Source: Acidilobaceae archaeon (lineage in GTDB: Archaea; Thermoproteota; Thermoprotei_A; Sulfolobales; Acidilobaceae). From it: a stretch of 64,000 nucleotides of DNA. The stretch's first letter is position 1; the number at the start of each line of letters is the position of its first letter. The notes beneath the pieces were generated by a model. It ran no database searches and was not told the origin of the DNA. It worked only from the letters and a program-made list of their open reading frames with translations. Position numbers and translations under genes: made by a program. The stretch covers positions 192,001 through 256,000 of the forward strand of contig JAWAWX010000001.1 of the NCBI GenBank assembly GCA_038897215.1, read 5' to 3'. Shown in pieces: positions 1-64,000 of this stretch.

Positions 1-467
1 TGGCCCCCACTGAGCTCTCCAGGCCTCCTCCCCCTGACTCTCGAGAGGGAGAGCTTGTCTGTCGCGCTCTCCACGTCAGACATAGTTCTAGACTCGAAGC
101 TGAGCCAGAGAGACTCTATGGGGGCTCGCGAGAGGCTCTCGCCGGGGTTACCGGACCTCCCGATAGCTATGTTCTCGTCTACCAGGAGGTTCTGCATAAG
201 CCGAGGGATCTGGAAGCCTCTCACCAGCCCGAGCTTGTGTCTCTCGTGTAGAGGCATCCTAGTGATATCTGTCTTCTCGAAGACTACTCTGCCGGAGTCA
301 GGCTCTATGAGCCCACTGATTATATTCAAGAGAGTAGTCTTACCGCTACCATTAGGCCCTATGAGTAGAGTCATCTTGCCCCTAGGGACTCTAATAGACA
401 CTCCCTTGAGAGCCACGAGAGCTCCGAACTTCTTCCAGACGTTCTCCACCTCTAGTATAGCGTCCAC
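1..467 (-). CDS. Branched-chain amino acid ABC transporter ATP-binding protein (LivG-like), truncated by the window edge
   Basis: Not in the ORF track. Hand translation from GTG at 467: MDAILEVENVWKKFGALVALKGVS...LIGPNGSGKTT (Walker A)...RGFQIPRL...ELSGG (signature). Confidence 0.9.
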   Translation of the reverse strand, partial: MDAILEVENVWKKFGALVALKGVSIRVPRGKMTLLIGPNGSGKTTLLNIISGLIEPDSGRVVFEKTDITRMPLHERHKLGLVRGFQIPRLMQNLLVDENIAIGRSGNPGESLSRAPIESLWLSFESRTMSDVESATDKLSLSRVRGRRPGELSGG

Positions 468-605
468 TCCACGACCCCATCGAATTTACGGTATCTGCTC
501 TTTAGCACCACTATAAAGGGAGAAGCTATAAGTGTTAATGACCGGCTCGGAGATAAGGGGAAAAAGAGGCCATGGGGAGGAGAGGCTGAGAGAGGCTCCT
601 CTCCT

Positions 606-2039
606 TCATCTCCTTCTGAGCACTATGTATCCTGCGGCGGCGACCGCGACTATCGCTATCACGACTGCTGCTAGAAGAACCGGCGAGACTCCTGGAGCCG
701 CCACGTTAGCCTCTATAGTCTTGAACACTGTCTCCGCTAGAGCCGGGAATCCTGGGCTCTTCGGGTCGTAGGCGTACATCTCTAAGACCTTGACGCCCAG
801 CTCCTCAGCTCTTCTAGCTGTGTAGTCTGCCAGCATCCTCCCCCAGTAGTCGTTCCGGTAGACTATCACTACCTGCTTTACCTTATCGTCTGCAATCATT
901 CTAGCTATGGCTAAGCACTGGTAGTCGTCGGGCGGCGGGAACCTGTATATCGTGTCTTCGAACTTGAGCGCTGGTGAGGTGCTCGACGGGCTTATGACTA
1001 CGGACCTGCTTCCTCCAAGTATCAGGTCTCTCACTTTAGCTAGCTCGCTACTAGCCATCGGTCCAGCGAAGACCCTGATCCCTTTAGCGTAGAGAGCGCT
1101 ATAGGCGTCTTTAGCCTTCTCGGGGTCTGTTCCAGTGTCTCTCAGCTCGTAGGTGAACCTGAACTTGAACCCGTTCTGTGTGAGCCACGCGTTCAGGTCC
1201 TCTATAGCGATCTTGACGGCCTCCACGTTGGCTTTGCCGAAGGACGCTAGGCCTCCTGTCAGCGGGTAGAGGAGTCCGATAGTCACTGTTACAGTCGTGG
1301 GCGGCTCTTTCCTCACCAGTTGCCTCAGCTTCGCTGCATCCACGCTGGGCATAGGTCTACCAGCGGGCCTCGTGGCCAGCGGGTCTGCCTCGTACTTCTT
1401 TATCGTGTCTGTCTCCATGTCCCATAGAGCTTTCAGAGTCCAGTCGTACTTGCCGTCTTTCTTGGTTACCCCGAATATGCCGTAGTCTGTTCCAACCCTG
1501 TCCCCGTATCGGTCGAGGACGATCTTGCCCGAGGCTCCGTAGTAGATCTTGATGATCTCCGGTATAAGCGCGGCTATCGTGTCGACGTCGGCGTCAGTAG
1601 CTCCCCCCGCGGCCACCACCGCCAGGCCTAGGACCCATATCGCGTCGTAGCTGTTGAACGCGTAGCTGTCGGGAGCGTAGCCGACAGCGTCTCTCACGCT
1701 CCAGTAGATTCTCCTCACTAGCTCTATGTTCTCCAGGCTTAGAGATATAGTGGCTCTGAAGTTAGTCCTAACCGCTAGGTCTGCTGCTCTCTCGCTAGCC
1801 ACTAGTTTCTCGCTCAGAGCCAGGCCGTCTGTGCCGTACCATCTTATCTTGAACGCTATAGGGTACTTGATGGCTTCCGTCATGAAGTCCACTCCTTCCT
1901 CGAAGCTCACTAGAACTAGTCCTGTTTCTTCAGCTGTAGGCTTATCTTGCGCTATCGCTATAGTCGAGTAGGCGTACGCGAGAACTAAGGCTACGAGTAG
2001 TAGAGCTAGAGCCTTTCTCTTCATCGCTATTTCACCCAC
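606..2039 (-). CDS. ABC transporter substrate-binding protein (LivJ/type I PBP family), circularly permuted, with signal peptide and C-terminal membrane anchor
   Basis: IGLLYPLTG, DTGTDP, ISPSSTSP and YDAIWVL...GASG.I.LD..GDR motifs are present but the two halves are swapped. Lies next to the LivG-like gene. Confidence 0.85.
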   Translation of the reverse strand: MGEIAMKRKALALLLVALVLAYAYSTIAIAQDKPTAEETGLVLVSFEEGVDFMTEAIKYPIAFKIRWYGTDGLALSEKLVASERAADLAVRTNFRATISLSLENIELVRRIYWSVRDAVGYAPDSYAFNSYDAIWVLGLAVVAAGGATDADVDTIAALIPEIIKIYYGASGKIVLDRYGDRVGTDYGIFGVTKKDGKYDWTLKALWDMETDTIKKYEADPLATRPAGRPMPSVDAAKLRQLVRKEPPTTVTVTIGLLYPLTGGLASFGKANVEAVKIAIEDLNAWLTQNGFKFRFTYELRDTGTDPEKAKDAYSALYAKGIRVFAGPMASSELAKVRDLILGGSRSVVISPSSTSPALKFEDTIYRFPPPDDYQCLAIARMIADDKVKQVVIVYRNDYWGRMLADYTARRAEELGVKVLEMYAYDPKSPGFPALAETVFKTIEANVAAPGVSPVLLAAVVIAIVAVAAAGYIVLRRR

Positions 2040-2108
2040 TCTAGACTAACTGGTTTCTAGTGCTACTCTTGCAGAAGCTTATAAGCTTTAAAGAGGGGAT
2101 TATTAGGA

Positions 2109-2166
2109 GGCGATGAGAGGCGCTGGGTTGGCTGAGATCGTGATGTGTTCACGAACCACTCGAGCC
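2109..2166 (+). ncRNA. Box C/D sRNA candidate with variant boxes
   Basis: GGC stem; C ATGAGAG 2113-2119; 12-nt guide; D' CTGA 2132-2135; C' GTGATGT 2140-2146; 13-nt guide; D TCGA 2160-2163; GCC stem. TTTAAA lies about 20 nt upstream. Confidence 0.75.
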
Positions 2167-2180
2167 CTGCTTCTCCCGTG

Positions 2181-3308
2181 CTACCCCAAGAGGCTAGACG
2201 CGAGAGAAGCGAGGGCTCTCGTGTTCAGCAAGCCGAGAGCTCCGCGACTCCTCAGAATCCTGGTAGCGACAGCTACTAGATTCTCGCCGTGTCTATCGTA
2301 GTCTAGTCTCATCAGCTCCCCTTCCAGAGCTCTCTCCAGAGCTCTCAAAGCCTCCTCGACGAGCACTGGGTTTTCGTGAGCGAGCCTAGCTATGGGCGCG
2401 AGTACTCTCATCTCTCTAGCTACGTGAGCAACCGAAGCTTCAACGGACTCCACGAGACTCCCCCCTCTTCTAATCAACCGCCCAGCGATCTCGGCTGCTA
2501 GAGCGTTCGGATAGAGCCCTCCGCCTGTTAGAGGCTTGTTTAGCGCGGCCGCGTCGCCCACGACTAGCACTCTTCCAGCTCTAATCCTGGAGGAGGGAGG
2601 TCCGAGGACTACTGTTCCACCATAGGTGGCTCTAGGCTCTCCTAGCGCGAGCTCTCTCTCGAGTCTATCGAGAAGCCTTGTGGCTACTCTCTTCTCGCGA
2701 GCTCCAAGCCCTAGAGTGGTCTCGCTCCCTCTCGGAATCCTCCAAGCGAAGAACCCGTGGGGGTACCGTTCTCCCAGATAGACTTCGATAGCTCTTCCTC
2801 TCGCGGGAACCAGGTAGTCTCTGTTGACTCCGTAGACTACTCTAGGCTCGTGCGTTAATCCCAGAGCTCTCCTGAGAGCCCCCATGTACCCCTCTGCTAG
2901 CAGGACTAGGTCGTAGCTCTCCCAGGAGCCTCTAGCTTTGACCGACCCGTCGGCAGACACTCTATCAACTCTTGAGTTCAGCTCGATTCTAGCGCCTAGC
3001 CTCTCGGCTTTCTCCAAGAGCTTCTCTTCTAGCGCTCGCCTATCGAGTCTCGCGACTCCCCCCTCAACTAGCACTGTCACGCTAGACGCTCTCCCCACTA
3101 GCCTCACGAGCTCGTACACGTTCTCCACGCTACTCAAGGCAGGGTCGCCGATTAGCCTCACAGTCCTCATAGAGACTAGCCCAGTGCAGTGTCTAGGAAC
3201 ACCCACAGCGCTGTGCTCCTCGTAGACCGTCACGCGAACCCCGGCTTCGGCTAGCTTTACGGCGAAGATGAGCCCAGCGAACCCTCCCCCCACGATAGCA
3301 ACCTTCAA
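2181..3308 (-). CDS. Geranylgeranyl reductase-family FAD-dependent oxidoreductase
   Basis: GGGFAG Rossmann motif, PRHCTG, FAWRIP, VGDAA...PLTGGG. Confidence 0.8.
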   Translation of the reverse strand: MKVAIVGGGFAGLIFAVKLAEAGVRVTVYEEHSAVGVPRHCTGLVSMRTVRLIGDPALSSVENVYELVRLVGRASSVTVLVEGGVARLDRRALEEKLLEKAERLGARIELNSRVDRVSADGSVKARGSWESYDLVLLAEGYMGALRRALGLTHEPRVVYGVNRDYLVPARGRAIEVYLGERYPHGFFAWRIPRGSETTLGLGAREKRVATRLLDRLERELALGEPRATYGGTVVLGPPSSRIRAGRVLVVGDAAALNKPLTGGGLYPNALAAEIAGRLIRRGGSLVESVEASVAHVAREMRVLAPIARLAHENPVLVEEALRALERALEGELMRLDYDRHGENLVAVATRILRSRGALGLLNTRALASLASSLLG

Positions 3309-3554
3309 GGAGCACTCCTCCAGAAGAGTCTCGGAGAAGCGGGAGCACTGTTATCTAAAAAGCTCTCACTAGCCCCCCTCTCTAGCAGATTCCGGCTTTG
3401 CTCACGTATCTCGACGATACCCACGGTAGGCTATGCTGCTTAAGTGATCTCAGAGCGTGAAAGCTGTCTACGAGCGTAGATCGAGGAGCGGCTAGAGTCT
3501 TGAGGTAGACTCTTTTTTAGCGCTCGAGTCTTCTACGCGTAAGACTGGAGACGC

Positions 3555-4316
3555 GTGTTGAGATTCCACCTAGCTTACTCTAAGGCTTCTAAGTTCAAGT
3601 ACGTCACTCTAGCTTTATCCAAGATCAGCGATGAGTGTAATCTAAGTGTTACAGAGGATGGAGTCACGTTCTGGATGATGAGCCCCGATAAGACGATCAT
3701 GGCTGTAGTCTCGATACCCCCGCTATCGCTCGACGCTTTCGAGGTAGACGAGCCAGTAAGGCTCGTCGTGAGAACAGAGGATTTACACAGGGTAGCGAAG
3801 AGAGCGGGGAGGAACGATGTGCTAGAGCTAGAGCTACCAGAGGGGGAGACGGGCTTCGTGTCATCGAGGCTCGTCGATAAGAAGACGGGGATGCAGCGGT
3901 CCTTCGAGATCCCAGTGCTCTCGACTAGCGGGGCCGAGTACAGAGAGCCCAGGATCAGCACTACGGCTAGGTTCACGATGAACTCCAAGGACTTCAAGCT
4001 GCTATCGCAGGACGTCAAGGTAGTAGGAGACACTCTAGCGGTGAGAGCAGTCTCCGGAGAGGTCAGAGTGACTGCTAGAGGCGAGAACAAGCTCTACGAG
4101 TGGGTCCTCAAGCCCGGAGACCCCCTCATAGACCTAGACGTCGAGGAGCCCTCCGAGTCTCTCTACTCGAGGTCATCGATAGACATAGCGGTGAAGCCTG
4201 CTGGAGCAGCTGAGACGGTTAGATTCGAGTTCGCCACAAACTACCCGGCCAGGCTGACATTCAACCTGCCTGGCGGAGAAAAGATGATGATACTTGTGGC
4301 TCCCATCGTCGAGTAG
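3555..4316 (+). CDS. pcn: DNA polymerase sliding clamp PCNA (one of the crenarchaeal paralogs)
   Basis: 253 aa; MSPDKTIM, V.FEFATNYP.RL.F and C-terminal LVAP motifs typical of PCNA. Confidence 0.88.
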   Translation: MLRFHLAYSKASKFKYVTLALSKISDECNLSVTEDGVTFWMMSPDKTIMAVVSIPPLSLDAFEVDEPVRLVVRTEDLHRVAKRAGRNDVLELELPEGETGFVSSRLVDKKTGMQRSFEIPVLSTSGAEYREPRISTTARFTMNSKDFKLLSQDVKVVGDTLAVRAVSGEVRVTARGENKLYEWVLKPGDPLIDLDVEEPSESLYSRSSIDIAVKPAGAAETVRFEFATNYPARLTFNLPGGEKMMILVAPIVE

Positions 4317-4318
4317 CG

Positions 4319-4867
4319 GTGAGAGCCACGAAGCTGGTAGCTATAGCGGCTCACAGCGGGAGCTACGACGAGAGTCTAGAGGAGGCAGCTAGGAGGCTAG
4401 TCGCGTCTCTCACTACACACTGCGGAGACGTAGCGCTACTCCTAGGCGGGTATTGGGGCTTAATGAAGGTAGTGGCAGACGAGGCTCTATCGCGAGGCCT
4501 CACAGTCGTAATCCTGCCCCCGCTAGAGAGAGAGCACGAGAGCTTCCCTGAGAAAGCGATAGTCGTAAGGACGGGGGTCAGCTATAGAGTCAGGAGCGTC
4601 TTCCTAGCGAGGAGCTGCGACGCTATGGTGGCTCTAGGGGGAGCAGCTGGGGTCATCCAGGAGGCTGTAACAGCGTACACCGAGAGCAAGACAGTCTTCC
4701 TCCTCAAGAGCGGCCTAGATAGCGATAAGCTTGAAGCACTAGCCCCCTACCTAGACTACAGGAGGCTCGCCCCCATACTAGTCTACAGTGACCCCGAGAG
4801 CCTAGCCAGAGACCTCTGCGCGTACCTCTCTAGCCGTGACCAATCAGTAGTAACGGAACACGGCTAA
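4319..4867 (+). CDS. LOG/TIGR00725-family nucleotide-binding protein
   Basis: GGYWGLM, RSVFLARSCDAMVALGGAAG..QE. Confidence 0.8.
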   Translation: MRATKLVAIAAHSGSYDESLEEAARRLVASLTTHCGDVALLLGGYWGLMKVVADEALSRGLTVVILPPLEREHESFPEKAIVVRTGVSYRVRSVFLARSCDAMVALGGAAGVIQEAVTAYTESKTVFLLKSGLDSDKLEALAPYLDYRRLAPILVYSDPESLARDLCAYLSSRDQSVVTEHG

Positions 4868-4972
4868 AACTCCATACAACTTTCTAGATTCTCAACGATC
4901 TAGACGTACGTCTTCATGATTAACTTTTTAAATTTCGACAACACTTGAGAAGTCTAAGGGTGGTCTCCCCCC

Positions 4973-6679
4973 ATGACTGCCGAGACTGTAAGCGATACCT
5001 CGGCAAACCCTGCTCCTAGCCTCCTCTCGGGAGAACTCCTCAAGCTCTTAGGCGAGGGGGAGAAGCCTGTCAAAACCACTCTGAGCTTATGTCCTGAGTG
5101 TCGCAGACTTGTCTTAGCGCTTATACTCGAGCGTGAGGGGAGACTCTACATAAGGAAAGAGTGCCCGGTTCACGGCATCGAAGAGGATGTCTACTTTGGA
5201 GACGCGAGTATCTACGCTAAATTCATGAGGTTCCAGGAGAGGGGAAAGAGAGTCCTAGCAGAGGAGCACAGCGCAGAAGCTAGTGAGCTATGTCCCTTTA
5301 GTTGCGGACTCTGCTCGCTTCATGAAAACGCTCCAGCTTTAGTCAACATAGTGGTCACTAACCGTTGCGACCTCTCATGCTGGTACTGCTTCTTCTACAT
5401 GGAGAGAGCCGGCTATCTATACGAGCCGAGTATTGAGGAGATAGAGTTCATGGCTGAACGCGTAGGGAAGCAGAAGTACCCTGCTGGAGTCCAGCTCACT
5501 GGAGGAGAGCCTCTTCTGAGAGAAGACTTGGTCGAGATTGTTAGAGCGATCAGAGACAAGGGTGTTCCATACGTTCAGCTCAACACGAATGGGATTAGGT
5601 TAGCAGTCATGTTCTTAGAGAATGAGGAAAAGGCAGTGAATTACGCTAAGAGTCTAGCTGAAGCTGGGGTCTCAGCTATCTACATGAGCTTCGATGGAGT
5701 CACTCCGGAGACTAACTGGAAGAATCACTACGAGGCTCCATTCGCTCTCGAAGCTTTCAGAAGAGCCGAGCTCAACGTGGTTCTAGTCCCTACACTCTTG
5801 AGGGGAGTCAATGACCACGAGCTAGGAGACATGATCAGATTCGCTGGCAAACACATCGAGGTAGTAAGGGGGGTCAACGTCCAGCCCGTGAGCTTCACTG
5901 GGAGAGCTAGTAGAGCAGAAAGGGAGAGATACAGGATCACCATACCTGATGTAATGAGAGCTGTTGAGGATCAAACAAGTGGAGAGATACCTAGAAAGTC
6001 GTGGTTCCCCGTCCCTATCGTGGCTAAGCTAACGAGACTCATGGACTTCATCCTAGGCGGAGACTACCTAGCCTGGGCTAACCACCCTGTCTGTGGAGCA
6101 GCCACATTCGCTATCGTAGCTGAGAGAGATGAGAACCACGTACCAAGGAGATTCATAGCTCTCACTGACTTTTTCGACGTAGAAGGGTTCATAGAGTATG
6201 TGGATGAGCTAAGAATAGAGGTCGAGAAGAGGGGGGGAGCAACACTTCTAGATAAAGCCAGACTACTCGCCAGTATTCGTAGATTCGTTGACGCTAGCAA
6301 GCTACCTAGAGACATCAAGCCCGCGCGCCTGCTAGCTAAGTTCCTGCTAGGAGCCAATATAGAGGCTGTGAAAGAGTTCTTGAAGCACAGTCTTCTAATT
6401 GGAGCAATGCACTTCATGGACCTCTACAACTACGACGTGGAGAGAGTGAAAAAATGCAATATCCTCTACGCTCTCCCAGACGGGAGGCTAGTACCGTTCT
6501 GCGCCTTCAACGTGCTCCCAGACCGCTATAGGGAGGAGGTGCAGAGAAGGTTCTCGAAGCCAGTCACAAAAGCCAGCACCAGGGAGGTCTTCAAATACGA
6601 TAGAGGCAAGTACATAGAGTCGATATTGAAGCACCCTATCTACTTGAGCTACTATCGCGGGATACTGTCCGGTCTCTGA
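4973..6679 (+). CDS. tes: Radical SAM tetraether lipid synthase (Tes/GDGT-MAS, MJ0619 family)
   Basis: N-terminal CPEC...CPVH metal site, CPFSCGLC, radical SAM CDLSCWYC, HPVCG, MHFMDLYNYD, CNILY..PDGRLVPFC. Confidence 0.8.
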   Translation: MTAETVSDTSANPAPSLLSGELLKLLGEGEKPVKTTLSLCPECRRLVLALILEREGRLYIRKECPVHGIEEDVYFGDASIYAKFMRFQERGKRVLAEEHSAEASELCPFSCGLCSLHENAPALVNIVVTNRCDLSCWYCFFYMERAGYLYEPSIEEIEFMAERVGKQKYPAGVQLTGGEPLLREDLVEIVRAIRDKGVPYVQLNTNGIRLAVMFLENEEKAVNYAKSLAEAGVSAIYMSFDGVTPETNWKNHYEAPFALEAFRRAELNVVLVPTLLRGVNDHELGDMIRFAGKHIEVVRGVNVQPVSFTGRASRAERERYRITIPDVMRAVEDQTSGEIPRKSWFPVPIVAKLTRLMDFILGGDYLAWANHPVCGAATFAIVAERDENHVPRRFIALTDFFDVEGFIEYVDELRIEVEKRGGATLLDKARLLASIRRFVDASKLPRDIKPARLLAKFLLGANIEAVKEFLKHSLLIGAMHFMDLYNYDVERVKKCNILYALPDGRLVPFCAFNVLPDRYREEVQRRFSKPVTKASTREVFKYDRGKYIESILKHPIYLSYYRGILSGL

Positions 6680-7316
6680 ACTCTCGAAGAGCCATCCTTA
6701 CAGCGAATAGCGCTAGGAAGGCGGCGAGCAGTAGCAGGAGAGCAGCGTAGACCCTGTAGTCTATGGAGCCGGCCGCGCTCCCTACTGCTGCGAGGAAAGC
6801 GAGCCAGGCGAAGTCTATGGATACGTGTACAACGTACATGGCGGCGAGCCCAGCGTAGCCTAGTCTACGCGACTCGGCTATGAGAGGGTAGCCCACGGTG
6901 ACCCACCATAGGAGGAAGTGAGCGTTGAGCCCTGTTAGAGCTAGCCCCGCTACTAGAGCCTCGGTGAGCTTCACGCTTCTAACGCCAGCGTCTACCTCGA
7001 GAGCTCCCGTAGAGTAGACGTCGAGAGCGCTGGATGCCAGCAGGTAGGCGAAGTAGAGCATGAAGATGATAGCAGCAACAGTCATGTACGGCCTGAGTCT
7101 CCTGATACCGCTCTCCACACTCTCTAATGTCTTGTAGAGGAGGACTACGTAGGGTAGCTCGAAGAGAGCGTGGCCCACAGCTACAGCAACCCCCCCGGCT
7201 ACGCCGAGGCTGGCTCCAGACGCTAGAGCAGACGCTGAGAGAGGGCCCGGAGCCAGGGCTCCAGTAGGCGTTATGGCTAGAGTTAACAGTAGCAAAGCCA
7301 GCAGCTCTCTAGCCAT
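6636..7316 (-). CDS. LysE-family translocator
   Basis: GALAPGP, GHALFE, N.HFLLWW; multi-TM. Confidence 0.85.
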   Translation of the reverse strand: MARELLALLLLTLAITPTGALAPGPLSASALASGASLGVAGGVAVAVGHALFELPYVVLLYKTLESVESGIRRLRPYMTVAAIIFMLYFAYLLASSALDVYSTGALEVDAGVRSVKLTEALVAGLALTGLNAHFLLWWVTVGYPLIAESRRLGYAGLAAMYVVHVSIDFAWLAFLAAVGSAAGSIDYRVYAALLLLLAAFLALFAVRMALREFRDRTVSRDSSSSR

Positions 7317-7483
7317 TCCTCCAACCTGCCTGAAGCAGGAGAAGATAGCGCCTATTAAGTGCTATTATTGGAAAGCCGTGAATCTAAGACTCGAGGTCTC
7401 GCCACTACACGCTCACAGTGCTTCTCAACAACTGTAGCTCGACGGAGGATGGAGGCGACTGGCGGCAGTCGAGAGTAGAGCCT

Positions 7484-8155
7484 CTAGAACGGGGGGTTGT
7501 AGAAGACCAGGTAGTACGAGCCGATTAGTATCACGAGAGCTAAGAGTAGCGCTCTAGCTAGGAGCACTGTCCTCAGGTTTAGCGAGAGATGCTCGGCTAA
7601 TAGTGTGGGGATGAAGGCTGCGATGATTAGAGGAGACACTATTATCGCGCAGTAAATCACAACAAATAGCGCTCTAACAGTCCAAGACGCTACGTGCGAG
7701 GAGAGGAGCCCTAGGAATATCAGGTAGGGAGCGGCTGAGCACAGCATGAAGCTCCAGGATACTAGAACACCGTAGACGAGAGCCCCTCCGAGGAGCCAGA
7801 GTCCTGAGAGTCTCTGAACCCAGGCTGGGAGGCACTCTCCAACTCTGCAAGCCGCGGTCTCGCTCTTCAGAGCTTCTCGTAGATCGAGTACTAGGAGCGC
7901 GAGCGCTAGAGCTAAGACTAGCGCTAGGAGAATCCTGAAGTAGGCGAGGATAGAGCTTAAAGCTAGGCCTACTAGCACGTAGCCACAGTATACTCCCAGG
8001 ATGAAGAAGGCTGGGAGAGCGAGTCTCCTAGCTCCCCTAAAGCCTAGAGTAGACGAGTAGAGAGCTAGAACAGCTGTTGTCGAGATCGCGCATGCGTTGA
8101 GCGAGTCTATCGAAGCATAGACAACCATCAACACCAAGAGATGCGAGAGGTCCAC
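7484..8155 (-). CDS. CcdA/DsbD-like membrane thiol-redox protein
   Basis: About 6 TM helices; DSLNAC and CSAAPY resemble the two membrane cysteines of CcdA-like proteins. Confidence 0.55.
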   Translation of the reverse strand: MDLSHLLVLMVVYASIDSLNACAISTTAVLALYSSTLGFRGARRLALPAFFILGVYCGYVLVGLALSSILAYFRILLALVLALALALLVLDLREALKSETAACRVGECLPAWVQRLSGLWLLGGALVYGVLVSWSFMLCSAAPYLIFLGLLSSHVASWTVRALFVVIYCAIIVSPLIIAAFIPTLLAEHLSLNLRTVLLARALLLALVILIGSYYLVFYNPPF

Positions 8156-8213
8156 TCGAGAGCTCCCCCGCAGGGAGAGTCTATCGCTTAGGTAATATTT
8201 TAGAAGAACAGCT

Positions 8214-9122
8214 CTAAGCCGGCATGAATGCCGGAGAATCCATCGTGGCTACAGTCTTCTCAGCCTCTATCCTAGCTCTAAGATATCTAGGTACGCTGAA
8301 GATATGCTTGTGCGCTATGGAGTCGTAGAATCTGGTCTCCACGCCTAGTCTCGCTAGAGCTTCATCCACAAGCTCGGCTTCAAGAGACTCGGGGTCTTTG
8401 TAGTCAGAGGCGATCACGAAGCCCCATAGGGATTGGAAGCTGGGGACATAGACGTGATAGTATGCTGTGTGCTTAAACACGCTCCTGACGGTATTGTAGA
8501 TTATGGAGTGAGTTCTGGGAGTACTCGAGGGGCTCGTAGCCTGAGTCACGAACACTCCGTTCTCCTCCATGATCGAGCGCACTCTCTCGTAGAACTCTCT
8601 CGTATAGAGCTTGTAGGATGGACCGGCCTCCACGGGGTCTGAGAGGTCTGCTATCACTACATCGAATTTCTCGCTCGTGCTGAACACGTAGTCGAGAGCA
8701 TCACCGATCACAAGCTCTAGCCTCGGGTCTTCGAAAACACCTCTATTCATGAACTCTAGGTGCTCTCTAGACACCTTGATCACTTCCTCGTCTATGTCGA
8801 CCATGACTACTTTCTCCACGCTCCTATACTTGAGGACCTCTCTCGCGGTCGCTCCCTCTCCTCCGCCCAGGATGAGGACTCTCCTAGGGCTTCCGTGGAG
8901 CACCATTGCTGGATGCACTAGTGACTCGTGGTAGACGAACTCATCTGCTTCAGACGACTGAGTCTTACCGTCTAGCACGAGGAGCTTCCCGAAATCCTCT
9001 GTTTCAGCGACTATGATCTCCTGATATTTCGAGACCCTGTAGTCAATTATTCTCTTGAAAACCTTAACGTGAGCCAGACCCGGGGTATCCCACTCGAGGA
9101 AGATCAGATAAGGCATTCTCAC
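8214..9122 (-). CDS. speE: Polyamine aminopropyltransferase (spermidine synthase)
   Basis: LDGKTQS..DEFVYHE, LILGGGEGAT.RE, DVVIADLSDP. Confidence 0.95.
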   Translation of the reverse strand: MRMPYLIFLEWDTPGLAHVKVFKRIIDYRVSKYQEIIVAETEDFGKLLVLDGKTQSSEADEFVYHESLVHPAMVLHGSPRRVLILGGGEGATAREVLKYRSVEKVVMVDIDEEVIKVSREHLEFMNRGVFEDPRLELVIGDALDYVFSTSEKFDVVIADLSDPVEAGPSYKLYTREFYERVRSIMEENGVFVTQATSPSSTPRTHSIIYNTVRSVFKHTAYYHVYVPSFQSLWGFVIASDYKDPESLEAELVDEALARLGVETRFYDSIAHKHIFSVPRYLRARIEAEKTVATMDSPAFMPA

Positions 9123-9301
9123 AGCGAGCCACCGAGAAGCCTAGTGGGAGCGCTAGCTTCCAGCTATATGCTTTGAGCTCTCCTTCAAGCTTAGTGGCGC
9201 TAGAGCTCCAGAGAACCGGGTAGCGCTGAGTAGCTGGTCGCGGGGCTCTCGCTCTCCAGCTTTTTAGGGAGCGGTTCGCGGTCTAGGGTCTGAGGGCTCT
9301 C

Positions 9302-10045
9302 TTGGAGCGGGATAGGGGCTCTCTCAGAGTCGCTGTGCTTGATGTAGACGGTACTCTGACCGTTAGGCGGGGTAGCCTTCTGCTCTCTCCCGAAGCCGTC
9401 GTGGCTGTTCGCGTCTTGAAGTGTATGGGGATGATTGTCTCTCTAGTCTCAGGCAACTCTCTCCCCATTGTAGCCGGGCTCTCCGCCTACCTCGGTGCAG
9501 ACATAGCCATTGGCGAGAATGGCTGCATAGCTCTGCTAGAGGGAGAGGAGGAGGTCCATATCTGTAAGTCTAGGCCTCCCCGGTGGCTCGTGGAGGAGGT
9601 CTTGAAGCTAGGCTTCAGGGAGTCTTGGCAGAACAAGTTTAGAGTCTACGACCTAGCATTCTACCCTCCTCCCGGCGACCTGACTGGAGGCTTGAGGAGA
9701 GCTAGAAAGCTAGCTCTCGAGAACGGCTTTGCCGCATCCTGGTCTGGCTACGCTCTCCACATACACCCACGAGAGGGAGGCAAGGATAGAGGCGTTGAGG
9801 CTATTCTCGAGAAGCTAGGGCTCGAGTGGAGCAATGTCTTAGCTGTAGGGGATGGAGATAACGATGCTGTCGTGTTAGCGAAAGCGAGAATGTCTATAGC
9901 GCTAGCAGACGCCTCCGAGCTAGCTAAAAGAGCCTCGACGGTGATCGCTAGGAGCACCGGGGGGTCTGGCGTGCTAGAAGCTCTCCTCGAGCTAGCAGGC
10001 TTTGAGAGCTACTCGGAGGCTCTATCTAGATGCGGGAGTCTCTAG
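9302..10045 (+). CDS. HAD-family phosphoglycolate phosphatase (TA0175-like)
   Basis: DVDGTLT, SGN, ENG, K, GDGDND motifs. Confidence 0.85.
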   Translation: MERDRGSLRVAVLDVDGTLTVRRGSLLLSPEAVVAVRVLKCMGMIVSLVSGNSLPIVAGLSAYLGADIAIGENGCIALLEGEEEVHICKSRPPRWLVEEVLKLGFRESWQNKFRVYDLAFYPPPGDLTGGLRRARKLALENGFAASWSGYALHIHPREGGKDRGVEAILEKLGLEWSNVLAVGDGDNDAVVLAKARMSIALADASELAKRASTVIARSTGGSGVLEALLELAGFESYSEALSRCGSL

Positions 10046-10918
10046 CGCTGGCTCAGCTTTCCTGAAAGCTCTCACAACGCTCGCTTCAGGCCTCTTACCC
10101 ACAGGGAATATCATGACGGGGAACTCTTCCTCACAGTCTATCTCTAGAATCCTGCAGACATCATCATCGTAGAACGCTCCCACGGCTACAGTAGCTAGGT
10201 TGAGTGCTTCAGCAACGAGGTACACGTGCTCAGACGCCATAGCAGCATCTAGGAGCACGTAGCGATACGCTCGAAGCCCGTATCTGCTCGCAGTCCTCCT
10301 GTAGACAGCAGTCACTACTATAATGGCTGGAGCTCTAGCGACAAATGTCTGGTCTAGAGAGGCTACGGAGAGAGCCACGGAGAAGTCTCCTCTCTTGAGT
10401 AACTCGAGACTATGCTCGCTAGGATTGTAGTGGTATAGCCCTCTATCCAAGCCCGTCACTCTAGACGCCGCCAGGTAGAGCTCGACAGGCTGGAGGTTGC
10501 CAGCGCTAGGGTAGGCTCTGAGAAGCTCTCCCCACCTAGTCCTAGAGGTCACTCCCGCGGTGTAGTACAGGAGAGCAGAGACCTCGCTCAGGCTCAGAGG
10601 CTCGTGAGAGTAAGACCGTCTGCTCCTCCGAGACTTGATAGCAGTGAATACATCGACCCCGCTCTTCTCAAGAGGCTCAGGTAGAGGAATCCTTATAGCG
10701 TTCGGGTAGACTTTGTGGAATGGCTCTGATTTATATAGAAGACTCATACCCAGATAGCCGCGGCTATGGAGCGAGAGGTAGTGGTACACCAGAGACGGGT
10801 CTCTCTTCTCTCTAGCTCTTCTAAGCCCTCTAGCCAGAACTCTAACCACGTCCTCCGGCAGGGTATCACATAGCTTCTCTACTGCTTCACTAGCCTCTCT
10901 TAAACTCACTCTCTTCAC
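10022..10918 (-). CDS. SagB/ThcOx-family nitroreductase-fold protein
   Basis: RRSRR, RAYPSAG.L.P.ELY, YG.RAYRY..LDA, VGAFYDD. Confidence 0.9.
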   Translation of the reverse strand: MKRVSLREASEAVEKLCDTLPEDVVRVLARGLRRAREKRDPSLVYHYLSLHSRGYLGMSLLYKSEPFHKVYPNAIRIPLPEPLEKSGVDVFTAIKSRRSRRSYSHEPLSLSEVSALLYYTAGVTSRTRWGELLRAYPSAGNLQPVELYLAASRVTGLDRGLYHYNPSEHSLELLKRGDFSVALSVASLDQTFVARAPAIIVVTAVYRRTASRYGLRAYRYVLLDAAMASEHVYLVAEALNLATVAVGAFYDDDVCRILEIDCEEEFPVMIFPVGKRPEASVVRAFRKAEPALETPASR

Positions 10919-11084
10919 CTTTTAAGAGCGAGCTTTAGCTGGTTTTAAAGCTAGAGTTTTAGCTAAGATTTATAAATTATCTTAAGATCTATTTTTAGTG
11001 CTTGGTTTCAGTTATACTCACACATAGACAGGGTAGCGTGAGCGAGAGTAGAGCGATGACCTCCACGAGAGTCGAGAGCAGGGT

Positions 11085-12248
11085 CTAGAAGAGGCTTATG
11101 GTTACTCGAGTGTTATGACTTCCCACAGCTACCTCTCTAGATGAGACCCTGTAGGGTCTCGTGTCTGGCTTCGCGTCTTTGATGAATAGATGCGTCTTAC
11201 ACCTGCCTACAAAGGTCACTATCGGCTTCAGCTTGGCTATAGAGGGAGCCCAGGTGCAGCCGTGGAGGGGTGCTGTTAACGCTAGCGTTTTCCTGACCCC
11301 GGCTCCGAGCATCTTGGAGACTATGAGGTCGGCTACTTCTCCGCTAAGCGGCCCTAGTATTAGCAGAGCAGGGTTCTTCTTGTTGGAGACTAGAGGCTTG
11401 TAGAGGCTTGTGTGAGAGTATCTCTGCAAGTCTCTCTTAACCTCTATCTCTGCATATGTCTCGCTCAAAGGCTCTACCAGTATGCTGAGAGATGTGAGCT
11501 GGTTGACTGCGGCTAAGAGCTCTCCGTAGACTCCTTTGAGTGATGGGATAGGCTTTGACATGAATGAGGTTAAGTCGACGCTCCCGCTTAGAGAGAGCTC
11601 TGAGTGAAGCACTGGCTTCTCGCTTATAAGCTGCCTCCAGCGCTCATCTCCTACTCCCAGCGGCTTCGCTCTAGCAGAGACATCGTCTAGCAGCTTCTCC
11701 ACCACCTCCTCTCGTCTAGCATAGCTTTCTCTACAATCCTCTCTCTCAAGGCATCTCTCGAGAACCCTAGCTAGGCTAGTCTCAGCTCTCCTACAGTACT
11801 CGCTGAGAGCCTCGGGGGGAGGAGGCCAGAGCACTGAGAGAGCGGTCTTCGAGAAGGATAGAGTAGAGCCGGCTGAGAGAAGGCTGATGCTAGAACATCT
11901 TCTAGCCAAGCCTTCGAGAGACGCTTCGAGCAAATGGGGTGATGTCAGTGAAAGGAAGGCTAGAGTCTTCGACAAGAAGCTTCTACACTCAGAGCTAGCT
12001 ATAGGCGCGGCTAGCCCGCATCTCTCGAGCTCTCCGCGAGACGCTATGAGGAATAGCGGAGCGTAGAGAGGGCTTAGAGAAGCCTGGATGTGGCTATCCG
12101 GGGGCACTCTCGCTAGGAGGCTCTCCCGCAGGACTCTCTCAGCGCAGGAGTGGTAGACTCCAGCATCGATGCTCACCACGTGCCCACCGTCCTGGATCAG
12201 GCTAGAGACGCCCCAGCCGCTGGGCAGGATGAAGACTCGAGTCTCCAG
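11085..12248 (-). CDS. Degenerate MBL-fold (ComEC-C-like) protein; probable CTG start upstream of the tracked ORF
   Basis: In-frame extension LETRVFILPSGWGVSSLIQDGGHVVSIDAG resembles the first MBL strands; VLWPP and APLHG also fit; no HxHxDH. Confidence 0.5.
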   Translation of the reverse strand: METRVFILPSGWGVSSLIQDGGHVVSIDAGVYHSCAERVLRESLLARVPPDSHIQASLSPLYAPLFLIASRGELERCGLAAPIASSECRSFLSKTLAFLSLTSPHLLEASLEGLARRCSSISLLSAGSTLSFSKTALSVLWPPPPEALSEYCRRAETSLARVLERCLEREDCRESYARREEVVEKLLDDVSARAKPLGVGDERWRQLISEKPVLHSELSLSGSVDLTSFMSKPIPSLKGVYGELLAAVNQLTSLSILVEPLSETYAEIEVKRDLQRYSHTSLYKPLVSNKKNPALLILGPLSGEVADLIVSKMLGAGVRKTLALTAPLHGCTWAPSIAKLKPIVTFVGRCKTHLFIKDAKPDTRPYRVSSREVAVGSHNTRVTISLF

Positions 12249-12365
12249 AGCTCAGCCCCCAGGGGGTCTCGCCGCCTAGGATTTATTATGTGGGCGAGTC
12301 TCCGAGCAGTCGTGGATAAAGGTTAGAGAACAATTATTCTCGAGGAGTGGTGCTCTCTCGAGCTA

Positions 12366-12641
12366 CTACTCTCCGTACTCTCCTATGCTCTCTAAGACTA
12401 TCTCGTAGTACGAGTCTTTCGCTTGCTCTAGCTCCTCTCTCCGCTCTTCTCCAGTAGCCTGAGTCTTGCTCACAGTCTTAGTAGTTAGAATCTTGGGCTC
12501 TCCCTTGCTCACAGTCCTCATCTCCACTCTATCCTTCTCTGTCACCGGTATCTCGTAGCCGCAGCTACTGCACCTCATGACGACCTCCTTGTCTTTCCTA
12601 ATGGGGGCCATGATGCTACCACATTTGGAGCAAAATCTCAC
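12366..12641 (-). CDS. RpoM/TFS-family N-terminal zinc ribbon protein (truncated TFS paralog)
   Basis: FCSKCGSIM...CSSCGY; GTG at 12641 preceded by GAGGTG; no C-terminal ribbon. Confidence 0.75.
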   Translation of the reverse strand: MRFCSKCGSIMAPIRKDKEVVMRCSSCGYEIPVTEKDRVEMRTVSKGEPKILTTKTVSKTQATGEERREELEQAKDSYYEIVLESIGEYGE

Positions 12642-12696
12642 AAGCAACACCTCATCCGGAGCAGTCTTAGAGCCCATATCTTCTCTTTCCGGCAGG

Positions 12697-13626
12697 TTAA
12701 ATATTTTCCGTTGATCCATCGACTGGAACGCTTTCGAAGCCCCTCTCAGAAAGTGCCTCCCCGCTGGCTATCTTCAGTGCTAGCACGCTAACCCAGAAGG
12801 GCTTCCCTCTAGTAGACCTCAGGACCCCCCTCTTCCAGCTTCTCGAGCGCGGCTCCCTGAAGGGTAGAGGGTTACCGCAGCGAGGGCAGCTGGGGTCTTC
12901 TACTATCGTGACGAGAGTGCTCCTAGACCTCTGAGCTAGGATGGCTCCGCAGTTCTCGCAGTAGGTGTCGTGCTCGTAGAACCCTCCTGAGTGTATGTAC
13001 GTGTAGGGGTTAGCCTTCCTGAGCTTCTCGTAGAGCTCTCTCAATCCCCCCCAGTGGCTCTCGGCGACGAAGACGTGTAGGGGAGTCTTGTATCTGGCTG
13101 CTAGCTCAACTGACTCAGAGGACTCCACGTCTCCAGCTTTCTCAGCGTAGACAGCTACCTCCACGTGAGCCCCCAGGTTTCTCGATGCCTCTAGGAGGTC
13201 TGCTATGTTTCCCACGGCTTGGGGGGCTATGAGGCTCAGGTCTTCTAGGAGAATGCAGTCTAGCCATGGGGGTAGCTCTACTCTAGCCAGCCCCTGAGAC
13301 CGGGAGCAGAGAGGCTTGTCGAAGACTCTCTCCCTCAAGACACTCGAGGCTTCTGCTAGAGGCTCAACGCCGTCTAGGAAGACGACGTCGTGAGTCCACC
13401 TTCCCGCTATAGACTTGACCCAGGCTACGTCCACGAGAACGCCCGGGTAGACCTCAGGCCCTCTACCCCACTCGCAGACCTCCAGCTCTCTACTCTCGCC
13501 AAGCTTGCAGTCTATGGAGGTGTAGGGTTTGAGCAGTACTCTCAGAGCTCTAGAGCCCGGCATGAAGTGATAGATGGGTATAGACTCTATTGCCGATAAG
13601 CCGACCATCACTACGCTGAGCTCCAC
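12697..13626 (-). CDS. AmmeMemoRadiSam (PflA-like) radical SAM homolog lacking the CxxxCxxC motif
   Basis: IESIPIYHFMPGS and C-terminal DTYCENCG...CPRCG are family hallmarks; the cluster motif is absent. Confidence 0.65.
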   Translation of the reverse strand: MELSVVMVGLSAIESIPIYHFMPGSRALRVLLKPYTSIDCKLGESRELEVCEWGRGPEVYPGVLVDVAWVKSIAGRWTHDVVFLDGVEPLAEASSVLRERVFDKPLCSRSQGLARVELPPWLDCILLEDLSLIAPQAVGNIADLLEASRNLGAHVEVAVYAEKAGDVESSESVELAARYKTPLHVFVAESHWGGLRELYEKLRKANPYTYIHSGGFYEHDTYCENCGAILAQRSRSTLVTIVEDPSCPRCGNPLPFREPRSRSWKRGVLRSTRGKPFWVSVLALKIASGEALSERGFESVPVDGSTENI

Positions 13627-13692
13627 AACAGCCCCCTAGTCTATGAGAGAGATTAGGCTCTCTATTAAACTCTAGAGAGCGGTGGGGTATTT

Positions 13693-14595
13693 TTGAGAGC
13701 TAGGATAGCCGGGCTCACGGAGCACGCTAGAAGCATTGCTCTCAAGCTCTCGGATATCGCGGGATTCGAGTACCTAGACCTCTCCCACAAGAGGTTCCCA
13801 GACGGGGAGGTCTACGTGAGGGTAGAGAGGAGACTCGATGGCTCCAGAGTGGTTCTAGTAGCTGACTGTAGCCCCCCTAGGCAGAGCGAGTGCATAGTCG
13901 AGTCAGTGGTGGCAGCAGATGCTCTATACGGCTCTGGAGCCGAGGAGGTAATCCTCTACGCGCCCTACCTCCCCTACGCTAGGCAGGATAGAGTGTTCCT
14001 CGAGGGGGAGGCTGTTAGCGCTAGAGCAGTGCTTAGAGCTCTCTACAACTCTGGCTTCAGGAGGCTGGCTGTCGTCGAGGCTCACAGCGAGAGAGTCGGG
14101 GAGCACTTCCCCGGAGTCTTCTGCAACATCAGACCCCTCCCCTACATGGCTAAAGTAGCTGGAGTGAGCTCCTCTAGCATCGTGGTCGCTCCGGACTCTG
14201 GAGCTCTCGAGAGAGCGCGTAGCGTGGCCTCAGCCACCGGGTCTGCTCTAGTATCGTTCAAGAAGACCAGGGATAGAGTTACTGGAGAGATTAGAGTAGA
14301 GGCTCGAGACCTGCTCGAAGCACGCGGTAGAGAGGCTTACATCGTCGACGACATGATCAGCACAGGCTCGACTATAGCGGAGGTCGCTAGAATACTCTTA
14401 GAGATAGGGGTAGCGAGAGTGAGCGTTCTCGTAGCCCACTACCTGAACCTCCCTGGCTCGATGGAGAGACTTGTGGGAGCTGGTGTGAGTAGAGTGATCG
14501 CGGCTAACACCATCGCTCCAGCGGCAAGCAGCTCTCTGGTCTACGTGGATATAAGCGAGGTTGTTGCAGACGAGCTGAAGAGGTGCTTGTCTTAG
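13693..14595 (+). CDS. prs: Ribose-phosphate pyrophosphokinase
   Basis: FPDGE, PYLPYARQDR, APDSGA, VDDMISTGST. Confidence 0.95.
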   Translation: MRARIAGLTEHARSIALKLSDIAGFEYLDLSHKRFPDGEVYVRVERRLDGSRVVLVADCSPPRQSECIVESVVAADALYGSGAEEVILYAPYLPYARQDRVFLEGEAVSARAVLRALYNSGFRRLAVVEAHSERVGEHFPGVFCNIRPLPYMAKVAGVSSSSIVVAPDSGALERARSVASATGSALVSFKKTRDRVTGEIRVEARDLLEARGREAYIVDDMISTGSTIAEVARILLEIGVARVSVLVAHYLNLPGSMERLVGAGVSRVIAANTIAPAASSSLVYVDISEVVADELKRCLS

Positions 14596-15575
14596 TGGAG
14601 AAACTCTACCTACTCTACTCTCTCGAAAACCAGCCTCTAGCAAGAGAAGAGCTGGGAGCCCTGATAGAGATAGCGGTCCCCGAGTCTAGGATACTGGCTG
14701 AAGCAGAAGGCCTAGTCCTCCTAGAGGCTAGAGTAGAGGATGTGAGGAGAGCGTTCTCCAGGTCAGCGTACATCCTGGAGTACGGAGAGCTCCTATCCTA
14801 CGGGAGCATCGACGAGGTCGAGCAGGTGGTAGAAGAAGCAGTAGCAAAGAAGGGCTACAGCAGTCCAGCGATTCACGCTAAGAGCATCAAGAGCTATGGG
14901 AGAGAAGCTCTCTCCAAGCTCGAGAAGCTCTCTCTAAAGAACTCGAGAAGAGGCTATCTCAGAGTCGTCGCTAGCGAGAGCCTCGTAGCGGCAGGAGTCC
15001 CTCTGGAGAAGCTGAAGATCTCGAGAGCGATAAAGCCTAGAGCTAGAGCGGTAACGGGAGCCCTAGACCCTAGAGTCTCCAGAGCGCTAGTCAATCTCTC
15101 AAGGCTGAGAGAGGGAGGAGTCTTCCTAGACCCCTTCTGCGGAACAGGAAACCTAGCTATAGAAGCGTGTAGCGTGGGCGCGTCGAGAGCTCTCTGTAGC
15201 GACATAGATAGCTCTATGTGCGGAGTCTCCCGAGTCAACGCGGAGAAGGCGGGAGTAGCCGAGTGCGTTGAGGTCTTGAGGAGCGATGCGAGAGAGCAAC
15301 CGCACCCAGGGGAGTCCTTGGACGCTGTAGCCACAGACCCTCCTTACGGGAGGTCGAGCTCTACCCGGGGGGAGGGCTATGAGAGGCTCGTAGAGGAGTT
15401 CCTAGAGGAGTCTCTAGACTCGCTCAAGAGAGGCTCCTACATAGTCTACGCTGGCCCCTACGAGCTCAAGCCCTGGCTTCTAGCCGAGAGAGTGGGCCTC
15501 GTTTTCGTCAAGAGGATCCACATGTTTGTCCACAGGAGCCTAGTCAGAGAAGTCGTGGTAGCGAGAGTGCCGTAG
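14583..15575 (+). CDS. tRNA m2G10 methyltransferase (Trm11/TrmG10 family)
   Basis: LDPFCGTG and TDPPYGRSS; N-terminal THUMP-like region. Confidence 0.8.
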   Translation: MLVLVEKLYLLYSLENQPLAREELGALIEIAVPESRILAEAEGLVLLEARVEDVRRAFSRSAYILEYGELLSYGSIDEVEQVVEEAVAKKGYSSPAIHAKSIKSYGREALSKLEKLSLKNSRRGYLRVVASESLVAAGVPLEKLKISRAIKPRARAVTGALDPRVSRALVNLSRLREGGVFLDPFCGTGNLAIEACSVGASRALCSDIDSSMCGVSRVNAEKAGVAECVEVLRSDAREQPHPGESLDAVATDPPYGRSSSTRGEGYERLVEEFLEESLDSLKRGSYIVYAGPYELKPWLLAERVGLVFVKRIHMFVHRSLVREVVVARVP

Positions 15576-15577
15576 AG

Positions 15578-16513
15578 TTGGCTAGATACATAGAGGTATA
15601 CATGCTCGGAACCGGGGGAAGCGTCCCCACAGCTGAGAGGATGACTTCCTGCATACTGGTGAAAGACTGGCTTGGCTTCCACGTGCTCCTCGACGTAGGA
15701 GAGGGGTGTCAGCTCAGGCTACAGCAAGCGGGGGTCTCTCCGGCCTCTATAGACGTGGTGGCTCTAACGCACAGCCATGGAGACCACGTGAACGGACTAG
15801 CTGGACTAGTGCAGACCATGACTCTCCAGGATAGGAGTAAGGAGCTCCTGATAATTGGGGCTAGGGATGCTGTCGAGTTTGCTGAAGAAAGCCTGGAGGT
15901 AACCAGGCTGAGAGCAGGGTTCTCTATCAGGACGCTCGCTGTGAAGAACAGGGGGTCGGTGGAGCTACAGGTCAGAGGAGGAGACACTCTAGCCCTCTCC
16001 TGGTCTCCGGCGTGTCACAGCATAGAGTCCTACGCTTTCAGGCTCGAGTGGAGTCTGAGAGCTAGAGTCGACGTAGCGAAGCTAGAGGCTCTCGGGCTCA
16101 AACCCGGCTCCTGGCTTAGAGAGCTCTTCGAGAAAAAGGAGGTCGAGGTCGGGGGGAGGATGCTCAGAGTAGAGGACGTAGCACTAGAGCCTCCTCGCTC
16201 CTTCTCAGTCACGTACTCTGGAGACACCACGCTATGCGATAGCGTCGTGGAGCTCGCTAGAGGCTCCCACCTCTTGATCCACGAGGCCACGTTCTCCGCT
16301 AGAGACTCGAGAGACGCTAGCGAAGCCTACCACAGCACGTCTCTAGACGCTGCTACAGCCGCTCTAGAAGCGAGAGTAGCGGAGCTAATCCTCACACACG
16401 TGAGCGGCAGGTATAGAGGATTCGAGGCTAGAGTTCTCGAGAGAGAAGCCCGGCAACTGTTCCCCCGAGCCCGCCTAGCCTGGGACCTGATGAGACTCAG
16501 ATTCATTGTATGA
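15578..16513 (+). CDS. rnz: Ribonuclease Z
   Basis: LGTGGSVP, DVGEG, THSHGDH, GLKPG exosite, YSGDT, HEATF, HS, THVSGRY. Confidence 0.93.
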   Translation: MARYIEVYMLGTGGSVPTAERMTSCILVKDWLGFHVLLDVGEGCQLRLQQAGVSPASIDVVALTHSHGDHVNGLAGLVQTMTLQDRSKELLIIGARDAVEFAEESLEVTRLRAGFSIRTLAVKNRGSVELQVRGGDTLALSWSPACHSIESYAFRLEWSLRARVDVAKLEALGLKPGSWLRELFEKKEVEVGGRMLRVEDVALEPPRSFSVTYSGDTTLCDSVVELARGSHLLIHEATFSARDSRDASEAYHSTSLDAATAALEARVAELILTHVSGRYRGFEARVLEREARQLFPRARLAWDLMRLRFIV

Positions 16514-16533
16514 GCTAAAGCTAAAGCTCTCCA

Positions 16534-16950
16534 ATGGGAGAAACCTCGGGGAGAGCAGGAGTGAGCGAGAAGCATAGAGAAGAGGAGGTCCAGAAGAAGA
16601 TGATTGCTCTGCTGAGAGCAGGAGCGACGATGCTCGCTGAATCGTGCCCTCTAGACGGCTACCCCCTATTCAGGCTCAAGAGCGGAGAAATAGTGTGCCC
16701 TCTCCACGGCAGGGTCTTCGTTGTATCCAGTGAGAGTGAAGCTGAGGAAGTAGAGATAGACTACGTGGTCTCTAAGATAGCGCTCTACGCGGCTAGGAAA
16801 GCCTACGAGACGCTATCATCTAACGGAGACCCCGACGATATCAGAGCATGGCTCTCAGTGCTGGAGGCAGCGGAGAGAGTCAGGAGTCTCAGGTTGCAGG
16901 CTAAGAGCCACCTAAAGCAAGCCGAGGCTAAGGGTGAAAGCAGAGGTTGA
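16534..16950 (+). CDS. UPF0148 / SSSCA1-family zinc-ribbon protein
   Basis: LLRAGATML.E.CP...PLF...G..VCP.H. Confidence 0.85.
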   Translation: MGETSGRAGVSEKHREEEVQKKMIALLRAGATMLAESCPLDGYPLFRLKSGEIVCPLHGRVFVVSSESEAEEVEIDYVVSKIALYAARKAYETLSSNGDPDDIRAWLSVLEAAERVRSLRLQAKSHLKQAEAKGESRG

Positions 16951-17891
16951 GCAGTATACTGAGCAGAGAGGAGCTCGAGGCGTGCATAGACGTAGCCTAC
17001 AGCACCTACACCAGGTCGGAGGTCCTCGGGGGCTCGGTAGAGGTAGAGAGAGAGTCGAGCGCGAGCTCTGAGACGAGCTATGGTAGAGTCGCTCTCTTAG
17101 TCAAGAGCGTTCACGAGGTTAGCGTAGACGAAGTCCCGATACTGAACTCTATAATGGATGCTCTCAGTCCTCGCGACATAGACTTGGAGATATACGAGTA
17201 CGATAAGCTAACAGGCTTGAAGAGCTCTCGCTACGAGGTTTTCGCTGAAAACCTCGAAGAAGCCGTGCTGAAAGGAAGAGCGTTGATAGCCATACTCCCC
17301 TACGTCATGCCCATAGCTCTCCTCTCACGCTTGAGTAGAGAAGCCTCGGAGGTCTTGGAGGAGAAGTCTAGCGTAGTCTTGGTGAACGTGAGGTACAAGA
17401 ATCTCCTCTACCTCCCCGAGGCTAGCGTTGCCGGAGGAGTAGTAGAGCTAGTGGGCAAAGAGAGTAGCCTCTCGAGCACTGAGAGGCTTCAATGGCTTAG
17501 AGAAGAGGCTCTCAGGAGAGGGTTTAAGAGAGTAGAGTTAAGGGTTCTCCCCGATAACAGGAGCATATTCGAGTACGTGACAAGCCTAGGGCCTAGAGGC
17601 ATCTACAAGAGAGTCCCTGTCACCAAGCTCTCCTACTTCCTAGTAGCCTTAGCTCGGTGCCAGGGCTGGTCTGGCATAGAGGAGCTGATGAGGAGAGAGG
17701 AGGCGGTGCACGCTATATACATGTACGGCTTGAGCAAAGACCTGGAGAACGACATACTCTCAGAGCTCAAGAAGACTCTGAGCAAGCGCTCGCTACCAGT
17801 GCCCCGCGAGCCTCACAAAGCGTGGGTCAAGAAGGGAGTCGAGAGCGTGATGGTCGAGCTCCTCAGAGTCTACGGGCTTATAGGAGGATAG
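16947..17891 (+). CDS. Hypothetical protein
   Basis: 314 aa ORF with a TTGA overlap to the previous gene; no motif recognised. Confidence 0.7.
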   Translation: MSSILSREELEACIDVAYSTYTRSEVLGGSVEVERESSASSETSYGRVALLVKSVHEVSVDEVPILNSIMDALSPRDIDLEIYEYDKLTGLKSSRYEVFAENLEEAVLKGRALIAILPYVMPIALLSRLSREASEVLEEKSSVVLVNVRYKNLLYLPEASVAGGVVELVGKESSLSSTERLQWLREEALRRGFKRVELRVLPDNRSIFEYVTSLGPRGIYKRVPVTKLSYFLVALARCQGWSGIEELMRREEAVHAIYMYGLSKDLENDILSELKKTLSKRSLPVPREPHKAWVKKGVESVMVELLRVYGLIGG

Positions 17892-17899
17892 CTCTAGAG

Positions 17900-18757
17900 A
17901 TGCCTAGAGTCAGAGTGTCTGAGAGCAGAGCAGTCGAGGTCGGCAGGCTCCTATCCAGGCTCGGCGTTAGAGCAGTTCTAGAACTCGAAGACGCGGACCC
18001 CCAGAGGGTAGCAGCTCTAGTTATAAGGAGCCACGTGGGAGCCTGGGCTCCAGTCTACACTCTACTCCTTGCTCTAGCCAGCTACAGGCTCTCAGCTAGA
18101 GGAGAGGAGTGGTGGAGCTCCTACGCGGACTTCGTCGTGTCTCGGAGGAAGCCAGAGAGCTTGGAGGACGTGGTCGGAGACGTGGTTGATTTCATCTACA
18201 CCAGCCCGGGAGCAGGGGTCAGGAGAGACGAGAAGGCTAGGAGAGTCGAGAGAGCATCGAGGAGCGCTAGAGGCTTGCTACTAGCTCTCAGAGAAGACAA
18301 CAGCATAGTCTACACTAGAGCTCAGTGGATCCTGGGAGAGGTCTCTAGAAGCCTGGGAGCACCGTGGTACTCAAAGACTGTAGTGTTCGCTCTAAAGATG
18401 GCGTACTACGCTGTCAGAAGCCCGGGAGAAGCCAGGGTAGTCGAGGGGGTCGACGCTGTCCCAGTAGACTCTAGAGTAGCTTGCGCCTCGTACTCCAGCC
18501 TCATAGTGGAAGCTGAGAGCTACAGAGATGCTCTCAGAGAGCAGAGAGAAGTCTCTAGAGCCTGGGCTCTAGCATCTAGAGCTAGCGGCATACCTGGAGT
18601 CCACCTAGACTCGCTCCTATGGCTCACAGGCTGGGCTCCTCGAGACCTAGACCTGAGCGCGGCTAGAGTAGCGGTAGCAGAGACGCTCTCGAGAGTAGCC
18701 TCCCGCGACCTAGCCGAGCAGATAGCCGTGGAGATCTGCAGGAGAGAGTGCAGATAA
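17900..18757 (+). CDS. N-glycosylase/DNA lyase (archaeal 8-oxoguanine glycosylase, AGOG)
   Basis: SYRLSARGEEWW, KTVVFALKM, PVDSRV, HLDSLLW. Start reassigned to ATG 17900 because the tracked 17657 start overlaps the previous gene. Confidence 0.88.
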   Translation: MPRVRVSESRAVEVGRLLSRLGVRAVLELEDADPQRVAALVIRSHVGAWAPVYTLLLALASYRLSARGEEWWSSYADFVVSRRKPESLEDVVGDVVDFIYTSPGAGVRRDEKARRVERASRSARGLLLALREDNSIVYTRAQWILGEVSRSLGAPWYSKTVVFALKMAYYAVRSPGEARVVEGVDAVPVDSRVACASYSSLIVEAESYRDALREQREVSRAWALASRASGIPGVHLDSLLWLTGWAPRDLDLSAARVAVAETLSRVASRDLAEQIAVEICRRECR

Positions 18758-18803
18758 GACCTTGAGCTAGCCCTCTTGGAGAGCAGAGGAGGCGAGGGAG
18801 AGA

Positions 18804-19058
18804 GTGCCTGCTCTAGTAGAGGTGGTGGCTGTAGGCTCTAGGAGAGTCGGCTTGGTAGAGCTCGCTGAAAAGCTAGCAGAGCTGACTAGAGCGAGCTCTA
18901 TCGAAGTCGAGCTAGTGGAGTCAGACGAGGACTCGAAGAGCTTCAAGATAGTAGTGGAGAGCGATAGAGTAGACTTGAGGGAGCTCGAGTCAGCACTACT
19001 ACGCCTAGGCCTGGTTCTCCACGAGGTTAGGAGAGTAGCGGTTAAGACCTCCTCCTAG
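18804..19058 (+). CDS. DUF211-like small protein
   Basis: LVELA..L...IEVE..E.D...KIVVE...D...L.....G..LH.V pattern. Confidence 0.6.
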   Translation: MPALVEVVAVGSRRVGLVELAEKLAELTRASSIEVELVESDEDSKSFKIVVESDRVDLRELESALLRLGLVLHEVRRVAVKTSS

Positions 19059-19074
19059 CCCACTACCAGAGTCT

Positions 19075-19131
19075 GGCTGTGAGCGAGACCACCGACTCTG
19101 AGGAGATGATGTAGCCCAGCGATGGTGAGCC
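19075..19131 (+). ncRNA. Box C/D sRNA candidate with variant boxes, overlapping the trkH start
   Basis: GGC stem; C GTGAGCG 19079-19085; 12-nt guide; D' CTGA 19098-19101; C' ATGATGT 19106-19112; 12-nt guide; D GTGA 19125-19128; GCC stem. Confidence 0.7.
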
Positions 19132-20672
19132 GCTATTTGCCTCTACGATGGCTCGCCTACGTCTGGATAAGCCTACTGGTAGCTGGAGCGCACAGCCTAG
19201 CCTCAGGGCTCCTCGGCCTAGTAGCGTACAGGCTACTAGGAGGCGGTTCTGGCGAGCCATACCACTCCATAGTGTTCACGGTCTTCGGTCTACTCTCGCT
19301 AGCAGTAGCCTACGCTATCGCAACCCTCCCGAAGCCAGAGCTGAGTAGAGAGGAGGCTTTCCTCGTCGGCGTTCTAGTCTGGGTCTCGACGCCCCTAGTC
19401 TCCGCCATACCGCTCTCTCTCGCTCTAAGAATCCACTACGTGGACGCTCTGTTCGAGAGCGTCTCGGGCTGGACTACCACAGGGCTGACCTTGATGACTG
19501 GAGAGTACAGTAGCTTAGGGGGCTTTCTGCCCTCTCCCGAAGAGCTCCCCCCAAGCGTCCAGTTCTGGAGGAGCTTGTCTCAGTGGATGGGGGGTCTCGG
19601 GATACTGGCGCTAACAGCCTACCTGCTCGCAGGGCACAGGCTCTCGATAGCCTACCTCTACATGGTTGAGGGTAGGTTTCAGAGGATATCATCGAATATA
19701 TATGTTGCTGTGAGAGAACTCTCAGCAGTCTACATAGCGTTCACTATAGCAATCGCTATCGCGCTCTACGTGGCCGGCATGAGCTTCTACGATTCGATAC
19801 ACCACGCTATGACCAGCATCGCCACAGGAGGCTTCTCCACACACAGAGATAGCGTGGGATTCTATGGGAGCACGCTGGTCCACGTAGTTGTGCTAGCGGC
19901 TATCCTCACGGGAGCAACATCGTTTCTAGACCTGTATTATCTGCTAAGACTCAAGCTGAGAAAGCTTCTTGAAAGCGTTGAGCTCAAGGCTCTGCTCACA
20001 GTCTGCTCCATAGCCGTAGCGCTCACTACAGCTCTCTGGCTAGTAGACCCCCTGACTAGAAGCGAGTTCCCTAGCCTCTTCGCGCTAGTCTTCAGCTCGA
20101 TATCGGCTCTCGCTACAGCCGGGTTTACTGTAAGCGATATCTCTAGAGCTGACGAAGCGTACAAGTTCTTAGCGATCACGCTAATGCTCGTCGGCGGTAG
20201 CGCTTTCTCCACAGCCGGGGGGATCAAGCTACTGAGAGTAGTCGTGGTCGCTAAGAGCATCTCCTGGGAGATAGAGTCGTCTCTCAAGCCTCAGAGCTAC
20301 GTTAAGCCCAAGAGAGTAGGAGCCTACGCTCTCGACGACGCTCTGCTGAGGAGGACTCTAGTCATAGTCGCTCTATATGTAGCCAGCGTTCCCCTCTTCG
20401 CCACACTCATATGGCTCTCTCTAGGCGGGACTGTGGACTACATAGACGCTATGTTCGAATCAGCTAGCGCGATATCGGGGACGGGGCTCTCAGTGGGCGT
20501 CGCTAGAGCGAACTCACCGCTAGAGGTCAAGGCTCTCCTGTGCTTAGCGATGCTCCTAGGGAGGCTGGAGATACTAGCCTTCCTAGCGGCTCTAGCGGCT
20601 CTCGCATCGAGACTCTCTAAGAGGACCCCGCTGAGAGCCGGCTCTCTGAGGTCTCTACTCTCTCGAGTCTAG
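19122..20672 (+). CDS. trkH: TrkH-family potassium uptake protein
   Basis: FESVSGWTTTG, QWMGGLG, ATGGFS, STAGGIK, LGRLE. Confidence 0.92.
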   Translation: MVSRYLPLRWLAYVWISLLVAGAHSLASGLLGLVAYRLLGGGSGEPYHSIVFTVFGLLSLAVAYAIATLPKPELSREEAFLVGVLVWVSTPLVSAIPLSLALRIHYVDALFESVSGWTTTGLTLMTGEYSSLGGFLPSPEELPPSVQFWRSLSQWMGGLGILALTAYLLAGHRLSIAYLYMVEGRFQRISSNIYVAVRELSAVYIAFTIAIAIALYVAGMSFYDSIHHAMTSIATGGFSTHRDSVGFYGSTLVHVVVLAAILTGATSFLDLYYLLRLKLRKLLESVELKALLTVCSIAVALTTALWLVDPLTRSEFPSLFALVFSSISALATAGFTVSDISRADEAYKFLAITLMLVGGSAFSTAGGIKLLRVVVVAKSISWEIESSLKPQSYVKPKRVGAYALDDALLRRTLVIVALYVASVPLFATLIWLSLGGTVDYIDAMFESASAISGTGLSVGVARANSPLEVKALLCLAMLLGRLEILAFLAALAALASRLSKRTPLRAGSLRSLLSRV

Positions 20673-21164
20673 ACCCTCTCCCTGGTACGCTCCCTCGTAG
20701 AGTCTGTGAGGGCTCTCTAAGAGCTTGAAGAAGACTAGCTGGGCTACTCTAGCTCCACGCTGTATCCTCAGCCCTCTCTTGTTGTAGACTACTAGGAGCC
20801 CCTCGCCTCTCCCCACATAGCCCGGATCCCAGACAGTGCACCTCAAGTCGGACCCCATTCTGAGAAGGCTACTCCTCGGGAAGCATAGGGCCACCTGGTC
20901 GCCGGGGACTCTCACCACTTCGCAGAATCTGACCTTGTAGGCTCCGGGCTCCAGTAGCCACCAGCCGTCTCTGCTCTCGAGAAGGCGCCCTCTGGGAACG
21001 GCTCTCGCCTCGATCCCCAGGACTCCGGGCTCGTTGTACTCTAGCACCTCGCAGACGCTGACATCGACTCCAGCCGGCTGGATAGCGCTATCGCTAGCTC
21101 CTAGAACGCTAGAGGCGGCAACACGCCCCGGTAGAGCCACAGCAAGGCCCCCGAGACCCTTCAT
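20655..21164 (-). CDS. Trimeric dUTPase (archaeal dCTP deaminase/dUTPase family)
   Basis: QPAGVD, PRSSLLR, VWDPGY.GR, AQLVF, Y.G.YQ. Start moved to ATG 21164; exact start uncertain. Confidence 0.85.
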   Translation of the reverse strand: MKGLGGLAVALPGRVAASSVLGASDSAIQPAGVDVSVCEVLEYNEPGVLGIEARAVPRGRLLESRDGWWLLEPGAYKVRFCEVVRVPGDQVALCFPRSSLLRMGSDLRCTVWDPGYVGRGEGLLVVYNKRGLRIQRGARVAQLVFFKLLESPHRLYEGAYQGEGLDSRE

Positions 21165-21218
21165 CCTCTTTAGCTCTATCTGTAGAGGAGACCTCGATAA
21201 CACGGAGCCGGGGGGAGC

Positions 21219-22172
21219 GTGAGTCCAGCCATGGCTGTGATAGCTGTTCACGGAGGAGCCGGCTCTTGGAGAGGTAGAGACGAGGCTCGAGTAGTAGAGG
21301 CTCTGAGGAGTGCGGTCGAGGCTGGGCTCAGGGTTAGCGAGAACGGCTGTCTAGACATGGTTGTCGAGGCTGTAGCCTACCTGGAGGACTCGGGCTTGTT
21401 CAACGCTGGAACCGGGAGTATTCTCGACTACTCCGGAGGAGTCTCTATGGACGCGGGGCTCATGACTAGCTCGGGTAGAGCAGCTGGAGTAGCTGCCGTC
21501 AGGTACCCAAGGAATCCGATAAGGCTAGCCAGGGTAGTTTTGGAGGAGACCCCCCACGTGTTGCTCGTAGGGCATTGGGCTGACGAGCTAGCGGTCAAGA
21601 AAGGGCTCCCCCCGCATCCGGGGCCGAGCCCTCAAGCTCTCGAGAGATGGAGGCTCCTCAGGGAGACTCAGCCTCACCCATGGCTTAGAGCCTACGCTGA
21701 AGCTGCTAGAAAGCTTGGCTACGATACCGTGGGTGCTGTAGCGTTAGACGATAGGGGGTGTCTTGCTGCAGCAGCGAGCACGGGGGGCGTGTCGCTAAAG
21801 CTCCCTGGTAGAGTCGGGGACTCCCCGATACCCGGAGCGGGGTTTCACGCTTCAGACCTGATAGCGTCCTCGGCTACAGGCATAGGGGAGACGATCATCT
21901 TATCGATGGTCGCTTTCAGAGCCAGCTACCTCTACTCGGTGCACGGAGACCTAGTCAAGGTTCTCCACGATCTTGTCAGCGAGCATACTCTAAAATGGGG
22001 CCCTGACACTCTCGGCGTCATATCGCTGACAAGAAGCGGGGAGGTCGGAGGTTGCTACAACACTGAAGCTATGCCCTGGGCTTGGGGCTCATCAAGCGGC
22101 CGCATAGAGGTCCTAGGCCTCCCTCGTCACGAAGAGAAGTGTGTTGTGAGACGCGTAACACTCAAGCTCTAG
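21219..22172 (+). CDS. Isoaspartyl peptidase / plant-type L-asparaginase (Ntn hydrolase)
   Basis: HGGAG, FNAG.G, DTVGAVA, STGG, GRVGDSP. Confidence 0.93.
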   Translation: MSPAMAVIAVHGGAGSWRGRDEARVVEALRSAVEAGLRVSENGCLDMVVEAVAYLEDSGLFNAGTGSILDYSGGVSMDAGLMTSSGRAAGVAAVRYPRNPIRLARVVLEETPHVLLVGHWADELAVKKGLPPHPGPSPQALERWRLLRETQPHPWLRAYAEAARKLGYDTVGAVALDDRGCLAAAASTGGVSLKLPGRVGDSPIPGAGFHASDLIASSATGIGETIILSMVAFRASYLYSVHGDLVKVLHDLVSEHTLKWGPDTLGVISLTRSGEVGGCYNTEAMPWAWGSSSGRIEVLGLPRHEEKCVVRRVTLKL

Positions 22173-22205
22173 CAACTACCCCCAGTGCGAGGGCCGAGCT
22201 AGCTC

Positions 22206-24860
22206 ATGACGGTAGCCGTCACGCTAACAGATAGAGAGATTCTATCGATGCTGAGACCGTACGTTAGAGAGTGGTTTAGCGGCAAGTACGGAGCCTTCAC
22301 TGAGCCCCAGAGGCTAGCGATACCCTTGATAAAGTCGGGGAGAAACGTCCTCATATCGTCGCCCACGGGGACGGGGAAGACTCTAGCAGCCTTCCTCGGC
22401 ATAATCGACGAACTCTTCTCCATGGGCGAGAACGGGGGTCTAGAAGACTACGTCTACGTAGTCTACGTGAGCCCGCTTAGAGCTCTCAACAACGACGTGA
22501 GGAGGAATCTGCTCGAGCCTATGAGCGAGATAAGAGAGACAGCCGCCAGGATGGGGTACGAGCTACCCGAGGTTAGAGTCGCTGTTAGAACAAGCGATAC
22601 CTCTCAGTCAGAGAAGCAGAGGATGGCGAGAAAGCCCCCCCATATATTGATAACGACTCCGGAGAGTCTAGCGGTAAGCCTCGTAGCCCCCAGGTTTAGA
22701 GACAAGCTGTCTCGAGTCAGATGGGTCATTGTAGACGAGATCCACGACCTAGCCTCGAGCAAGCGTGGAGCCCACCTGATGCTCAGCTTGGAGAGACTAG
22801 AGTGGCTTGTCTCCAGCTCTACTGGGAGAGGCTTCCAGAGGATAGGGCTCTCAGCAACTATAGCTCCTCTAGAGGTCGTAGCCAGCTTCCTGGGAGGCTT
22901 CGACGACGAGGGCAGGCCTAGGAGCGTGGAGGTAGTCGACGCTAGATTCTCTAAGCCTATAGATATCCGCGTAGTAGTCCCAGACGTCGACATAATTGAT
23001 GGCCCTCCGGACAAGGTCAACGAGTCTATATACAAGAAGCTAGCGGAGCTCATCGAATCCCACAGGACGACTCTGGTATTCACGAACACTAGGAGCGCCA
23101 CGGAGAGAGTGGTCTTCAAGCTTAAGAGGATCCTCTCGAGTAACGGTCTCGAGGACCTCGACAGGATAGAGGCTCACCACTCAAGCATCTCGAGAGACCT
23201 AAGGCTATCGGTCGAGGAGAGGCTCAAGAGGGGAGAGCTTAAGGTAGTAGTCTCTAGCACGAGCCTAGAGCTCGGCATAGACATAGGATACATAGACCTA
23301 GTAGCTCTCCTAGGTAGTCCCAAGAGCACCACTAGGCTCCTCCAGAGAGTGGGTAGAGCGGGCCACAGGATAACAGAGGTCAGCAAGGGAGCGATCATAG
23401 TGGTCGATAGAGACGACCTTGTAGAGTGCAGCGTTCTAGCTAAGAGCGCTATGGAGAGAGCGATAGATAGCGTGAAGATCCCCGAGAAGCCTCTCGATGT
23501 CCTAGCTCAACACATTGTGGGGATGAGTGTAGAGAGGAGGTGGTCGATAGACGAGGCCTACAGGCTGGTGAGGAGAGCCTACAACTACAGAAACCTGACC
23601 ATGGAGGAGTTCATGAGCGTGCTCAGATACCTAGCTGGGAGATACGAGTCCTCTGAGAGCCTCGAAGCTGAGAGAGTCTACGCTAAGATATGGCTGGACG
23701 AGGAGGAGAGAGTATTCGGCAGGAAGAGAGGAGCCCGCATGATCTATCAGCTCAACTCCGGAGTCATACCCGACGAGGCTAAGATAGAGGTCGTGACCAC
23801 TTCCGGCAGGTACGTAGGCAACCTAGAGGAGGGCTTCGTCGAGATACTCGTTCCAGGAGACATATTCGTGCTTGGAGGCAGAACCTACAAGTTCCTGAAG
23901 TCAGAGGGGCTCCTAGCAGTAGTAGAGCCCGTGGAGGGAGCTAAGCCCACTGTGCCCACGTGGTATAGCGAGATGCTACCTCTAAGCTTCGAGAGCGCTC
24001 TCAGAGTAGGGAGGTTTAGGAGGAGGCTAGCTCAGCTACTCAGAGAGGGGAGAGAGGAGGAGGCTCGTAGAGAACTCGAGGAGGTCTACAGGCTTCAGCC
24101 AGAAGCAGCTAAGATAATCTTAGACTATGTGAGAGAACAGCTAGAGTACGTCGGCGAAGTTCCCGGAGACGATTTGATCCTAGTTGAGTACTTCTGGGAT
24201 AGCGAGTGGAGTATAGTCTTCCACACTCTCTACGGGAGGAGAGTCAACGACGCGCTCTCGAGAGCTCTAGCCGCGAAGCTCTCGGAGCGCATCCTAGCCC
24301 CTGTTAGGATCACGGTTACAGACAATGGCTTCATGCTGAGCTACGATGCCCCCATAGAGCCCTCTCGAGAGCTCATAGAGGAGGTGCTCGGCTCTCTAAG
24401 CCCGGAGAGCCTCTGGAAGACTCTAGAGGAGGCTGTAGAGAACACTGAGCTCTTCAAGAAGAGGTTCAGGCACGTAGCCGAGAGGTCTTTCATGATACTG
24501 AGAAGGTATAAGGGTAAAGAGAAGAGCCCCGATAGGCTCCAGCTGAGCGCAGAGAAGCTCGCTAAAGTGCTTCTAGCCTACTTCAGGCACCTTCCACCAG
24601 TCAGAGAGACCTTTAGAGAGATACTGGAAGACTACATGGACATTGAGAACGCCAGAAGAGTGCTAGAGTGGCTAAGAGAAGGCAGAATCAAAGTAGCGGT
24701 CGCTGGGCCTCTAGAACACCCATCACCAATGGCTCACAGCATAGTAGTCAAGAGCTTCAGCGACGTTGTCCTCATGGAGGATAGAAGAAGACTCCTCAAG
24801 GCTCTCAGAGAGAGGATACTAGAAGCGATCAAGTCGAGGAAGAGAGCTCCAGAGACCTAG
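22206..24860 (+). CDS. lhr: Lhr-family ATP-dependent helicase
   Basis: PTGTGKT, SPLRAL, TTPES, DEIH, GLSAT, LELGID, QRVGRAGH. Confidence 0.93.
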   Translation: MTVAVTLTDREILSMLRPYVREWFSGKYGAFTEPQRLAIPLIKSGRNVLISSPTGTGKTLAAFLGIIDELFSMGENGGLEDYVYVVYVSPLRALNNDVRRNLLEPMSEIRETAARMGYELPEVRVAVRTSDTSQSEKQRMARKPPHILITTPESLAVSLVAPRFRDKLSRVRWVIVDEIHDLASSKRGAHLMLSLERLEWLVSSSTGRGFQRIGLSATIAPLEVVASFLGGFDDEGRPRSVEVVDARFSKPIDIRVVVPDVDIIDGPPDKVNESIYKKLAELIESHRTTLVFTNTRSATERVVFKLKRILSSNGLEDLDRIEAHHSSISRDLRLSVEERLKRGELKVVVSSTSLELGIDIGYIDLVALLGSPKSTTRLLQRVGRAGHRITEVSKGAIIVVDRDDLVECSVLAKSAMERAIDSVKIPEKPLDVLAQHIVGMSVERRWSIDEAYRLVRRAYNYRNLTMEEFMSVLRYLAGRYESSESLEAERVYAKIWLDEEERVFGRKRGARMIYQLNSGVIPDEAKIEVVTTSGRYVGNLEEGFVEILVPGDIFVLGGRTYKFLKSEGLLAVVEPVEGAKPTVPTWYSEMLPLSFESALRVGRFRRRLAQLLREGREEEARRELEEVYRLQPEAAKIILDYVREQLEYVGEVPGDDLILVEYFWDSEWSIVFHTLYGRRVNDALSRALAAKLSERILAPVRITVTDNGFMLSYDAPIEPSRELIEEVLGSLSPESLWKTLEEAVENTELFKKRFRHVAERSFMILRRYKGKEKSPDRLQLSAEKLAKVLLAYFRHLPPVRETFREILEDYMDIENARRVLEWLREGRIKVAVAGPLEHPSPMAHSIVVKSFSDVVLMEDRRRLLKALRERILEAIKSRKRAPET

Positions 24861-24998
24861 AGGTCAACCGTGAGCTCTCCGGCACGCTGCTCTCCACGAG
24901 CTCTAATCGGCTTTCCCCTTCTCGGAGCTTGCTCGAGTCTATTCGCGAGAATACGTAATTATAAACATTGCGGACTCGAATCAACTACGGTGAGTAGA

Positions 24999-26261
24999 TT
25001 GAGCACTCTCAGAGACCCGTATGAGGAGGCGAAGAAGCAGCTCAGAGCGGCAGTCGAGTTGCTAGGCTTGGGGCACGATGTATACGAGGCTCTAGCTGTT
25101 CCCGAGAGAGTCGTTCAGGTCAAGATCCCCGTTAGGATGGATGATGGTAGCGTCAAGGTGTTTATTGGCTGGAGGAGTCAGCATAACAGCGCTCTAGGTC
25201 CATACAAGGGAGGTGTACGCTACCACCCCGAGACCACCATGAATGAAGTCATAGCTCTAAGCATGCTGATGACTTGGAAGTGTAGTCTAGCAGGTCTACC
25301 GTACGGTGGGGGTAAGGGCGGAGTCAGAGTTGACCCTAGGCGCTTGAGCATTGGAGAGCTCGAGAGACTGAGTAGAGGCTATCTAGCAGCTATAGCAGAG
25401 ATTGTCGGCGAAGACCTGGATATACTGGCTCCCGACGTTTACACCAACCCTCAGGTGATGGCTTGGTATTTCGATGAGTTCTCTAAGATAAAGCGCGGGC
25501 TATACTTCGGAGTAGCTACCGGGAAGCCTGCAGAGACCGGGGGCCTGGGAGCTAGAGTATACTCCACAGGGCTGGGTGTAGCCATATCGGCTAGAGAAGC
25601 GGCTAAGAAAGTGCTAGGCGGAATCGAGGGTAGAACCGTGGCGATACAAGGATTCGGGAATGTCGGAGCTCATGCCGCTCGCTTCTTGGAGGAGATGGGC
25701 GCCACCATAGTCGCAGTCAGCGATAGCAGAGGCGGGGTATTCAACTCGAACGGGTTGAAGATAAGCGAGGTCATAGACGTCAAGGAGAAGACAGGGTCGG
25801 TGGTAAACTACGATAGAGTCGAGAGGAGAGTAACGAATGAGGAGCTACTAGAGCTAAAGGTAGATATACTGATACCCGCCGCTATAGAGAACGCGATAAC
25901 AGAGGCGAACGCTAGAAGAGTCAAAGCAGAGGTCATAGTGGAGGGTGCTAACGGACCGACGACAGTCGAGGCTGAGAGAATGCTGACAGAAGCGGGGGTC
26001 GTCATAGTGCCAGATATCCTAGCTAACGCTGGGGGAGTGATAATGAGTCACATAGAATGGGTCAATAACAGAATAGGAGGCTGGATAACAGAAGAGGAGG
26101 CTAGGAGAAAGCTAGAGGAGAGAATGATGACATCATTCAATACAGTGTGGAGCTTCTGGGACACAAAGCTAGACAAGAGCAAGCACAACCTTAGAGCAGC
26201 AGCTTACGCTATAGCCGTGGATAGAGTGGTTAGAGCTATGAAGCTCAGAGGCCAGCTTTGA
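24999..26261 (+). CDS. gdhA: Glutamate dehydrogenase
   Basis: GPYKGG.RY, GGGKGG, APDV.T, QGFGNVG, EGANGP, PDILANAGG. Start set at TTG 24999, after a GGTGA SD-like sequence. Confidence 0.93.
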   Translation: MSTLRDPYEEAKKQLRAAVELLGLGHDVYEALAVPERVVQVKIPVRMDDGSVKVFIGWRSQHNSALGPYKGGVRYHPETTMNEVIALSMLMTWKCSLAGLPYGGGKGGVRVDPRRLSIGELERLSRGYLAAIAEIVGEDLDILAPDVYTNPQVMAWYFDEFSKIKRGLYFGVATGKPAETGGLGARVYSTGLGVAISAREAAKKVLGGIEGRTVAIQGFGNVGAHAARFLEEMGATIVAVSDSRGGVFNSNGLKISEVIDVKEKTGSVVNYDRVERRVTNEELLELKVDILIPAAIENAITEANARRVKAEVIVEGANGPTTVEAERMLTEAGVVIVPDILANAGGVIMSHIEWVNNRIGGWITEEEARRKLEERMMTSFNTVWSFWDTKLDKSKHNLRAAAYAIAVDRVVRAMKLRGQL

Positions 26262-26264
26262 CTC

Positions 26265-27179
26265 CTAGAGAGCTAGGAAGAATCTGAGTATATCTGTTCT
26301 AGTCAGTATGCCTACTGGTTTCTTCTGGTCGTCTACTACCAGGAGCCTACCTACCCCGTAGAAGTCCATTATCCTCATCGCTTCAGTCAGGCTTTCCTTC
26401 TCGTTCACCACGAAGATCGTCTTCCTCATGTAGTTCGTTACGCTCGCGTCCAGGTCTTCTCTATTGGCTACTGCTTGAGCTATATCGCTTGTCGTGATGA
26501 ACCCGACGACTGTGCCCTCGCTATCGAGTACTGGAGCTCCTCTGATACCGTGTTCTGAGAGTACTCGAGCAGCATCCCTCAGCGTCATAGTGTAGTCTAG
26601 CGTGATAAGGTTACGAGAGCATACACTCCCCACTTGCTCGTCCGGGATCACTGCGAGCTTAGAGATCTCGATCAAGACCTCTGATGAACTCACATCTCTC
26701 CTCTGAACTATCCCTTCGACTACGAACCTCTTCTTAGGCACGCTCTCCAGCCTGACTCTCCTCTTCTCCTCGATCTTGCCCACGTCTCCCGCGACTTTGA
26801 CTAGAGCTCTCGGCTTCTCTGAGGTGAAGATGTCTAGGAGCTCTAACGAGATAGCAGCGAGTCTAAGCTCTTCTCTAACTCCTTCTCTATCGTAGACTAC
26901 CAAGAATCCGTACATGGGTCTAGCTATGTAGGTAGTGGTTCTCACAACCTCGTAAGCCTTGAGAGTCGGGATGTAGCCGCCAGCAGGCCCTGTTTTGCTC
27001 TCAACGAAACCCATGCTCTTCAACCACATCACGGCATTTCTGACAACCCACTCTTCTTTATTCAAGTATTTCGCTATGTCTCTCGTTTTCACCATCTTCT
27101 TACTCTGCTCGTAGATTCTTATCAGAGCTTCTAGGACCTCTCTATGGATAGGCTTGATGCTAGAGTAGGGTGTAGCCAT
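26265..27179 (-). CDS. HrcA-like wHTH plus CBS-pair transcriptional regulator
   Basis: N-terminal wHTH (VRNA...GFVESKTGPAGGY.PT); two C-terminal CBS domains; ATG 27179 after GGTGG. Confidence 0.85.
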   Translation of the reverse strand: MATPYSSIKPIHREVLEALIRIYEQSKKMVKTRDIAKYLNKEEWVVRNAVMWLKSMGFVESKTGPAGGYIPTLKAYEVVRTTTYIARPMYGFLVVYDREGVREELRLAAISLELLDIFTSEKPRALVKVAGDVGKIEEKRRVRLESVPKKRFVVEGIVQRRDVSSSEVLIEISKLAVIPDEQVGSVCSRNLITLDYTMTLRDAARVLSEHGIRGAPVLDSEGTVVGFITTSDIAQAVANREDLDASVTNYMRKTIFVVNEKESLTEAMRIMDFYGVGRLLVVDDQKKPVGILTRTDILRFFLAL

Positions 27180-27424
27180 TAAACCACCATCTGATGGTTT
27201 CTTGTCGAAGCTTAAAAATCTATCCAGTAGATTCACTAGAGATTCAAGCTCGGCTAGCATCACTCCGACTCTCGCGAATCCAGCCTAGCTCTCACTCCCG
27301 AGCTACAGTTAAGGCGCCGCTCAGACGGGCTACTCGAGTCGTAGAGTAGAGAGTGCTCCAGGTATACGCGTAGACACGGAGCGGAGACCCGGGGGGAGAT
27401 TGTGGAGGGCGAGGCTCTAGTCTT

Positions 27425-28216
27425 CTACCTTCGCTGAGCTTCTCTTAGCGTCTTCTGCTTCTCTCTTCTAGCTTTCGGGGCTCCTAGCAGGTTTTGGAGA
27501 TGCTTAGGGCTAGCTTTAAAGACCTCCATTGCTATGATTCTTATGTAGTCGTCGTCCGGCATTCTCTTCTTAGAGAGCCCTAGCTCTAGCGCTAGAGCTC
27601 GCTTAGCCGCCTCCTTGGTTATCTTATCCTTTATCTCTCCTCTGCTTATCGCCTCCGCTATCTTGAAGGCCACGTAGAACTTAGCGTAGTTGCTCGCAAC
27701 CTTCTCCTTGTCCGGGAAGACTTCTCTAAGCTTTTTGAGTAGCTGGAGGAACGTCTCGTCTCTATCGAACCCGAAGTATACCTGGACCATCTTCAGCCTG
27801 AGGATCCTGGCTAGAGTGTTATCGTCCGGGCTCCCGCCCAGCAGTATTCTCACGCGTTCTCTAGCTCTCTCAGGGGGCTCCGATAGGATGATCGATATCG
27901 CGTTCTCGTACTTGTACTCTTCGACGAATATCTTGTCGAAGAGTTCAGAGTACTCTTCCTCCAAGCCCATCCCGTACCTACCTACAACGTATAGACTTGA
28001 TAACTCCTTATCGTATATGTCCTGAGGGTTAGAGGCGCCCTTGATTGGAGCTATCTTCTCTCTCTTGTAGACTTCAGAGAGCACTCTAGCTATATCGTGC
28101 CTGGTTAGAGCTCCCCCGGACTCCTCCCACATCTCTATGATCTTCTGCCAGACATCCATGAGGATGTTTATGCGTGTCTTGACGTCGACCACTCTCCTCT
28201 TCGTCAACACCACCAC
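27425..28216 (-). CDS. DUF2192-like crenarchaeal protein
   Basis: DIYDKELSSLYVVGRYGMGL; KFY.AF.IAEAI..GEI. Confidence 0.65.
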   Translation of the reverse strand: MVVLTKRRVVDVKTRINILMDVWQKIIEMWEESGGALTRHDIARVLSEVYKREKIAPIKGASNPQDIYDKELSSLYVVGRYGMGLEEEYSELFDKIFVEEYKYENAISIILSEPPERARERVRILLGGSPDDNTLARILRLKMVQVYFGFDRDETFLQLLKKLREVFPDKEKVASNYAKFYVAFKIAEAISRGEIKDKITKEAAKRALALELGLSKKRMPDDDYIRIIAMEVFKASPKHLQNLLGAPKARREKQKTLREAQRR

Positions 28217-28328
28217 GCTCGCTTATCCTCCAAGGCATCGGCTGTAGTTGAGCGCGTCTTAATCAAGCTTTAAGGTCTAGCTCGAGCCTAATATCTCCTA
28301 GGGGTCGCTTATAGCGAGCTCTTGGTTC

Positions 28329-28493
28329 TTGAGAGAAGAGGTGAGAGTAGTCAAGTCGAGCGAGTGCGGGGGGCTTAGCGAGTGCTCTCGAATCTGTAGC
28401 GAGGACTTAGTGATAGTAGCTAGACCAGAGGAGCTTCTAGAGAGTGGAGTGCTCCCGAGAGACTGCGTGGTGGTGGTAGAGGATATTGGCTAG
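28329..28493 (+). CDS. Small Cys-containing hypothetical protein (54 aa)
   Basis: Below the track cutoff; MREEVRVVKSSECGGLSECSRICSEDLVIVARPEELL...; overlaps the next ORF in operon style. Confidence 0.45.
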   Translation: MREEVRVVKSSECGGLSECSRICSEDLVIVARPEELLESGVLPRDCVVVVEDIG

Positions 28494-28668
28494 GCTTGTA
28501 GTAGCGATGCTAGCATCGCTCGATCTAGAGCCTCCCGTTGACGTGTCTACAGAGTGGGTTAGCGGACCTCTCTGGAGCGTCTGGCGGTTAGCTATTCTAG
28601 CTCTTCTACTACTAGCTCTACTGTTAAGCTTGGTGGCTGAGATTGGCTTTGCTGAGAGAGGTGGGTGA
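28486..28668 (+). CDS. Small single-TM membrane protein
   Basis: 60 aa with a hydrophobic C-terminal helix; overlaps both neighbours. Confidence 0.45.
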   Translation: MARLVVAMLASLDLEPPVDVSTEWVSGPLWSVWRLAILALLLLALLLSLVAEIGFAERGG

Positions 28669-29332
28669 AGCGCTAGAATCAGGGCTCCCCATCGTGATCT
28701 ACGACTTCGAGGAGAGAGAGGGAGAAGCAGACCTCGTCTATCCAGCTTGGGTAGTCGGGGTCGATGAGGTCTACGAGCTGAGAGCCGAGGCTGGGGGGCT
28801 TGTGTGCTACGTGACAGAAGGCTCTCTAGCGAGAAGCCTCGGGATCCCCTGGGCTTACGAACTCATCGGGTCGTGGAGCACTCTATCGCCTCTAGCTTCG
28901 AGAACGCTGAGGTACGGTGATAGACCTGCTTTCACGATATGGGTTAACCATGTTAGTGTCAAGACCGGGATAAGCGATGAAGATAGGAGCGTGACCATAA
29001 GAGAGCTAGACGGAGTCTCGAGGCTCTACTACAGCGGGAGAGTAAGCGAAGCCAGAGAAAAGTTCTACTCGGAGTTCGTAGCCCCAGGCCACGTCCCCAT
29101 CCTGGCATCTAAGAGTCTCAGAGAGAGGAGAGGCCACACGGAGCTCTCGGTAGCTCTCTTCAAGCTAGTAGGCTTGAGGCCGAGCGCGGCTTTCGCGGAG
29201 ATACTCGTGAAGGGGAGGTCGGCTACCTACGAGGAGGCTAGAGAGCTCGCTCTAAAGAAGAGAATCCCTATAGTTAGAGGCTCCGATATCCTGAAGTGGT
29301 GCGAGAGCAGTGAAGTGTGTTGGAGTAGCTGA
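28643..29332 (+). CDS. ribB: 3,4-dihydroxy-2-butanone-4-phosphate synthase
   Basis: D..EREGEAD, TGISDEDR, F.APGHV, RRGHTE. Confidence 0.93.
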   Translation: MALLREVGEALESGLPIVIYDFEEREGEADLVYPAWVVGVDEVYELRAEAGGLVCYVTEGSLARSLGIPWAYELIGSWSTLSPLASRTLRYGDRPAFTIWVNHVSVKTGISDEDRSVTIRELDGVSRLYYSGRVSEAREKFYSEFVAPGHVPILASKSLRERRGHTELSVALFKLVGLRPSAAFAEILVKGRSATYEEARELALKKRIPIVRGSDILKWCESSEVCWSS

Positions 29333-29771
29333 CACTACCTTCGCTAGAGTAGACATGGCTCGCTACGCCATTGAGGTCTTGGAGAGAGAGCTCCCGGGGT
29401 ACAGGATAGTCAGGCACACAGTCCCCGGAATCAAGGACCTCCCCGCAGCAGCTAGGAGACTGCTAGACCTGGGTTGCGATGGCGTGATAACCCTCGGGTG
29501 GGTTGGCTCAAGCCAGGTGGATAAGTACAGCTACATAGCTTCCAGCGTTGGCCTGATAGTTCTCGGAGTACTAACCGGCAAGATAATCATAGACGTGACT
29601 GTCCACGAGGACGAAGCCGAGAGCCCGGAGGAACTCAAGACTATAGCTGTTGAGAGAGCGAGAGCTCACGCTAGAAACCTAGCGGCTCTAATCAAGGGAG
29701 GCCTCGAGGCTCTGACTCCGAGAGCGGGCATGGGGGTCAGGCAGGGGAGGCCCGACGTGGGGCCTCTCTAG
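29310..29771 (+). CDS. ribC: Archaeal riboflavin synthase
   Basis: GVADTTFARVDM, TVPGIKDLP, VHEDE, RQG.PD.G. Confidence 0.93.
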   Translation: MKCVGVADTTFARVDMARYAIEVLERELPGYRIVRHTVPGIKDLPAAARRLLDLGCDGVITLGWVGSSQVDKYSYIASSVGLIVLGVLTGKIIIDVTVHEDEAESPEELKTIAVERARAHARNLAALIKGGLEALTPRAGMGVRQGRPDVGPL

Positions 29772-30460
29772 CTCTCAGAGACTCTGGAAACCCATCTAGC
29801 TTCATCTTCATCGTAGACTAAGAGCCCTAGTCTAGCAAGCTTCTTGAATAGCTTAGACCCGCTCTCTCCCAGAGCTATTCCCGCGAGCTCTGAAGCCTCG
29901 TCTACGCTAGAGACGCTGATGTTCCCGACCTCTTCGAGAAACCTCTTCCAGAAGTCTCTGTCTACAGCGATCCTCTCCTGCCCGCGCTCTATCACAACAG
30001 CTCCTTCTCTCTTCAGCTTCTCGAAGAACCTCTCGGGAGCTCTAAGCCACTTAACGTCCTCGCTGAAGACCACGCCCTCCTTCTTCAGCCTATCGACAGC
30101 AGTGAGAGCTCTCCTAACCGTAGCTGGGTGAGTCTCGAGCTCCTGCTTGCTCTCTTCGTGAAGCCTCCCCGAGGACTCTAAGACCTCTTGTATCTGCGAG
30201 AGTCTTCTCAGAACCTCGTCTACTTTAGCTGTGAAGGGGTTCAACAGGTCTGCTATGAATCTCTCCATCCTCCTATAAGTCTGTTCGAGGTCTCCCCCAG
30301 CTCCCCGCTCCAGCCTCCTCCCCTCAGCTAGAGCTCTCAAGACCCCCCTCACGTACTCCGGCACCGTAGCATAGCCCTCTGACTCTGCAAGAGCTCGTAG
30401 CTTCTCGTACTCGCTCCTAGATATCCTCACCTTGAGTATAACCTCCTCCTCAGAGCTCAA
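29768..30460 (-). CDS. CopG/RHH-domain protein with coiled coil and probable C-terminal wHTH
   Basis: VILKVRISRSEYEKL..LAE.EG..TV.EYVR ribbon-helix-helix. Confidence 0.65.
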   Translation of the reverse strand: MSSEEEVILKVRISRSEYEKLRALAESEGYATVPEYVRGVLRALAEGRRLERGAGGDLEQTYRRMERFIADLLNPFTAKVDEVLRRLSQIQEVLESSGRLHEESKQELETHPATVRRALTAVDRLKKEGVVFSEDVKWLRAPERFFEKLKREGAVVIERGQERIAVDRDFWKRFLEEVGNISVSSVDEASELAGIALGESGSKLFKKLARLGLLVYDEDEARWVSRVSES

Positions 30461-30535
30461 CCCCGGCTCTCCACGACTCTACTAGGAGAATAGAAGCTAT
30501 AAGCTGGAGCAGTCTCGACCTCAGAGCCCGCGCCT

Positions 30536-31276
30536 TCAGGCTTCTCGCAGAGAGCTCTTGACTACCACGCGTTCTCTCAAACCGTGCCTCCTGACGTCGT
30601 CGAGAGCTTCTGTAGCTAGCGCTACAGCTTCTCCAGCGCTCTCGGCTATCCCGACTCCAGCCTTGAGGTCTGCTATCTCCAACAACCTCGAGGTCAGAGA
30701 GTCGACTACGGCTGGGCTCATTGCTACCAGCACGTTGTCTCCGCCCAGGTAGGCTGCGATGCCCCCCCAGTCGAAAGCGAGTCTCGCTATCCTTGCGTAT
30801 ATCTCTGTGAAGTGGACGAGAGACTCGAGAGGACTCGTTCTCCTAGTGTAGCCCGTTATGTTGTTGAAGTCTATGTGAGCTATAGCTATCGCCTCGGGTC
30901 TCCTGCACTCTCTGAACGCAACCGAGCTCAAGGGAGTCTCGGAGAGTAGCTTGAAGGACTCTCTCTCCGAGTCTCTAGGAGTCTCCCCGCAGGCAGAAGA
31001 CGCTCTCAGAGGTGTCGGCGACACTGCCTTCAGAGCTTCGAGCAAGCCGGGTAGAGCTTCTGGGTCAGCGTTGGGAGCGAGTAGGATCTCGTAGTCGAAC
31101 CTCCCGGGTAGCGCGAAGAACCCCAGTTTCTCCGACTCTCTCTGGAGGACTTTGTAGACCTCAGTCTGAGCCTCCTGGACCCTCCACTCTCTCCGAGACC
31201 CCAGGCTCTCCGTCCACTCCCTGTAGCCGTAGAGTTCAACCAGGACTACTCTAGTCCAGTAGCTCGCGCGGCTCAA
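30536..31276 (-). CDS. gch3: GTP cyclohydrolase III (IIa)
   Basis: GYREWTESLG..RE..VQ..Q, R.D, H.D, YLGGDN, K.GVG. Confidence 0.9.
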   Translation of the reverse strand: MSRASYWTRVVLVELYGYREWTESLGSRREWRVQEAQTEVYKVLQRESEKLGFFALPGRFDYEILLAPNADPEALPGLLEALKAVSPTPLRASSACGETPRDSERESFKLLSETPLSSVAFRECRRPEAIAIAHIDFNNITGYTRRTSPLESLVHFTEIYARIARLAFDWGGIAAYLGGDNVLVAMSPAVVDSLTSRLLEIADLKAGVGIAESAGEAVALATEALDDVRRHGLRERVVVKSSLREA

Positions 31277-31302
31277 CCAAACGCCCCCGAGGCTGCTGCC
31301 CC

Positions 31303-31761
31303 CTACTCTATGACTACAGTCTCCCCAGTGTACGATACCCTCTTGAGTTCACTAAGCCTCCGCGACATCTTGACAGCGGCCTCTACAGCTCTCCTAGCGT
31401 ACTCCTCAGCTCTCTCTAGAGCCTGCATTCTGGAAGCGCCGGGGCCTATGACTCCTAGAGCCACGGGTTTCCCGTGAGCCACACCGATGTCTAGTAGCTT
31501 TCTCGCTGCTTGGTGAGCGACTACCTCGTCGTGGCTCGTCTCACCCTTCAGCACTGCTCCCAGGACCACTACTGCGTCGACGTAGTCCAGCCTAGCCACC
31601 TGGTCGACAGCATAGGGGGCATCGTAGACTCCGGGCACCTTGAAGACCAGCGTTACAGTCGCTCCGAGAAACTTGGCGTGAGATAGTGCCTTCTCTAGCA
31701 TGACTCTAGTCACGTCGTAGTTGAACTCCGAGACAACTAGAGCGAGCCTTACACTACTCAA
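31303..31761 (-). CDS. ribH: 6,7-dimethyl-8-ribityllumazine synthase
   Basis: VSEFNYDVT, VPG, LGAV.KGET.HD, KPV.LG.IGPG. Confidence 0.95.
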   Translation of the reverse strand: MSSVRLALVVSEFNYDVTRVMLEKALSHAKFLGATVTLVFKVPGVYDAPYAVDQVARLDYVDAVVVLGAVLKGETSHDEVVAHQAARKLLDIGVAHGKPVALGVIGPGASRMQALERAEEYARRAVEAAVKMSRRLSELKRVSYTGETVVIE

Positions 31762-31944
31762 AGCCAGCTCCCGACTCCTCCAGCTCTAATCCACTCCCTT
31801 AAAACTCTACGCTTCAGAGTAGTCTCGAACACCTTGGTCTAAACGAGTAGCGGCTGAGCTTAGAAGACTTAAACGCTTCCCCATAACCGGGGGATACGAC
31901 TAGATTTAAGTCTCGCTCTTCACATCAACTTAAGGGGTCTAGAG

Positions 31945-34149
31945 ATGGGGTATCTTAATCTCAAAGTCATGGAGTCCTACCCCTCGGATGTCGGCAGAAA
32001 GGTGGCTAGGATCAGCTATAGTAACATGGAGAAGCTGGGAGTAGACCCGGGAGACGTTATAGTGATAGAGAGTAACGGTAGAGAAGCCGTGGCTAGAGTC
32101 TTGCCTCTCAGGAGTAGCGAGGCTGACAGGCATGACATAATCAGGATCGACGGCTACGTTAGAGAGTTCCTGCAAGCACCCACGGGGTCTCTCGTGAGAG
32201 TACGCAAGGCAGAGAAGGTCGAGCAAGCCACGAGAGTCGTTCTGGCTCCAGCGGATAGAGATGTAGAGGCCTACGTTCGCTCAGTTGGAGAGAGCTTCCA
32301 GCAGTATGTTAGAGACGTGCTGAAAGACAAGCCTTTGAGTAGAGGCGAGATAGTCGCTATCCCTATGCTCTCCTACGCTCTCCCCTTCGTCGTCATCTCA
32401 ACACACCCCACTCAGATGGTTGTAGTCACATCAGACACAGAAGTCGTGGTCAGAGAAGAGCCCGTGCCTAGGAGAGAGCTCGAGAGACTCAAGGGAATCC
32501 CTAAGGTCACGTGGGAGGACGTGGGCGACCTGGAGGAGGCTAAGGAGAGGCTGAGAGAGATGGTAGAGCTACCGATGAAGCACCCAGAAGTCTTCAAGCA
32601 CTTGGGCATAGAGCCCCCGAAGGGAGTCCTCCTCTACGGCCCGCCGGGCACTGGAAAGACTCTCTTAGCTAAGGCTCTCGCTAACGAGGTTGGAGCCTAC
32701 TTTATATCCATAAACGGCCCCGAGATCATGAGCAAGTTCTATGGTGAGAGCGAGCAGAGGCTTAGAGAGATATTCGAGGAGGCTAGGAAGAACGCTCCAG
32801 CTATAATATTCATAGACGAGATAGACGCTATAGCCCCCAAGAGAGAGGAGGTAGTGGGGGAGGTTGAGAAGAGAGTAGTGGCTCAGCTCCTAGCCCTCAT
32901 GGATGGACTCACTGAGAGAGGCCAAGTCATAGTGATAGCTGCCACGAATAGACCGGATGCTTTAGACCCAGCTCTCAGGAGGCCGGGCAGGTTCGACAGA
33001 GAGATCGAGATCAGGCCTCCGAACAAGCAGGGGAGGCTGGAGATACTGCAGATACACACGAGACACATGCCGCTAGCCGAGGACGTGGACCTAGAGAAGA
33101 TAGCCGATATGACCTACGGCTATACTGGAGCAGACCTAGCGGCTCTAGCTAGAGAGGCGGCTATGAACGCTCTCAGGAGATTCGTCAAGAGCGGCTCCAT
33201 AGACTTATCCAAGGGAGGCCCCATACCCGTAGACGTACTGAGGAACCTCAAGGTAACCATGGCTGACTTCGTTGACGCCATGAGGTTCGTCAGACCTTCT
33301 CTGATGAGAGAAGTCTATGTAGAAATCCCGACAACCAGGTGGGATGACATAGGTGGCTACGAGGAGGTCAAGCAGGAGCTCAGAGAGGCTGTAGAGTGGC
33401 CTCTCAAGTACCCCCAGGTCTTCGAGAAGATGGGCATCAGGCCTCCTAAAGGCATACTTCTCTACGGCCCGCCCGGAACTGGGAAGACTCTCCTGGCTAG
33501 AGCGGTAGCCACGGAGAGCGGGGCTAACTTCATATCCATCAAGGGCCCGGAGGTCTTGAGCAAGTGGGTTGGGGAGAGCGAGAGAGCGGTGAGAGAGATA
33601 TTCAAGAGAGCCAGGCAGGTCGCCCCCGCTGTCGTCTTCTTCGACGAGATAGACGCGATAGCTCCCGCTAGAGGCTACAGGTTCGACTCCTCGGGTGTCA
33701 CGGACAGAGTCGTGAACCAGCTACTCACGGAGATGGACGGGATCCAGCCTCTCCAGAACATAGTCGTGATAGCGGCCACCAATAGAGCGGAGCTCCTCGA
33801 TCCCGCTCTCCTGAGACCCGGGAGGTTCGATAGGATAATCTTCGTGCCCCCGCCAGACAGAGCGGCTAGGAGGGAGATACTGAGAGTTCACGTGAGGAGA
33901 GTCCCGCTAGCTAAAGACGTCGACCTAGACAAGCTGGCGGAGCTGACAGAGGGCTACACAGGGGCAGACATAGAGGCTCTCGTCAGAGAAGCTGCTATGA
34001 TAAAGCTCAGAGAGAGCCTAGAGCCCGGCCCCGTGGAGATGAGGCACTTCCTCAAAGCCATGGAGAAGGTGAGACCGAGCCTAACAAGGGAGATCGTGGA
34101 GAGATACAGGCACATATACCTGGAGCTCAAGAGGCTGACGGGAGGCTGA
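31945..34149 (+). CDS. CDC48/VCP-family AAA ATPase
   Basis: N domain plus two [15 protein letters not shown] modules with RPGRFD. Confidence 0.96.
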
Positions 34150-34158
34150 GGAGAGCTC

Positions 34159-34701
34159 TTGATCGAGGTAGAGGCGAAGTACAGAGTCGGCTGCGAGCGC
34201 TTCGCCTCAATAGCCTCGACTCTCGAGTCTATGGGCTTCGAGAACAGAGGGGACTCACTAGAGGTAGACGAGTACTACCAGCACCCCTGTAGAGACTTCG
34301 CCGCCACAGACGAGGCCCTACGAGTCAGAAGGAGAGGAGATGGCGCTGTAGAGCTGACCTACAAGGGGCCTAGAGAGAGCTCTCTCAACTACAAGGGGCG
34401 CTTAGAGCTAACAGCTAGAGTCGCTGACTCAGAGCAACTCTCCAAAGTCCTCGAGGCTCTAGGCTTCAAGAAAGCCGTAGTCGTAGTCAAGCAGAGAAGA
34501 GTCTACGAGAAGAGCGGGGTCTCAGTAGCTCTAGACGAGGTGCGCGGTCTCGGCTGCTTTGTCGAGATAGAGGGGGGGCTGGAGTCTATAGAGTCTGTGG
34601 CCGAGAAGCTGGGGCTGAAGAGAGAGGACTACGTGGCTGAGACTTATGCGGAGCTCCTGCTAGCCCTTGGTGACACCTATAGGTCTCATTCTAGCCACTA
34701 G
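34159..34701 (+). CDS. cyaB: CYTH-domain class IV adenylate cyclase-like protein
   Basis: IEVEAK, HPCRDF..TDEALRVR, LTYKGP, LG.FVEIE. Confidence 0.88.
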   Translation: MIEVEAKYRVGCERFASIASTLESMGFENRGDSLEVDEYYQHPCRDFAATDEALRVRRRGDGAVELTYKGPRESSLNYKGRLELTARVADSEQLSKVLEALGFKKAVVVVKQRRVYEKSGVSVALDEVRGLGCFVEIEGGLESIESVAEKLGLKREDYVAETYAELLLALGDTYRSHSSH

Positions 34702-36108
34702 CTTAGATATCCCGGCTCCGTGAGCTACCTCTACTACCTTGTCTACGTCCTTGTAGGCCTCCGGAGCCTCCTCCACCACTGTCTCCACCGACGTCGCCTT
34801 GAGGTATATCCCTCTGCTCTGGAGCTCACTGAGTATCTCTCTATACGACCTGGTTCTCTTAGCTCCAGCTCTGCTCATCCACCTGCCTGCTCCGTGGGGA
34901 GCAGTGTACCAGACCTTGGCTCCCTCGGGGATCCCGGCGAGTATGTAGCTGGCTGTACCCATGCTACCAGGTATCAGGACGGGCTGTCCGACCTCTCTAT
35001 ACTTAGCCGGTATCTCGGAGTGTCCCGGCGGGAAGGCTCTAGTGGCCCCCTTTCTGTGCACTAGAACCTTTACTCTCCTCCCGTCTACTACGTGCTCCTC
35101 GAGCTTAGCTATGTTGTGCGCCACGTCGTAGATCACGCTTAGGTCTAGCTTGTCGGGGTCTTCGCGGAAGACGGACTTGAAGCTCTCTCTAACCCAGTGG
35201 GATATCATCTGCCTGTTAGCCCAGGCGAAGTTGGCTGCTGCGGCCATGGCCTTGAAGTACTTCTGGCCCTCCTCGCTGTAGAAGGGTACTGCAGCGAGCT
35301 CTCTATCGGGAACGCTTATCCCGTACTTCCTCATAGCCCTCTCCATGATCACCAGGTAGTCGCTAGCTACCTGGTGGCCCAGCCCTCTGCTCCCCGTGTG
35401 AACCATGAGGAGAACCTGCCCCTCGAAGAGCCCGTAGACCTTGGCTATCTTCTCGTCGAAGATCTTGTCTACCACCTGGACCTCGAGGAAGTGGTTGCCG
35501 CTACCTAGTGTTCCTAGTTGCTCAGCACCCCTCCTCTTAGCCGTGTCGCTTACAGCGCTAGCATCAGCGTCCCTCATGCCGCCCTTCTCCTCTAGGAACT
35601 CTAGGTCTTCGGGCCACCCGTAGCCCTTCTCTACGGCCCACCGCGCTCCCTCCTCTAGGACTCTGTTGAGCTCTCCCACGCTCAGCTTGACCTTCCCCGT
35701 GCTCCCGACCCCGCTCGGCACGTTTCTAAAGAGCGTGTCAACGAGCTCTTTTATCCTGGGTTTCACCTCTTTCTCAGTCATGTTAGTCCTCATCACTCTG
35801 ACCCCGCAGTTGATATCGTAGCCTATCCCTCCAGGGCTTATGACGCCCCCGTTCTCTACATCCATGGCGGCGACTCCGCCGATGGGGAAGCCGTATCCCT
35901 GGTGGCCATCAGGCATCACTATACTGTACTTCAGCACTCCTGGGAGACAGGCCACGTTAGCAGCCTGCTCTAGAGTAAGGTCTTCTCTCATCTTGGAGAC
36001 CAGGAAGTCGTCAGCGTAGATCATAGCGGGGAGCTTCATGCAAGGCTTTGCTCCAGCAGGGATCATCCACAGGAATCTGTCTACTCGCTTCAGCTCCACG
36101 AGGCTCAC
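34660..36108 (-). CDS. rtcB: RNA-splicing ligase RtcB
   Basis: MPDGHQGYGFPIGG, GYDINCG, GSGNHF, HRKGAT, PHGAGR. Confidence 0.97.
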   Translation of the reverse strand: MSLVELKRVDRFLWMIPAGAKPCMKLPAMIYADDFLVSKMREDLTLEQAANVACLPGVLKYSIVMPDGHQGYGFPIGGVAAMDVENGGVISPGGIGYDINCGVRVMRTNMTEKEVKPRIKELVDTLFRNVPSGVGSTGKVKLSVGELNRVLEEGARWAVEKGYGWPEDLEFLEEKGGMRDADASAVSDTAKRRGAEQLGTLGSGNHFLEVQVVDKIFDEKIAKVYGLFEGQVLLMVHTGSRGLGHQVASDYLVIMERAMRKYGISVPDRELAAVPFYSEEGQKYFKAMAAAANFAWANRQMISHWVRESFKSVFREDPDKLDLSVIYDVAHNIAKLEEHVVDGRRVKVLVHRKGATRAFPPGHSEIPAKYREVGQPVLIPGSMGTASYILAGIPEGAKVWYTAPHGAGRWMSRAGAKRTRSYREILSELQSRGIYLKATSVETVVEEAPEAYKDVDKVVEVAHGAGISKLVARMRPIGVTKG

Positions 36109-36251
36109 CTAGATAATCCCTGATGAGACCGAGCTTAAATTGGTTCCTCATAACTCTCAGTCTATCAAGAGTACTAGCGGCTCGGTCTCGCGGAGACTAG
36201 ATAGAGCCTAGACGCGCTACTCTACAGTGGGGAGCAGCTGTAGAGGTAGGA

Positions 36252-37406
36252 GTGGCAGACCTCCCTCTCCACGACGGCAGAGTCCCCTCTTGGATGCTCA
36301 GACTCATGGAGAGAATGGCTGGAGCGATAGCTCGAGCCATAGTAGAGACCCGGGGAGCAGACGCTCTCCTCAAAGGCCTCTCCGACCCTCTCTGGTTCCA
36401 AGCTTTCAACAACGTGATAGGCATGGATTGGGATAGTAGCGGGAGCACTACAGTGCTGACTGGTGTGCTCAAGTCCGTGACCTGGAGGTCGAGAGACCTC
36501 GGAGTCCTAGTTCTCGGAGGCAAGGGGGGCAGGATGCGGTCGATAGCCGATGAGGCCCGTGTGGCTGAGAGGCTACTAGGGGTCTCCTCGGAGGACGTGG
36601 TTAGATTCAGCAAGCTAGCTGCTAGAGCGGACTCCGTGTTCCTCCAGGACGGCTACACTCTATACCACCACGCTGTCATCGTGTCGAACTCTGGGCGCAT
36701 GATCGTAGTCCAGCAGGGGATGAGCGCTGAGAAGAGGCTAGCCAGAAGGTACCACGTCGACAAGGCCTCGCTAGAAGAGCCTCACAGTGGAGTAGCTGGA
36801 GCTCTCTCCCCAGTCGTGCTCAACGCTACAGCAACTGAGAGTAGAGAAGCGAGGAGAGCCTACGCCGACATACTAGCGGAAGGCGCTAGGCGGGTAGAGA
36901 GGATGATAGCAGAGGCCAACGCTATCCTCAGAGGGCAGTTGAGCCTCGGAGAGTACATCGGCGAGAGAGATGGGAGCTCTAGGAGAAGCGGGCTCCTCGG
37001 AGCGAAGCCCTACTACTACCCCGTTGAGATCACGCCAGGGCTTAGGAGAGCTCTCGAGGACCTCGAGAGATTCAGCGTCTCAAGCGAGACCGAGCTAGCT
37101 CTAGCCCCCTCGCTAGGGCCTAGGGTTCTGAGAGCTCTAGCTCTGGTAGCAGACTTGATCCTAGGGGTTCCTACGAGCACGAGAGACGTAGTCACTCTAA
37201 CTCTAGACCCCTACGCTTACTCCTACGCTGTCGGAGGCAAAGACGGAGTCCCATACCCCTACGATAGGGCGACAGCCGAGAAGGTTGTGGCGACTCTGGA
37301 GGAGGCGATCGAGTTAGCCAAGCTAGGCGATAGGGAGAAGCTCAGAGCACTACTCAAGCTCAAGAGGCTCATAGAGAGAGTTCCTCACAGGCCTCCACAC
37401 CTCTAG
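36252..37406 (+). CDS. DUF763-domain protein
   Basis: LPLH.G.VP.W, SDP.WFQ...GMDWDSSGSTT, QDGY.LYHH, GGKDG.PYP. Confidence 0.88.
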   Translation: MADLPLHDGRVPSWMLRLMERMAGAIARAIVETRGADALLKGLSDPLWFQAFNNVIGMDWDSSGSTTVLTGVLKSVTWRSRDLGVLVLGGKGGRMRSIADEARVAERLLGVSSEDVVRFSKLAARADSVFLQDGYTLYHHAVIVSNSGRMIVVQQGMSAEKRLARRYHVDKASLEEPHSGVAGALSPVVLNATATESREARRAYADILAEGARRVERMIAEANAILRGQLSLGEYIGERDGSSRRSGLLGAKPYYYPVEITPGLRRALEDLERFSVSSETELALAPSLGPRVLRALALVADLILGVPTSTRDVVTLTLDPYAYSYAVGGKDGVPYPYDRATAEKVVATLEEAIELAKLGDREKLRALLKLKRLIERVPHRPPHL

Positions 37407-38554
37407 ACAGCAATACTCCCGAGAAGCGAGAGGACCACTATGCCCGTCACGTCTACCACTGTTGTCAGGAGCGGTAGTAGCACGTTCTCCGGCATGACTC
37501 CGAGCGCGAAGGAGGCCCTGACTAGCAGGTAGGCTATGGGGACTGCTAGGAGGAGCACGGATACTAGGGAGGCGACAAGGACGGCTATCGTGGTGGCGAG
37601 AGGAGCCTTGTATATATCGCCTCCCGCTGTCACATAGCCTATCAAGCCTAGGGGGATCATCGAGAGCCCCCCTACTGCTAGAGCGTCTAGCAGAGACGCT
37701 AAGGCTACGCGCTCCACTCCCCGGTACCCGTTTACGTACACGTGGAGAGCTATCTTCAACCCGGCTATGCTGGCTAGAGCTCCCGAGACTCCTATGAAAG
37801 CGGGAGTGACATGGATCAAGCCTGATGTAGCGAGCCTATCCTCGAAGCCTGCTAGGAAGACGCCGGCCACGGCTTGCCCAGCTATGACTAGAGTGACTAT
37901 TCCAGTCCTCTCCTTGAAGACTCTAGCCTGGACTCCACCTAAGAGCATCACGGCTACAGCTACGGCCACAGAGGAGGTCGCAGAGGCGAGAGCTAGTAGA
38001 GCTATGAAGCTGTGAGAGCTCTTGGCGAGAGCTATATAGGCTAGCGCTAGCGAGGGAATAGCCATCAAGTCTATGGAGACCGTGATCAGAGTAGGCATAA
38101 CGTTACCCGGGTCGAAGCCTCGAGCAAAGAGCCTGGCTGTGGCTATCGCTACACTAGGGAGAGCGATTAGGGTTATAGCGAGAGAGGCTAGAATACTAGT
38201 CGAGACCAGCATGTTTATATCGAGCATCTCAGAGTACGCTACAGCATACCATCCGGCTACGAAGAGAGATATGAGGATACTCGTCGTCACAACCGCTGCA
38301 GCCACGTTGAGAGCCTCTGCTCTCAAGAGCTCTAAAGGAGAGGGCTTCAAGACGCCCAGGTGGAGAGACGTGATCATCCTGGAGGCAGAAGACCCCATTA
38401 TGTCCCCCCTGATATCGCTTATTACTGGAAGAAGAGCCAGAACCTCCTTAGCCCCCCTGATGGCCGGGTAGAAGTACGCGAATACAGCAATGCTAGCTAG
38501 ATACGTGAGCAGAGCGCCCAGCATCCCTAGAGCTATCTCGAACTCAGTCCTCAC
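37403..38554 (-). CDS. MgtE/SLC41-type divalent cation transporter (membrane domains)
   Basis: P...D.RG...GS..SR..T.LH.G; DP.N..P..T...D repeated twice. Confidence 0.78.
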   Translation of the reverse strand: MRTEFEIALGMLGALLTYLASIAVFAYFYPAIRGAKEVLALLPVISDIRGDIMGSSASRMITSLHLGVLKPSPLELLRAEALNVAAAVVTTSILISLFVAGWYAVAYSEMLDINMLVSTSILASLAITLIALPSVAIATARLFARGFDPGNVMPTLITVSIDLMAIPSLALAYIALAKSSHSFIALLALASATSSVAVAVAVMLLGGVQARVFKERTGIVTLVIAGQAVAGVFLAGFEDRLATSGLIHVTPAFIGVSGALASIAGLKIALHVYVNGYRGVERVALASLLDALAVGGLSMIPLGLIGYVTAGGDIYKAPLATTIAVLVASLVSVLLLAVPIAYLLVRASFALGVMPENVLLPLLTTVVDVTGIVVLSLLGSIAV

Positions 38555-38727
38555 TCTCTCCTTGACCGCTGTCTTCAGCTGCTCGAGCGTCTCCCCAAAG
38601 CGAGCGGCACCTAGTGCTCGCTACAAAGCACTAAACTAATATGGCTGGGTTAGAGTAACAGCTCTAGCCCTGCTCTAGTGGGAAGTGTTGAGGTACTACT
38701 CTTCTCAGCACTCTCCCCGTGCTAGAC

Positions 38728-40680
38728 TCACATTCTCTCAATTGGGGGGATTCCGAGAGCTTCAAGCCCTGCTCTCAGCGCGTCTCTCACAGCCTCGACT
38801 AGGAGAGCCTTGGCTTCTCTGAACTCGTACCTGGGCTCCTTTATCACTGGGTCTCTCTCGTACCACTTGTTGAAGTAGTCTGCTAGCTTTAGGAGGAATG
38901 ATGCTAGGTCTTCTGGTCTCAGCTCGTCAGCAGCCTTGGCTGCCACCAGCGGTAGAGTGAGAGCCAGGATTAGGAGCTCTCTCCTAGCCTCGTCTCTGAA
39001 AGCTGAGGCGTCTACGCTAGCGTAGTCTACGGGGCCGTGCTTAGCTAGAATACTGCAGGCTCTCGCGTGAGAGTACTGCAGGTATGGGCCGCTGTTCGCC
39101 TCGAAGTCTAGAGCTTTCTCTACATCGAAGACTATGGGCTTAGTGGCTCCAGCCTGGATTAGAGCGAACCTTATGGCTCCCACAGCCACTCTCTCGGCTA
39201 TCTTCTCTGCCTCGTTCTCGCTCAGAGCGGGGTTTCTGGAGCGCACTTCTCTCAGAGCTCTGGCTCTAACTTCCTCGATTACAGCGTCTAGAGTCACGTA
39301 CTCCCCCCTCCTCCCGCTCATCCTGGCTCCCGGTAGCCTCACTATCTCGTAGTCGTAGTGGATCATGCTGAAGGCTTCTCTAAGCCTCCCCATAGCGGCC
39401 AGAGCCAGCCTTATCTGGAGCTGAGGTAGCCTTTGCTCAGCTCCGACTACGTTGACTACCAGGTCGGCGTTGCTGGACTCGAACTTGTATATGCTGTAGG
39501 CGATATCACGAGTCCAGTAGAGAGTAGTCCCGTCGCTCCTCGTCAGTATCATAGGGGGGACCTCTAGCCTAGCCGGGGCTCTCAGCTTCTCGAAGACCCC
39601 CGGGTCTTCTCTAGCCAGGTCTCTGAGAACAGCGCTCGCGTCTACCGCTATAGCGTCCTTGTAGACTACCAGGTATCTGCTTGACTTCAGCTCGCTCAAG
39701 ACAGCTGAGAGTAGCCCGCTCCACACGATGTCGCTCTCCCAGTCCCAGTAGTCGAAGCCGACTTCTAGCCTCGCTAGAGTGTCTTTGAAGCCCTCTATGA
39801 CAGCACCAGCTATCCTTCTCACTAGGCTCTTCTCGGGCTCTAGGCCTCTCTCGTAGCGCCACACTATCTCCAGTATCTCTCTCTCGGGGTCGTCTAGGGA
39901 CATCACGTAGTCTATCACTCTGTCTGCTATGCTCTCGTCTCCTCTCGACCTCAGCGATGCGAGAGCAGAGCCTAGCTTAGCCGCCTCCTCCTCGTCCCCT
40001 CTTCTCGACGCCTCCTTGAGATCTATCGCTGTGTGTGTCACAGCGTAAAGCCATCCAGCAGCGTGGTCTACCTTCATCTTGAGCTTCTCGCTGAGCTCCT
40101 GAGGGCTGAGCCCGGCTATCTTGAAGCCTAGCGCTAGGACTGCTACCTGCCTCCCCATATCGTTCACGTAGAACCTTCTCGTGACGCTGTGCCCTCTTGC
40201 TGTCAGCATTCGCGCGAGAGAGTCTCCAAGGCAGGCGTTTCTAGCGTGCCCCATGTGTAGCGGGTGCACGGGGTTAGCGCTAGTGTGCTCCACCACTACT
40301 CTCCTAGGCTTATCGGTCTTCGCAACGGCCACTCTCCAGCCTCTCGAGTATAGGCGAGCCAGCTCCTCTCCCACTCTGACCTCGTCGAAGACAATGTTGA
40401 GAAACCCTCCCTCGAGCTTCAGCCTGACTTGCGGAGCTCTAGTAGCCACGCACTCGGACAGTTGCTCTAGAGAGGGGCTCTTAGCGAACCTCAGCAGAGG
40501 GAAGCCCAGGTCTCCCAGCTCTCTCCTAGGAGGCTCGGATAAGAGCTTGAGGAAAGTGCTCGCCTCCACTCCATAGGCTAGCCTCAAGCACTCAGCTACA
40601 GCGCTAAGCCCCTCTAGCAGAGGCCCTCCACTCGACCCCAGCAACCCCCATCCCAGATTTCGTGCTCTCAGAGCACTCAT
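38728..40680 (-). CDS. argS: Arginine--tRNA ligase (exact start uncertain)
   Basis: EHTSANPVHPLHMGH (HIGH), MSGRRG, PYLQY.HAR, C-terminal ERM. Confidence 0.96.
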   Translation of the reverse strand: MSALRARNLGWGLLGSSGGPLLEGLSAVAECLRLAYGVEASTFLKLLSEPPRRELGDLGFPLLRFAKSPSLEQLSECVATRAPQVRLKLEGGFLNIVFDEVRVGEELARLYSRGWRVAVAKTDKPRRVVVEHTSANPVHPLHMGHARNACLGDSLARMLTARGHSVTRRFYVNDMGRQVAVLALGFKIAGLSPQELSEKLKMKVDHAAGWLYAVTHTAIDLKEASRRGDEEEAAKLGSALASLRSRGDESIADRVIDYVMSLDDPEREILEIVWRYERGLEPEKSLVRRIAGAVIEGFKDTLARLEVGFDYWDWESDIVWSGLLSAVLSELKSSRYLVVYKDAIAVDASAVLRDLAREDPGVFEKLRAPARLEVPPMILTRSDGTTLYWTRDIAYSIYKFESSNADLVVNVVGAEQRLPQLQIRLALAAMGRLREAFSMIHYDYEIVRLPGARMSGRRGEYVTLDAVIEEVRARALREVRSRNPALSENEAEKIAERVAVGAIRFALIQAGATKPIVFDVEKALDFEANSGPYLQYSHARACSILAKHGPVDYASVDASAFRDEARRELLILALTLPLVAAKAADELRPEDLASFLLKLADYFNKWYERDPVIKEPRYEFREAKALLVEAVRDALRAGLEALGIPPIERM

Positions 40681-40759
40681 AGCTTATATACGGCTCGGGA
40701 AGAGGTGCTTCTAGCGCTAGAGATATACCTAGCGACGCTTTACGAGTGGGGGTGCTCGA

Positions 40760-41506
40760 TTGTTGGAGGTTGTAGTGATCTCAGCGGTAGTGCTTGCTCT
40801 CAATCTGCTAGCGCTGGTGGTAGTGGCTCTAAACATGAGACCGTCCCCTTCGGCTAGCGAGGTCGCTTTCGGTTACGTCTCTGGAGTCATGATCTCAGTG
40901 AGCTTCCTCTCTCTCCTAGGGAACGCTATAAACCAGGGCTCGCTGATAGCCGTGCTCGCAGGCCTGAGTGTGGGTGTGGTAACGCTCTGGCTTATCGACC
41001 ACGCGCTCCCCCACGTGCACCCAGGCGGCTTCTCGGAGACTCCTGGAGCTCGAGGAGCTAGAAGGTCGTGGCTGATAGCGTTAGCTATGGGTATACACAA
41101 TATCCCGGAGGGCTTGGCTACTGGTGTGGCTCTAGCGTACAATATCGCTCTAGGAGTGTCCACAGGGCTCGCTATAGGTCTACACGATTTCGTAGAGACA
41201 TCGACTCTAGCAGCGTCTCTAGTCTTGGCCGGCATCAGGAGGAGAATAGTAGCCTATGTAGTGATAGCGGCTTCTATCATAGAGGTGGCTGGAATAGCGC
41301 CAGGCTATCTGCTACCCTCAGCTATCCCCTGGACTCTACCGCTACTCCTCGCAGCGGCAGCTGGGGGCATGATATATGTCGTCGTTGATGAGCTAATCCC
41401 AGACGTTATGAGAGAAGCCTCAGAGTACAGAGGAGTAGCCTTCGTAGGATTCATCGCGGGAGTCTTCACAGTAGTAGTCCTCGAGAAGGCTCTAGCTGGG
41501 CTGTAG
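40760..41506 (+). CDS. ZIP/ZupT-family metal transporter
   Basis: PHVH, HNIPEGLA.G, AAGGMIYVV.DELIP. Confidence 0.9.
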   Translation: MLEVVVISAVVLALNLLALVVVALNMRPSPSASEVAFGYVSGVMISVSFLSLLGNAINQGSLIAVLAGLSVGVVTLWLIDHALPHVHPGGFSETPGARGARRSWLIALAMGIHNIPEGLATGVALAYNIALGVSTGLAIGLHDFVETSTLAASLVLAGIRRRIVAYVVIAASIIEVAGIAPGYLLPSAIPWTLPLLLAAAAGGMIYVVVDELIPDVMREASEYRGVAFVGFIAGVFTVVVLEKALAGL

Positions 41507-41546
41507 CAAGCAGCCCCCCGGGAGGGTCTAGGCAGTCGAGCCTGCT

Positions 41547-42515
41547 CTAGTCTGGTAGGAGCTCCTCGAGGAGGTCTCCCGGTAGCTGAGCAGTCTCTAC
41601 CGCCTGCCTTAGGCACAGGGGTATTGCTTCTCTGTCTACGAGCTCAGGGCACCTCGGTATGGTTAAGCAGTCTCTGCACCTCATCGCCTCAGCTACAGTG
41701 ATTGGCTCCCGCCTAACCGAGTTCTCTGCTAGGATACACCTAGGGCCAGCCCACTTGAAGAGTCTCGGGTGCACTTTGCTGAGCTCTCTCCACATGAGCC
41801 AAGCTATGTGCCTGAGCTCCCACTGCGTCTTAGTACACATCCTGAGAGGGAGGAGTACCTGGACTAGCTCTCTAGCGTTCACTGTCACCACTATCCTCGT
41901 CCTAACCGAGTTAGGTACAGCGTAGCGAGCATCCTCCATCCTGACTCCTCGAGATAGCAGCTCGTAGTAGACTGCTGTAGCTAGGAGAACACTCCTAGCC
42001 CATGTCTCAGCGTCCTCCCCCGCTAGAGCAGGCGGCTTCACGTACGCCACCTCAGCTGTCTCGACGGCCTCGAGCCCGCCTCTATCGGCTAGCTCTCTGA
42101 GAGCTCTAGCATAGCACCTGTAAGTCTCAGTCTTCGGAGCGTCGGGCCCGCTCCGGCAACTCGCTCCCACGAGCTCAGCCGCTCTTAGAGCAGCGGCTCT
42201 AAGGTAGCCGTCGGTATACCTGTGGCTCTGCTGAGTGTAGCTCGCCAGCCTATGCCTGACCAGCTGGTGGCTCGCTACTCTGCTGAGCCCGTCGACCACG
42301 AAGGTGTACACGGAGTGCTCCCAGGGGCTGAAGTGCTGCCTTCTGAAGGTCTCGAGGATCCACTCTCCCACCTCATCCTCGCTGAGAGCGAACAGCTCGT
42401 CCACAGGCTTTCTAGACAAGCTAGCTCTAGCAGCGCCAGCAACAAGCCTCTCCCCTTGAGCAGTGAACGAGACGAGCTTGACTGAGACTCCCAGCCCGCG
42501 CACTCGCGAGCACAC
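41547..42515 (-). CDS. thyX: FAD-dependent thymidylate synthase
   Basis: H.SPWEH, SRVASHQLVRHR.ASYTQQSHRY, EDARY, LR....QWE.R. Confidence 0.95.
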   Translation of the reverse strand: MCSRVRGLGVSVKLVSFTAQGERLVAGAARASLSRKPVDELFALSEDEVGEWILETFRRQHFSPWEHSVYTFVVDGLSRVASHQLVRHRLASYTQQSHRYTDGYLRAAALRAAELVGASCRSGPDAPKTETYRCYARALRELADRGGLEAVETAEVAYVKPPALAGEDAETWARSVLLATAVYYELLSRGVRMEDARYAVPNSVRTRIVVTVNARELVQVLLPLRMCTKTQWELRHIAWLMWRELSKVHPRLFKWAGPRCILAENSVRREPITVAEAMRCRDCLTIPRCPELVDREAIPLCLRQAVETAQLPGDLLEELLPD

Positions 42516-42562
42516 CCCCTAGGCGCTTGCGCAGCGGAGCGCAAAGAGGGTTCCAGCCCTCG

Positions 42563-42620
42563 GGGCTCGCGTCAGGTGTCTCTCGTCAGCGGTCGGCAAT
42601 ACCGGCCTCGCTCATCGCCC
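42563..42620 (-). ncRNA. Box C/D sRNA candidate with variant boxes
   Basis: GGGC-G-AUGAGCG-AGGCCGGUAUUG-CCGA-CCG-CUGACGA-GAGACACCUGAC-GCGA-GCCC: two 12-nt guides, 4-bp terminal stem, canonical K-turn geometry. Confidence 0.75.
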
Positions 42621-42784
42621 AAGGAGATAGATGCGGCTAGCGCCTGTATCTCTTAATCCCTATAGGCTAGGCGGGCTTCCCGGCTACTCAAAGTTTAGAG
42701 TGTGTAGGAGTAGTGGAGGGGTTCGTGGTAAAGAAATCATCGGGTTTGCTGTTAGAGAGAGCTAGTGTGGCTTGAGTTAGGCGA

Positions 42785-43081
42785 TTACTTAGACAGGCAG
42801 ATCTCTATGCCGCTTACTCTCCTGACTCGCTCTTCGCCAGTCTGCGGGTTCTTGACTGTGATCTCCTGGCTGCTGATGTTTATGCCCTCGATCTTCACGT
42901 TTCTAGCGAACCTGGTCCTGACGATCTCGACTGCGTCGACAGCCTTGGTTATGTTTCTGCCTCTAGCCTTGACTACGACCTTGCCCGTGCCCTGCTCCAT
43001 GAGGGTTGTTAGCACTGCTAGAACGTAGTTCATTACGGGCTTGGCTCCGACTCTAACCTCGGGTGCTCCCTCGCAGACCAT
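42785..43081 (-). CDS. albA: Chromatin protein Alba (Aeropyrum Alba2-like)
   Basis: KPVMNYV, KARGRNI.KAVD.VE, VSGIEI. Confidence 0.95.
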   Translation of the reverse strand: MVCEGAPEVRVGAKPVMNYVLAVLTTLMEQGTGKVVVKARGRNITKAVDAVEIVRTRFARNVKIEGINISSQEITVKNPQTGEERVRRVSGIEICLSK

Positions 43082-43185
43082 TTCTGACCCTCCTCTCTTT
43101 CCTGGAGTCTGGGTAGCCTTAGGATAGAGTTGCCGCTATTTAAGCTTTTCTCTAGTGGGCAAGCGTATAGACGGGCTGAGAGCGA

Positions 43186-43797
43186 GTGGTTGAGGCCATA
43201 GTCGTAGACAACATGGAGACCGTGGCCTCAAGATGGCTGAGAGTAGAGCTAGAGGAGGTAGCTAGAGTCGCTAGAGAGAGGGGGCTCGCCGTCATACTGA
43301 CGGGCTTCGTGAGCCCCGAGGTCGAGGCTGTTGCAGTCAAGCTAGGCTACGAGGTGGAGAGAGACGCCGGCAGATTCAACAGACCAGACTCCATCCTCCT
43401 CGACCTCTGGGCCAGCGAGAAGCTGAAGCCTCACGAAGCGCGGACAGCCAAGTACCTGATAGTAGGCGGGATCCTCGGCGACCACCCTCCGAGAGGGAGG
43501 ACTCGGCTCCTCTACGACCGCTACTGCTACGCTGCTCGAAGAAGCCTCGGCGAGCAACAGCTCAGCATAGACGGGGCAGTCAAGACAGCTCTCCGCGTAG
43601 CCGAAGGAGTCCCCCTCGAGGAGATCAAGATGGTAGCCCCCCTGGAGGTCGAGGTAGCGAGAGGGAAGCTAAGGTTCACGGTAACGCTACCCTACGCCTA
43701 CCCTCTCAGGCCAGACGGCTCTCCCGACGTCTCCCCAAAGCTGGTAGAACTCCTCGAGAGAGGACTGACCTGGGAGGAGCTAGCTTATACCTACTGA
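43186..43797 (+). CDS. Sfm1-like SPOUT methyltransferase (DUF431)
   Basis: GGILGDHPPRGRT, LG..Q.SIDGA, LPY.YP. Confidence 0.85.
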   Translation: MVEAIVVDNMETVASRWLRVELEEVARVARERGLAVILTGFVSPEVEAVAVKLGYEVERDAGRFNRPDSILLDLWASEKLKPHEARTAKYLIVGGILGDHPPRGRTRLLYDRYCYAARRSLGEQQLSIDGAVKTALRVAEGVPLEEIKMVAPLEVEVARGKLRFTVTLPYAYPLRPDGSPDVSPKLVELLERGLTWEELAYTY

Positions 43798-43827
43798 GAG
43801 CTTATAGAGCCACGCTAGAGCTAAGCT

Positions 43828-44280
43828 GTGGCAAGGAGGGAGAGACTCTTGGCTAGAGTGCTCGTGGTGAGAGCGGAGTACGGTGAGGTCAAGGAGTCGA
43901 GAGTAGTCGAGGGAGACTTCGAGAGAGTGGTTAGAGATGTTGTGAGCAGAGCTCTCGAGGAGTGGAATCCCGCCAAGAGCGACTTCATAGTTCTCAGAGA
44001 CGAGCGAGTAGTCGAGGTCGAGTCTCTAGACCAGGCTCTAGCGGAGTCTCTTAGGTCAGCTGGAGCTCTCAGAGAGCTCGAGAGAGGACTCTCGGTCAGA
44101 GTGCCCGTGGTTACTGTGAGCTTCGATAACGAGATGGTATCCGAGGAGAGATACGAGGAGCACAAGATATACATAGTGACGCTCTACGTGAGCGATGACT
44201 TCAAAACAGAGATAGAAGCTGAAGCAGCAGAGATCACCAGCGCTCCGGAGGAGCCTGAGGGCATTCAGAGGGTTGGTTAG
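43828..44280 (+). CDS. DUF2286-like protein
   Basis: ALEEWNP..SDFIV, VSFDN. Confidence 0.6.
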   Translation: MARRERLLARVLVVRAEYGEVKESRVVEGDFERVVRDVVSRALEEWNPAKSDFIVLRDERVVEVESLDQALAESLRSAGALRELERGLSVRVPVVTVSFDNEMVSEERYEEHKIYIVTLYVSDDFKTEIEAEAAEITSAPEEPEGIQRVG

Positions 44281-44282
44281 AG

Positions 44283-44942
44283 ATGACTAGAGTTCTCGCA
44301 GTCTCCGATATACACGGCAGGCTGGATGTCTACAAGAAGATAGCCTCAGCGGAGAGAGACGCTGAGGTGATAATGATAGCGGGCGACGTGACCCCCTATG
44401 GTGGAGGCAACGCTAGAGAACTCCTGGAAGCGATAGCCGAAGAGGCTGAGGGCAGGCTTGTGCTAGCTGTTCCAGGCAATGTAGACGACCCCTACGACTT
44501 CGATGGAGTAGCTGGAGTCGTTAACCTCCACGGCAGGTCGGCTAAGCTGAAGGACTTAACCGTAGTTGGTGTAGGAGGCTCTCCCCCAACCCCCTTCTTC
44601 ACCATCAACGAGATCCCCGAGGACGAGATAGAGACTCTTCTCAGAAACGCCATAATGGCTGCTGGGCCTATCGAGAAGCTCGTAGTGCTAAGCCACGCTC
44701 CGCCATACGGGACCAGAGTTGACGTTATATCGAGCGGGGACAACGTGGGCTCGCACGCTGTCAGAGCTGTGATCGAGGAGTTCAAGCCAGTGCTGTGCAT
44801 ATGCGGCCACATACACGAAGCTAGAGGAGTCGATACTCTAGGCTCCACAGTCATCGTGAACCCAGGTCCAGCAGCTAGAGGGTACTATGCGGTGATAAAG
44901 CTAGCGGGAGACTCAATCACCCCTAAGCTCAAGAGAGTGTGA
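44283..44942 (+). CDS. Calcineurin-like metallophosphoesterase
   Basis: SDIHG, AGD, PGN.D, SHAPP, CGHIHE, NPG. Confidence 0.92.
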   Translation: MTRVLAVSDIHGRLDVYKKIASAERDAEVIMIAGDVTPYGGGNARELLEAIAEEAEGRLVLAVPGNVDDPYDFDGVAGVVNLHGRSAKLKDLTVVGVGGSPPTPFFTINEIPEDEIETLLRNAIMAAGPIEKLVVLSHAPPYGTRVDVISSGDNVGSHAVRAVIEEFKPVLCICGHIHEARGVDTLGSTVIVNPGPAARGYYAVIKLAGDSITPKLKRV

Positions 44943-44956
44943 GGCGGCGCTACTAG

Positions 44957-45670
44957 TTGAAGAGGCAGGTCGTAGACGTTACTGAGGGCTCTGCTCTCGC
45001 TGCTGTAGCCTCCTCTCTAGTCTACGCTATAGAAGACTCTCTGCTCGAAGCGGAGATAGACTCCTCAGCTATACACGTCTACCCTCCTCCGTGGGAGGCT
45101 CTAGCCAGCGGGGAGTCCTCGTTCAGCTTCGAGGTCTACGGAGTGAGAGAGCTGGAGCAGCGAGAGGCGCGCGTCGAGGGCCTCGAGCTCACTGTATCCG
45201 TCCGGAGAGCGAGAGGAAGCCCTCCCCCGGGCTCAGCTCCACTGAGAGAAGTGTACTTGAGTGTAGCCAGGCTAGTTCCCCGCCTCGACGCGGGGCTACT
45301 CAAGAGCCTCTCTAGAGAGACCTGGGAGACCGGCGTTGAGCACCTAGTCCTCTACGCTCTAGACGGTAGAGTCTACGTGCTCGAGGGGGAGAAGGGTTCT
45401 GCTCTCATCCTCCCAGTGAGGGCAGCCTCGGTGATCCATACTCACCCCGGGGGAGCCTGCGGGCTCTCGTCGAGAGACGTGAGGATAGCGGCTAGACTCC
45501 TAGACTCCTACGTTATAGCTAGCTCAGCGGTTTCCGAGAACTGCCTCTACTACCTAGTCAGGCTCGGGCCTATCTCGCTCGACGACTACACGCTTCTCCT
45601 AAACTACTCCAGCGACCTGCTTGAAGAGCTCTCCCTTAGGACAGTGAGAGGCGGGAGGCTATACCTATAG
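44957..45670 (+). CDS. Hypothetical protein with a JAMM/JAB-like metal motif
   Basis: E...HTHPGGACGLSSRD matches E-xn-HxHx7Sx2D. Confidence 0.6.
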   Translation: MKRQVVDVTEGSALAAVASSLVYAIEDSLLEAEIDSSAIHVYPPPWEALASGESSFSFEVYGVRELEQREARVEGLELTVSVRRARGSPPPGSAPLREVYLSVARLVPRLDAGLLKSLSRETWETGVEHLVLYALDGRVYVLEGEKGSALILPVRAASVIHTHPGGACGLSSRDVRIAARLLDSYVIASSAVSENCLYYLVRLGPISLDDYTLLLNYSSDLLEELSLRTVRGGRLYL

Positions 45671-45763
45671 GCTCTCCGAGCGGGCTAACGCAAGCCCGGA
45701 GGGGAGCTCTCAGCAATCCTAAATAGAGCCTGGGCTGAGTGAGCAGAGCTAGGATGAGAGGCT

Positions 45764-46264
45764 TTGGCTGAGCCAGTGTACGGCGAGGGGCTGTTCCTAG
45801 TCTCGAAGAGCGGAACCATATGGTACATCATTGTTTTCGAGTACGCTGATGACGAGGAGTACGCTGAGATAGCTAGAGACAGAGAGCGCAAGAGAGCAGA
45901 GGAGGAGAGACTGAGGCTAGAGATGCAGAAGCTCATGGATGAGGAGCGCGTGATCGTTAACGGTATCGAGACGAGGTGCAATGTCTTGAGAGCATCTATA
46001 TCGGTTTCAGGGAATAGAAGCTATGTTACGTTCATCTCCAAGATACCCTTCGAGCCTAGGAGAGGGCTCAACATATACGAGAACATGTACGAGCCAACGG
46101 TAGCAGAGTACGACTACACTGTCTACTGGATAGTCGAGGATGGGAGAGTAGAGGAGGTGGAGTCGCCCGGAGACGTGGAGATACTCGAAGGCGTAGCCGT
46201 GATATCTGTACGCAAGGGGGCTAGGATAGACGGGTACGAGAGCGTAGTCTTCAAGCTAGGCTAG
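45764..46264 (+). CDS. Hypothetical protein
   Basis: 166 aa, acidic and beta-rich; operon-like position. Confidence 0.7.
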   Translation: MAEPVYGEGLFLVSKSGTIWYIIVFEYADDEEYAEIARDRERKRAEEERLRLEMQKLMDEERVIVNGIETRCNVLRASISVSGNRSYVTFISKIPFEPRRGLNIYENMYEPTVAEYDYTVYWIVEDGRVEEVESPGDVEILEGVAVISVRKGARIDGYESVVFKLG

Positions 46265-46277
46265 TCTCGGAGACACT

Positions 46278-47669
46278 ATGCTCTTTACCGCTCTCAGCTC
46301 TCTCGAGTCTCGAGGAGTGAAGCTCGTGGTGCTAAGAGCTCTAACTAGGGCTCCAGTCACGCTAGCTCTGGTCGCTATCAATGTGGCTGTCTACGCTCTA
46401 GCCTCCTACGAATCGCTCTTCCTCGTTGCTTCTAGCGAGTGGATCGACGCTTTCGCCTTCACTCCCACTATGCTAATGTATCCTAGCGATTGGTATAGGG
46501 TCTTCACGTCTATGTTCATGCACGCCAGCTTGTTCCACATACTCTTCAACATGTACTTCCTGATAGTCTTCGGCAGAGACGTCGAGGAGAGGCTAGGCTC
46601 ATTCAGGTACCTGCTCCTCTACCTGGCTAGCGGAATTCTAGCCTCGGTCTTCCACTCAGGGCTAGTCCCGATAACGGGGTCTCTCGCTCTAGTGGTCCCG
46701 GCTGTAGGAGCGTCTGGAGCCATAAGCGGCGTACTGGGAGCCTACCTGATCATGTTTCCCAGAAGGTCTATGACGCTATGCCTCTTCATCCCCGTGCCTA
46801 TCTGTGCTCGCATGTACGCTGGGCACTTCCTCCTCTTCTGGCTCTCTCTCCAGGTAGCCTTCGGCCTCCTATCCTACGGGACTGGGGGAGGCGGGATAGC
46901 CTTCTTCGCTCACGTGGGGGGCTTCCTCGCGGGAGTGCTTCTAGCCTTCCTCCTAGCGCCGAGACAGCCCGCGGTAGTCAGGCTTGACCAGCTAGCTCTA
47001 GAGGCTCCCGTTGTCGCAGTAGCTCGCAAGACGGGGCTCCCCCTATTGCTGAAAGCAGTTCTAGCAGTCATAGCCGCGGTCATGGCAGCGAGCGCAGCCT
47101 ACTCCGCATACGTGGCGGAGAGCATCTCGGGAGTCTATGTGATCGAACTCAAGACAGAAGGCATGGGGCTAGTGGAGCAGGATAAGGCTATCTACTCGCT
47201 CTCAGACAACATGGTCATATCTCCGAGCTCGAGCGGGCCTCGAGTGGTGTTCAATAGGCTGTTGTGGGCCGGGCTCCTGTCCTCTAGCGAGCTAGCCGGG
47301 AGGACTCTCACGGGCGTCATATTCGATGGAGTAATCAGAGGCGTCGCCCCCGGGGTAGACATCAAAGTCGTGGTGGTGGGGAGCGCTAGCTACGACGAGA
47401 GAGGAGTGCTCAGTAGTCTCGAGGGAGTAGTGGTCACAGACGTTCTGCTGATGAGGATGGGGAGAGTAGTCGGGGTAGAAGAGGGAGTCAGCTACAAGGT
47501 CTCGGTCTCATCAGAAGACCTAGGCGTAGAGGCTGGCAGAACCGTGGTTAGGCTCTCGGCCATAGCCTCAGCGATCGTCACTCTAGCAGCGCTAGCAGTC
47601 GCTCTAGTCAAGGACAGAGACTTAGCCGAAGAGGAGGTAGAGTACGTACTGCAACCCGGCTCCTACTGA
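46278..47669 (+). CDS. Rhomboid intramembrane serine protease with C-terminal extension
   Basis: WYR..TSMF.H...H...NM, GASGA, AHVGG. Confidence 0.9.
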   Translation: MLFTALSSLESRGVKLVVLRALTRAPVTLALVAINVAVYALASYESLFLVASSEWIDAFAFTPTMLMYPSDWYRVFTSMFMHASLFHILFNMYFLIVFGRDVEERLGSFRYLLLYLASGILASVFHSGLVPITGSLALVVPAVGASGAISGVLGAYLIMFPRRSMTLCLFIPVPICARMYAGHFLLFWLSLQVAFGLLSYGTGGGGIAFFAHVGGFLAGVLLAFLLAPRQPAVVRLDQLALEAPVVAVARKTGLPLLLKAVLAVIAAVMAASAAYSAYVAESISGVYVIELKTEGMGLVEQDKAIYSLSDNMVISPSSSGPRVVFNRLLWAGLLSSSELAGRTLTGVIFDGVIRGVAPGVDIKVVVVGSASYDERGVLSSLEGVVVTDVLLMRMGRVVGVEEGVSYKVSVSSEDLGVEAGRTVVRLSAIASAIVTLAALAVALVKDRDLAEEEVEYVLQPGSY

Positions 47670-47848
47670 GCGGAGATGCGTGCTCAAGCCTAGCCTGTGC
47701 TCTCCTCCCCGCTCAGCGAGAGAGCCCTGTCTCCGGGGAGAGACGGGGGAGGAGTGGTCTCAGTCTTGCCGAGGTCTCGCATCACTCGAGTCAGCTAACC
47801 CTGACTTCAGCACCGAGATAGCTGGAGTGGCTCCAGGGCTATTCAGCT

Positions 47849-48472
47849 CTACTCGAACCTTATCCCGTCAACGCTCCTCACTACCAGCCCTCTGTAGAGG
47901 TAGCTGATCTGCCTGAGTGCAGCGTAGTAATCGAAGTCGTTGAGAGCGCTCACTCCATCCATGGGGACTACTACCTTGAATCCTCTGAGAGCAGCGCTCC
48001 CGGCTGTGTGGAGAACGCATATGTTCGCCACGGTCCCCACGATCACAGTGTACTTCACCCCGTAGACTCTGAGCAGGTCTTCGAGCGGAGTCCCGTAGAA
48101 CCCGTCGTATCGAGTCTTGACTACGACTATGTCTCCCTTCTCTGGCTTCAGCTCATCCACTATCTGCCAGCCCCAGGACCCGTGGAGAACGTGCTCACCC
48201 CAGATCTCGTACTCGGGGTCTCCCGGCCAGTGAGTGTCCTGAGTGTAGAATACTCTCACTCCTCTAGACCTAGCGCTCGCCAGGAGCCTGCTTATAGAGG
48301 GTATCGTGGCCTCAGCTGTAGGCACTCTCAGCCTCCCGCCCGGCTTGACGAAGTCGTTCTGCATGTCTACAACTATCACGGCGGATTCTCTGGCAGGTAG
48401 AGTGACGCTATCTAGGACCTCGAGGCCTGGGAACTCTAGGAGTAGCTTTGAGCGCGCGGCCACACAGCGCAC
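47849..48472 (-). CDS. Cysteine hydrolase (isochorismatase/nicotinamidase family)
   Basis: VVDMQNDF, QDTH, K.RYDGF, G..ANICVLHTA. Confidence 0.92.
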   Translation of the reverse strand: MRCVAARSKLLLEFPGLEVLDSVTLPARESAVIVVDMQNDFVKPGGRLRVPTAEATIPSISRLLASARSRGVRVFYTQDTHWPGDPEYEIWGEHVLHGSWGWQIVDELKPEKGDIVVVKTRYDGFYGTPLEDLLRVYGVKYTVIVGTVANICVLHTAGSAALRGFKVVVPMDGVSALNDFDYYAALRQISYLYRGLVVRSVDGIRFE

Positions 48473-48539
48473 CCGGTTATCTTACCGCTAGCCGGCTCTC
48501 GCAGGATATAAATCTTGATATTATGCGACCCGATACTCG

Positions 48540-50096
48540 GTGTATCGAGTGGAGGGTCTCGCGACACTATTCAAGAAAGCTGAGGAGAGTGAGGCCATAG
48601 CCTCTGAGGAGATGTCGGTGATAGAGGCTAACAGCGCCTGGTGGGGGGTTTCTCAGGAGCTTCTTATGGAGAACGCGGGGAGAGCTCTCGCGGACTTTGT
48701 CAGCGCCATCCTGAGAGCTCCGAGAGACGCTAGGATAGCTGTGGTAGCCGGGAGAGGAGGCAATGGGGGCGACGGGCTTGTCGCTGCTAGATTCCTCGCT
48801 GCTAGAGGAGCAAGAGTAGAGATCCACTTGACTCACGAGCCGTCACTAGTCGAGCATAGAGCTGCTCGGAGAGCACTAGACTACGCTATCAAGTCTAGAA
48901 GCGTCAAGGTTAAGAAGCCCTGGTCTGAAGGCTGGCTCGACTTATCGAGTGCTGACCTAGTCATAGACGCTGTTCTGGGAACAGGGCTCAGAGGAGAGCC
49001 CCGGGGGACCGTTAGAGACGCCATAGTAGCAATCAACTCCTCTAGAGCGGTCAAGGTCGCAGCCGACATCCCTTCAGGTCTCGACCCAGACACTGGCAGA
49101 GCAGTGCTAGCAGTTAGAGCAGACTACACTCTAAGCTTCCACAAGCCCAAGAGGGGGCTCTTCTTGAACGAGGGGCCCAGGCACGCTGGAGAAGTCTACG
49201 TGGCGGACATCGGAGTACCAGCTGAGGCAGAGGAATACGCTGGACCCGGGGACCTGCTGAGAGTCCCTGAGAGGCCGAGAGACGCCAGGAAGGGCGACGG
49301 GGGGAGGGTCCTAGTAGTGGGGGGCTCAGAGAGATTCGTGGGAGCCCCCGTGCTAGCAGCTAAGGCAGCCTACCTAGCTGGAGCAGACCTCGTCTACGCC
49401 TACCTGCCTAGAGAGTACGCTTACACAGTGGCTTCATGCCACCCCGAGGTGATCCCCGTTCCTAGAGAGAGCCCCGGGGGGCTCGAGGAGGCTCTAGAGA
49501 GAGCTCACGCTGTGGTCCTAGGGCCGGGGCTCGGGCTGAGCGATGAGTCCAGGAGGATCGTGAAGACAGTCATCGAGAGATACAGAGGCAGGCCTCTCGT
49601 CGTGGACGCTGACGCGTTGAAGATAATAGCCGAGGAGGGGGCAGAGCTCTGGAGCCACGCCGTGATGACCCCCCACAGAGGGGAGGCGCTCGCTCTCTCG
49701 AAGAAACCCGAGGCGAGCCTGGTAGAGCAGGCTAGAGTCATAGCGGCCAGGTACGGGGCTACTGTCATAGTGAAGGCCCCGGAGGACGTTGTGTGCGAGC
49801 CCCGTGGGAGGTGTAGGAGGAACCTCACGGGCCACCAGGCCATGGCTGTAGGCGGCACTGGCGACATCCTCGCCGGGATCATCGGAGGATTTCTGGCTAG
49901 GCGGGCGGCTCTATCGACTATATCGAGCCCCCTGGACCTCGTGGCGGCAGCAGCTTACGTGACCGGGAGAGCTGGAGAGCTCGCTGTAGAGGAGAAGGGG
50001 GAGAACCTGACTCCTCAAGACGTGCTGTCGAAGATCCCTGTGGCGATGGCGGAGGCCAGGAGGTACTCTGAGACCCGGGAGGTCGCGCGGGCTTGA
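48540..50096 (+). CDS. nnr: Bifunctional NAD(P)HX epimerase/dehydratase
   Basis: LMENAG, G.GGNGGDG, DA..GTG, D.PSG; GGS..F.GAP, VDADA, TPH.GE, GGTGD.L.G. Confidence 0.93.
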   Translation: MYRVEGLATLFKKAEESEAIASEEMSVIEANSAWWGVSQELLMENAGRALADFVSAILRAPRDARIAVVAGRGGNGGDGLVAARFLAARGARVEIHLTHEPSLVEHRAARRALDYAIKSRSVKVKKPWSEGWLDLSSADLVIDAVLGTGLRGEPRGTVRDAIVAINSSRAVKVAADIPSGLDPDTGRAVLAVRADYTLSFHKPKRGLFLNEGPRHAGEVYVADIGVPAEAEEYAGPGDLLRVPERPRDARKGDGGRVLVVGGSERFVGAPVLAAKAAYLAGADLVYAYLPREYAYTVASCHPEVIPVPRESPGGLEEALERAHAVVLGPGLGLSDESRRIVKTVIERYRGRPLVVDADALKIIAEEGAELWSHAVMTPHRGEALALSKKPEASLVEQARVIAARYGATVIVKAPEDVVCEPRGRCRRNLTGHQAMAVGGTGDILAGIIGGFLARRAALSTISSPLDLVAAAAYVTGRAGELAVEEKGENLTPQDVLSKIPVAMAEARRYSETREVARA

Positions 50097-50632
50097 GCGA
50101 TGCCGTGGAGCGCTCTCGCTCGCTAGCGGTCAGAGAGAGGTACGAGGTAGCGTGCGATAGCTACGACGAACTCTACAAAGAGGAGCAAGCGGAGAAGTAC
50201 TACGTGGCTCTGAAGTACAGCAAGCCAGAGGGGGTTGTGCTCGACGCGGGCTGCGGCACCGGGCTCTTGGCCGAGTACCTGGAGAGCGTCGGGGCCTCCG
50301 GCAGGATCGCTCTCTACATATGCCTGGACTACAGCTCTTGCATGATCAGAGAAGCCAGGAGGAGGCTCGAGACCCTCGGGCTCCACTACGCTCTACTAGA
50401 GGCTTCTCTCGAGAGCCTACCGCTAGCCTCGGGGTCAGTCGACACGGTCTACTCTATCACAGTCCTCAACCTGCTAGACGACCCCGTAGAGGGCCTCAGA
50501 GAGCTGAGGAGAGTATCGAGAGGGCCCGTTCTAGTCACTGTGCTCAGAGAGTCCGGGGCCACGGGGCCCCTCCTAGAGGAGGGCTGCAGGCTGCTGGAGT
50601 CGACTAGCAAGGATGACGTGCTCGCGTGCTAG
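50093..50632 (+). CDS. Class I SAM-dependent methyltransferase
   Basis: YDELY.EEQ.EKY, VLDAGCGTG. Confidence 0.85.
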   Translation: MSDAVERSRSLAVRERYEVACDSYDELYKEEQAEKYYVALKYSKPEGVVLDAGCGTGLLAEYLESVGASGRIALYICLDYSSCMIREARRRLETLGLHYALLEASLESLPLASGSVDTVYSITVLNLLDDPVEGLRELRRVSRGPVLVTVLRESGATGPLLEEGCRLLESTSKDDVLAC

Positions 50633-50690
50633 AGATCGCTGGGGCGATTCTCATCACTCGTCAGCCGATGGCGTACCGCTCACGAGCTCC
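50632..50690 (-). ncRNA. Box C/D sRNA candidate with variant boxes
   Basis: GUGAGCG-GUACGCCAUCGG-CUGA-CGA-GUGAUGA-GAAUCGCCCCA-GCGA; terminal stem is weak. Confidence 0.65.
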
Positions 50691-51027
50691 ACGCTACCCA
50701 CTCTTCTGGAAGAGGTAAAGACTCTACCGGCCACCCCTCGAGAGCTGAGACGAAGGGGAAACCTTGCCCGGCTCCTCTGGCGGTTCTTGCAGCAGAGCTC
50801 TATCCAGGTCTCCCTCCTCTACCTCAGGCACGTTCTTCTTAACAGTCTCCGCTGCTTCGGCTTTGCTCCCAGCTTTACAGACGGCAACTAATCCCTTGAA
50901 GCCGGGAGGAGACGCTGTAACCTCAGCTCCCTGAAGTGTCTCCGTGGCTACGACGCGTGTGCTCTCATAGAGACGACCGCGTGGTTCTCTAACCTTGAGA
51001 GAGTGCCGTAATCTAGCTTGATTCGCG

Positions 51028-51522
51028 CTAGTCTTCAACTGGGGTGTTCTCGAGCATCTCAATGTAATATCTCGGGAAGGAGTATCTCCTAGCTGCCTCG
51101 ATTAACAAGTTTAAATAGTATCTGCTCGGAGGCACGTGCTCTCTTCGCTGGAGTTCTTCAGAGACCATGAAGGTCTTCGCTTTGACCGCCCTGCCTTCAC
51201 TACGAGTGACGACTGTGACCTCTATCTCCTTATACACTCTACAGCAGCCTTCTTTCTCCTTGATCTTCTCGTAGTCACTGGGTGAAAGCCTCATCAGGAG
51301 ACCCCAGACTTCTCCTCCCTTATGTGGGATTATGTTAGCGACTCCGCACCCCCTGCTTTCAGATTTATAGTTGAAGACTAGCTTGAAGTCTCTGAGCACG
51401 GCTACCTCGACTTCTAGAGGCTTGATGGGGGGGTAGCCGTGTCTCTTACACCATTTACTGAGGTCTTCTTCGCTCATATTAGAGCCGTAGGCGAAATAGT
51501 CGACGTAATCCCGACCCTGCAT
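51028..51522 (-). CDS. Gamma-glutamylcyclotransferase-family protein
   Basis: YFAYGSNM, L.F, ANI, VWG, EG, PS.YY. Confidence 0.88.
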   Translation of the reverse strand: MQGRDYVDYFAYGSNMSEEDLSKWCKRHGYPPIKPLEVEVAVLRDFKLVFNYKSESRGCGVANIIPHKGGEVWGLLMRLSPSDYEKIKEKEGCCRVYKEIEVTVVTRSEGRAVKAKTFMVSEELQRREHVPPSRYYLNLLIEAARRYSFPRYYIEMLENTPVED

Positions 51523-51684
51523 TTCAACCCCCCGCTCTGCTCGCTTTCACAGCGCTCTCTTAGCTTCTCGAAGCGCTATTAAGTTAATGATGCAACAGTA
51601 GAAGTCTTCGACATCTAGAGGCTAGAGGTATTTAAATGCGGCTCGGCTGGTAACTGTGTCTCAGCTGTCCTCGGTGAGAGCCTC

Positions 51685-52353
51685 TTGAGCGAGAGCGCCA
51701 GCGGGGCTCTCGAGAAGCGGGGCGGCGGGAGGCCTGGCTGGAGGCGGAGAGCGGGGAGAGTAGTCTACCTGGGGAGGCACTTGATGCTAAAGGGGGTCTT
51801 CGCAGACCTGCTCCTAGAAGGCAGGAAGAAGACCACGATCAGGCTGGGCAGAGTGGTCCCGAAGTACAGAGAGGTGATAGTGCACGGGCACGGGAGGCCT
51901 CTCGCTAAAGCCGAGATCGCGAGCGTCAAGTACAAGAGAGTAGGGGAGCTCACCGAGGAGGATGCTTTGAGAGATGGCTTCAGCTCTCTCGGAGCTCTTC
52001 TCAGAGCTCTCAGAGAAGCCTATCCATCGGAGAGAGTAAGCGATGACGACATAGTGACCATAATAGAGTTGAGGGTAATCCAGAAGCTGAGCGAGCTCGA
52101 CTACAAGCACCCATACTACGGCCTAAACCCTGTAGATGTAGCTAGGATAGCCTTAAGGTATCTCAGAGAAGAGCTAAGCGAAGAAGACCTGAGAGTGCTC
52201 GAGGTAATAGCTCAAGAAGGGAGCTTGAGGAGAGCAGCGATGAGACTACACGGGAGCATCGAGGCTAGAAGAGCCATAAGGCCTCTCCTAAGGAGGCTAG
52301 CGAAGCTCCTAGAGAGCAGGGGGGTCATCGGGGAGAGAGCGGCGGAGAGCTGA
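51685..52353 (+). CDS. ASCH-domain protein with C-terminal helical/HTH domain
   Basis: G.K.TTIR, ELTEEDA.RDGF, L...YP. Confidence 0.85.
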   Translation: MSESASGALEKRGGGRPGWRRRAGRVVYLGRHLMLKGVFADLLLEGRKKTTIRLGRVVPKYREVIVHGHGRPLAKAEIASVKYKRVGELTEEDALRDGFSSLGALLRALREAYPSERVSDDDIVTIIELRVIQKLSELDYKHPYYGLNPVDVARIALRYLREELSEEDLRVLEVIAQEGSLRRAAMRLHGSIEARRAIRPLLRRLAKLLESRGVIGERAAES

Positions 52354-52402
52354 GCTATCCCCCCTTTAAGAGCGAGAGATAGGAGGAAGGGAGGGCGTAG
52401 CT

Positions 52403-52702
52403 TTGAGTACATTGCGCCACGAGGTGAGAGAGTACGGGCTCTGCCCAAACTGCTCGACGCCAGCCGAGTACAGGTACGCGCTGAGCGGCCCCGAGGGGGG
52501 AGGCGTCAGAGTCCAGTACTCGGTCTCCTGCGAGATCTGCGGTTTCAGCGAGCAGAAAGTCATGGTCTTCCCCCTAGACGCTCTCTACTCTATCAGGATG
52601 CTACTAGAGCCCTCTACGAGAGTCTTCGTGGAGAAGGTCAAGATAGCGAGCGAGATTAAGGCTAGAGTCCGCTCAGCTGGAGCACAGGGCTCTGAGTCTT
52701 GA
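52403..52702 (+). CDS. Small zinc-finger protein
   Basis: CPNC...CEIC. Confidence 0.7.
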   Translation: MSTLRHEVREYGLCPNCSTPAEYRYALSGPEGGGVRVQYSVSCEICGFSEQKVMVFPLDALYSIRMLLEPSTRVFVEKVKIASEIKARVRSAGAQGSES

Positions 52703-52848
52703 CGGGCTGGAGGCTCAAGTGTACTGTCTGCTCAAGAGAGTGGACTCTAGAGGTGAGCTACGACCTCTCAGACTTCAAGAAGATATACCTCTACTGTAGC
52801 GAGTGCAAGAAGAACACGATGCACGAAGTCCTAGGCAGAGAGAGCTAG
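52699..52848 (+). CDS. Small zinc-ribbon protein (49 aa)
   Basis: Below the track cutoff; TTGA overlap; MTGWRLKCTVC...YLYCSECKKNTMHEVLG. Confidence 0.75.
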   Translation: MTGWRLKCTVCSREWTLEVSYDLSDFKKIYLYCSECKKNTMHEVLGRES

Positions 52849-52946
52849 AGAAGCCCTCCGGGGAGCCGACGAGCAGTTCCGGAGAGCTCCCCCCTAGCTT
52901 CTATTAAGGCTTCTCTGAGAGTAGTGTGATAAGGGGGGAGTAGAGC

Positions 52947-53906
52947 GTGGGAGAGTCTAGGAGAGTGGTGAGAGACCTCACAGACCTCCCTGGAGTAGGC
53001 CCGGCTACAGCTCAGAAGCTGATCGAGGCGGGCTACGCTACGATCGAGGCTATCGCTGTAGCTACCCCCCACGAGATCTCGCTAGCCGCGAACATCCCTC
53101 TAGCCACGGCTCAGAAGATAGTAGAGGAGGCTAGGAAGGCTCTAGATATAACGGTGAAGACGGCTCTAGACCTTAAGAGGGAGAGAATGGGGGCTAAGAA
53201 GATAACGACGGGGAGCAGGAATCTCGATGAGCTCTTGGGAGGAGGCGTTGAGACGAGGACTATAACCGAGTTCTACGGAGAGTACGGCTCCGGGAAGACT
53301 CAGATATGCCACCAGCTCGCGGTCAACGTGCAGCTACCCGAGGACAGAGGAGGGCTCTCCGCTAGAGCCATCTACATAGACACGGAGGGGACGTTCAGAT
53401 GGGAGAGGATAGAGCAGATGGCTAGAGCGGTAGGCCTAGACCCTGATAGAGCGATGGAGAACATCCTGTGGATAAGAGCGATCAACAGCCACCACCAGAT
53501 GGCGGTAGTCGAGAAGCTATACGAGATAATCCCCAAGAACGGAGTCAGGCTAGTAGTCTTAGACTCTCTAACGGGCCACTTCAGAGCAGAGTACCCAGGC
53601 CGAGAGAACCTAGCTCTAAGACAGCAGCTACTAAACAAGCACCTACACCAGCTCATGAGGCTAGCTGAGGTCTTCGATGTAGCAGTCGTTGTAACCAATC
53701 AGGTGATGGCGAGACCAGACATATTCTTCGGAGACCCCACAGCAGCCGTGGGAGGCCACGTGGTCGCTCACGCTCCAGGGATCAGAGTCTACTTGAAGAA
53801 GAGTAAGGGCAACAGGAGGATCGCTCGAGTAGTCGATGCTCCACACCTGCCGGAAGCGGAGACCACGTTCGCTATAACAGAGTACGGGATAAGAGACGCC
53901 GACTAG
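52947..53906 (+). CDS. radA: DNA repair and recombination protein RadA
   Basis: N-terminal Hh[37 protein letters not shown]. Confidence 0.97.
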
Positions 53907-53988
53907 ACAGGCTTCAGGGAGCTCTCCAAGCTGGTCTCGAGCCCCGAAACGTAGATAGCCTCTCTTAGCCTAGACTGATTCCTCTACG

Positions 53989-55470
53989 GTGTTCGCTATT
54001 GTTCTGGTAGTAAGCGAGGGAGAGTACAGAGTACTAAAGCTGATGGCTGAGAGAGGGTTCAGCGAGGGGAGTCTGGAGGAGGCCTCGAGAATCCTAGGTC
54101 TCGACGTCTCGAGCTTAGCGAGCTACGTTATGCTACTGAGAGAGAGGGGATTGCTTGAGGTCTACGATGTCGAGAGAGAGGTCTACGAAGTAACGGAGAG
54201 AGGAGAGGAGGCTCTTAGAGAAGGGCTCCCCGAGAGGAGGCTCGTCGAGCTCCTTGCTTTCTCGAGCGGAGTAGCGGACATGAGTAGAGTAGCGGCAACT
54301 CTAGGCAGGCTAGCTGGGGTAGCAGTGGGCAAGGCTAGAGAGAAGGGCTTAGTCATAGTAGACCGCAACGTAGTCAAGCTAGCGGTCAGCCCGGAGGAGG
54401 CTGTGGAGTCAGTAGAGGCTCTAGAGAGAGCTCTCGCAGAAGTGGCTAGAGGGCGGTATAGCGAGGTTAGAGGAGAGCTCCTCGAAGAGCTATCTAGGAG
54501 AGGCTTGGTTAAGAAGAGTGTGGAGACTAGGCGGTACATTAGGCTGAAGAGAGACCCCAGGCTGGTCCTCGAAGAGGCTAGAGTAGAGGTAGCTAAGCTA
54601 ACGCACGACTTGGTAAAGACGGGAGCGTGGAGAAGCTGTGCTCTCAAGAGCTACGATGTGAGAGCAGAGCCTTACTCAGTGCTCCCCGCTAGGCCACACT
54701 TCCTCCAGGAGTTCATAGAGATGCTTAGAGACGTCATGGTAGAGCTAGGCTTTAGAGAAGTGAGGGGGCCTCTCGTCGAGGTAGAGCTATTCAACTTCGA
54801 CCTCCTATTCCAGGCTCAAGACCATCCAGCTAGAGAGATCCACGACTCTCTCTGGCTCGACGCGGAGCCTCTGGACGTCGAGGAGGCCTACGGGAGAGAG
54901 CTAGTGTCGAGAGTAGCAAGAGTCCACGAGGAGGGCTGGGGCTACAGGTGGAGTAAGAGCATAGCCTCGAGGGTCATGCTGAGAAGCCAGACCACATCGG
55001 TATCCGTTAGAGTCCTAGCGCTCCTCAAGCCGAAGCCCCCCATCAGGTTCTTCACGCTAGGCAGAGTCTTCAGGCACGACGCGGTAGACGCTACGCACCT
55101 ACCGGAGTTCCACCAGCTAGATGGGATCGAGGGGTGGCATGGCTACACGTTCAGAGACCTGCTATTGACGCTCAAGGAGGTGTTCGAGAGACTAGGGCTC
55201 GAGGTCAAGTTCAAGCCTGCGTACTTCCCCTTCACGGAGCCAAGCGTGGAGGGCTACGTGAAGCTACCGAGCGGCAGGTGGCTAGAGCTATTCGGAGCCG
55301 GCCTCTTCAGACCCGAGGTTCTAGAGATGGCTGGAGTCGACTACCCGGTTGGAGCCTGGGGCTTCGGCATAGAGCGCTTGGCAGCAGCCTTCTACGGGCT
55401 CTCCGACATAAGGATGCTCTACACTAGCGACACCGGCTTCGTGAAGAGCTTCCCGGCTAGGTGGCGGTAG
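53989..55470 (+). CDS. pheS: Phenylalanine--tRNA ligase alpha subunit
   Basis: QDHPARE.HD, R.FR...DATH..EFHQ, YFPFTEPS, WGFGIERL. Confidence 0.96.
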   Translation: MFAIVLVVSEGEYRVLKLMAERGFSEGSLEEASRILGLDVSSLASYVMLLRERGLLEVYDVEREVYEVTERGEEALREGLPERRLVELLAFSSGVADMSRVAATLGRLAGVAVGKAREKGLVIVDRNVVKLAVSPEEAVESVEALERALAEVARGRYSEVRGELLEELSRRGLVKKSVETRRYIRLKRDPRLVLEEARVEVAKLTHDLVKTGAWRSCALKSYDVRAEPYSVLPARPHFLQEFIEMLRDVMVELGFREVRGPLVEVELFNFDLLFQAQDHPAREIHDSLWLDAEPLDVEEAYGRELVSRVARVHEEGWGYRWSKSIASRVMLRSQTTSVSVRVLALLKPKPPIRFFTLGRVFRHDAVDATHLPEFHQLDGIEGWHGYTFRDLLLTLKEVFERLGLEVKFKPAYFPFTEPSVEGYVKLPSGRWLELFGAGLFRPEVLEMAGVDYPVGAWGFGIERLAAAFYGLSDIRMLYTSDTGFVKSFPARWR

Positions 55471-57129
55471 ATGCCGGTAGTCAGAGTCAAGAGGTGGAGG
55501 CTTGAGGAGCTCACTGGCTTCGCTCCCAGAGAGCTCGAGGAGCTACTATTCAGGCTGAAGTGCGAGCTGGAGGTTAGAGAAGACTACGCCTACATCGAGG
55601 TAAACAGCGATAGACCCGACATGCTGATAGGAGAAGGCATAGCTAGAGCAGTGAAGGGGCTCTTGGGAGAGAGGAGAGGCTGGAGGCTGCCGGAGACAGC
55701 TCGCTCGAGAGTCTCTCTCAGAGCGAGCAGCGTCCCCTCCAGGCCCTACGTTGCCTGCGCTGTGATCAAGAACGTCGACATCGACTCAGAGGACTTCCTC
55801 GAGGAGCTCATACAGTTCCAGGAGAAGCTCCACGACGGGCTCGGCAGGAGGAGGAGGAAGGCGGCCATAGGGCTTCACGACTTGAGCAAGCTACCCTCGG
55901 AGAGCGTAGAGTACACTCTAGTAAGCCTCGGCAGCAGATTCAAGCCCCTCGGGGGTAGCGGGGAGCTCACCGTAGAAGAGGTCTTGGAGAGCACGGAGAA
56001 GGGTAGAGCGTACGGGGGCATAGCTCTCTACGGCGGAGCACACCCGGCTCTCGTATCCGGAGGGGAGATCATAGCGATACCCCCGGTGCTCAACTCAGAG
56101 GTCACTAGAGTAGAGGTTGGGACTAGGCACCTCTTCGTGGACGTGACGGGCACAGACGAGAGGCTAGTCGAGACCATACTAGACATCATAGCATCCACGC
56201 TCTCGGAGAGACGGGGAGCAGTAGTGGAGCTAGTTGAGGTCAAGAGGGGAGAGTCGAGTAGAGTCTACCCCGTCTTCCGCTCCAAGAGGCTGACTGTTGC
56301 CTCGAGCTTCTTCACTCAAACGCTAGGAGTAGAGCTCAGCCCCGGGGAGGTGGTGGACGGCTTGGAGAGAATGCTCCACAATGCTAGCGCCAGCGGGGAG
56401 GAGGTCGTAGTAGACGTGGCTCCATTCAGAGTAGACGTGCTAAAGCCCGTGGACCTCGCTGAAGACCTGGCTATATCTCTGGGCTACGATAGGATCGCTG
56501 AGGGCTCGAGAAGCCATAGAGTCTACACGGTGGGCTCTCTCCTCGAGGAGACGAGGCTAGCTAGGAGGGTCAGAGAGCTCATGGTCGGCTACGGCTTCGT
56601 AGAAGTCTCTAGGCTGATGCTGACAAGCCCTCGGCTTCTCGAAGCCCTGAAGGTAGCTGAGGTAGCTCTCAGAGTAAGCAACCCCGTCCAGCTAGAGTAC
56701 AGCGTCCTGAGGCCAACGCTGGCAGCGAGCTTGCTCGACGTCTTGAGAGAAGAGCAGCATAAAGAGAAGCCGCTGAAGCTCTTCGAGCTAGGCCCCGTAG
56801 CCTCGAGGCTGAAGCGCCCCGCTGAGGAAGACATCAGGCTAGGAGCAGCTATACTCGACTACTCCGTAGGCTACGAGGACATCCAGGCAGTAGTCTACTC
56901 TCTCCTAAGACTCCTAGGCGTGAGCTTCACAACAGAGCCCTCCAGGATACCATTCCTGATAGAGGGGAGGCAAGCGCTCCTCCGAGCAGGAGGCACAGCA
57001 ATAGGGTGGCTGGGCGAAGTGCGCCCAGACATCCTAGAAGCGACGGGAATAGAGTACCCCACAGCTATAGCGGAGATATCGCTAGACGCTCTACTCGAGA
57101 CTCTGAGGAGAGCACTCAGCACTCCATAG
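55471..57129 (+). CDS. pheT: Phenylalanine--tRNA ligase beta subunit
   Basis: DRPD, QEKLH...GR.R, PP.LNS, R.DV....D..ED, FE.G. Confidence 0.95.
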   Translation: MPVVRVKRWRLEELTGFAPRELEELLFRLKCELEVREDYAYIEVNSDRPDMLIGEGIARAVKGLLGERRGWRLPETARSRVSLRASSVPSRPYVACAVIKNVDIDSEDFLEELIQFQEKLHDGLGRRRRKAAIGLHDLSKLPSESVEYTLVSLGSRFKPLGGSGELTVEEVLESTEKGRAYGGIALYGGAHPALVSGGEIIAIPPVLNSEVTRVEVGTRHLFVDVTGTDERLVETILDIIASTLSERRGAVVELVEVKRGESSRVYPVFRSKRLTVASSFFTQTLGVELSPGEVVDGLERMLHNASASGEEVVVDVAPFRVDVLKPVDLAEDLAISLGYDRIAEGSRSHRVYTVGSLLEETRLARRVRELMVGYGFVEVSRLMLTSPRLLEALKVAEVALRVSNPVQLEYSVLRPTLAASLLDVLREEQHKEKPLKLFELGPVASRLKRPAEEDIRLGAAILDYSVGYEDIQAVVYSLLRLLGVSFTTEPSRIPFLIEGRQALLRAGGTAIGWLGEVRPDILEATGIEYPTAIAEISLDALLETLRRALSTP

Positions 57130-57246
57130 CTCCTCAGCGCTCCTAGAGCCGGCCTCGAGACCAGGGCCTTCTCGCATTGCTCTGGAGAGCTTAGCGTTTA
57201 TAGCCCTAGCTCGGCTTCGCTGTGACTTGGAGGACTAGGGTAGCGT

Positions 57247-57987
57247 ATGGCTAAGGAGTCTGGCGACGAGTCTAGGCATAGCGAGGCTAGGAGGGAGGCT
57301 GTGAGGGTCCTCCAGATCCTCTCGAGGTTCTACAGCTATAGGGTTCTTGAGCGCATATACGGGATCCACTTCCAGAACCTCTGGAGGTACGCGAGCCTCC
57401 TCAGCGTCCCCGAGAGGGAGACTGCTGAGAGGATACTCGAGAAGACGAGAGAGCTGGGGCTACTGGAGAGAGCTCTCAGAGAGAGAGCAGCAGGGTCTCT
57501 GGCCAACGGGGGGCTTCACGTGCTCGCTAGAGACACGGGCTTCCTCCAGCTAGCCTCGTATCTCGTGTCTAGGAGGCTGAGAGAAGAGAGGGAGGAGCGC
57601 GTAGACTCAGTGATAGCTGTGTCGCACGAGGCTCTCACTCTAGCGACAGCACTGGCTCTCGAGCTAGAAGCGGAGGTCTGCGTAGCGTCTGAGAGAGCTA
57701 GAGCAGAGCCTAGGGGCGTTCTGCTAGCTCACTTCAGGTCCAGGTTTAGCGGTGAGGTCTTCTCCCTAATGGTCCCCAAGCAGTGTCTCGATAGCGGAGA
57801 CTCGGTGGTGCTCGTTGACGTGGAGCTGAGAGAGGCTGATAGAGTGTCGGCGCTCGCTTCTCTAGCGAGGAAAGCGGGAGCTAGAGTAGAGGCTATCGTA
57901 GTCCTTAGAGCGAGCAGAGAAGCGCTAGCCGAGGTGGAGAGAGATCTCGAGAAATCCAGAGTGATAGAGGTCCTCCCCGAATTATAG
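57247..57987 (+). CDS. HTH plus degenerate phosphoribosyltransferase-domain protein (putative regulator)
   Basis: YSYR.L...YGI....L.RY helix-turn-helix; PRT-like VVLVD followed by VELREAD instead of DD...GG. Confidence 0.65.
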   Translation: MAKESGDESRHSEARREAVRVLQILSRFYSYRVLERIYGIHFQNLWRYASLLSVPERETAERILEKTRELGLLERALRERAAGSLANGGLHVLARDTGFLQLASYLVSRRLREEREERVDSVIAVSHEALTLATALALELEAEVCVASERARAEPRGVLLAHFRSRFSGEVFSLMVPKQCLDSGDSVVLVDVELREADRVSALASLARKAGARVEAIVVLRASREALAEVERDLEKSRVIEVLPEL

Positions 57988-58050
57988 CCGAGAGCAGTCA
58001 GGCAATACCTATTAGCTTCAACCTCCAAGACGAGCTAGGGGCTAGAAGGC

Positions 58051-59277
58051 TTGCCTAGCTACACGGTAAGGCTTCTCCACGTCTCGGACACTCATCTAGG
58101 CATCAAGCCCTACGGGTTGCTGGATAGGGAGAAGGATGTCTACGATGCGTTCATGGAGGTAGTCGAGATCGCTAAGAGCGAGAGAGTAGACGCTGTTCTA
58201 CACGCTGGAGACATGTTCGATAAGAGCACTCCCCGACCGGCTACGCTCATGGTGGCAGTCAAGGGGCTCCGAGAGCTCGCAGAGAGAGAAGTCAAGGTCT
58301 ACGTGTCTCCAGGCAATCACGAGCACCCCAGAGCTGTGGACGAGGGCTCTCCCGTGAGGCTCCTAGAGCTCGTAGGCTTACTCAAAGGCCCCGACCCCAG
58401 GGTTCAGAGCGCTCCCACAGTCTACAGGCTGGGGTCTGAGGGAAGAGTGATTCTAGCGGTATTCCCGCCAACGGCTACTCACGCTCTCAGAGGCTTCAGC
58501 ATGGAGAAAAAGCGGGGAGAATTCCTGATAGCCTTGGCTCACGTTAGGCTCTGCGATGCTCTCAGAGACGCTGAGGGAGTCCCCCTAGAGAAGTGTAGCT
58601 CCACAACGCCCATCTTCTCTTCAGACATAGCGGGCAACGTGGACTACGCTGCTCTAGGAGACCTCCACGAGACCTGGGAGGGCAGGCTACCCGGGGGCGG
58701 GAAAGCAGTGTACCCTGGAGCCACCGAGCACTTCGCTGTAGACGAGTACGAGAGGAGCCAGGGGAGGAGGCTCGTCTACCTGCTGAGAGTAGAAGACGGG
58801 GTCTTAGCTGAGCTGAAGAGAGTAGAGTTGAAGAGCGTGAGGCCTTGGGTTGTTCTGCGTGCTCCCTACTCTGAGGTGGTTAGAGCTCTAGACGGCTTCA
58901 GGAGGAGCGGGGGCAAGCCCCCCTTGCTCTACGTCGAGATATCCGACCCAGTGGATAGAGCTAAGAGAGAGAGGCTAGTTCAGAGGCTGAAGGCTCTAGC
59001 GATGAGCGGAGAGATACTAGACTACGTGCTCCACGCTAGGCAGCACTCTCCAGAGGAGGTTGAAGCCTTCCGGAGAAGCGGAGAGCAACGCGTAGACGTG
59101 TCGCAACTCATAGCAGAGGCTCTCAGAACACTGGCTAGAAGGCACTCTATCAGAGAGGAGTGCGTTAACGCAGTGGGGCTAGCTGAGAAGCTGAGAGACT
59201 TCGTGCTCTCTCCCTCGGATGAGAAGGCTAGGCAGCTCGTGAGAGACCTTGAGAACGCTGTGTCTCAGTGTGGGTGA
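58051..59277 (+). CDS. mre11: Mre11/SbcD nuclease
   Basis: SDTHLG, AGDMFD, PGNHE, YAALGDLH, YPGA.E. Confidence 0.85.
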   Translation: MPSYTVRLLHVSDTHLGIKPYGLLDREKDVYDAFMEVVEIAKSERVDAVLHAGDMFDKSTPRPATLMVAVKGLRELAEREVKVYVSPGNHEHPRAVDEGSPVRLLELVGLLKGPDPRVQSAPTVYRLGSEGRVILAVFPPTATHALRGFSMEKKRGEFLIALAHVRLCDALRDAEGVPLEKCSSTTPIFSSDIAGNVDYAALGDLHETWEGRLPGGGKAVYPGATEHFAVDEYERSQGRRLVYLLRVEDGVLAELKRVELKSVRPWVVLRAPYSEVVRALDGFRRSGGKPPLLYVEISDPVDRAKRERLVQRLKALAMSGEILDYVLHARQHSPEEVEAFRRSGEQRVDVSQLIAEALRTLARRHSIREECVNAVGLAEKLRDFVLSPSDEKARQLVRDLENAVSQCG

Positions 59278-59286
59278 GCCTCCTCC

Positions 59287-61563
59287 TTGATGATCAAGAG
59301 GGTAGAGCTAGACAAGGTGATGTCTCACGAGCACACTGTAGTAGAGTTCGGTAGAGGAGTGAACGCCATAGTGGGCCCCAACGGGAGCGGCAAGAGCGCG
59401 ATCATAGACTCCATAGTCTTCGCTCTGATAGGTGGATGCGTTAGAGGAGAGGAGGCTGTTAGAGCAGAGCTCTCGAACATGGTGAGAGTAGGCTCGAGAA
59501 GAGCATCGATAACAGTAGAGTTCGAGATAGGCGGCAAATGCTACAGAGCCGAGAGAGTCATAGCTCTAGGGGGCGACGCTCAGAGCCAGGTCTCTCTCAG
59601 AGAGTGCTCTGGAGCCCTGGTAGCCCATGGGAGAGAGAGCTTCTGCAACAAGATGCGAGAGCTGCTGGGGCTAGACAACCTCAAAGCGCTCACCTACACT
59701 CTAGTAGCCAGACAGGGGCACCTCTCAGACTTCATCGATAGCGAGCCATCGAAGAGAGCAGAGATGACTCTAGAACTCCTAGGCCTAGCCTGGCTCGATA
59801 AGGCTAAGGAGGCTCTGGGGAGAGCTCTGAAGAGTCTCGACGTCGAGGTCGCTGTTCTATCCAGAGAAGAGGAGAGAGCGAGAGCTCTCGAGACTGAGTG
59901 CTCTAGCTTGAGGAAGAGGCTGGAGAAGCTCTCGGAACTCGAGAAGAAGCTCTCCGAGGAAGTCGGGGAGCTCGAGGCTAGAGTAGAGGCCGCCAGGAGG
60001 GAGGTAGAAGAGCTGGGGAGCGTCCTGCCATCTCTAGAGAAGCTGAGAGCCTACGAGCGGTACAAGAGAGAGGCTGAGGCTCTAGAGAGGGAGGTGGGGG
60101 AGCTCAGGGAGAGAGCGGAGAAGCTATCCCCATACAGGGAGGCAGCCAGTCTAGCTCGCGAAGAGCTCGCCTACTACACTGCTCTAGAGAACAAGGCTAG
60201 AAGGCTGGAGAGAGAGCTAGCAGAGCTGGAGAAGCGCCTGGAGAGACTTCTGGGAGGCTCTACGCTAGAAGAGCTGGAGGCGAGGCTCGAAGAGCAGAAG
60301 AGAGTAGAAGAGGAGCTTCTACGCAGATACAAGGAGCTAGAGGCAGAGGAGAAGATAGTCTCGGCTGTTCTGCAAGCAGGGCTCTCGAGCGATAAGTGCC
60401 CTCTCTGCGGTAGCCCTCTGGATGAGAGCCGCAGAAGGCACATAGAGGAGTCTCACGGAGCTAGGCTCGAGGAGCTCAAGAGAGAAGTCCCTAGGCTCAA
60501 GCGGTTGCTAGACGAGGCCACGGCTAGGAGGAGAGAGCTAGAGGACTCGATCAAGAAGGCTAGAGAAGTAGTCGCTGAGCTAGAGAGAGCGAGGAGAGAG
60601 CTAGAGGAGTCTCGCGCGGAGCTAGAGTCTCTCCTCGAGAAGTACAATAGGCTAGCGGAGAGGCTGGGCTTGCCTAGAGCTGAGAGCTTCGAGGAGTGCA
60701 AGCTGAGACTCAGAGACGTAGAGAGCAGTCTAGCAGAGCTAGAGAAAGTCGAGAAGACGCTGGAGAGAAAGCTGGGCTCTCTCAGCGCCATCAAGTCGGC
60801 TCTAGCTCAGTTCGACGAGACCGAGATCGAGAGAGCTCGCGCTGTAGCGAGAGCTCTAGGAGCCCCCATCGAGGAAGCTGAGAGAGTGTATAGAGAGCGC
60901 TCCGCTAAGCTCGAGGAGCTCCGCTCAAGCCTCGAGAAGACTAGAGGGAGGCTGGCTGAAGTCAGGGGGGAGATGAGCGCTCTAGAGTCGCAGCTAGCCT
61001 CCAGAGAGGCGGAGCTAGCTAAGCTGAGAGAGTCTCTCAAGAGCCTAGCGGCTAAGAAGAAGGCTCTAGCGGTAGCGGAGAAGCTCTACGGAGAGTATCT
61101 AGGCAAGAGCGGCTATATCAGCGTGAAGGCTCTAGAGAGCTTCAGGAAGAGCTTCTCCATAGTGGTCAACGACGTCCTAGCGAGACTAGGGAGAGACTTC
61201 GCTATAGAGCTCACAGACAACCTCGACGTCAGGGTTAGGAGAGAGGGTCAGGAGCTTTCAGTGAACTCTCTTAGCGGAGGGGAGAAGACCATGCTCTCGA
61301 TAGTCTCTAGGATAGCGCTAGCATCCATGGTCTCGAATAAGAGAGTGTCAGTCCTCATCCTAGACGAGCCTACAGAGTATCTTGATGCCGAGGCTAGGAA
61401 GACAGTCTTCGAGACCATAAGAGAGGTAGCGGGCTACATAGACCAGATAATAGTGGTGACGCACGACCCCGAGGTCGAGGACATAGCGGACACTCTGGTC
61501 CACGTGGAGAAGAGAGGAGGCTCTAGCAGAGTAGTCGTTGAGAAGGTGGCGGGCTCCAGCTAG
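59287..61563 (+). CDS. rad50: Rad50 SMC-like ATPase
   Basis: GPNGSGKS, Q-loop, coiled coil with CPLC zinc hook, LSGGE, LDEPT, VTH. Confidence 0.9.
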   Translation: MMIKRVELDKVMSHEHTVVEFGRGVNAIVGPNGSGKSAIIDSIVFALIGGCVRGEEAVRAELSNMVRVGSRRASITVEFEIGGKCYRAERVIALGGDAQSQVSLRECSGALVAHGRESFCNKMRELLGLDNLKALTYTLVARQGHLSDFIDSEPSKRAEMTLELLGLAWLDKAKEALGRALKSLDVEVAVLSREEERARALETECSSLRKRLEKLSELEKKLSEEVGELEARVEAARREVEELGSVLPSLEKLRAYERYKREAEALEREVGELRERAEKLSPYREAASLAREELAYYTALENKARRLERELAELEKRLERLLGGSTLEELEARLEEQKRVEEELLRRYKELEAEEKIVSAVLQAGLSSDKCPLCGSPLDESRRRHIEESHGARLEELKREVPRLKRLLDEATARRRELEDSIKKAREVVAELERARRELEESRAELESLLEKYNRLAERLGLPRAESFEECKLRLRDVESSLAELEKVEKTLERKLGSLSAIKSALAQFDETEIERARAVARALGAPIEEAERVYRERSAKLEELRSSLEKTRGRLAEVRGEMSALESQLASREAELAKLRESLKSLAAKKKALAVAEKLYGEYLGKSGYISVKALESFRKSFSIVVNDVLARLGRDFAIELTDNLDVRVRREGQELSVNSLSGGEKTMLSIVSRIALASMVSNKRVSVLILDEPTEYLDAEARKTVFETIREVAGYIDQIIVVTHDPEVEDIADTLVHVEKRGGSSRVVVEKVAGSS

Positions 61564-61642
61564 CCAGGTATGACTCTAGACTCTAGAGCGAGCACGCTCT
61601 AGCCTCTTGAGTCCAGCGTAACGCTTATTAGCTCAGGCTGCT

Positions 61643-62953
61643 GTGGAGAGCCTTTCGAGCGAGGAGAGAAGGGGATGTCTTTTAAACAGTCTGCCTAGGA
61701 TACTCCCGTCTCGTCCTCTCAGAGGAGAGCCATACCTAACCGACGCCACCTTGAGAGAAGGCCAGCAGGCCTGGAGGCCCTTCTCGGAGGCTGAGGCTCT
61801 GAGGGTATACGAGGCTCTAGCTGAGCTCAACGGAGGAGGCAGAGCTATCAGGTACACGGAGGTCTTCGTCTACAGCGAAAAGGATAGGAGGCTAGCTAGG
61901 AGGCTCTTGGAGGCCGGCTACGAGTACCCCAGAGTGAGGGGCTGGATTAGAGCAACAAAGCAGGACGTGAGGCTCCTAGCTGAGAGCGGCTTAGAGGAGA
62001 CAGTAGTCCTCACATCGATATCCGATTACCACATACACTTCAAGCTAGGAGTGAACAGAGAGGAGGCTCTAGAGTCCTACCTCGAGGCGGTAGAGGAGGC
62101 GTATAGGAGGGGCGTCGTGGTCGAGTGCGCTCTAGAAGACGTTACCAGAGCCGACCCGAGGCTCGTGAGAGAGTTCCTCGAGAGGCTAGTCAGGCTAGCT
62201 GAGCGCTACGGAGTAGAGCCTAAGGCCAGACTCTCGGATACTCTAGGCTTAGGGCTCCCCTTCAGAGAAGCTGAGCTACCGAGAAGCGTCCCTAGGCTCG
62301 TAGAGCTAGCTCTAGACGCTGGACTCAAACCCGAGAACCTGGGCTTCCACGGGCACAACGACTTCGGGCTAGCCACTGCGAACCACCTAGCGGCTTGGCT
62401 CAGCGGAGCCATGGAGGCTAACTGCACTCTACTCGGGGTAGGCGAGAGGACGGGGAACTGCCCCCTTGAGCTCATGCTACTCCACTACGTCTCGCTGACC
62501 GGTAACAGCGCTAACCTCCGAGCAGTCACGAGAGCAGCTCAACTGCTAGCAGGCATGGGCTGGAGGATTCCGGAGAACCAGCCTCTAGTCGGAGCGAAGG
62601 CTTTCACTCAGAAGTCCGGCATACACATAGACGGGTTGCTGAAGAACCCTCTCGTCTACCTACCCATGGACGTGGAGGAGGTTCTAGGCAGGAGCTTCGA
62701 GGTAGAGATAACCCCGTACTCGGGGAGAGCCGGGATCCTCTACTGGCTCCGGAGCAGGCTGGGAGTGACTCTAGACAAGAGCCACCCGGGCGTTGAGAGA
62801 GCAGCTGCGTTGATGAGAGAAGTCTTCAATGGCAGAGAGAGCCTGACAGACGAGGAGCTAGCGTCTATAGTGGCTTCAGCGATCCCAGAGCTCGCGAGCG
62901 TCATATGCTCGAAGCTAGGCTCTAGTACTCTACAGCAGTGCTCCAGCAGATAA
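61643..62953 (+). CDS. DRE-TIM metallolyase, Re-citrate synthase-like
   Basis: DATLREGQQ, EVFVYSEKDR, WIRA, SDYHI..KL, ED.TRAD, HGHNDFG, GERTGN. Confidence 0.75.
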   Translation: MESLSSEERRGCLLNSLPRILPSRPLRGEPYLTDATLREGQQAWRPFSEAEALRVYEALAELNGGGRAIRYTEVFVYSEKDRRLARRLLEAGYEYPRVRGWIRATKQDVRLLAESGLEETVVLTSISDYHIHFKLGVNREEALESYLEAVEEAYRRGVVVECALEDVTRADPRLVREFLERLVRLAERYGVEPKARLSDTLGLGLPFREAELPRSVPRLVELALDAGLKPENLGFHGHNDFGLATANHLAAWLSGAMEANCTLLGVGERTGNCPLELMLLHYVSLTGNSANLRAVTRAAQLLAGMGWRIPENQPLVGAKAFTQKSGIHIDGLLKNPLVYLPMDVEEVLGRSFEVEITPYSGRAGILYWLRSRLGVTLDKSHPGVERAAALMREVFNGRESLTDEELASIVASAIPELASVICSKLGSSTLQQCSSR

Positions 62954-62992
62954 AGCCTCGGTAGCCCCGAGACTCCAGGAGGGGAGCTAGCG

Positions 62993-63048
62993 GAGAGTGA
63001 TGATAGCCACGGCTCGGATGGATGAAGAGGGCTTGTGTTTCTGACCTT
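62993..63048 (+). ncRNA. Box C/D sRNA candidate with canonical terminal boxes
   Basis: C GTGATGA 62997-63003; 11-nt guide; D' CGGA; C' TGGATGA; guide; D CTGA 63041-63044; intergenic. Confidence 0.75.
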
Positions 63049-63109
63049 CAGGCTCTCCCCTCGAGACGCTAAATAGGCTCGAGCGCTTCACGCGATGAGG
63101 TAGCGTGAG

Positions 63110-64000
63110 GTGAGAGGGCTCTCAACTATAGCTATCCACGGTCACGAATGCGTTGACTCTCAGGGCTCTCACATTCCTCCCATCTACGTGGGTAACGTTT
63201 ACGAGTACGTGGATGAAGACCTGGGCTTAGCAGTCTTCAGCGATAGAGGCGACGTGGTCAGATACGGGAGAGAAGAGAACCCGACTGTTCGCTGCCTAGA
63301 GAGAGTCTTAGCTAAGCTGGAGCAAGTAGAGGACTCTCTCGCGTTCAACAGCGGGATGGCGGCTATATCGTCTACCCTCATCTCGAAGCTAGAGCCCGGA
63401 GATGAGGTCGTAGTCTCTATGGAGGTCTACAGTACAGTCCTCTATCTCCTCGAGCAACTAGCCAGAAAGATGGGCTTGAGGGTAGTCAAAGCCTGGCCTT
63501 CTGCTGAAGCAATCGCTGAAGCCGTGACCCGCAGGACTAAGCTCGTCTTCCTAGAGGTTCAGTCAAACCCCACCAATAAGGTCGTAGACTTGAGGAGTCT
63601 AGCCTCGTCTATAGACTTGGAGTCGGTAGCGCTCGTAGTCGACAACACGACCACAACGCCAGTGCTTGTGAAGCCCGCTAAGTACGGGGCTAGACTGGTT
63701 GTCCACAGTATGACGAAGTACCTGAGCGGTCACAACGACTCAATCGGGGGAGCTGTCTGCGGGAGCTCGCGAGAGGTCAGAGAGCTCTGGGACTGGAGGA
63801 GAGCTCTCGGAGGCATACTACAGCCTCTAGACGCCTACATGATTATGAGGGGGCTGAAGACTCTCGAGGCTAGATTCGAGAAAGCAAGCAAGACCGCTCT
63901 AGAGGTGGCGGAGTTCCTCGAAGACCACCCGAGAGTAAGCGAGGTCCTCTACCCGGGGCTACCCGGCAACCCGTATCACGATATTGCTGTCAAGTTATTC
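63110..64000 (+). CDS. Cystathionine gamma-synthase/lyase-family PLP enzyme, truncated by the window edge
   Basis: Not in the ORF track. Hand translation: MRGLSTIAIHG...PPIY...YGREENPT...FNSGMAAIS...VDNT...HSMTKYLSGHND. Confidence 0.92.
   Translation, partial: MRGLSTIAIHGHECVDSQGSHIPPIYVGNVYEYVDEDLGLAVFSDRGDVVRYGREENPTVRCLERVLAKLEQVEDSLAFNSGMAAISSTLISKLEPGDEVVVSMEVYSTVLYLLEQLARKMGLRVVKAWPSAEAIAEAVTRRTKLVFLEVQSNPTNKVVDLRSLASSIDLESVALVVDNTTTTPVLVKPAKYGARLVVHSMTKYLSGHNDSIGGAVCGSSREVRELWDWRRALGGILQPLDAYMIMRGLKTLEARFEKASKTALEVAEFLEDHPRVSEVLYPGLPGNPYHDIAVKLF

Follow-up and report, generated by a model that had tools for sequence, protein, structure and literature searches.

Circular permutation features in textbooks as a route by which proteins evolve, and its natural cases are usually old and single, with the steps that led to them lost. 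The two-lobed ligand clamp is in wide use as a scaffold for biosensors. Canonical mature type I binding proteins begin with the IG..PLTG strand.

Brautigam et al. described TpMglB-2 (Tp0684) of Treponema pallidum as a natural permutant of the type I / cluster B binding proteins, for which the class 'Type Ic / Cluster Bc' was proposed (Brautigam et al. 2016, PMC4990184). In this glucose/galactose-binding protein, the first three strands of the N-lobe (~100 residues) are shifted to the C-terminus while the C-lobe keeps its order, and the moved part has 13% identity to the N-terminus of EcMglB (PMC4990184). TpMglB-2 is membrane-tethered and is still a ligand-binding clamp, with an extra fourth crossover (PMC4990184). 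In our literature search, the only natural permutant of a LivJ-type or other solute-binding protein was TpMglB-2; the remaining matches were engineered sensors.

Here, we analyzed a gene in a stretch of 64,000 nucleotides from the genome of an Acidilobaceae archaeon; this whole stretch is called the window below. In our reading, to which we give a probability of about 0.85, the product of this gene is a working LivJ-type substrate-binding protein (HAAT family, type I / cluster B) that has undergone natural circular permutation.

Organization of the Gene and Its Product

The features of the gene and of its neighbors are collected in Table 1. The true start of the reading frame is likely the ATG at 2024, which would give a protein beginning with MKRKALALLL...; this codon is preferred because the homologues begin at the equivalent position.

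Table 1. Positions of the permuted gene, its parts and its neighbors in the window. The signal peptide, the transmembrane helix and the cytoplasmic RRR are predicted from sequence.
Feature	Position	Strand	Remarks
Whole ORF of the permuted LivJ-type substrate-binding protein	606..2039	-	477 aa counted from GTG at 2039; stop codon 606-608
Predicted Sec signal peptide	1950..2024	-	Residues 6-30, MKRKALALLLVALVLAYAYSTIAIA; predicted cleavage after AIA
Block B, homologue of the family C-terminal half	1392..1922	-	Residues 40-216; ANF_receptor 183-352, 3ipc 223-344
Linker	1293..1391	-	Residues 217-249, EADPLATRPAGRPMPSVDAAKLRQLVRKEPPTT; aligned with the stalk of the normal-order proteins L008/P0023 and L010-L012
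Block A, homologue of the family N-terminal half	705..1292	-	Residues 250-445; Peripla_BP_6 1-183, 4n0q 10-195
Spacer, C-terminal transmembrane helix and cytoplasmic RRR	609..704	-	Spacer is residues 446-452
C-terminal transmembrane helix	618-683	-	Residues 453-474; helix 453-476 in the model
Cytoplasmic RRR	609-617	-	C-terminal end of the ORF
LivG-like ABC ATPase gene, start	3..467	-	Directly downstream of the binding-protein gene
FAD-dependent oxidoreductase gene	2181..3308	-	Upstream; syntenic beside normal-order, type-1 and type-2 orthologues

Block B aligns with the B halves of normal-order relatives and contains the second part of the C-lobe, the second part of the N-lobe and the terminal beta-hairpin. 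Block A contains the first part of the N-lobe, from the TIGLLYPLTG strand onward, and then the first part of the C-lobe. The old C-terminus and the old N-terminus are bridged by a conserved, Pro-rich linker of 33 residues (EADPLATRPAGRPMPSVDAAKLRQLVRKEPPTT), which is homologous to the membrane-proximal stalk (DP(L/F)A.RP...P...) of the normal-order relatives. Within groups of permuted proteins, both the sequence and the length of this linker are kept.

Inverted Order of the Two Halves

PF13458 (Peripla_BP_6) matched the protein with 101.3 bits (cut-off 31.7), and profile positions 1-183 were placed on residues 251-435. PF01094 (ANF_receptor) matched the 477-aa protein with 89.3 bits; when residues 32-241 were scanned alone, positions 183-352 of this profile were found on residues ~42-193. 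A phmmer search of the PDB gave the same picture on solved chains: residues 251-437 of the query aligned with residues 10-195 of 4n0q (Brucella Leu-binding protein), and residues 68-199 aligned with residues 223-344 of 3ipc (Agrobacterium Atu2422). Together, the PDB alignments span chain residues 3-195 and 223-344, and the significant PDB sequence matches were all Leu/Ile/Val-type or class C receptor domains.

The 477-aa protein has the two halves of the bilobed domain, but in an order that departs from the canonical N-to-C succession. The segment order is read as inverted because the halves match the profiles and PDB chains in reverse succession. Judged from its sequence, the protein is a permuted derivative of the LivJ/LivK family and not a canonical member. 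The original prediction, made from the DNA alone, had named the protein a circular permutant of a type I LivJ-like binding protein, and the inverted half-wise profile and PDB matches bear this out. Every motif that it had cited was found where it had placed it, and the split alignment to Peripla_BP_6/LivJ profiles gave two matches in reversed order, as it had foreseen.

For such permuted proteins, profile searches return just half a domain, which is of consequence for annotation.

Authenticity of the Rearranged Sequence

For metagenome runs from hot springs, belonging to two studies, single Logan contigs carry positions 400-2300 of the window intact, with 0 differences. The region was covered at depths of 90 and 8 in these contigs, and the genome may derive from one of the runs. 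We also found at least 14 permuted homologues in other assemblies. Full-length colinear homologues exist at 72% identity in G041 (the second species of the window's genus) and in a Logan assembly, at 45-49% in three species of another genus and in further assemblies, and at ~40% in a third group.

These results bear on the possibility that the swapped order is an artefact, the result of a wrong join or of a tandem repeat that collapsed during metagenome assembly. Such errors are conceivable for a genome derived from hot-spring metagenome data, and the related contigs L032 and P0206 resemble chimeras of normal-order and permuted alleles. However, the collapse of a tandem repeat could not produce the in-frame junctions of signal peptide to block B, stalk to block A and block A to transmembrane helix. 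The Logan contigs from the runs of two studies match window positions 400-2300 exactly, permuted homologues at 40-72% identity are present in many independent assemblies, and the permuted reading frame is under selection. We therefore give an artefact practically no chance. Two further checks proposed with the original prediction also turned out in its favor: the search of related genomes for the same permutation found colinear permuted homologues, and the re-assembled contigs show no mis-assembly at the junction.

Predicted Fold

An AlphaFold2 model was built from an alignment of permuted homologues together with the separately referenced halves of normal-order relatives. Its mean pLDDT was 95.1 and its pTM 0.89, and the linker was modelled with pLDDT ~97 and a short helix at residues 235-241. 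VIA-align superposed residues 250-445 of the model on residues 23-217 of 4n0q (Z 13.5, rmsd 2.2 A); for block A against the first ~195 residues of LivJ-type structures, Z was 12-13.5 and the rmsd ~2.2 A. Foldseek and VIA-align are sequential aligners, and they aligned only block A, about 185-215 residues, to LivJ-type chains. The model implies that the chain crosses between the lobes four times, not three.

The sugar-binding chain 5er3 aligns over 258 residues, probably because the two lobes resemble each other.

Block B of one chain could also pair with block A of another, so that the clamp would be formed between chains in a domain-swapped oligomer. The long Pro-rich segment that connects the blocks would be compatible with this arrangement, pairing would be favored by chains that share one membrane, and half-genes (A-only and B-only) occur in related assemblies. 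However, the AlphaFold2 monomer is compact, with a high pTM (0.89) and a well-ordered linker, whose sequence and length are maintained within groups. An inter-chain clamp thus appears very unlikely to us, and the monomeric clamp is the reading used below.

Membrane Attachment and Proposed Mode of Action

The N-terminus of the protein consists of KRK, a hydrophobic core of 15 residues and AIA|Q, and the C-terminus is a hydrophobic helix of 22 residues followed by RRR. The same type of N-terminus is present in normal-order relatives that share the C-terminal anchor, and the anchor of the permuted protein is homologous to the normal-order one (APGVSP, then a transmembrane helix, then RR). A different arrangement, an N-terminal membrane anchor plus a Thr-rich linker and no C-terminal helix, is seen in other relatives. 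Because relatives carry either a C-terminal or an N-terminal anchor, a single anchor is taken as the rule of the family. From these sequence features we infer that the mature protein has a single anchor, its C-terminal helix, whose RRR faces the inside.

The original prediction had described the protein as doubly membrane-associated. This is probably wrong, judging by an N-terminus that resembles a cleavable signal peptide and by relatives that show one anchor. Its further proposal that the permutation changes where the lobes are tethered agrees with our analysis, in which the anchor now leaves the end of block A via a spacer of ~7 residues.

We propose that the protein would be exported by Sec, that the signal peptide would be cleaved behind AIA, and that its single C-terminal helix would keep the mature protein on the membrane's outer face. 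It would fold into the usual two-lobed clamp and bind an amino acid or a similar small solute between the lobes. The solute would then be passed to the LivHM-type permease and the LivG/LivF ATPases encoded directly downstream. As to the rearrangement itself, relative to normal-order proteins the chain is cut in a surface loop of the C-lobe ('GVxPSKIGV', just before the LVLVSFEE strand), and its old termini are connected by what is the membrane stalk in those relatives. In the model, the permutation adds a fourth lobe crossing and shifts the tether to the end of block A.

Operon Context, Selection and Function

The permuted gene is the sole PF13458 locus of the 1.16-Mb single-contig genome. It comes first in its operon and is followed by a LivG-like ATPase and, beyond the window edge, by a LivF-like ATPase and two BPD_transp_2 permeases. 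Both ATPase genes match ABC_tran, and in the LivG-like one this is combined with the branched-chain C-terminal tail BCA_ABC_TP_C. We calculated a dN/dS of 0.05 between the permuted orthologues G000 and G041 (dS was saturated) and of 0.09-0.13 within the other permuted genus. The PLTG, GPMxS, SPSSTSP, WYGTDG, YDA and GDR motifs align with those of canonical relatives and of solved LivJ-type chains. Two metatranscriptome runs gave 0 reads on the gene, but only ~3% of each run was read.

The permuted protein is probably functional, as far as sequence and model can tell: it is encoded by the sole Peripla_BP_6 gene, within a complete operon, with a low dN/dS, conserved motifs and a confident AlphaFold2 model. 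Ligand binding and delivery are predicted from the conservation of the motifs and from purifying selection.

The gene could instead be a decaying relic whose rearranged product is no longer a working binding protein. A small genome (1.16 Mb) and the long branch on which the gene lies (stem of 0.7-0.95 substitutions per site) would fit such decay. However, the frame is intact, dN/dS is as low as 0.05 and the family motifs are conserved. Moreover, the gene supplies the sole LivJ-type binding protein for an intact four-gene transporter, the permuted form persists in the two species of the genus and, beyond it, in other genera, and the fold of the monomer is predicted confidently. The idea of a relic is therefore judged extremely improbable, and we prefer a working binding protein.

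Probable Recurrence of the Permutation in Acidilobaceae

We took a census of 67 genomes of the same GTDB family. The permuted order was found in both species of the window's genus and in 3/8 species of a second genus, g6; it was also found in G061, of a third genus, where the gene is split across two contig ends. The remaining matches in these genomes have the normal order, and in none of the 67 did a normal-order and a permuted copy of this clade reside together. The neighborhood of FAD-oxidoreductase, substrate-binding protein, LivG and LivF is common to normal-order, type-1 and type-2 loci. The rearrangements are taken to have occurred in place because normal-order, permuted and variant genes occupy this same neighborhood.

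For the phylogenetic analysis, blocks A and B were excised from each protein and re-linearised to the normal order, and maximum likelihood trees were calculated. The tree of 58 rows showed 4 changes of the type-1 permuted state, and a single origin occurred in 0/200 bootstrap trees. One clade of type-1 permutants was rejected by the AU test (dlnL 225, p 5e-34); for this and the other AU tests below, the groups were named after inspection of the trees. The same polyphyly was found in the A-only and B-only trees. In a tree of 46 rows, to which proteins from a second search had been added, 5 changes were counted, and the well-supported branches force at least 4.

Two of the permutants have very close normal-order sisters. 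The permuted P0007, known from a single assembly, is sister to the normal-order P0170 (91% identity, support 100/100), and the signal peptides of the two are identical. The permuted P0174, which represents a cluster of 43 sequences, is sister to the normal-order L033/L010 (92% identity, support 100/99). When P0007 and P0174 were constrained as a clade, this was rejected by the AU test (p 1.4e-5). For the window's genus and the g6a group, one origin was not rejected (p 0.19), and the count is therefore given as four type-1 origins, perhaps five. The window's own lineage, a genus with two species, is an old, fast-evolving permutant that may share its origin with the g6a permutants, which belong to one subclade of the neighboring genus.

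The type-1 cuts all fall in the same C-lobe loop of 6-8 residues, which in normal-order proteins reads ...L..GV.PSKIGV before the (L/I)xFEE strand. This ancestral A-to-B junction motif is kept by the normal-order ingroup and has been lost at both ends by the permutants. The normal-order ingroup is unlikely to consist of revertants because it retains the motif.

It may also be explained that the permutation occurred once, long ago, and that the nested normal-order proteins are revertants or products of conversion or recombination with a normal-order copy. The shared loop of 6-8 residues for all type-1 cuts would suit a single event, as would the p of 0.19 for a shared origin of the window's genus and g6a. 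Tree parsimony is blind to gains versus losses, and conversion by a normal-order paralogue that escaped notice could give the impression of independent origins. However, the ancestral L..GV.PSKIGV is retained by the normal-order ingroup and gone from both ends of the permutants, and the junction residues differ among the permuted groups. The A-only and B-only trees agree on polyphyly, monophyly is rejected by AU tests, and 0/67 family genomes have both copy types of this clade. A single ancient permutation is thus unlikely, although we do not regard its chance as negligible. Based on these sequence comparisons, the type-1 permutation is most likely polyphyletic within Acidilobaceae, with at least four origins.

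A Second Cut Site and a Possible Mechanism of the Swap

A type-2 permutation, with its cut elsewhere, occurs in a single MAG (G034, locus L007 = P0168). In L007, the signal peptide is followed by ~45 residues of last strand, tail and stalk (FEWRLIELYD...PPAKPP), then by block A and block B, and block B ends directly at the Pro/Thr repeat. Its AlphaFold2 model has a pLDDT of 90.9. L007 is sister to the normal-order L012 of G037 (support 100/98), and the two can be compared at the level of DNA: positions 408-544 of L007 correspond to 1500-1636 of L012, positions 558-1637 correspond to 405-1484, and the flanks are colinear. The difference is a clean exchange of two adjacent blocks, with 2-6 new residues per junction.

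The original prediction had suggested tandem duplication and trimming as the source of the permutation. This route is plausible in that tandem A-B-A-B proteins of ~800 to ~1900 residues occur commonly across the wider family. The window's protein can be aligned colinearly through the internal junction of such proteins, and duplication followed by trimming is feasible because this match crosses the tandem junctions. However, no A-B-A-B intermediate was found within the clade, in a search of the 67 Acidilobaceae genomes and the close matches. A search of the normal-order and permuted genes for direct repeats gave only short two-copy matches of chance size, and it found no microhomology that would account for the breakpoints.

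In the recent swaps, the blocks are split almost without loss or overlap, with one of the breakpoints where the Pro/Thr repeat begins; the breakpoints were read in DNA for the type-2 pair and in protein for the recent type-1 case of P0174 versus L010/L033. Such a nearly loss-free exchange of blocks may point to a single step, for example template switching or a circular intermediate, instead of gradual duplication and trimming.

We also counted derived changes, polarised by outgroups. The recent type-1 permutants had 15 and 10 derived changes, versus 2 and 2 in their normal-order sisters, and the type-2 permutant had 16, versus 12 in its normal-order sister. The 5-7 times more derived changes in the recent type-1 permutants suggest a rapid adjustment after the swap; the numbers are small, but all three pairs point the same way. 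Taken together, at least four swaps at the same loop and a fifth elsewhere, two of them recent, make it somewhat more probable than the opposite that the binding-protein gene of Acidilobaceae is a hot spot of permutation.

Comparison with Known Systems

To judge from sequence and model, a clamp that is cut inside one lobe appears still to work. Normal-order, type-1 and type-2 proteins come from the corresponding operon of close relatives, with some pairs that are about 91-92% identical, and this allows a direct before-and-after comparison. Such a comparison could address folding, hinge motion, ligand affinity, docking to the transporter, and selection on the position and length of the tether.

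Canonical LivJ/LivK proteins (E. coli LivJ 1Z15, Brucella 4N0Q, Atu2422 3IPC and Aeropyrum pernix 3EAF) share with the window's protein the family and its motifs, the predicted secondary-structure elements, and the operon partners LivG/LivF and two BPD_transp_2 permeases. The difference lies in the order: here, family positions ~190-345 precede positions 1-190, and the old termini are connected through a linker derived from the stalk. According to the model, the lobes are bridged by four crossings here, whereas canonical proteins have three.

The normal-order orthologues of Acidilobaceae (for example P0008, P0023, P0170 and L010-L012) consist of signal peptide, block A, block B, stalk, Pro/Thr repeat and transmembrane helix. 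With the window's protein they have in common their syntenic locus, C-terminal anchor, stalk sequence and kind of signal peptide, and they are 45-55% identical to it per block, but their block order differs. The tether differs as well, with a stalk of 45-70 residues plus the Pro/Thr repeat in the orthologues and ~7 residues in the window's protein. Tandem LivJ-type proteins (A-B-A-B..., ~800 to ~1900 aa; for example P0021 and P0033) belong to other lineages and have ~30-33% identity.

Like TpMglB-2, the window's protein is a permuted type I binding protein that is membrane-tethered and has four lobe crossings, here predicted. Unlike TpMglB-2, which is cut in the N-lobe, it is of LivJ type and is cut in the C-lobe after ~190 residues, and its significant PDB matches include no sequence kin of the MglB type. 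Both of its halves are clearly homologous to those of normal-order sisters, with up to 91-92% identity in the family, and the event recurs. The window's protein extends natural permutation of type I binding proteins beyond the subfamily of TpMglB-2, and its recurrence within one archaeal family is new.

Permuted genes and their normal-order relatives

The binding protein encoded at L007, from a second genus (g6) of the same family, was found to carry a circular permutation differing from that of the window's protein. In this type-2 permutant, the source of which is one MAG only, the signal peptide is followed by the last strand, tail and stalk (about 45 aa), then by block A, the core of block B, a Pro/Thr repeat and a TM helix. 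When its DNA was compared with that of the normal-order sister gene in G037, two adjacent blocks proved to be cleanly exchanged. The AF2 model of the L007 protein has a pLDDT of 90.9.

For the window's cut site, we compared permuted proteins with close normal-order sisters: P0007 with P0170, and P0174 with L010 and L033. Identity within these pairs was 91–92%, and the signal peptides of P0007 and P0170 were identical. The permuted branches had accumulated 15 and 10 derived substitutions, versus 2 and 2 on the normal-order branches.

The permuted orthologue in the third genus is split across two contig ends, with residues 7–208 on one and 193–443 on the other. It falls in the P0009/P0028/P0203 group, whose permuted members carry a long Gly/Thr-rich tether; the normal-order relatives of this group, P0010 and P0026, have an N-terminal membrane anchor instead.

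Coordinates of the genes compared
Feature	Location	Strand	Remark
Permuted orthologous binding-protein gene, second cut site	L007:1411-2874	+	G034, genus g6, same family
Normal-order sister gene of L007	L012:733-2187	-	G037
Normal-order L010 gene	L010:697-2181	-	Sister of P0174
Normal-order L033 ORF	from nt ~1580	+	Sister of P0174
Permuted orthologue, two pieces	L009 (G061:C49 contig end) + G061:C7:5-592		Third genus
Half-gene L032	~400-1250	+	OGCA01000303.1
Second BPD_transp_2 permease gene pair	G000:C1:862325-863972		Beyond window

Half-genes and other homologues

Three half-genes (L032, P0200 and P0206) occupy the operon position of the full-length binding-protein gene. L032 and P0200 are arranged as signal peptide, block A, Pro/Thr segment and TM helix, and P0206 as signal peptide, block B, stalk, Pro/Thr segment and TM helix. 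The junctions of L032 and P0206 combine normal-order and P0174-type permuted junctions, and that of P0200 is of its own, distinct type. A 660-nt gap divides the alignment of L032 with L033; identity is 89% on the left side and 96% on the right. The half-genes may be assembly chimeras, recombinants of co-occurring alleles, or genuine deletion forms.

The second permease pair in the window's genome has no Peripla_BP_6 partner, and presumably serves a transporter with a different kind of binding protein.

Many further homologues, P0020–P0022 and P0033 among them, are about 800 to about 1900 aa long and consist of LivJ-type domains repeated in tandem, two to five per protein; the three copies in P0021 are almost identical. 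In P0211, a Ser/Thr kinase is fused to a LivJ-type domain.

Follow-up and report, generated by a model that had tools for sequence, protein, structure and literature searches.

Compensated base-pair exchanges in stem II of probable dual-guide box C/D sRNAs from an Acidilobaceae archaeon

Introduction

Five short elements, E1 to E5, lie in a 64,000-nt stretch of DNA from an Acidilobaceae archaeon, a crenarchaeon of hot springs (the window, that is, the whole stretch analysed). They resemble archaeal box C/D sRNAs, and the terminal boxes of E1 to E4 depart from the literal RUGAUGA/CUGA. An earlier note on this DNA suggested a lineage-specific box dialect, a hidden guide repertoire, and possibly altered L7Ae or Nop5 specificity or a role other than methylation. 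We asked whether the elements are guides of a known kind and whether their boxes amount to a private code. Very probably, all five are dual-guide box C/D sRNAs of the standard archaeal kind, with compensated stem II swaps in E1 to E4, and rRNA and tRNA methylation is their predicted function.

Results

Anatomy of the five elements

The coordinates and boxes of all five elements were reproduced as follows.

2079–2092, plus strand: TATA-like boxes (TTATAA, TTTAAA) about 25 nt before E1, with a BRE-like, purine-rich stretch
2109–2166, plus strand: E1, box C/D sRNA; closing stem 2109–2111/2164–2166; C 2113–2119; D' guide 2120–2131; D' CUGA 2132–2135; C' 2140–2146; 13-nt D guide 2147–2159; D UCGA 2160–2163
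19075–19131, plus strand: E2, box C/D sRNA; C 19079–19085; D' guide 19086–19097; D' CUGA 19098–19101; C' 19106–19112; D guide 19113–19124; D GUGA 19125–19128
42563–42620, minus strand: E3, box C/D sRNA between alba and thyX; C 42615–42609; D' guide 42608–42597; D' CCGA 42596–42593; C' 42589–42583; D guide 42582–42571; D GCGA 42570–42567
50632–50690, minus strand: E4, box C/D sRNA; C 50683–50677; D' guide 50676–50665; D' CUGA 50664–50661; C' 50657–50651; 11-nt D guide 50650–50640; D GCGA 50639–50636
62993–63048, plus strand: E5, box C/D sRNA with canonical terminal boxes; core 62997–63044

Each element is arranged as C, guide, D', loop, C', guide and D within about 50–60 nt, with guides of 10–13 nt. 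All five carry UGA in C and C' and GA in D and D', which we read as the box C uridine and tandem sheared G·A pairs of a K-turn and a K-loop. The terminal boxes AUGAGAG/UCGA of E1 form G-C at 3b:3n and A-U at 4b:4n, GUGAGCG/GUGA of E2 forms G·U and C-G, and both AUGAGCG/GCGA of E3 and GUGAGCG/GCGA of E4 form G-C and C-G. The complementarity between boxes C and D claimed for E1 to E4 is thus kept, although one E2 pair is only a G·U wobble. Likewise, the description of E5 as canonical applies to its terminal boxes but not to its internal boxes (CGGA/AUGAAGA). A GGC/GCC closing stem with a 3-nt bulge, previously ascribed to three elements, was seen in E1, E2 and E3 (GGGC/GCCC in E3), and E4 has no regular stem. 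E1 is flanked by two minus-strand genes, and the motifs upstream of it are probably its own promoter. The 3' end of E2 overlaps the ATG (19122) of an ORF assigned to TrkH by Pfam, and thyX follows E3 by about 50 nt on the same strand.

Guide patterns exceed chance in the whole genome

The comparison of the genome with random sequence proposed in the earlier note placed the pattern far above chance. A strict four-box pattern with both terminal and internal motifs paired matched 22 times, as against 2.1 ± 1.3 in order-5 Markov genomes; 15 of these matches had variant terminal boxes (0.6 in the Markov genomes). A scorer ignoring the letters of the pairs found 33 genomic matches at scores of at least 13 versus 1.5 in the nulls. 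Altogether the genome encodes about 37 guides, nine with a swapped terminal pair and 28 that keep G:C. The postulated hidden repertoire therefore exists but is modest. The expectation that consensus-based finders miss such guides was borne out: a strict RUGAUG/CUGA search recovered only 9 of 35 short-loop guides, and in an Rfam scan E1 to E4 matched no family while E5 matched sR5 with 37.2 bits, below the gathering cut-off of 40. The commonest non-consensus form in this genome is RUGAGG/CCGA, in which G:C is retained. The literal consensus recovers about a quarter of the guides here; sRNA finders meant for Crenarchaeota should evaluate stem II by its base pairs and not by letters.

The 4b:4n pair covaries among homologs

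Homologs of E1 were present in 62 of 301 genomes. With the boxes left free, their 4b:4n position was C-G in 33, G-C in 12, A-U in eight, U-A in two and mismatched in seven (hand count); all four Watson-Crick forms occur and 55 of the 62 homologs are paired. In 30 fetched loci of this family, 23 formed the pair compared with 9.6 ± 2.2 after shuffling, a comparison in which related loci are not independent. In the E2 family the position was paired in eight of eight homologs, four with C-G and four with G-C. E4 homologs were found in 24 of 201 genomes and include sR07 of Ignicoccus hospitalis. Outside this genus, E3 and E4 homologs carry G:C; the swapped pair was confined to genomes G000 and G254. 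Covariation in the four families indicates that Watson-Crick pairing at 4b:4n of stem II is maintained, and the box changes are compensatory, as the earlier note had it.

Swapped pairs are distributed across the order

Swapped terminal pairs occurred in 123 of 301 genomes and in 12 of the 13 families of the order, and made up about 8% of guides (about one in twelve). They are as frequent in Ignicoccus (42 of 176) as in our genome. In most other genera of the host's family no swapped guides were seen. The swaps are matched base-pair exchanges and, since they are found order-wide and in published expressed RNAs, no private code of this organism. What stands of the proposed dialect is an enrichment in the genus, visible in E3 and E4 and in the C:G terminal pairs (4 of 15 pattern matches, compared with about 8% order-wide). 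Exclusivity is not supported, given the 12 families and the occurrence of the same boxes in I. hospitalis and Sulfolobus acidocaldarius sRNAs.

The host genome contains genes for L7Ae, Nop5 and fibrillarin. The K-turn contact residues of L7Ae are intact and match solved structures. In Nop5, Q296 and R339 are unchanged and the RNA-binding segment is nearly identical to that of S. solfataricus Nop5. The conservation of contact residues in both proteins speaks against the altered specificity suggested earlier.

Predicted targets in rRNA and tRNA

Matching the guides to stable RNAs by the 5-nt rule, another comparison proposed in the earlier note, gave predicted targets for all five elements. In every element one guide or both form about 9 or more base pairs with rRNA or tRNA, and the N+5 pair is Watson-Crick for every assigned guide. 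E1 is predicted to act on 23S helix 68, at U 1159345 of the genome (about E. coli 1863) and C 1159365 (about 1883), 20 nt apart. The predicted 16S helix 18 targets of E3 are A 1156085 (E. coli A535; 11 bp) and G 1156064 (about 514; 9 bp, one mismatch). E5 would address 23S G 1158019 (about E. coli 597) and A 1157997 (about 575), which are 22 nt apart; its D' guide also matches SRP RNA over 11 bp, but these paired sites were preferred. Hence both guides of E1, E3 and E5 aim at sites 20–22 nt apart within one rRNA, and paired guides to nearby sites are described as a hallmark of C/D sRNAs in the Pyrobaculum survey of Lui et al. (2018, PMC6009581).

The D' guide of E2 forms 11 bp with initiator tRNA-Met (predicted Gm49), and its D guide matches that tRNA imperfectly at G26 (8 of 12, with a single internal mismatch). 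Among distant homologs no covariation of E2 guides with initiator tRNA was demonstrable, that tRNA being found only in G254. Complements of the E2 D guide beside two tRNA genes of this genome were judged to be chance occurrences, as they are absent in G254, G003 and G057; a 10-mer of this complement is equally common read backwards. The D' guide of E4 forms 11 bp with three tRNA-Leu (UAG, GAG, CAG; predicted Um44). For its D guide, which is not conserved among homologs, no confident rRNA or tRNA target was found.

All seven swapped short-loop guides reached a target score of at least 10, compared with 17% of shuffled guides. Mean scores were 10.6 for swapped and 10.3 for unswapped guides (p = 0.23) and 8.7 for the null. 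Taken singly, guide matches of 9–11 bp are only moderately significant. The best single-guide score of E1 was matched by 40% of shuffles, and its assignment is based on the paired sites and their conservation.

Discussion

The anatomy of E1 to E5, their excess over chance, the covariation, the conserved complementarity to targets and the unchanged protein contact residues make them very probably guide RNAs of an ordinary, known kind. We propose that L7Ae would bind the terminal K-turn and the internal K-loop, followed by assembly of Nop5-fibrillarin and 2'-O-methylation of the rRNA or tRNA base that pairs with the guide nucleotide five positions before D or D'. The non-consensus boxes may be understood as compensated swaps of 3b:3n and 4b:4n beside invariant sheared G·A pairs, with selection holding 4b:4n as a Watson-Crick pair and tolerating either orientation. 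A swap needs two changes and is therefore rare; once made, it would be passed on with the guide family. In the families of E1 and E2 it would be ancient, and those of E3 and E4 would have acquired it recently, within this genus. Expression and L7Ae binding of the five RNAs are expected from published homologs and analogs, and we infer their transcription and guided methylation in this organism. Two metatranscriptomes, about 3% of each scanned and the organism not shown to be present in them, yielded no reads at the five loci.

Could the swapped pair be a functional setting? Nop5 contacts stem II in a sequence-specific manner only through Q296 and R339 (van Nues and Watkins, PMC5389607). These residues, unchanged here, read the C of box D and the G of box C, both of which are lost in the swap, and docking or register may therefore differ. 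Nop5 might dock weakly or in a second register, one canonical motif being kept for assembly and N+6, or N+5 plus N+6, being methylated as in yeast U18 and snR48. Within the E1 family, complementarity between the last guide base and position 6 of box C was seen in 25 of 30 loci (4 of 35 genome-wide, 4 of 22 in E4, 0 of 16 in E3), one genus has the first D-box base unpaired, and of the 12 homologs whose terminal pair is G:C, nine have an internal pair other than G:C (hand count). However, E1 itself lacks the complementarity to position 6, and G:C serves the families of E3 and E4 well elsewhere. Double swaps outside Ignicoccus numbered 4 versus 9.4 expected, which is within background (p = 0.10), and order-wide counts (1478/177/131/13) revealed no significant avoidance (OR 0.83, p = 0.67). 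Moreover, the doubly swapped sR301 and sR09 are expressed in I. hospitalis. A link to a canonical internal motif in this genome (3 of 7 versus 5 of 28, p = 0.31) was likewise not significant, and a strict rule of one canonical motif per sRNA was rejected. We regard such tuning as unlikely, and slightly more so its fullest form, in which the 4b:4n orientation is a selected, family-specific setting, the lost Nop5 contacts make the supposedly symmetric archaeal RNP asymmetric, and the D box of the E1 family slips by one base so that a single guide directs methylation of two adjacent 23S nucleotides. If true, this slip would be an archaeal counterpart of yeast U18/snR48. The E1, E3 and E4 families provide natural matched pairs, the same guide with swapped or unswapped boxes, which could measure the weight of the Q296/R339 contacts and their role in the N+5 register in archaea.

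It is very improbable that the elements guide no methylation and serve instead as rRNA chaperones or, in cis, as K-turns of adjoining mRNAs (the thyX leader for E3, the trkH start for E2). The positions of E2 over a start codon and of E3 before thyX would suit such a role, and L7Ae does regulate mRNAs through K-turns (PMC5539422), but the guides are conserved and the neighbours are not. E2 adjoins trkH in no homolog. E3 lies beside thyX in only 2 of 20 loci, the other being that of the congener, and this gene context ruled it out as a thyX leader. The Watson-Crick N+5 pairs of all assigned guides and the similar target scores of swapped and unswapped guides also count against the non-methylation role considered in the earlier note. 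A side effect on mRNA could coexist with methylation.

A dialect read by an adapted L7Ae or Nop5 is largely refuted by distribution and protein sequence and strikes us as most improbable: the excess of swapped guides here (9 of 37), their restriction to one genus in E3 and E4 and their scarcity in sister genera are outweighed by the 28 guides that keep G:C, the order-wide spread and the conserved proteins. Circular permutation as the source of the swapped ends was rejected because in the Sac-sR111 family the homologs that carry the swap internally (Thermoproteus tenax sR144 and those of Ignicoccus) have their guides in the same order.

The reading of E1 to E5 as standard guides agrees with published relatives. 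The terminal boxes of E1, E3 and E4 recur in RNA-seq-confirmed I. hospitalis sRNAs tabulated by Dennis et al. (2015, PMC4644070): RUGAGCG/GCGA in nine (sR22, 56, 132, 314, 401, 402, 405, 408 and 414) and AUGAGAG/UCGA in sR418. With sR27, sR207, sR417, sR07 and sR21 these form the closest set. AUGAUCG/GUGA in the same species combines the C:G pair and GUGA D box of E2. The swapped I. hospitalis sRNAs share size and layout with E1 to E4, at RNA-seq coverage of hundreds to thousands, but bear other guides. Conversely, sR07 has the D' guide of E4 and sR21 a D' guide near-identical to that of E3, but their terminal pair is G:C. The parts of that paper used here do not discuss the swap itself. In S. 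acidocaldarius, Sac-sR120 has the GUGAGCG/GCGA boxes of E4 and Sac-sR111 a C:G pair at 4b:4n (PMC4644070); both RNAs are expressed and were enriched with L7Ae (log2 fold changes of 3.33 and 3.83, respectively; Daume et al. 2017, PMC5539422), although their guides are unlike those of E1 to E4 and swapped sRNAs are a small minority of the Sulfolobus set. The enrichment of Sac-sR120 could stem from its canonical internal K-loop alone. With expressed members carrying the boxes of E1, E3 and E4, the literal RUGAUGA/CUGA is a consensus and no requirement. In Pyrobaculum, which belongs to another order, the tabulated K-turn and K-loop pair types are likewise variable, double guides to nearby sites and tRNA targets occur, and unusual boxes make the model miss 3–11% of known sRNAs (PMC6009581).

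In yeast snR13, snR48 and U18 the C'/D' motifs are unusual: the D-type box lacks its 5' C and may be five bases long, and methylation moves to another site when D' does not begin with C (PMC5389607). A similar D box is seen in E1-family homologs, not in E1 itself; the yeast case is eukaryotic, concerns the internal motif and has dual methylation by experiment, whereas ours concerns the terminal motif and is known from sequence. With the consensus archaeal box C/D K-turn (Ashraf, Huang and Lilley 2017, PMC5689011) our elements share tandem sheared G·A pairs, U at L3, the 3-nt bulge and, as predicted, L7Ae-driven folding. In that consensus 3b:3n is mostly U:U and 4b:4n is "strongly conserved as G:C", whereas E2 to E4 have C:G, the Kt-7 state that favours folding in Mg2+, E1 has A:U, and E1 to E3 additionally have C:G at -1b:-1n. 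When 4b:4n and other elements were exchanged in FRET experiments, all variants checked with L7Ae folded (PMC5689011).

Box C/D RNAs of the window

All five box C/D sRNAs proposed in the earlier note were recovered in the window sequence with the boxes described there. They are given below with the two stem II pairs (3b:3n and 4b:4n) of the terminal K-turn, which is formed by boxes C and D. The consensus of these pairs is U.U and G-C, respectively (PMC5689011).

E1: 2109-2166 (+), box C/D sRNA; 3b:3n G-C, 4b:4n A-U; closing stem with 3-nt bulge
E2: 19075-19131 (+), box C/D sRNA; 3b:3n G.U, 4b:4n C-G; closing stem with 3-nt bulge
E3: 42563-42620 (-), box C/D sRNA; 3b:3n G-C, 4b:4n C-G; closing stem with 3-nt bulge
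E4: 50632-50690 (-), box C/D sRNA; 3b:3n G-C, 4b:4n C-G; no regular closing stem
E5: 62993-63048 (+), box C/D sRNA

E2 runs into a TrkH-family ORF, whose opening codons (19122-19131) coincide with the end of the D guide and with the D box; this overlap is not conserved among E2 homologs.

The note expected consensus-based finders to miss such elements; E1-E4 were undetected by Rfam. The four-box pattern with paired motifs occurred 22 times in the genome (G000) compared to 2.1 times in Markov genomes, and matches with variant terminal boxes numbered 15 compared to 0.6. A scorer seeing the pairing class only returned 33 matches at score 13 (background 1.5).

Guide repertoire of the genome

G000 is a single contig of 1.16 Mb (G+C 54%), in which the window spans C1:192001-256000, and its DNA is present in hot-spring metagenomes. 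Because the contig ends share a 127-nt overlap, the genome is circular. The overlap lies inside the 23S gene (1157309-end and 128-about 980); the true circle measures 1,159,397 nt, and naive joining duplicates part of the 23S gene.

The repertoire comprises 37 guides, 35 kept short-loop guides and two long-loop guides. The terminal 4b:4n pair of the short-loop guides is G-C in 28, C-G in five and A-U in two; only nine of the 35 carry literal RUGAUG/CUGA boxes and eight carry RUGAGG/CCGA. A swapped terminal pair, i.e. a compensated change of 4b:4n from G:C, is found in 9/37 guides including both long-loop guides:

G000:C1:409009 (+), long-loop sRNA, boxes AUGACUA/AGGA, guide Sac-sR111-like, 12-bp match to the T-stem of tRNA-Leu
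G000:C1:535080 (-), long-loop sRNA, boxes AUGAUAG/UUGA

Another sRNA (G000:C1:408946-408992) directly precedes the former. Four of the seven short-loop swapped guides lie within 48.6 kb (window 2113-50683; scan p=0.013, post hoc), a cluster syntenic in the congener (G254:C1:417698-461758). This unusual richness of the window gave rise to the first impression of a dialect.

Distribution and covariation

Across the order, the terminal C:G pattern was found in 123 of 301 genomes and 12 of 13 families, with 205 matches compared to about 13 in the reversed control; the same search found it absent from most other genera of the family of G000. In 151 genomes, 1478 guides had G:C in both motifs, 177 a swap in the internal motif (boxes C'/D'), 131 a terminal swap (summed by hand) and 13 both. 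Terminal C:G accounts for about 8% of these guides, with raised shares in G000 (4/15) and Ignicoccus (42/176). Thus, the swap is enriched in the genus but not exclusive to it, and a lineage-specific dialect is not supported. Strict four-box matches number 41-59 in three genomes of one family (G093, G146 and G140), a severalfold excess over the usual count.

With boxes left free in the search, E1 homologs were detected in 62/301 genomes and seven families (control 2). Their 4b:4n pair, counted by hand, is C-G in 33, G-C in 12, A-U in eight, U-A in two and mismatched in seven, six of the latter in one genus. These four Watson-Crick forms confirm that the box changes are compensatory and cannot stem from a single event. 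Among 30 retrieved loci 4b:4n was paired in 23, compared to 9.6 after shuffling, an excess inflated by kinship. The E2 family is evenly divided, with four C-G and four G-C members. E4 homologs occur in 24/201 genomes, I. hospitalis sR07 among them, with G-C in 20 of 22 parsed; the double swap is confined to G000 and G254. The E3 family repeats this distribution of the swap. Therefore, the swap is old in two of these families, and in the other two it originated within this genus.

Predicted targets

Target searches covered the located 16S, 23S, 5S, SRP and RNase P RNAs and the tRNAs of G000. Several tRNAs (G000:C1:565387, 412641, 482226, 484591, 554827 and 795988) apparently carry introns at non-standard positions and were seemingly mis-assigned or missed by ARAGORN, which called no tRNA-Trp.

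Both guides of E1 pair with 23S helix 68, near E. coli positions 1863 and 1883 (spacing 20 nt), and both of E5 with 23S at sites 22 nt apart. The E5 D' guide also perfectly matches SRP RNA (L120, G000:C1:51512-51834) over 11 bp. E3 forms 11 bp with 16S A535 and a one-mismatch pairing around position 514, 21 nt off; both guides are conserved in E3 homologs. The D' guides of E4 and E2 form 11 bp with three tRNA-Leu (predicted Um44) and with initiator tRNA (predicted Gm49), respectively. The E2 D guide has only an imperfect fit, at G26 of initiator tRNA. An 11-nt complement of it lies just 5′ of tRNA-Gly(CCC) (G000:C1:141451) and just 3′ of tRNA-Arg(UCU) (786403), an arrangement not seen in three relatives. 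Stable-RNA targets were predicted, and the pair at N+5, the predicted methylated base, is Watson-Crick in every assigned case. Swapped guides did not score below unswapped ones, and shuffled guides scored lower than either. The sites are predictions, and single 9-11 bp matches taken alone would be weak evidence.

Proteins and possible function of the swap

G000 encodes L7Ae, Nop5 and fibrillarin. The closest L7Ae relatives (78-82% identity) belong to Acidilobaceae and Desulfurococcales; the nearest solved structure is 2fc3, presumably L7Ae of Aeropyrum pernix. L7Ae retains the K-turn-binding helix and loop. The K-turn/guide-binding segment of Nop5 hardly differs from that of S. solfataricus Nop5 in the substrate-bound structure, and Q297 and R340 correspond to Q296 and R339. 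These segments and residues gave no sign of the suggested altered specificity of L7Ae or Nop5.

E1-E5 are very probably ordinary methylation guides, in which stem II pairing matters more than its given sequence. L7Ae recognises the K-turn by its G.A pairs and bulged U, and it folded those k-turns tested with 4b:4n exchanged (PMC5689011). Functional tuning by the swap is an unlikely alternative that starts from Nop5 Q296/R339, which recognise the C of box D and the final GA of box C (PMC5389607). Nop5 is unchanged in G000, and swapped boxes lack these bases. In yeast, loss of the C from a D' box can lead to methylation at a shifted site or at two sites (PMC5389607). In 25/30 E1-family loci (L122-L151), compared to 4/35 guides genome-wide in G000, the 13-nt D guide ends in a base complementary to position 6 of box C, and in one genus of E1 homologs the first D-box base is an unpaired A or G, resembling a five-base D box. 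Within this family, the swap tends to be at either the terminal or the internal motif. Across the order, double swaps are not significantly avoided, I. hospitalis expresses doubly swapped sRNAs, and the D-guide/box C complementarity, the slip feature, is absent from E1. It is more doubtful still that 4b:4n orientation is a selected family-specific setting, in which the swap would yield an asymmetric RNP and a D-box slip in the E1 family two adjacent 23S methylations. The earlier observation, the compensatory changes and the enrichment in the genus stand; the exclusive dialect and the altered proteins are not supported.

Published counterparts

Dennis et al. 2015 (PMC4644070, supplement) document RNA-seq-confirmed sRNAs with the same boxes: nine of I. 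hospitalis have RUGAGCG/GCGA, I. hospitalis sR418 has AUGAGAG/UCGA, another three have RUGAUCG/GUGA, and the boxes of Sac-sR120 are GUGAGCG/GCGA. Sac-sR120 and sR111 are among L7Ae-enriched RNAs (Daume et al. 2017, PMC5539422). According to Lui et al. 2018 (PMC6009581), K-turn pair types vary and unusual boxes cause 3-11% of guides to be missed. A limited literature search found no paper with the terminal swap as its subject. The compensatory terminal variant is already in published sRNA sets, and E1-E5 are further archaeal box C/D guides of an already known type.
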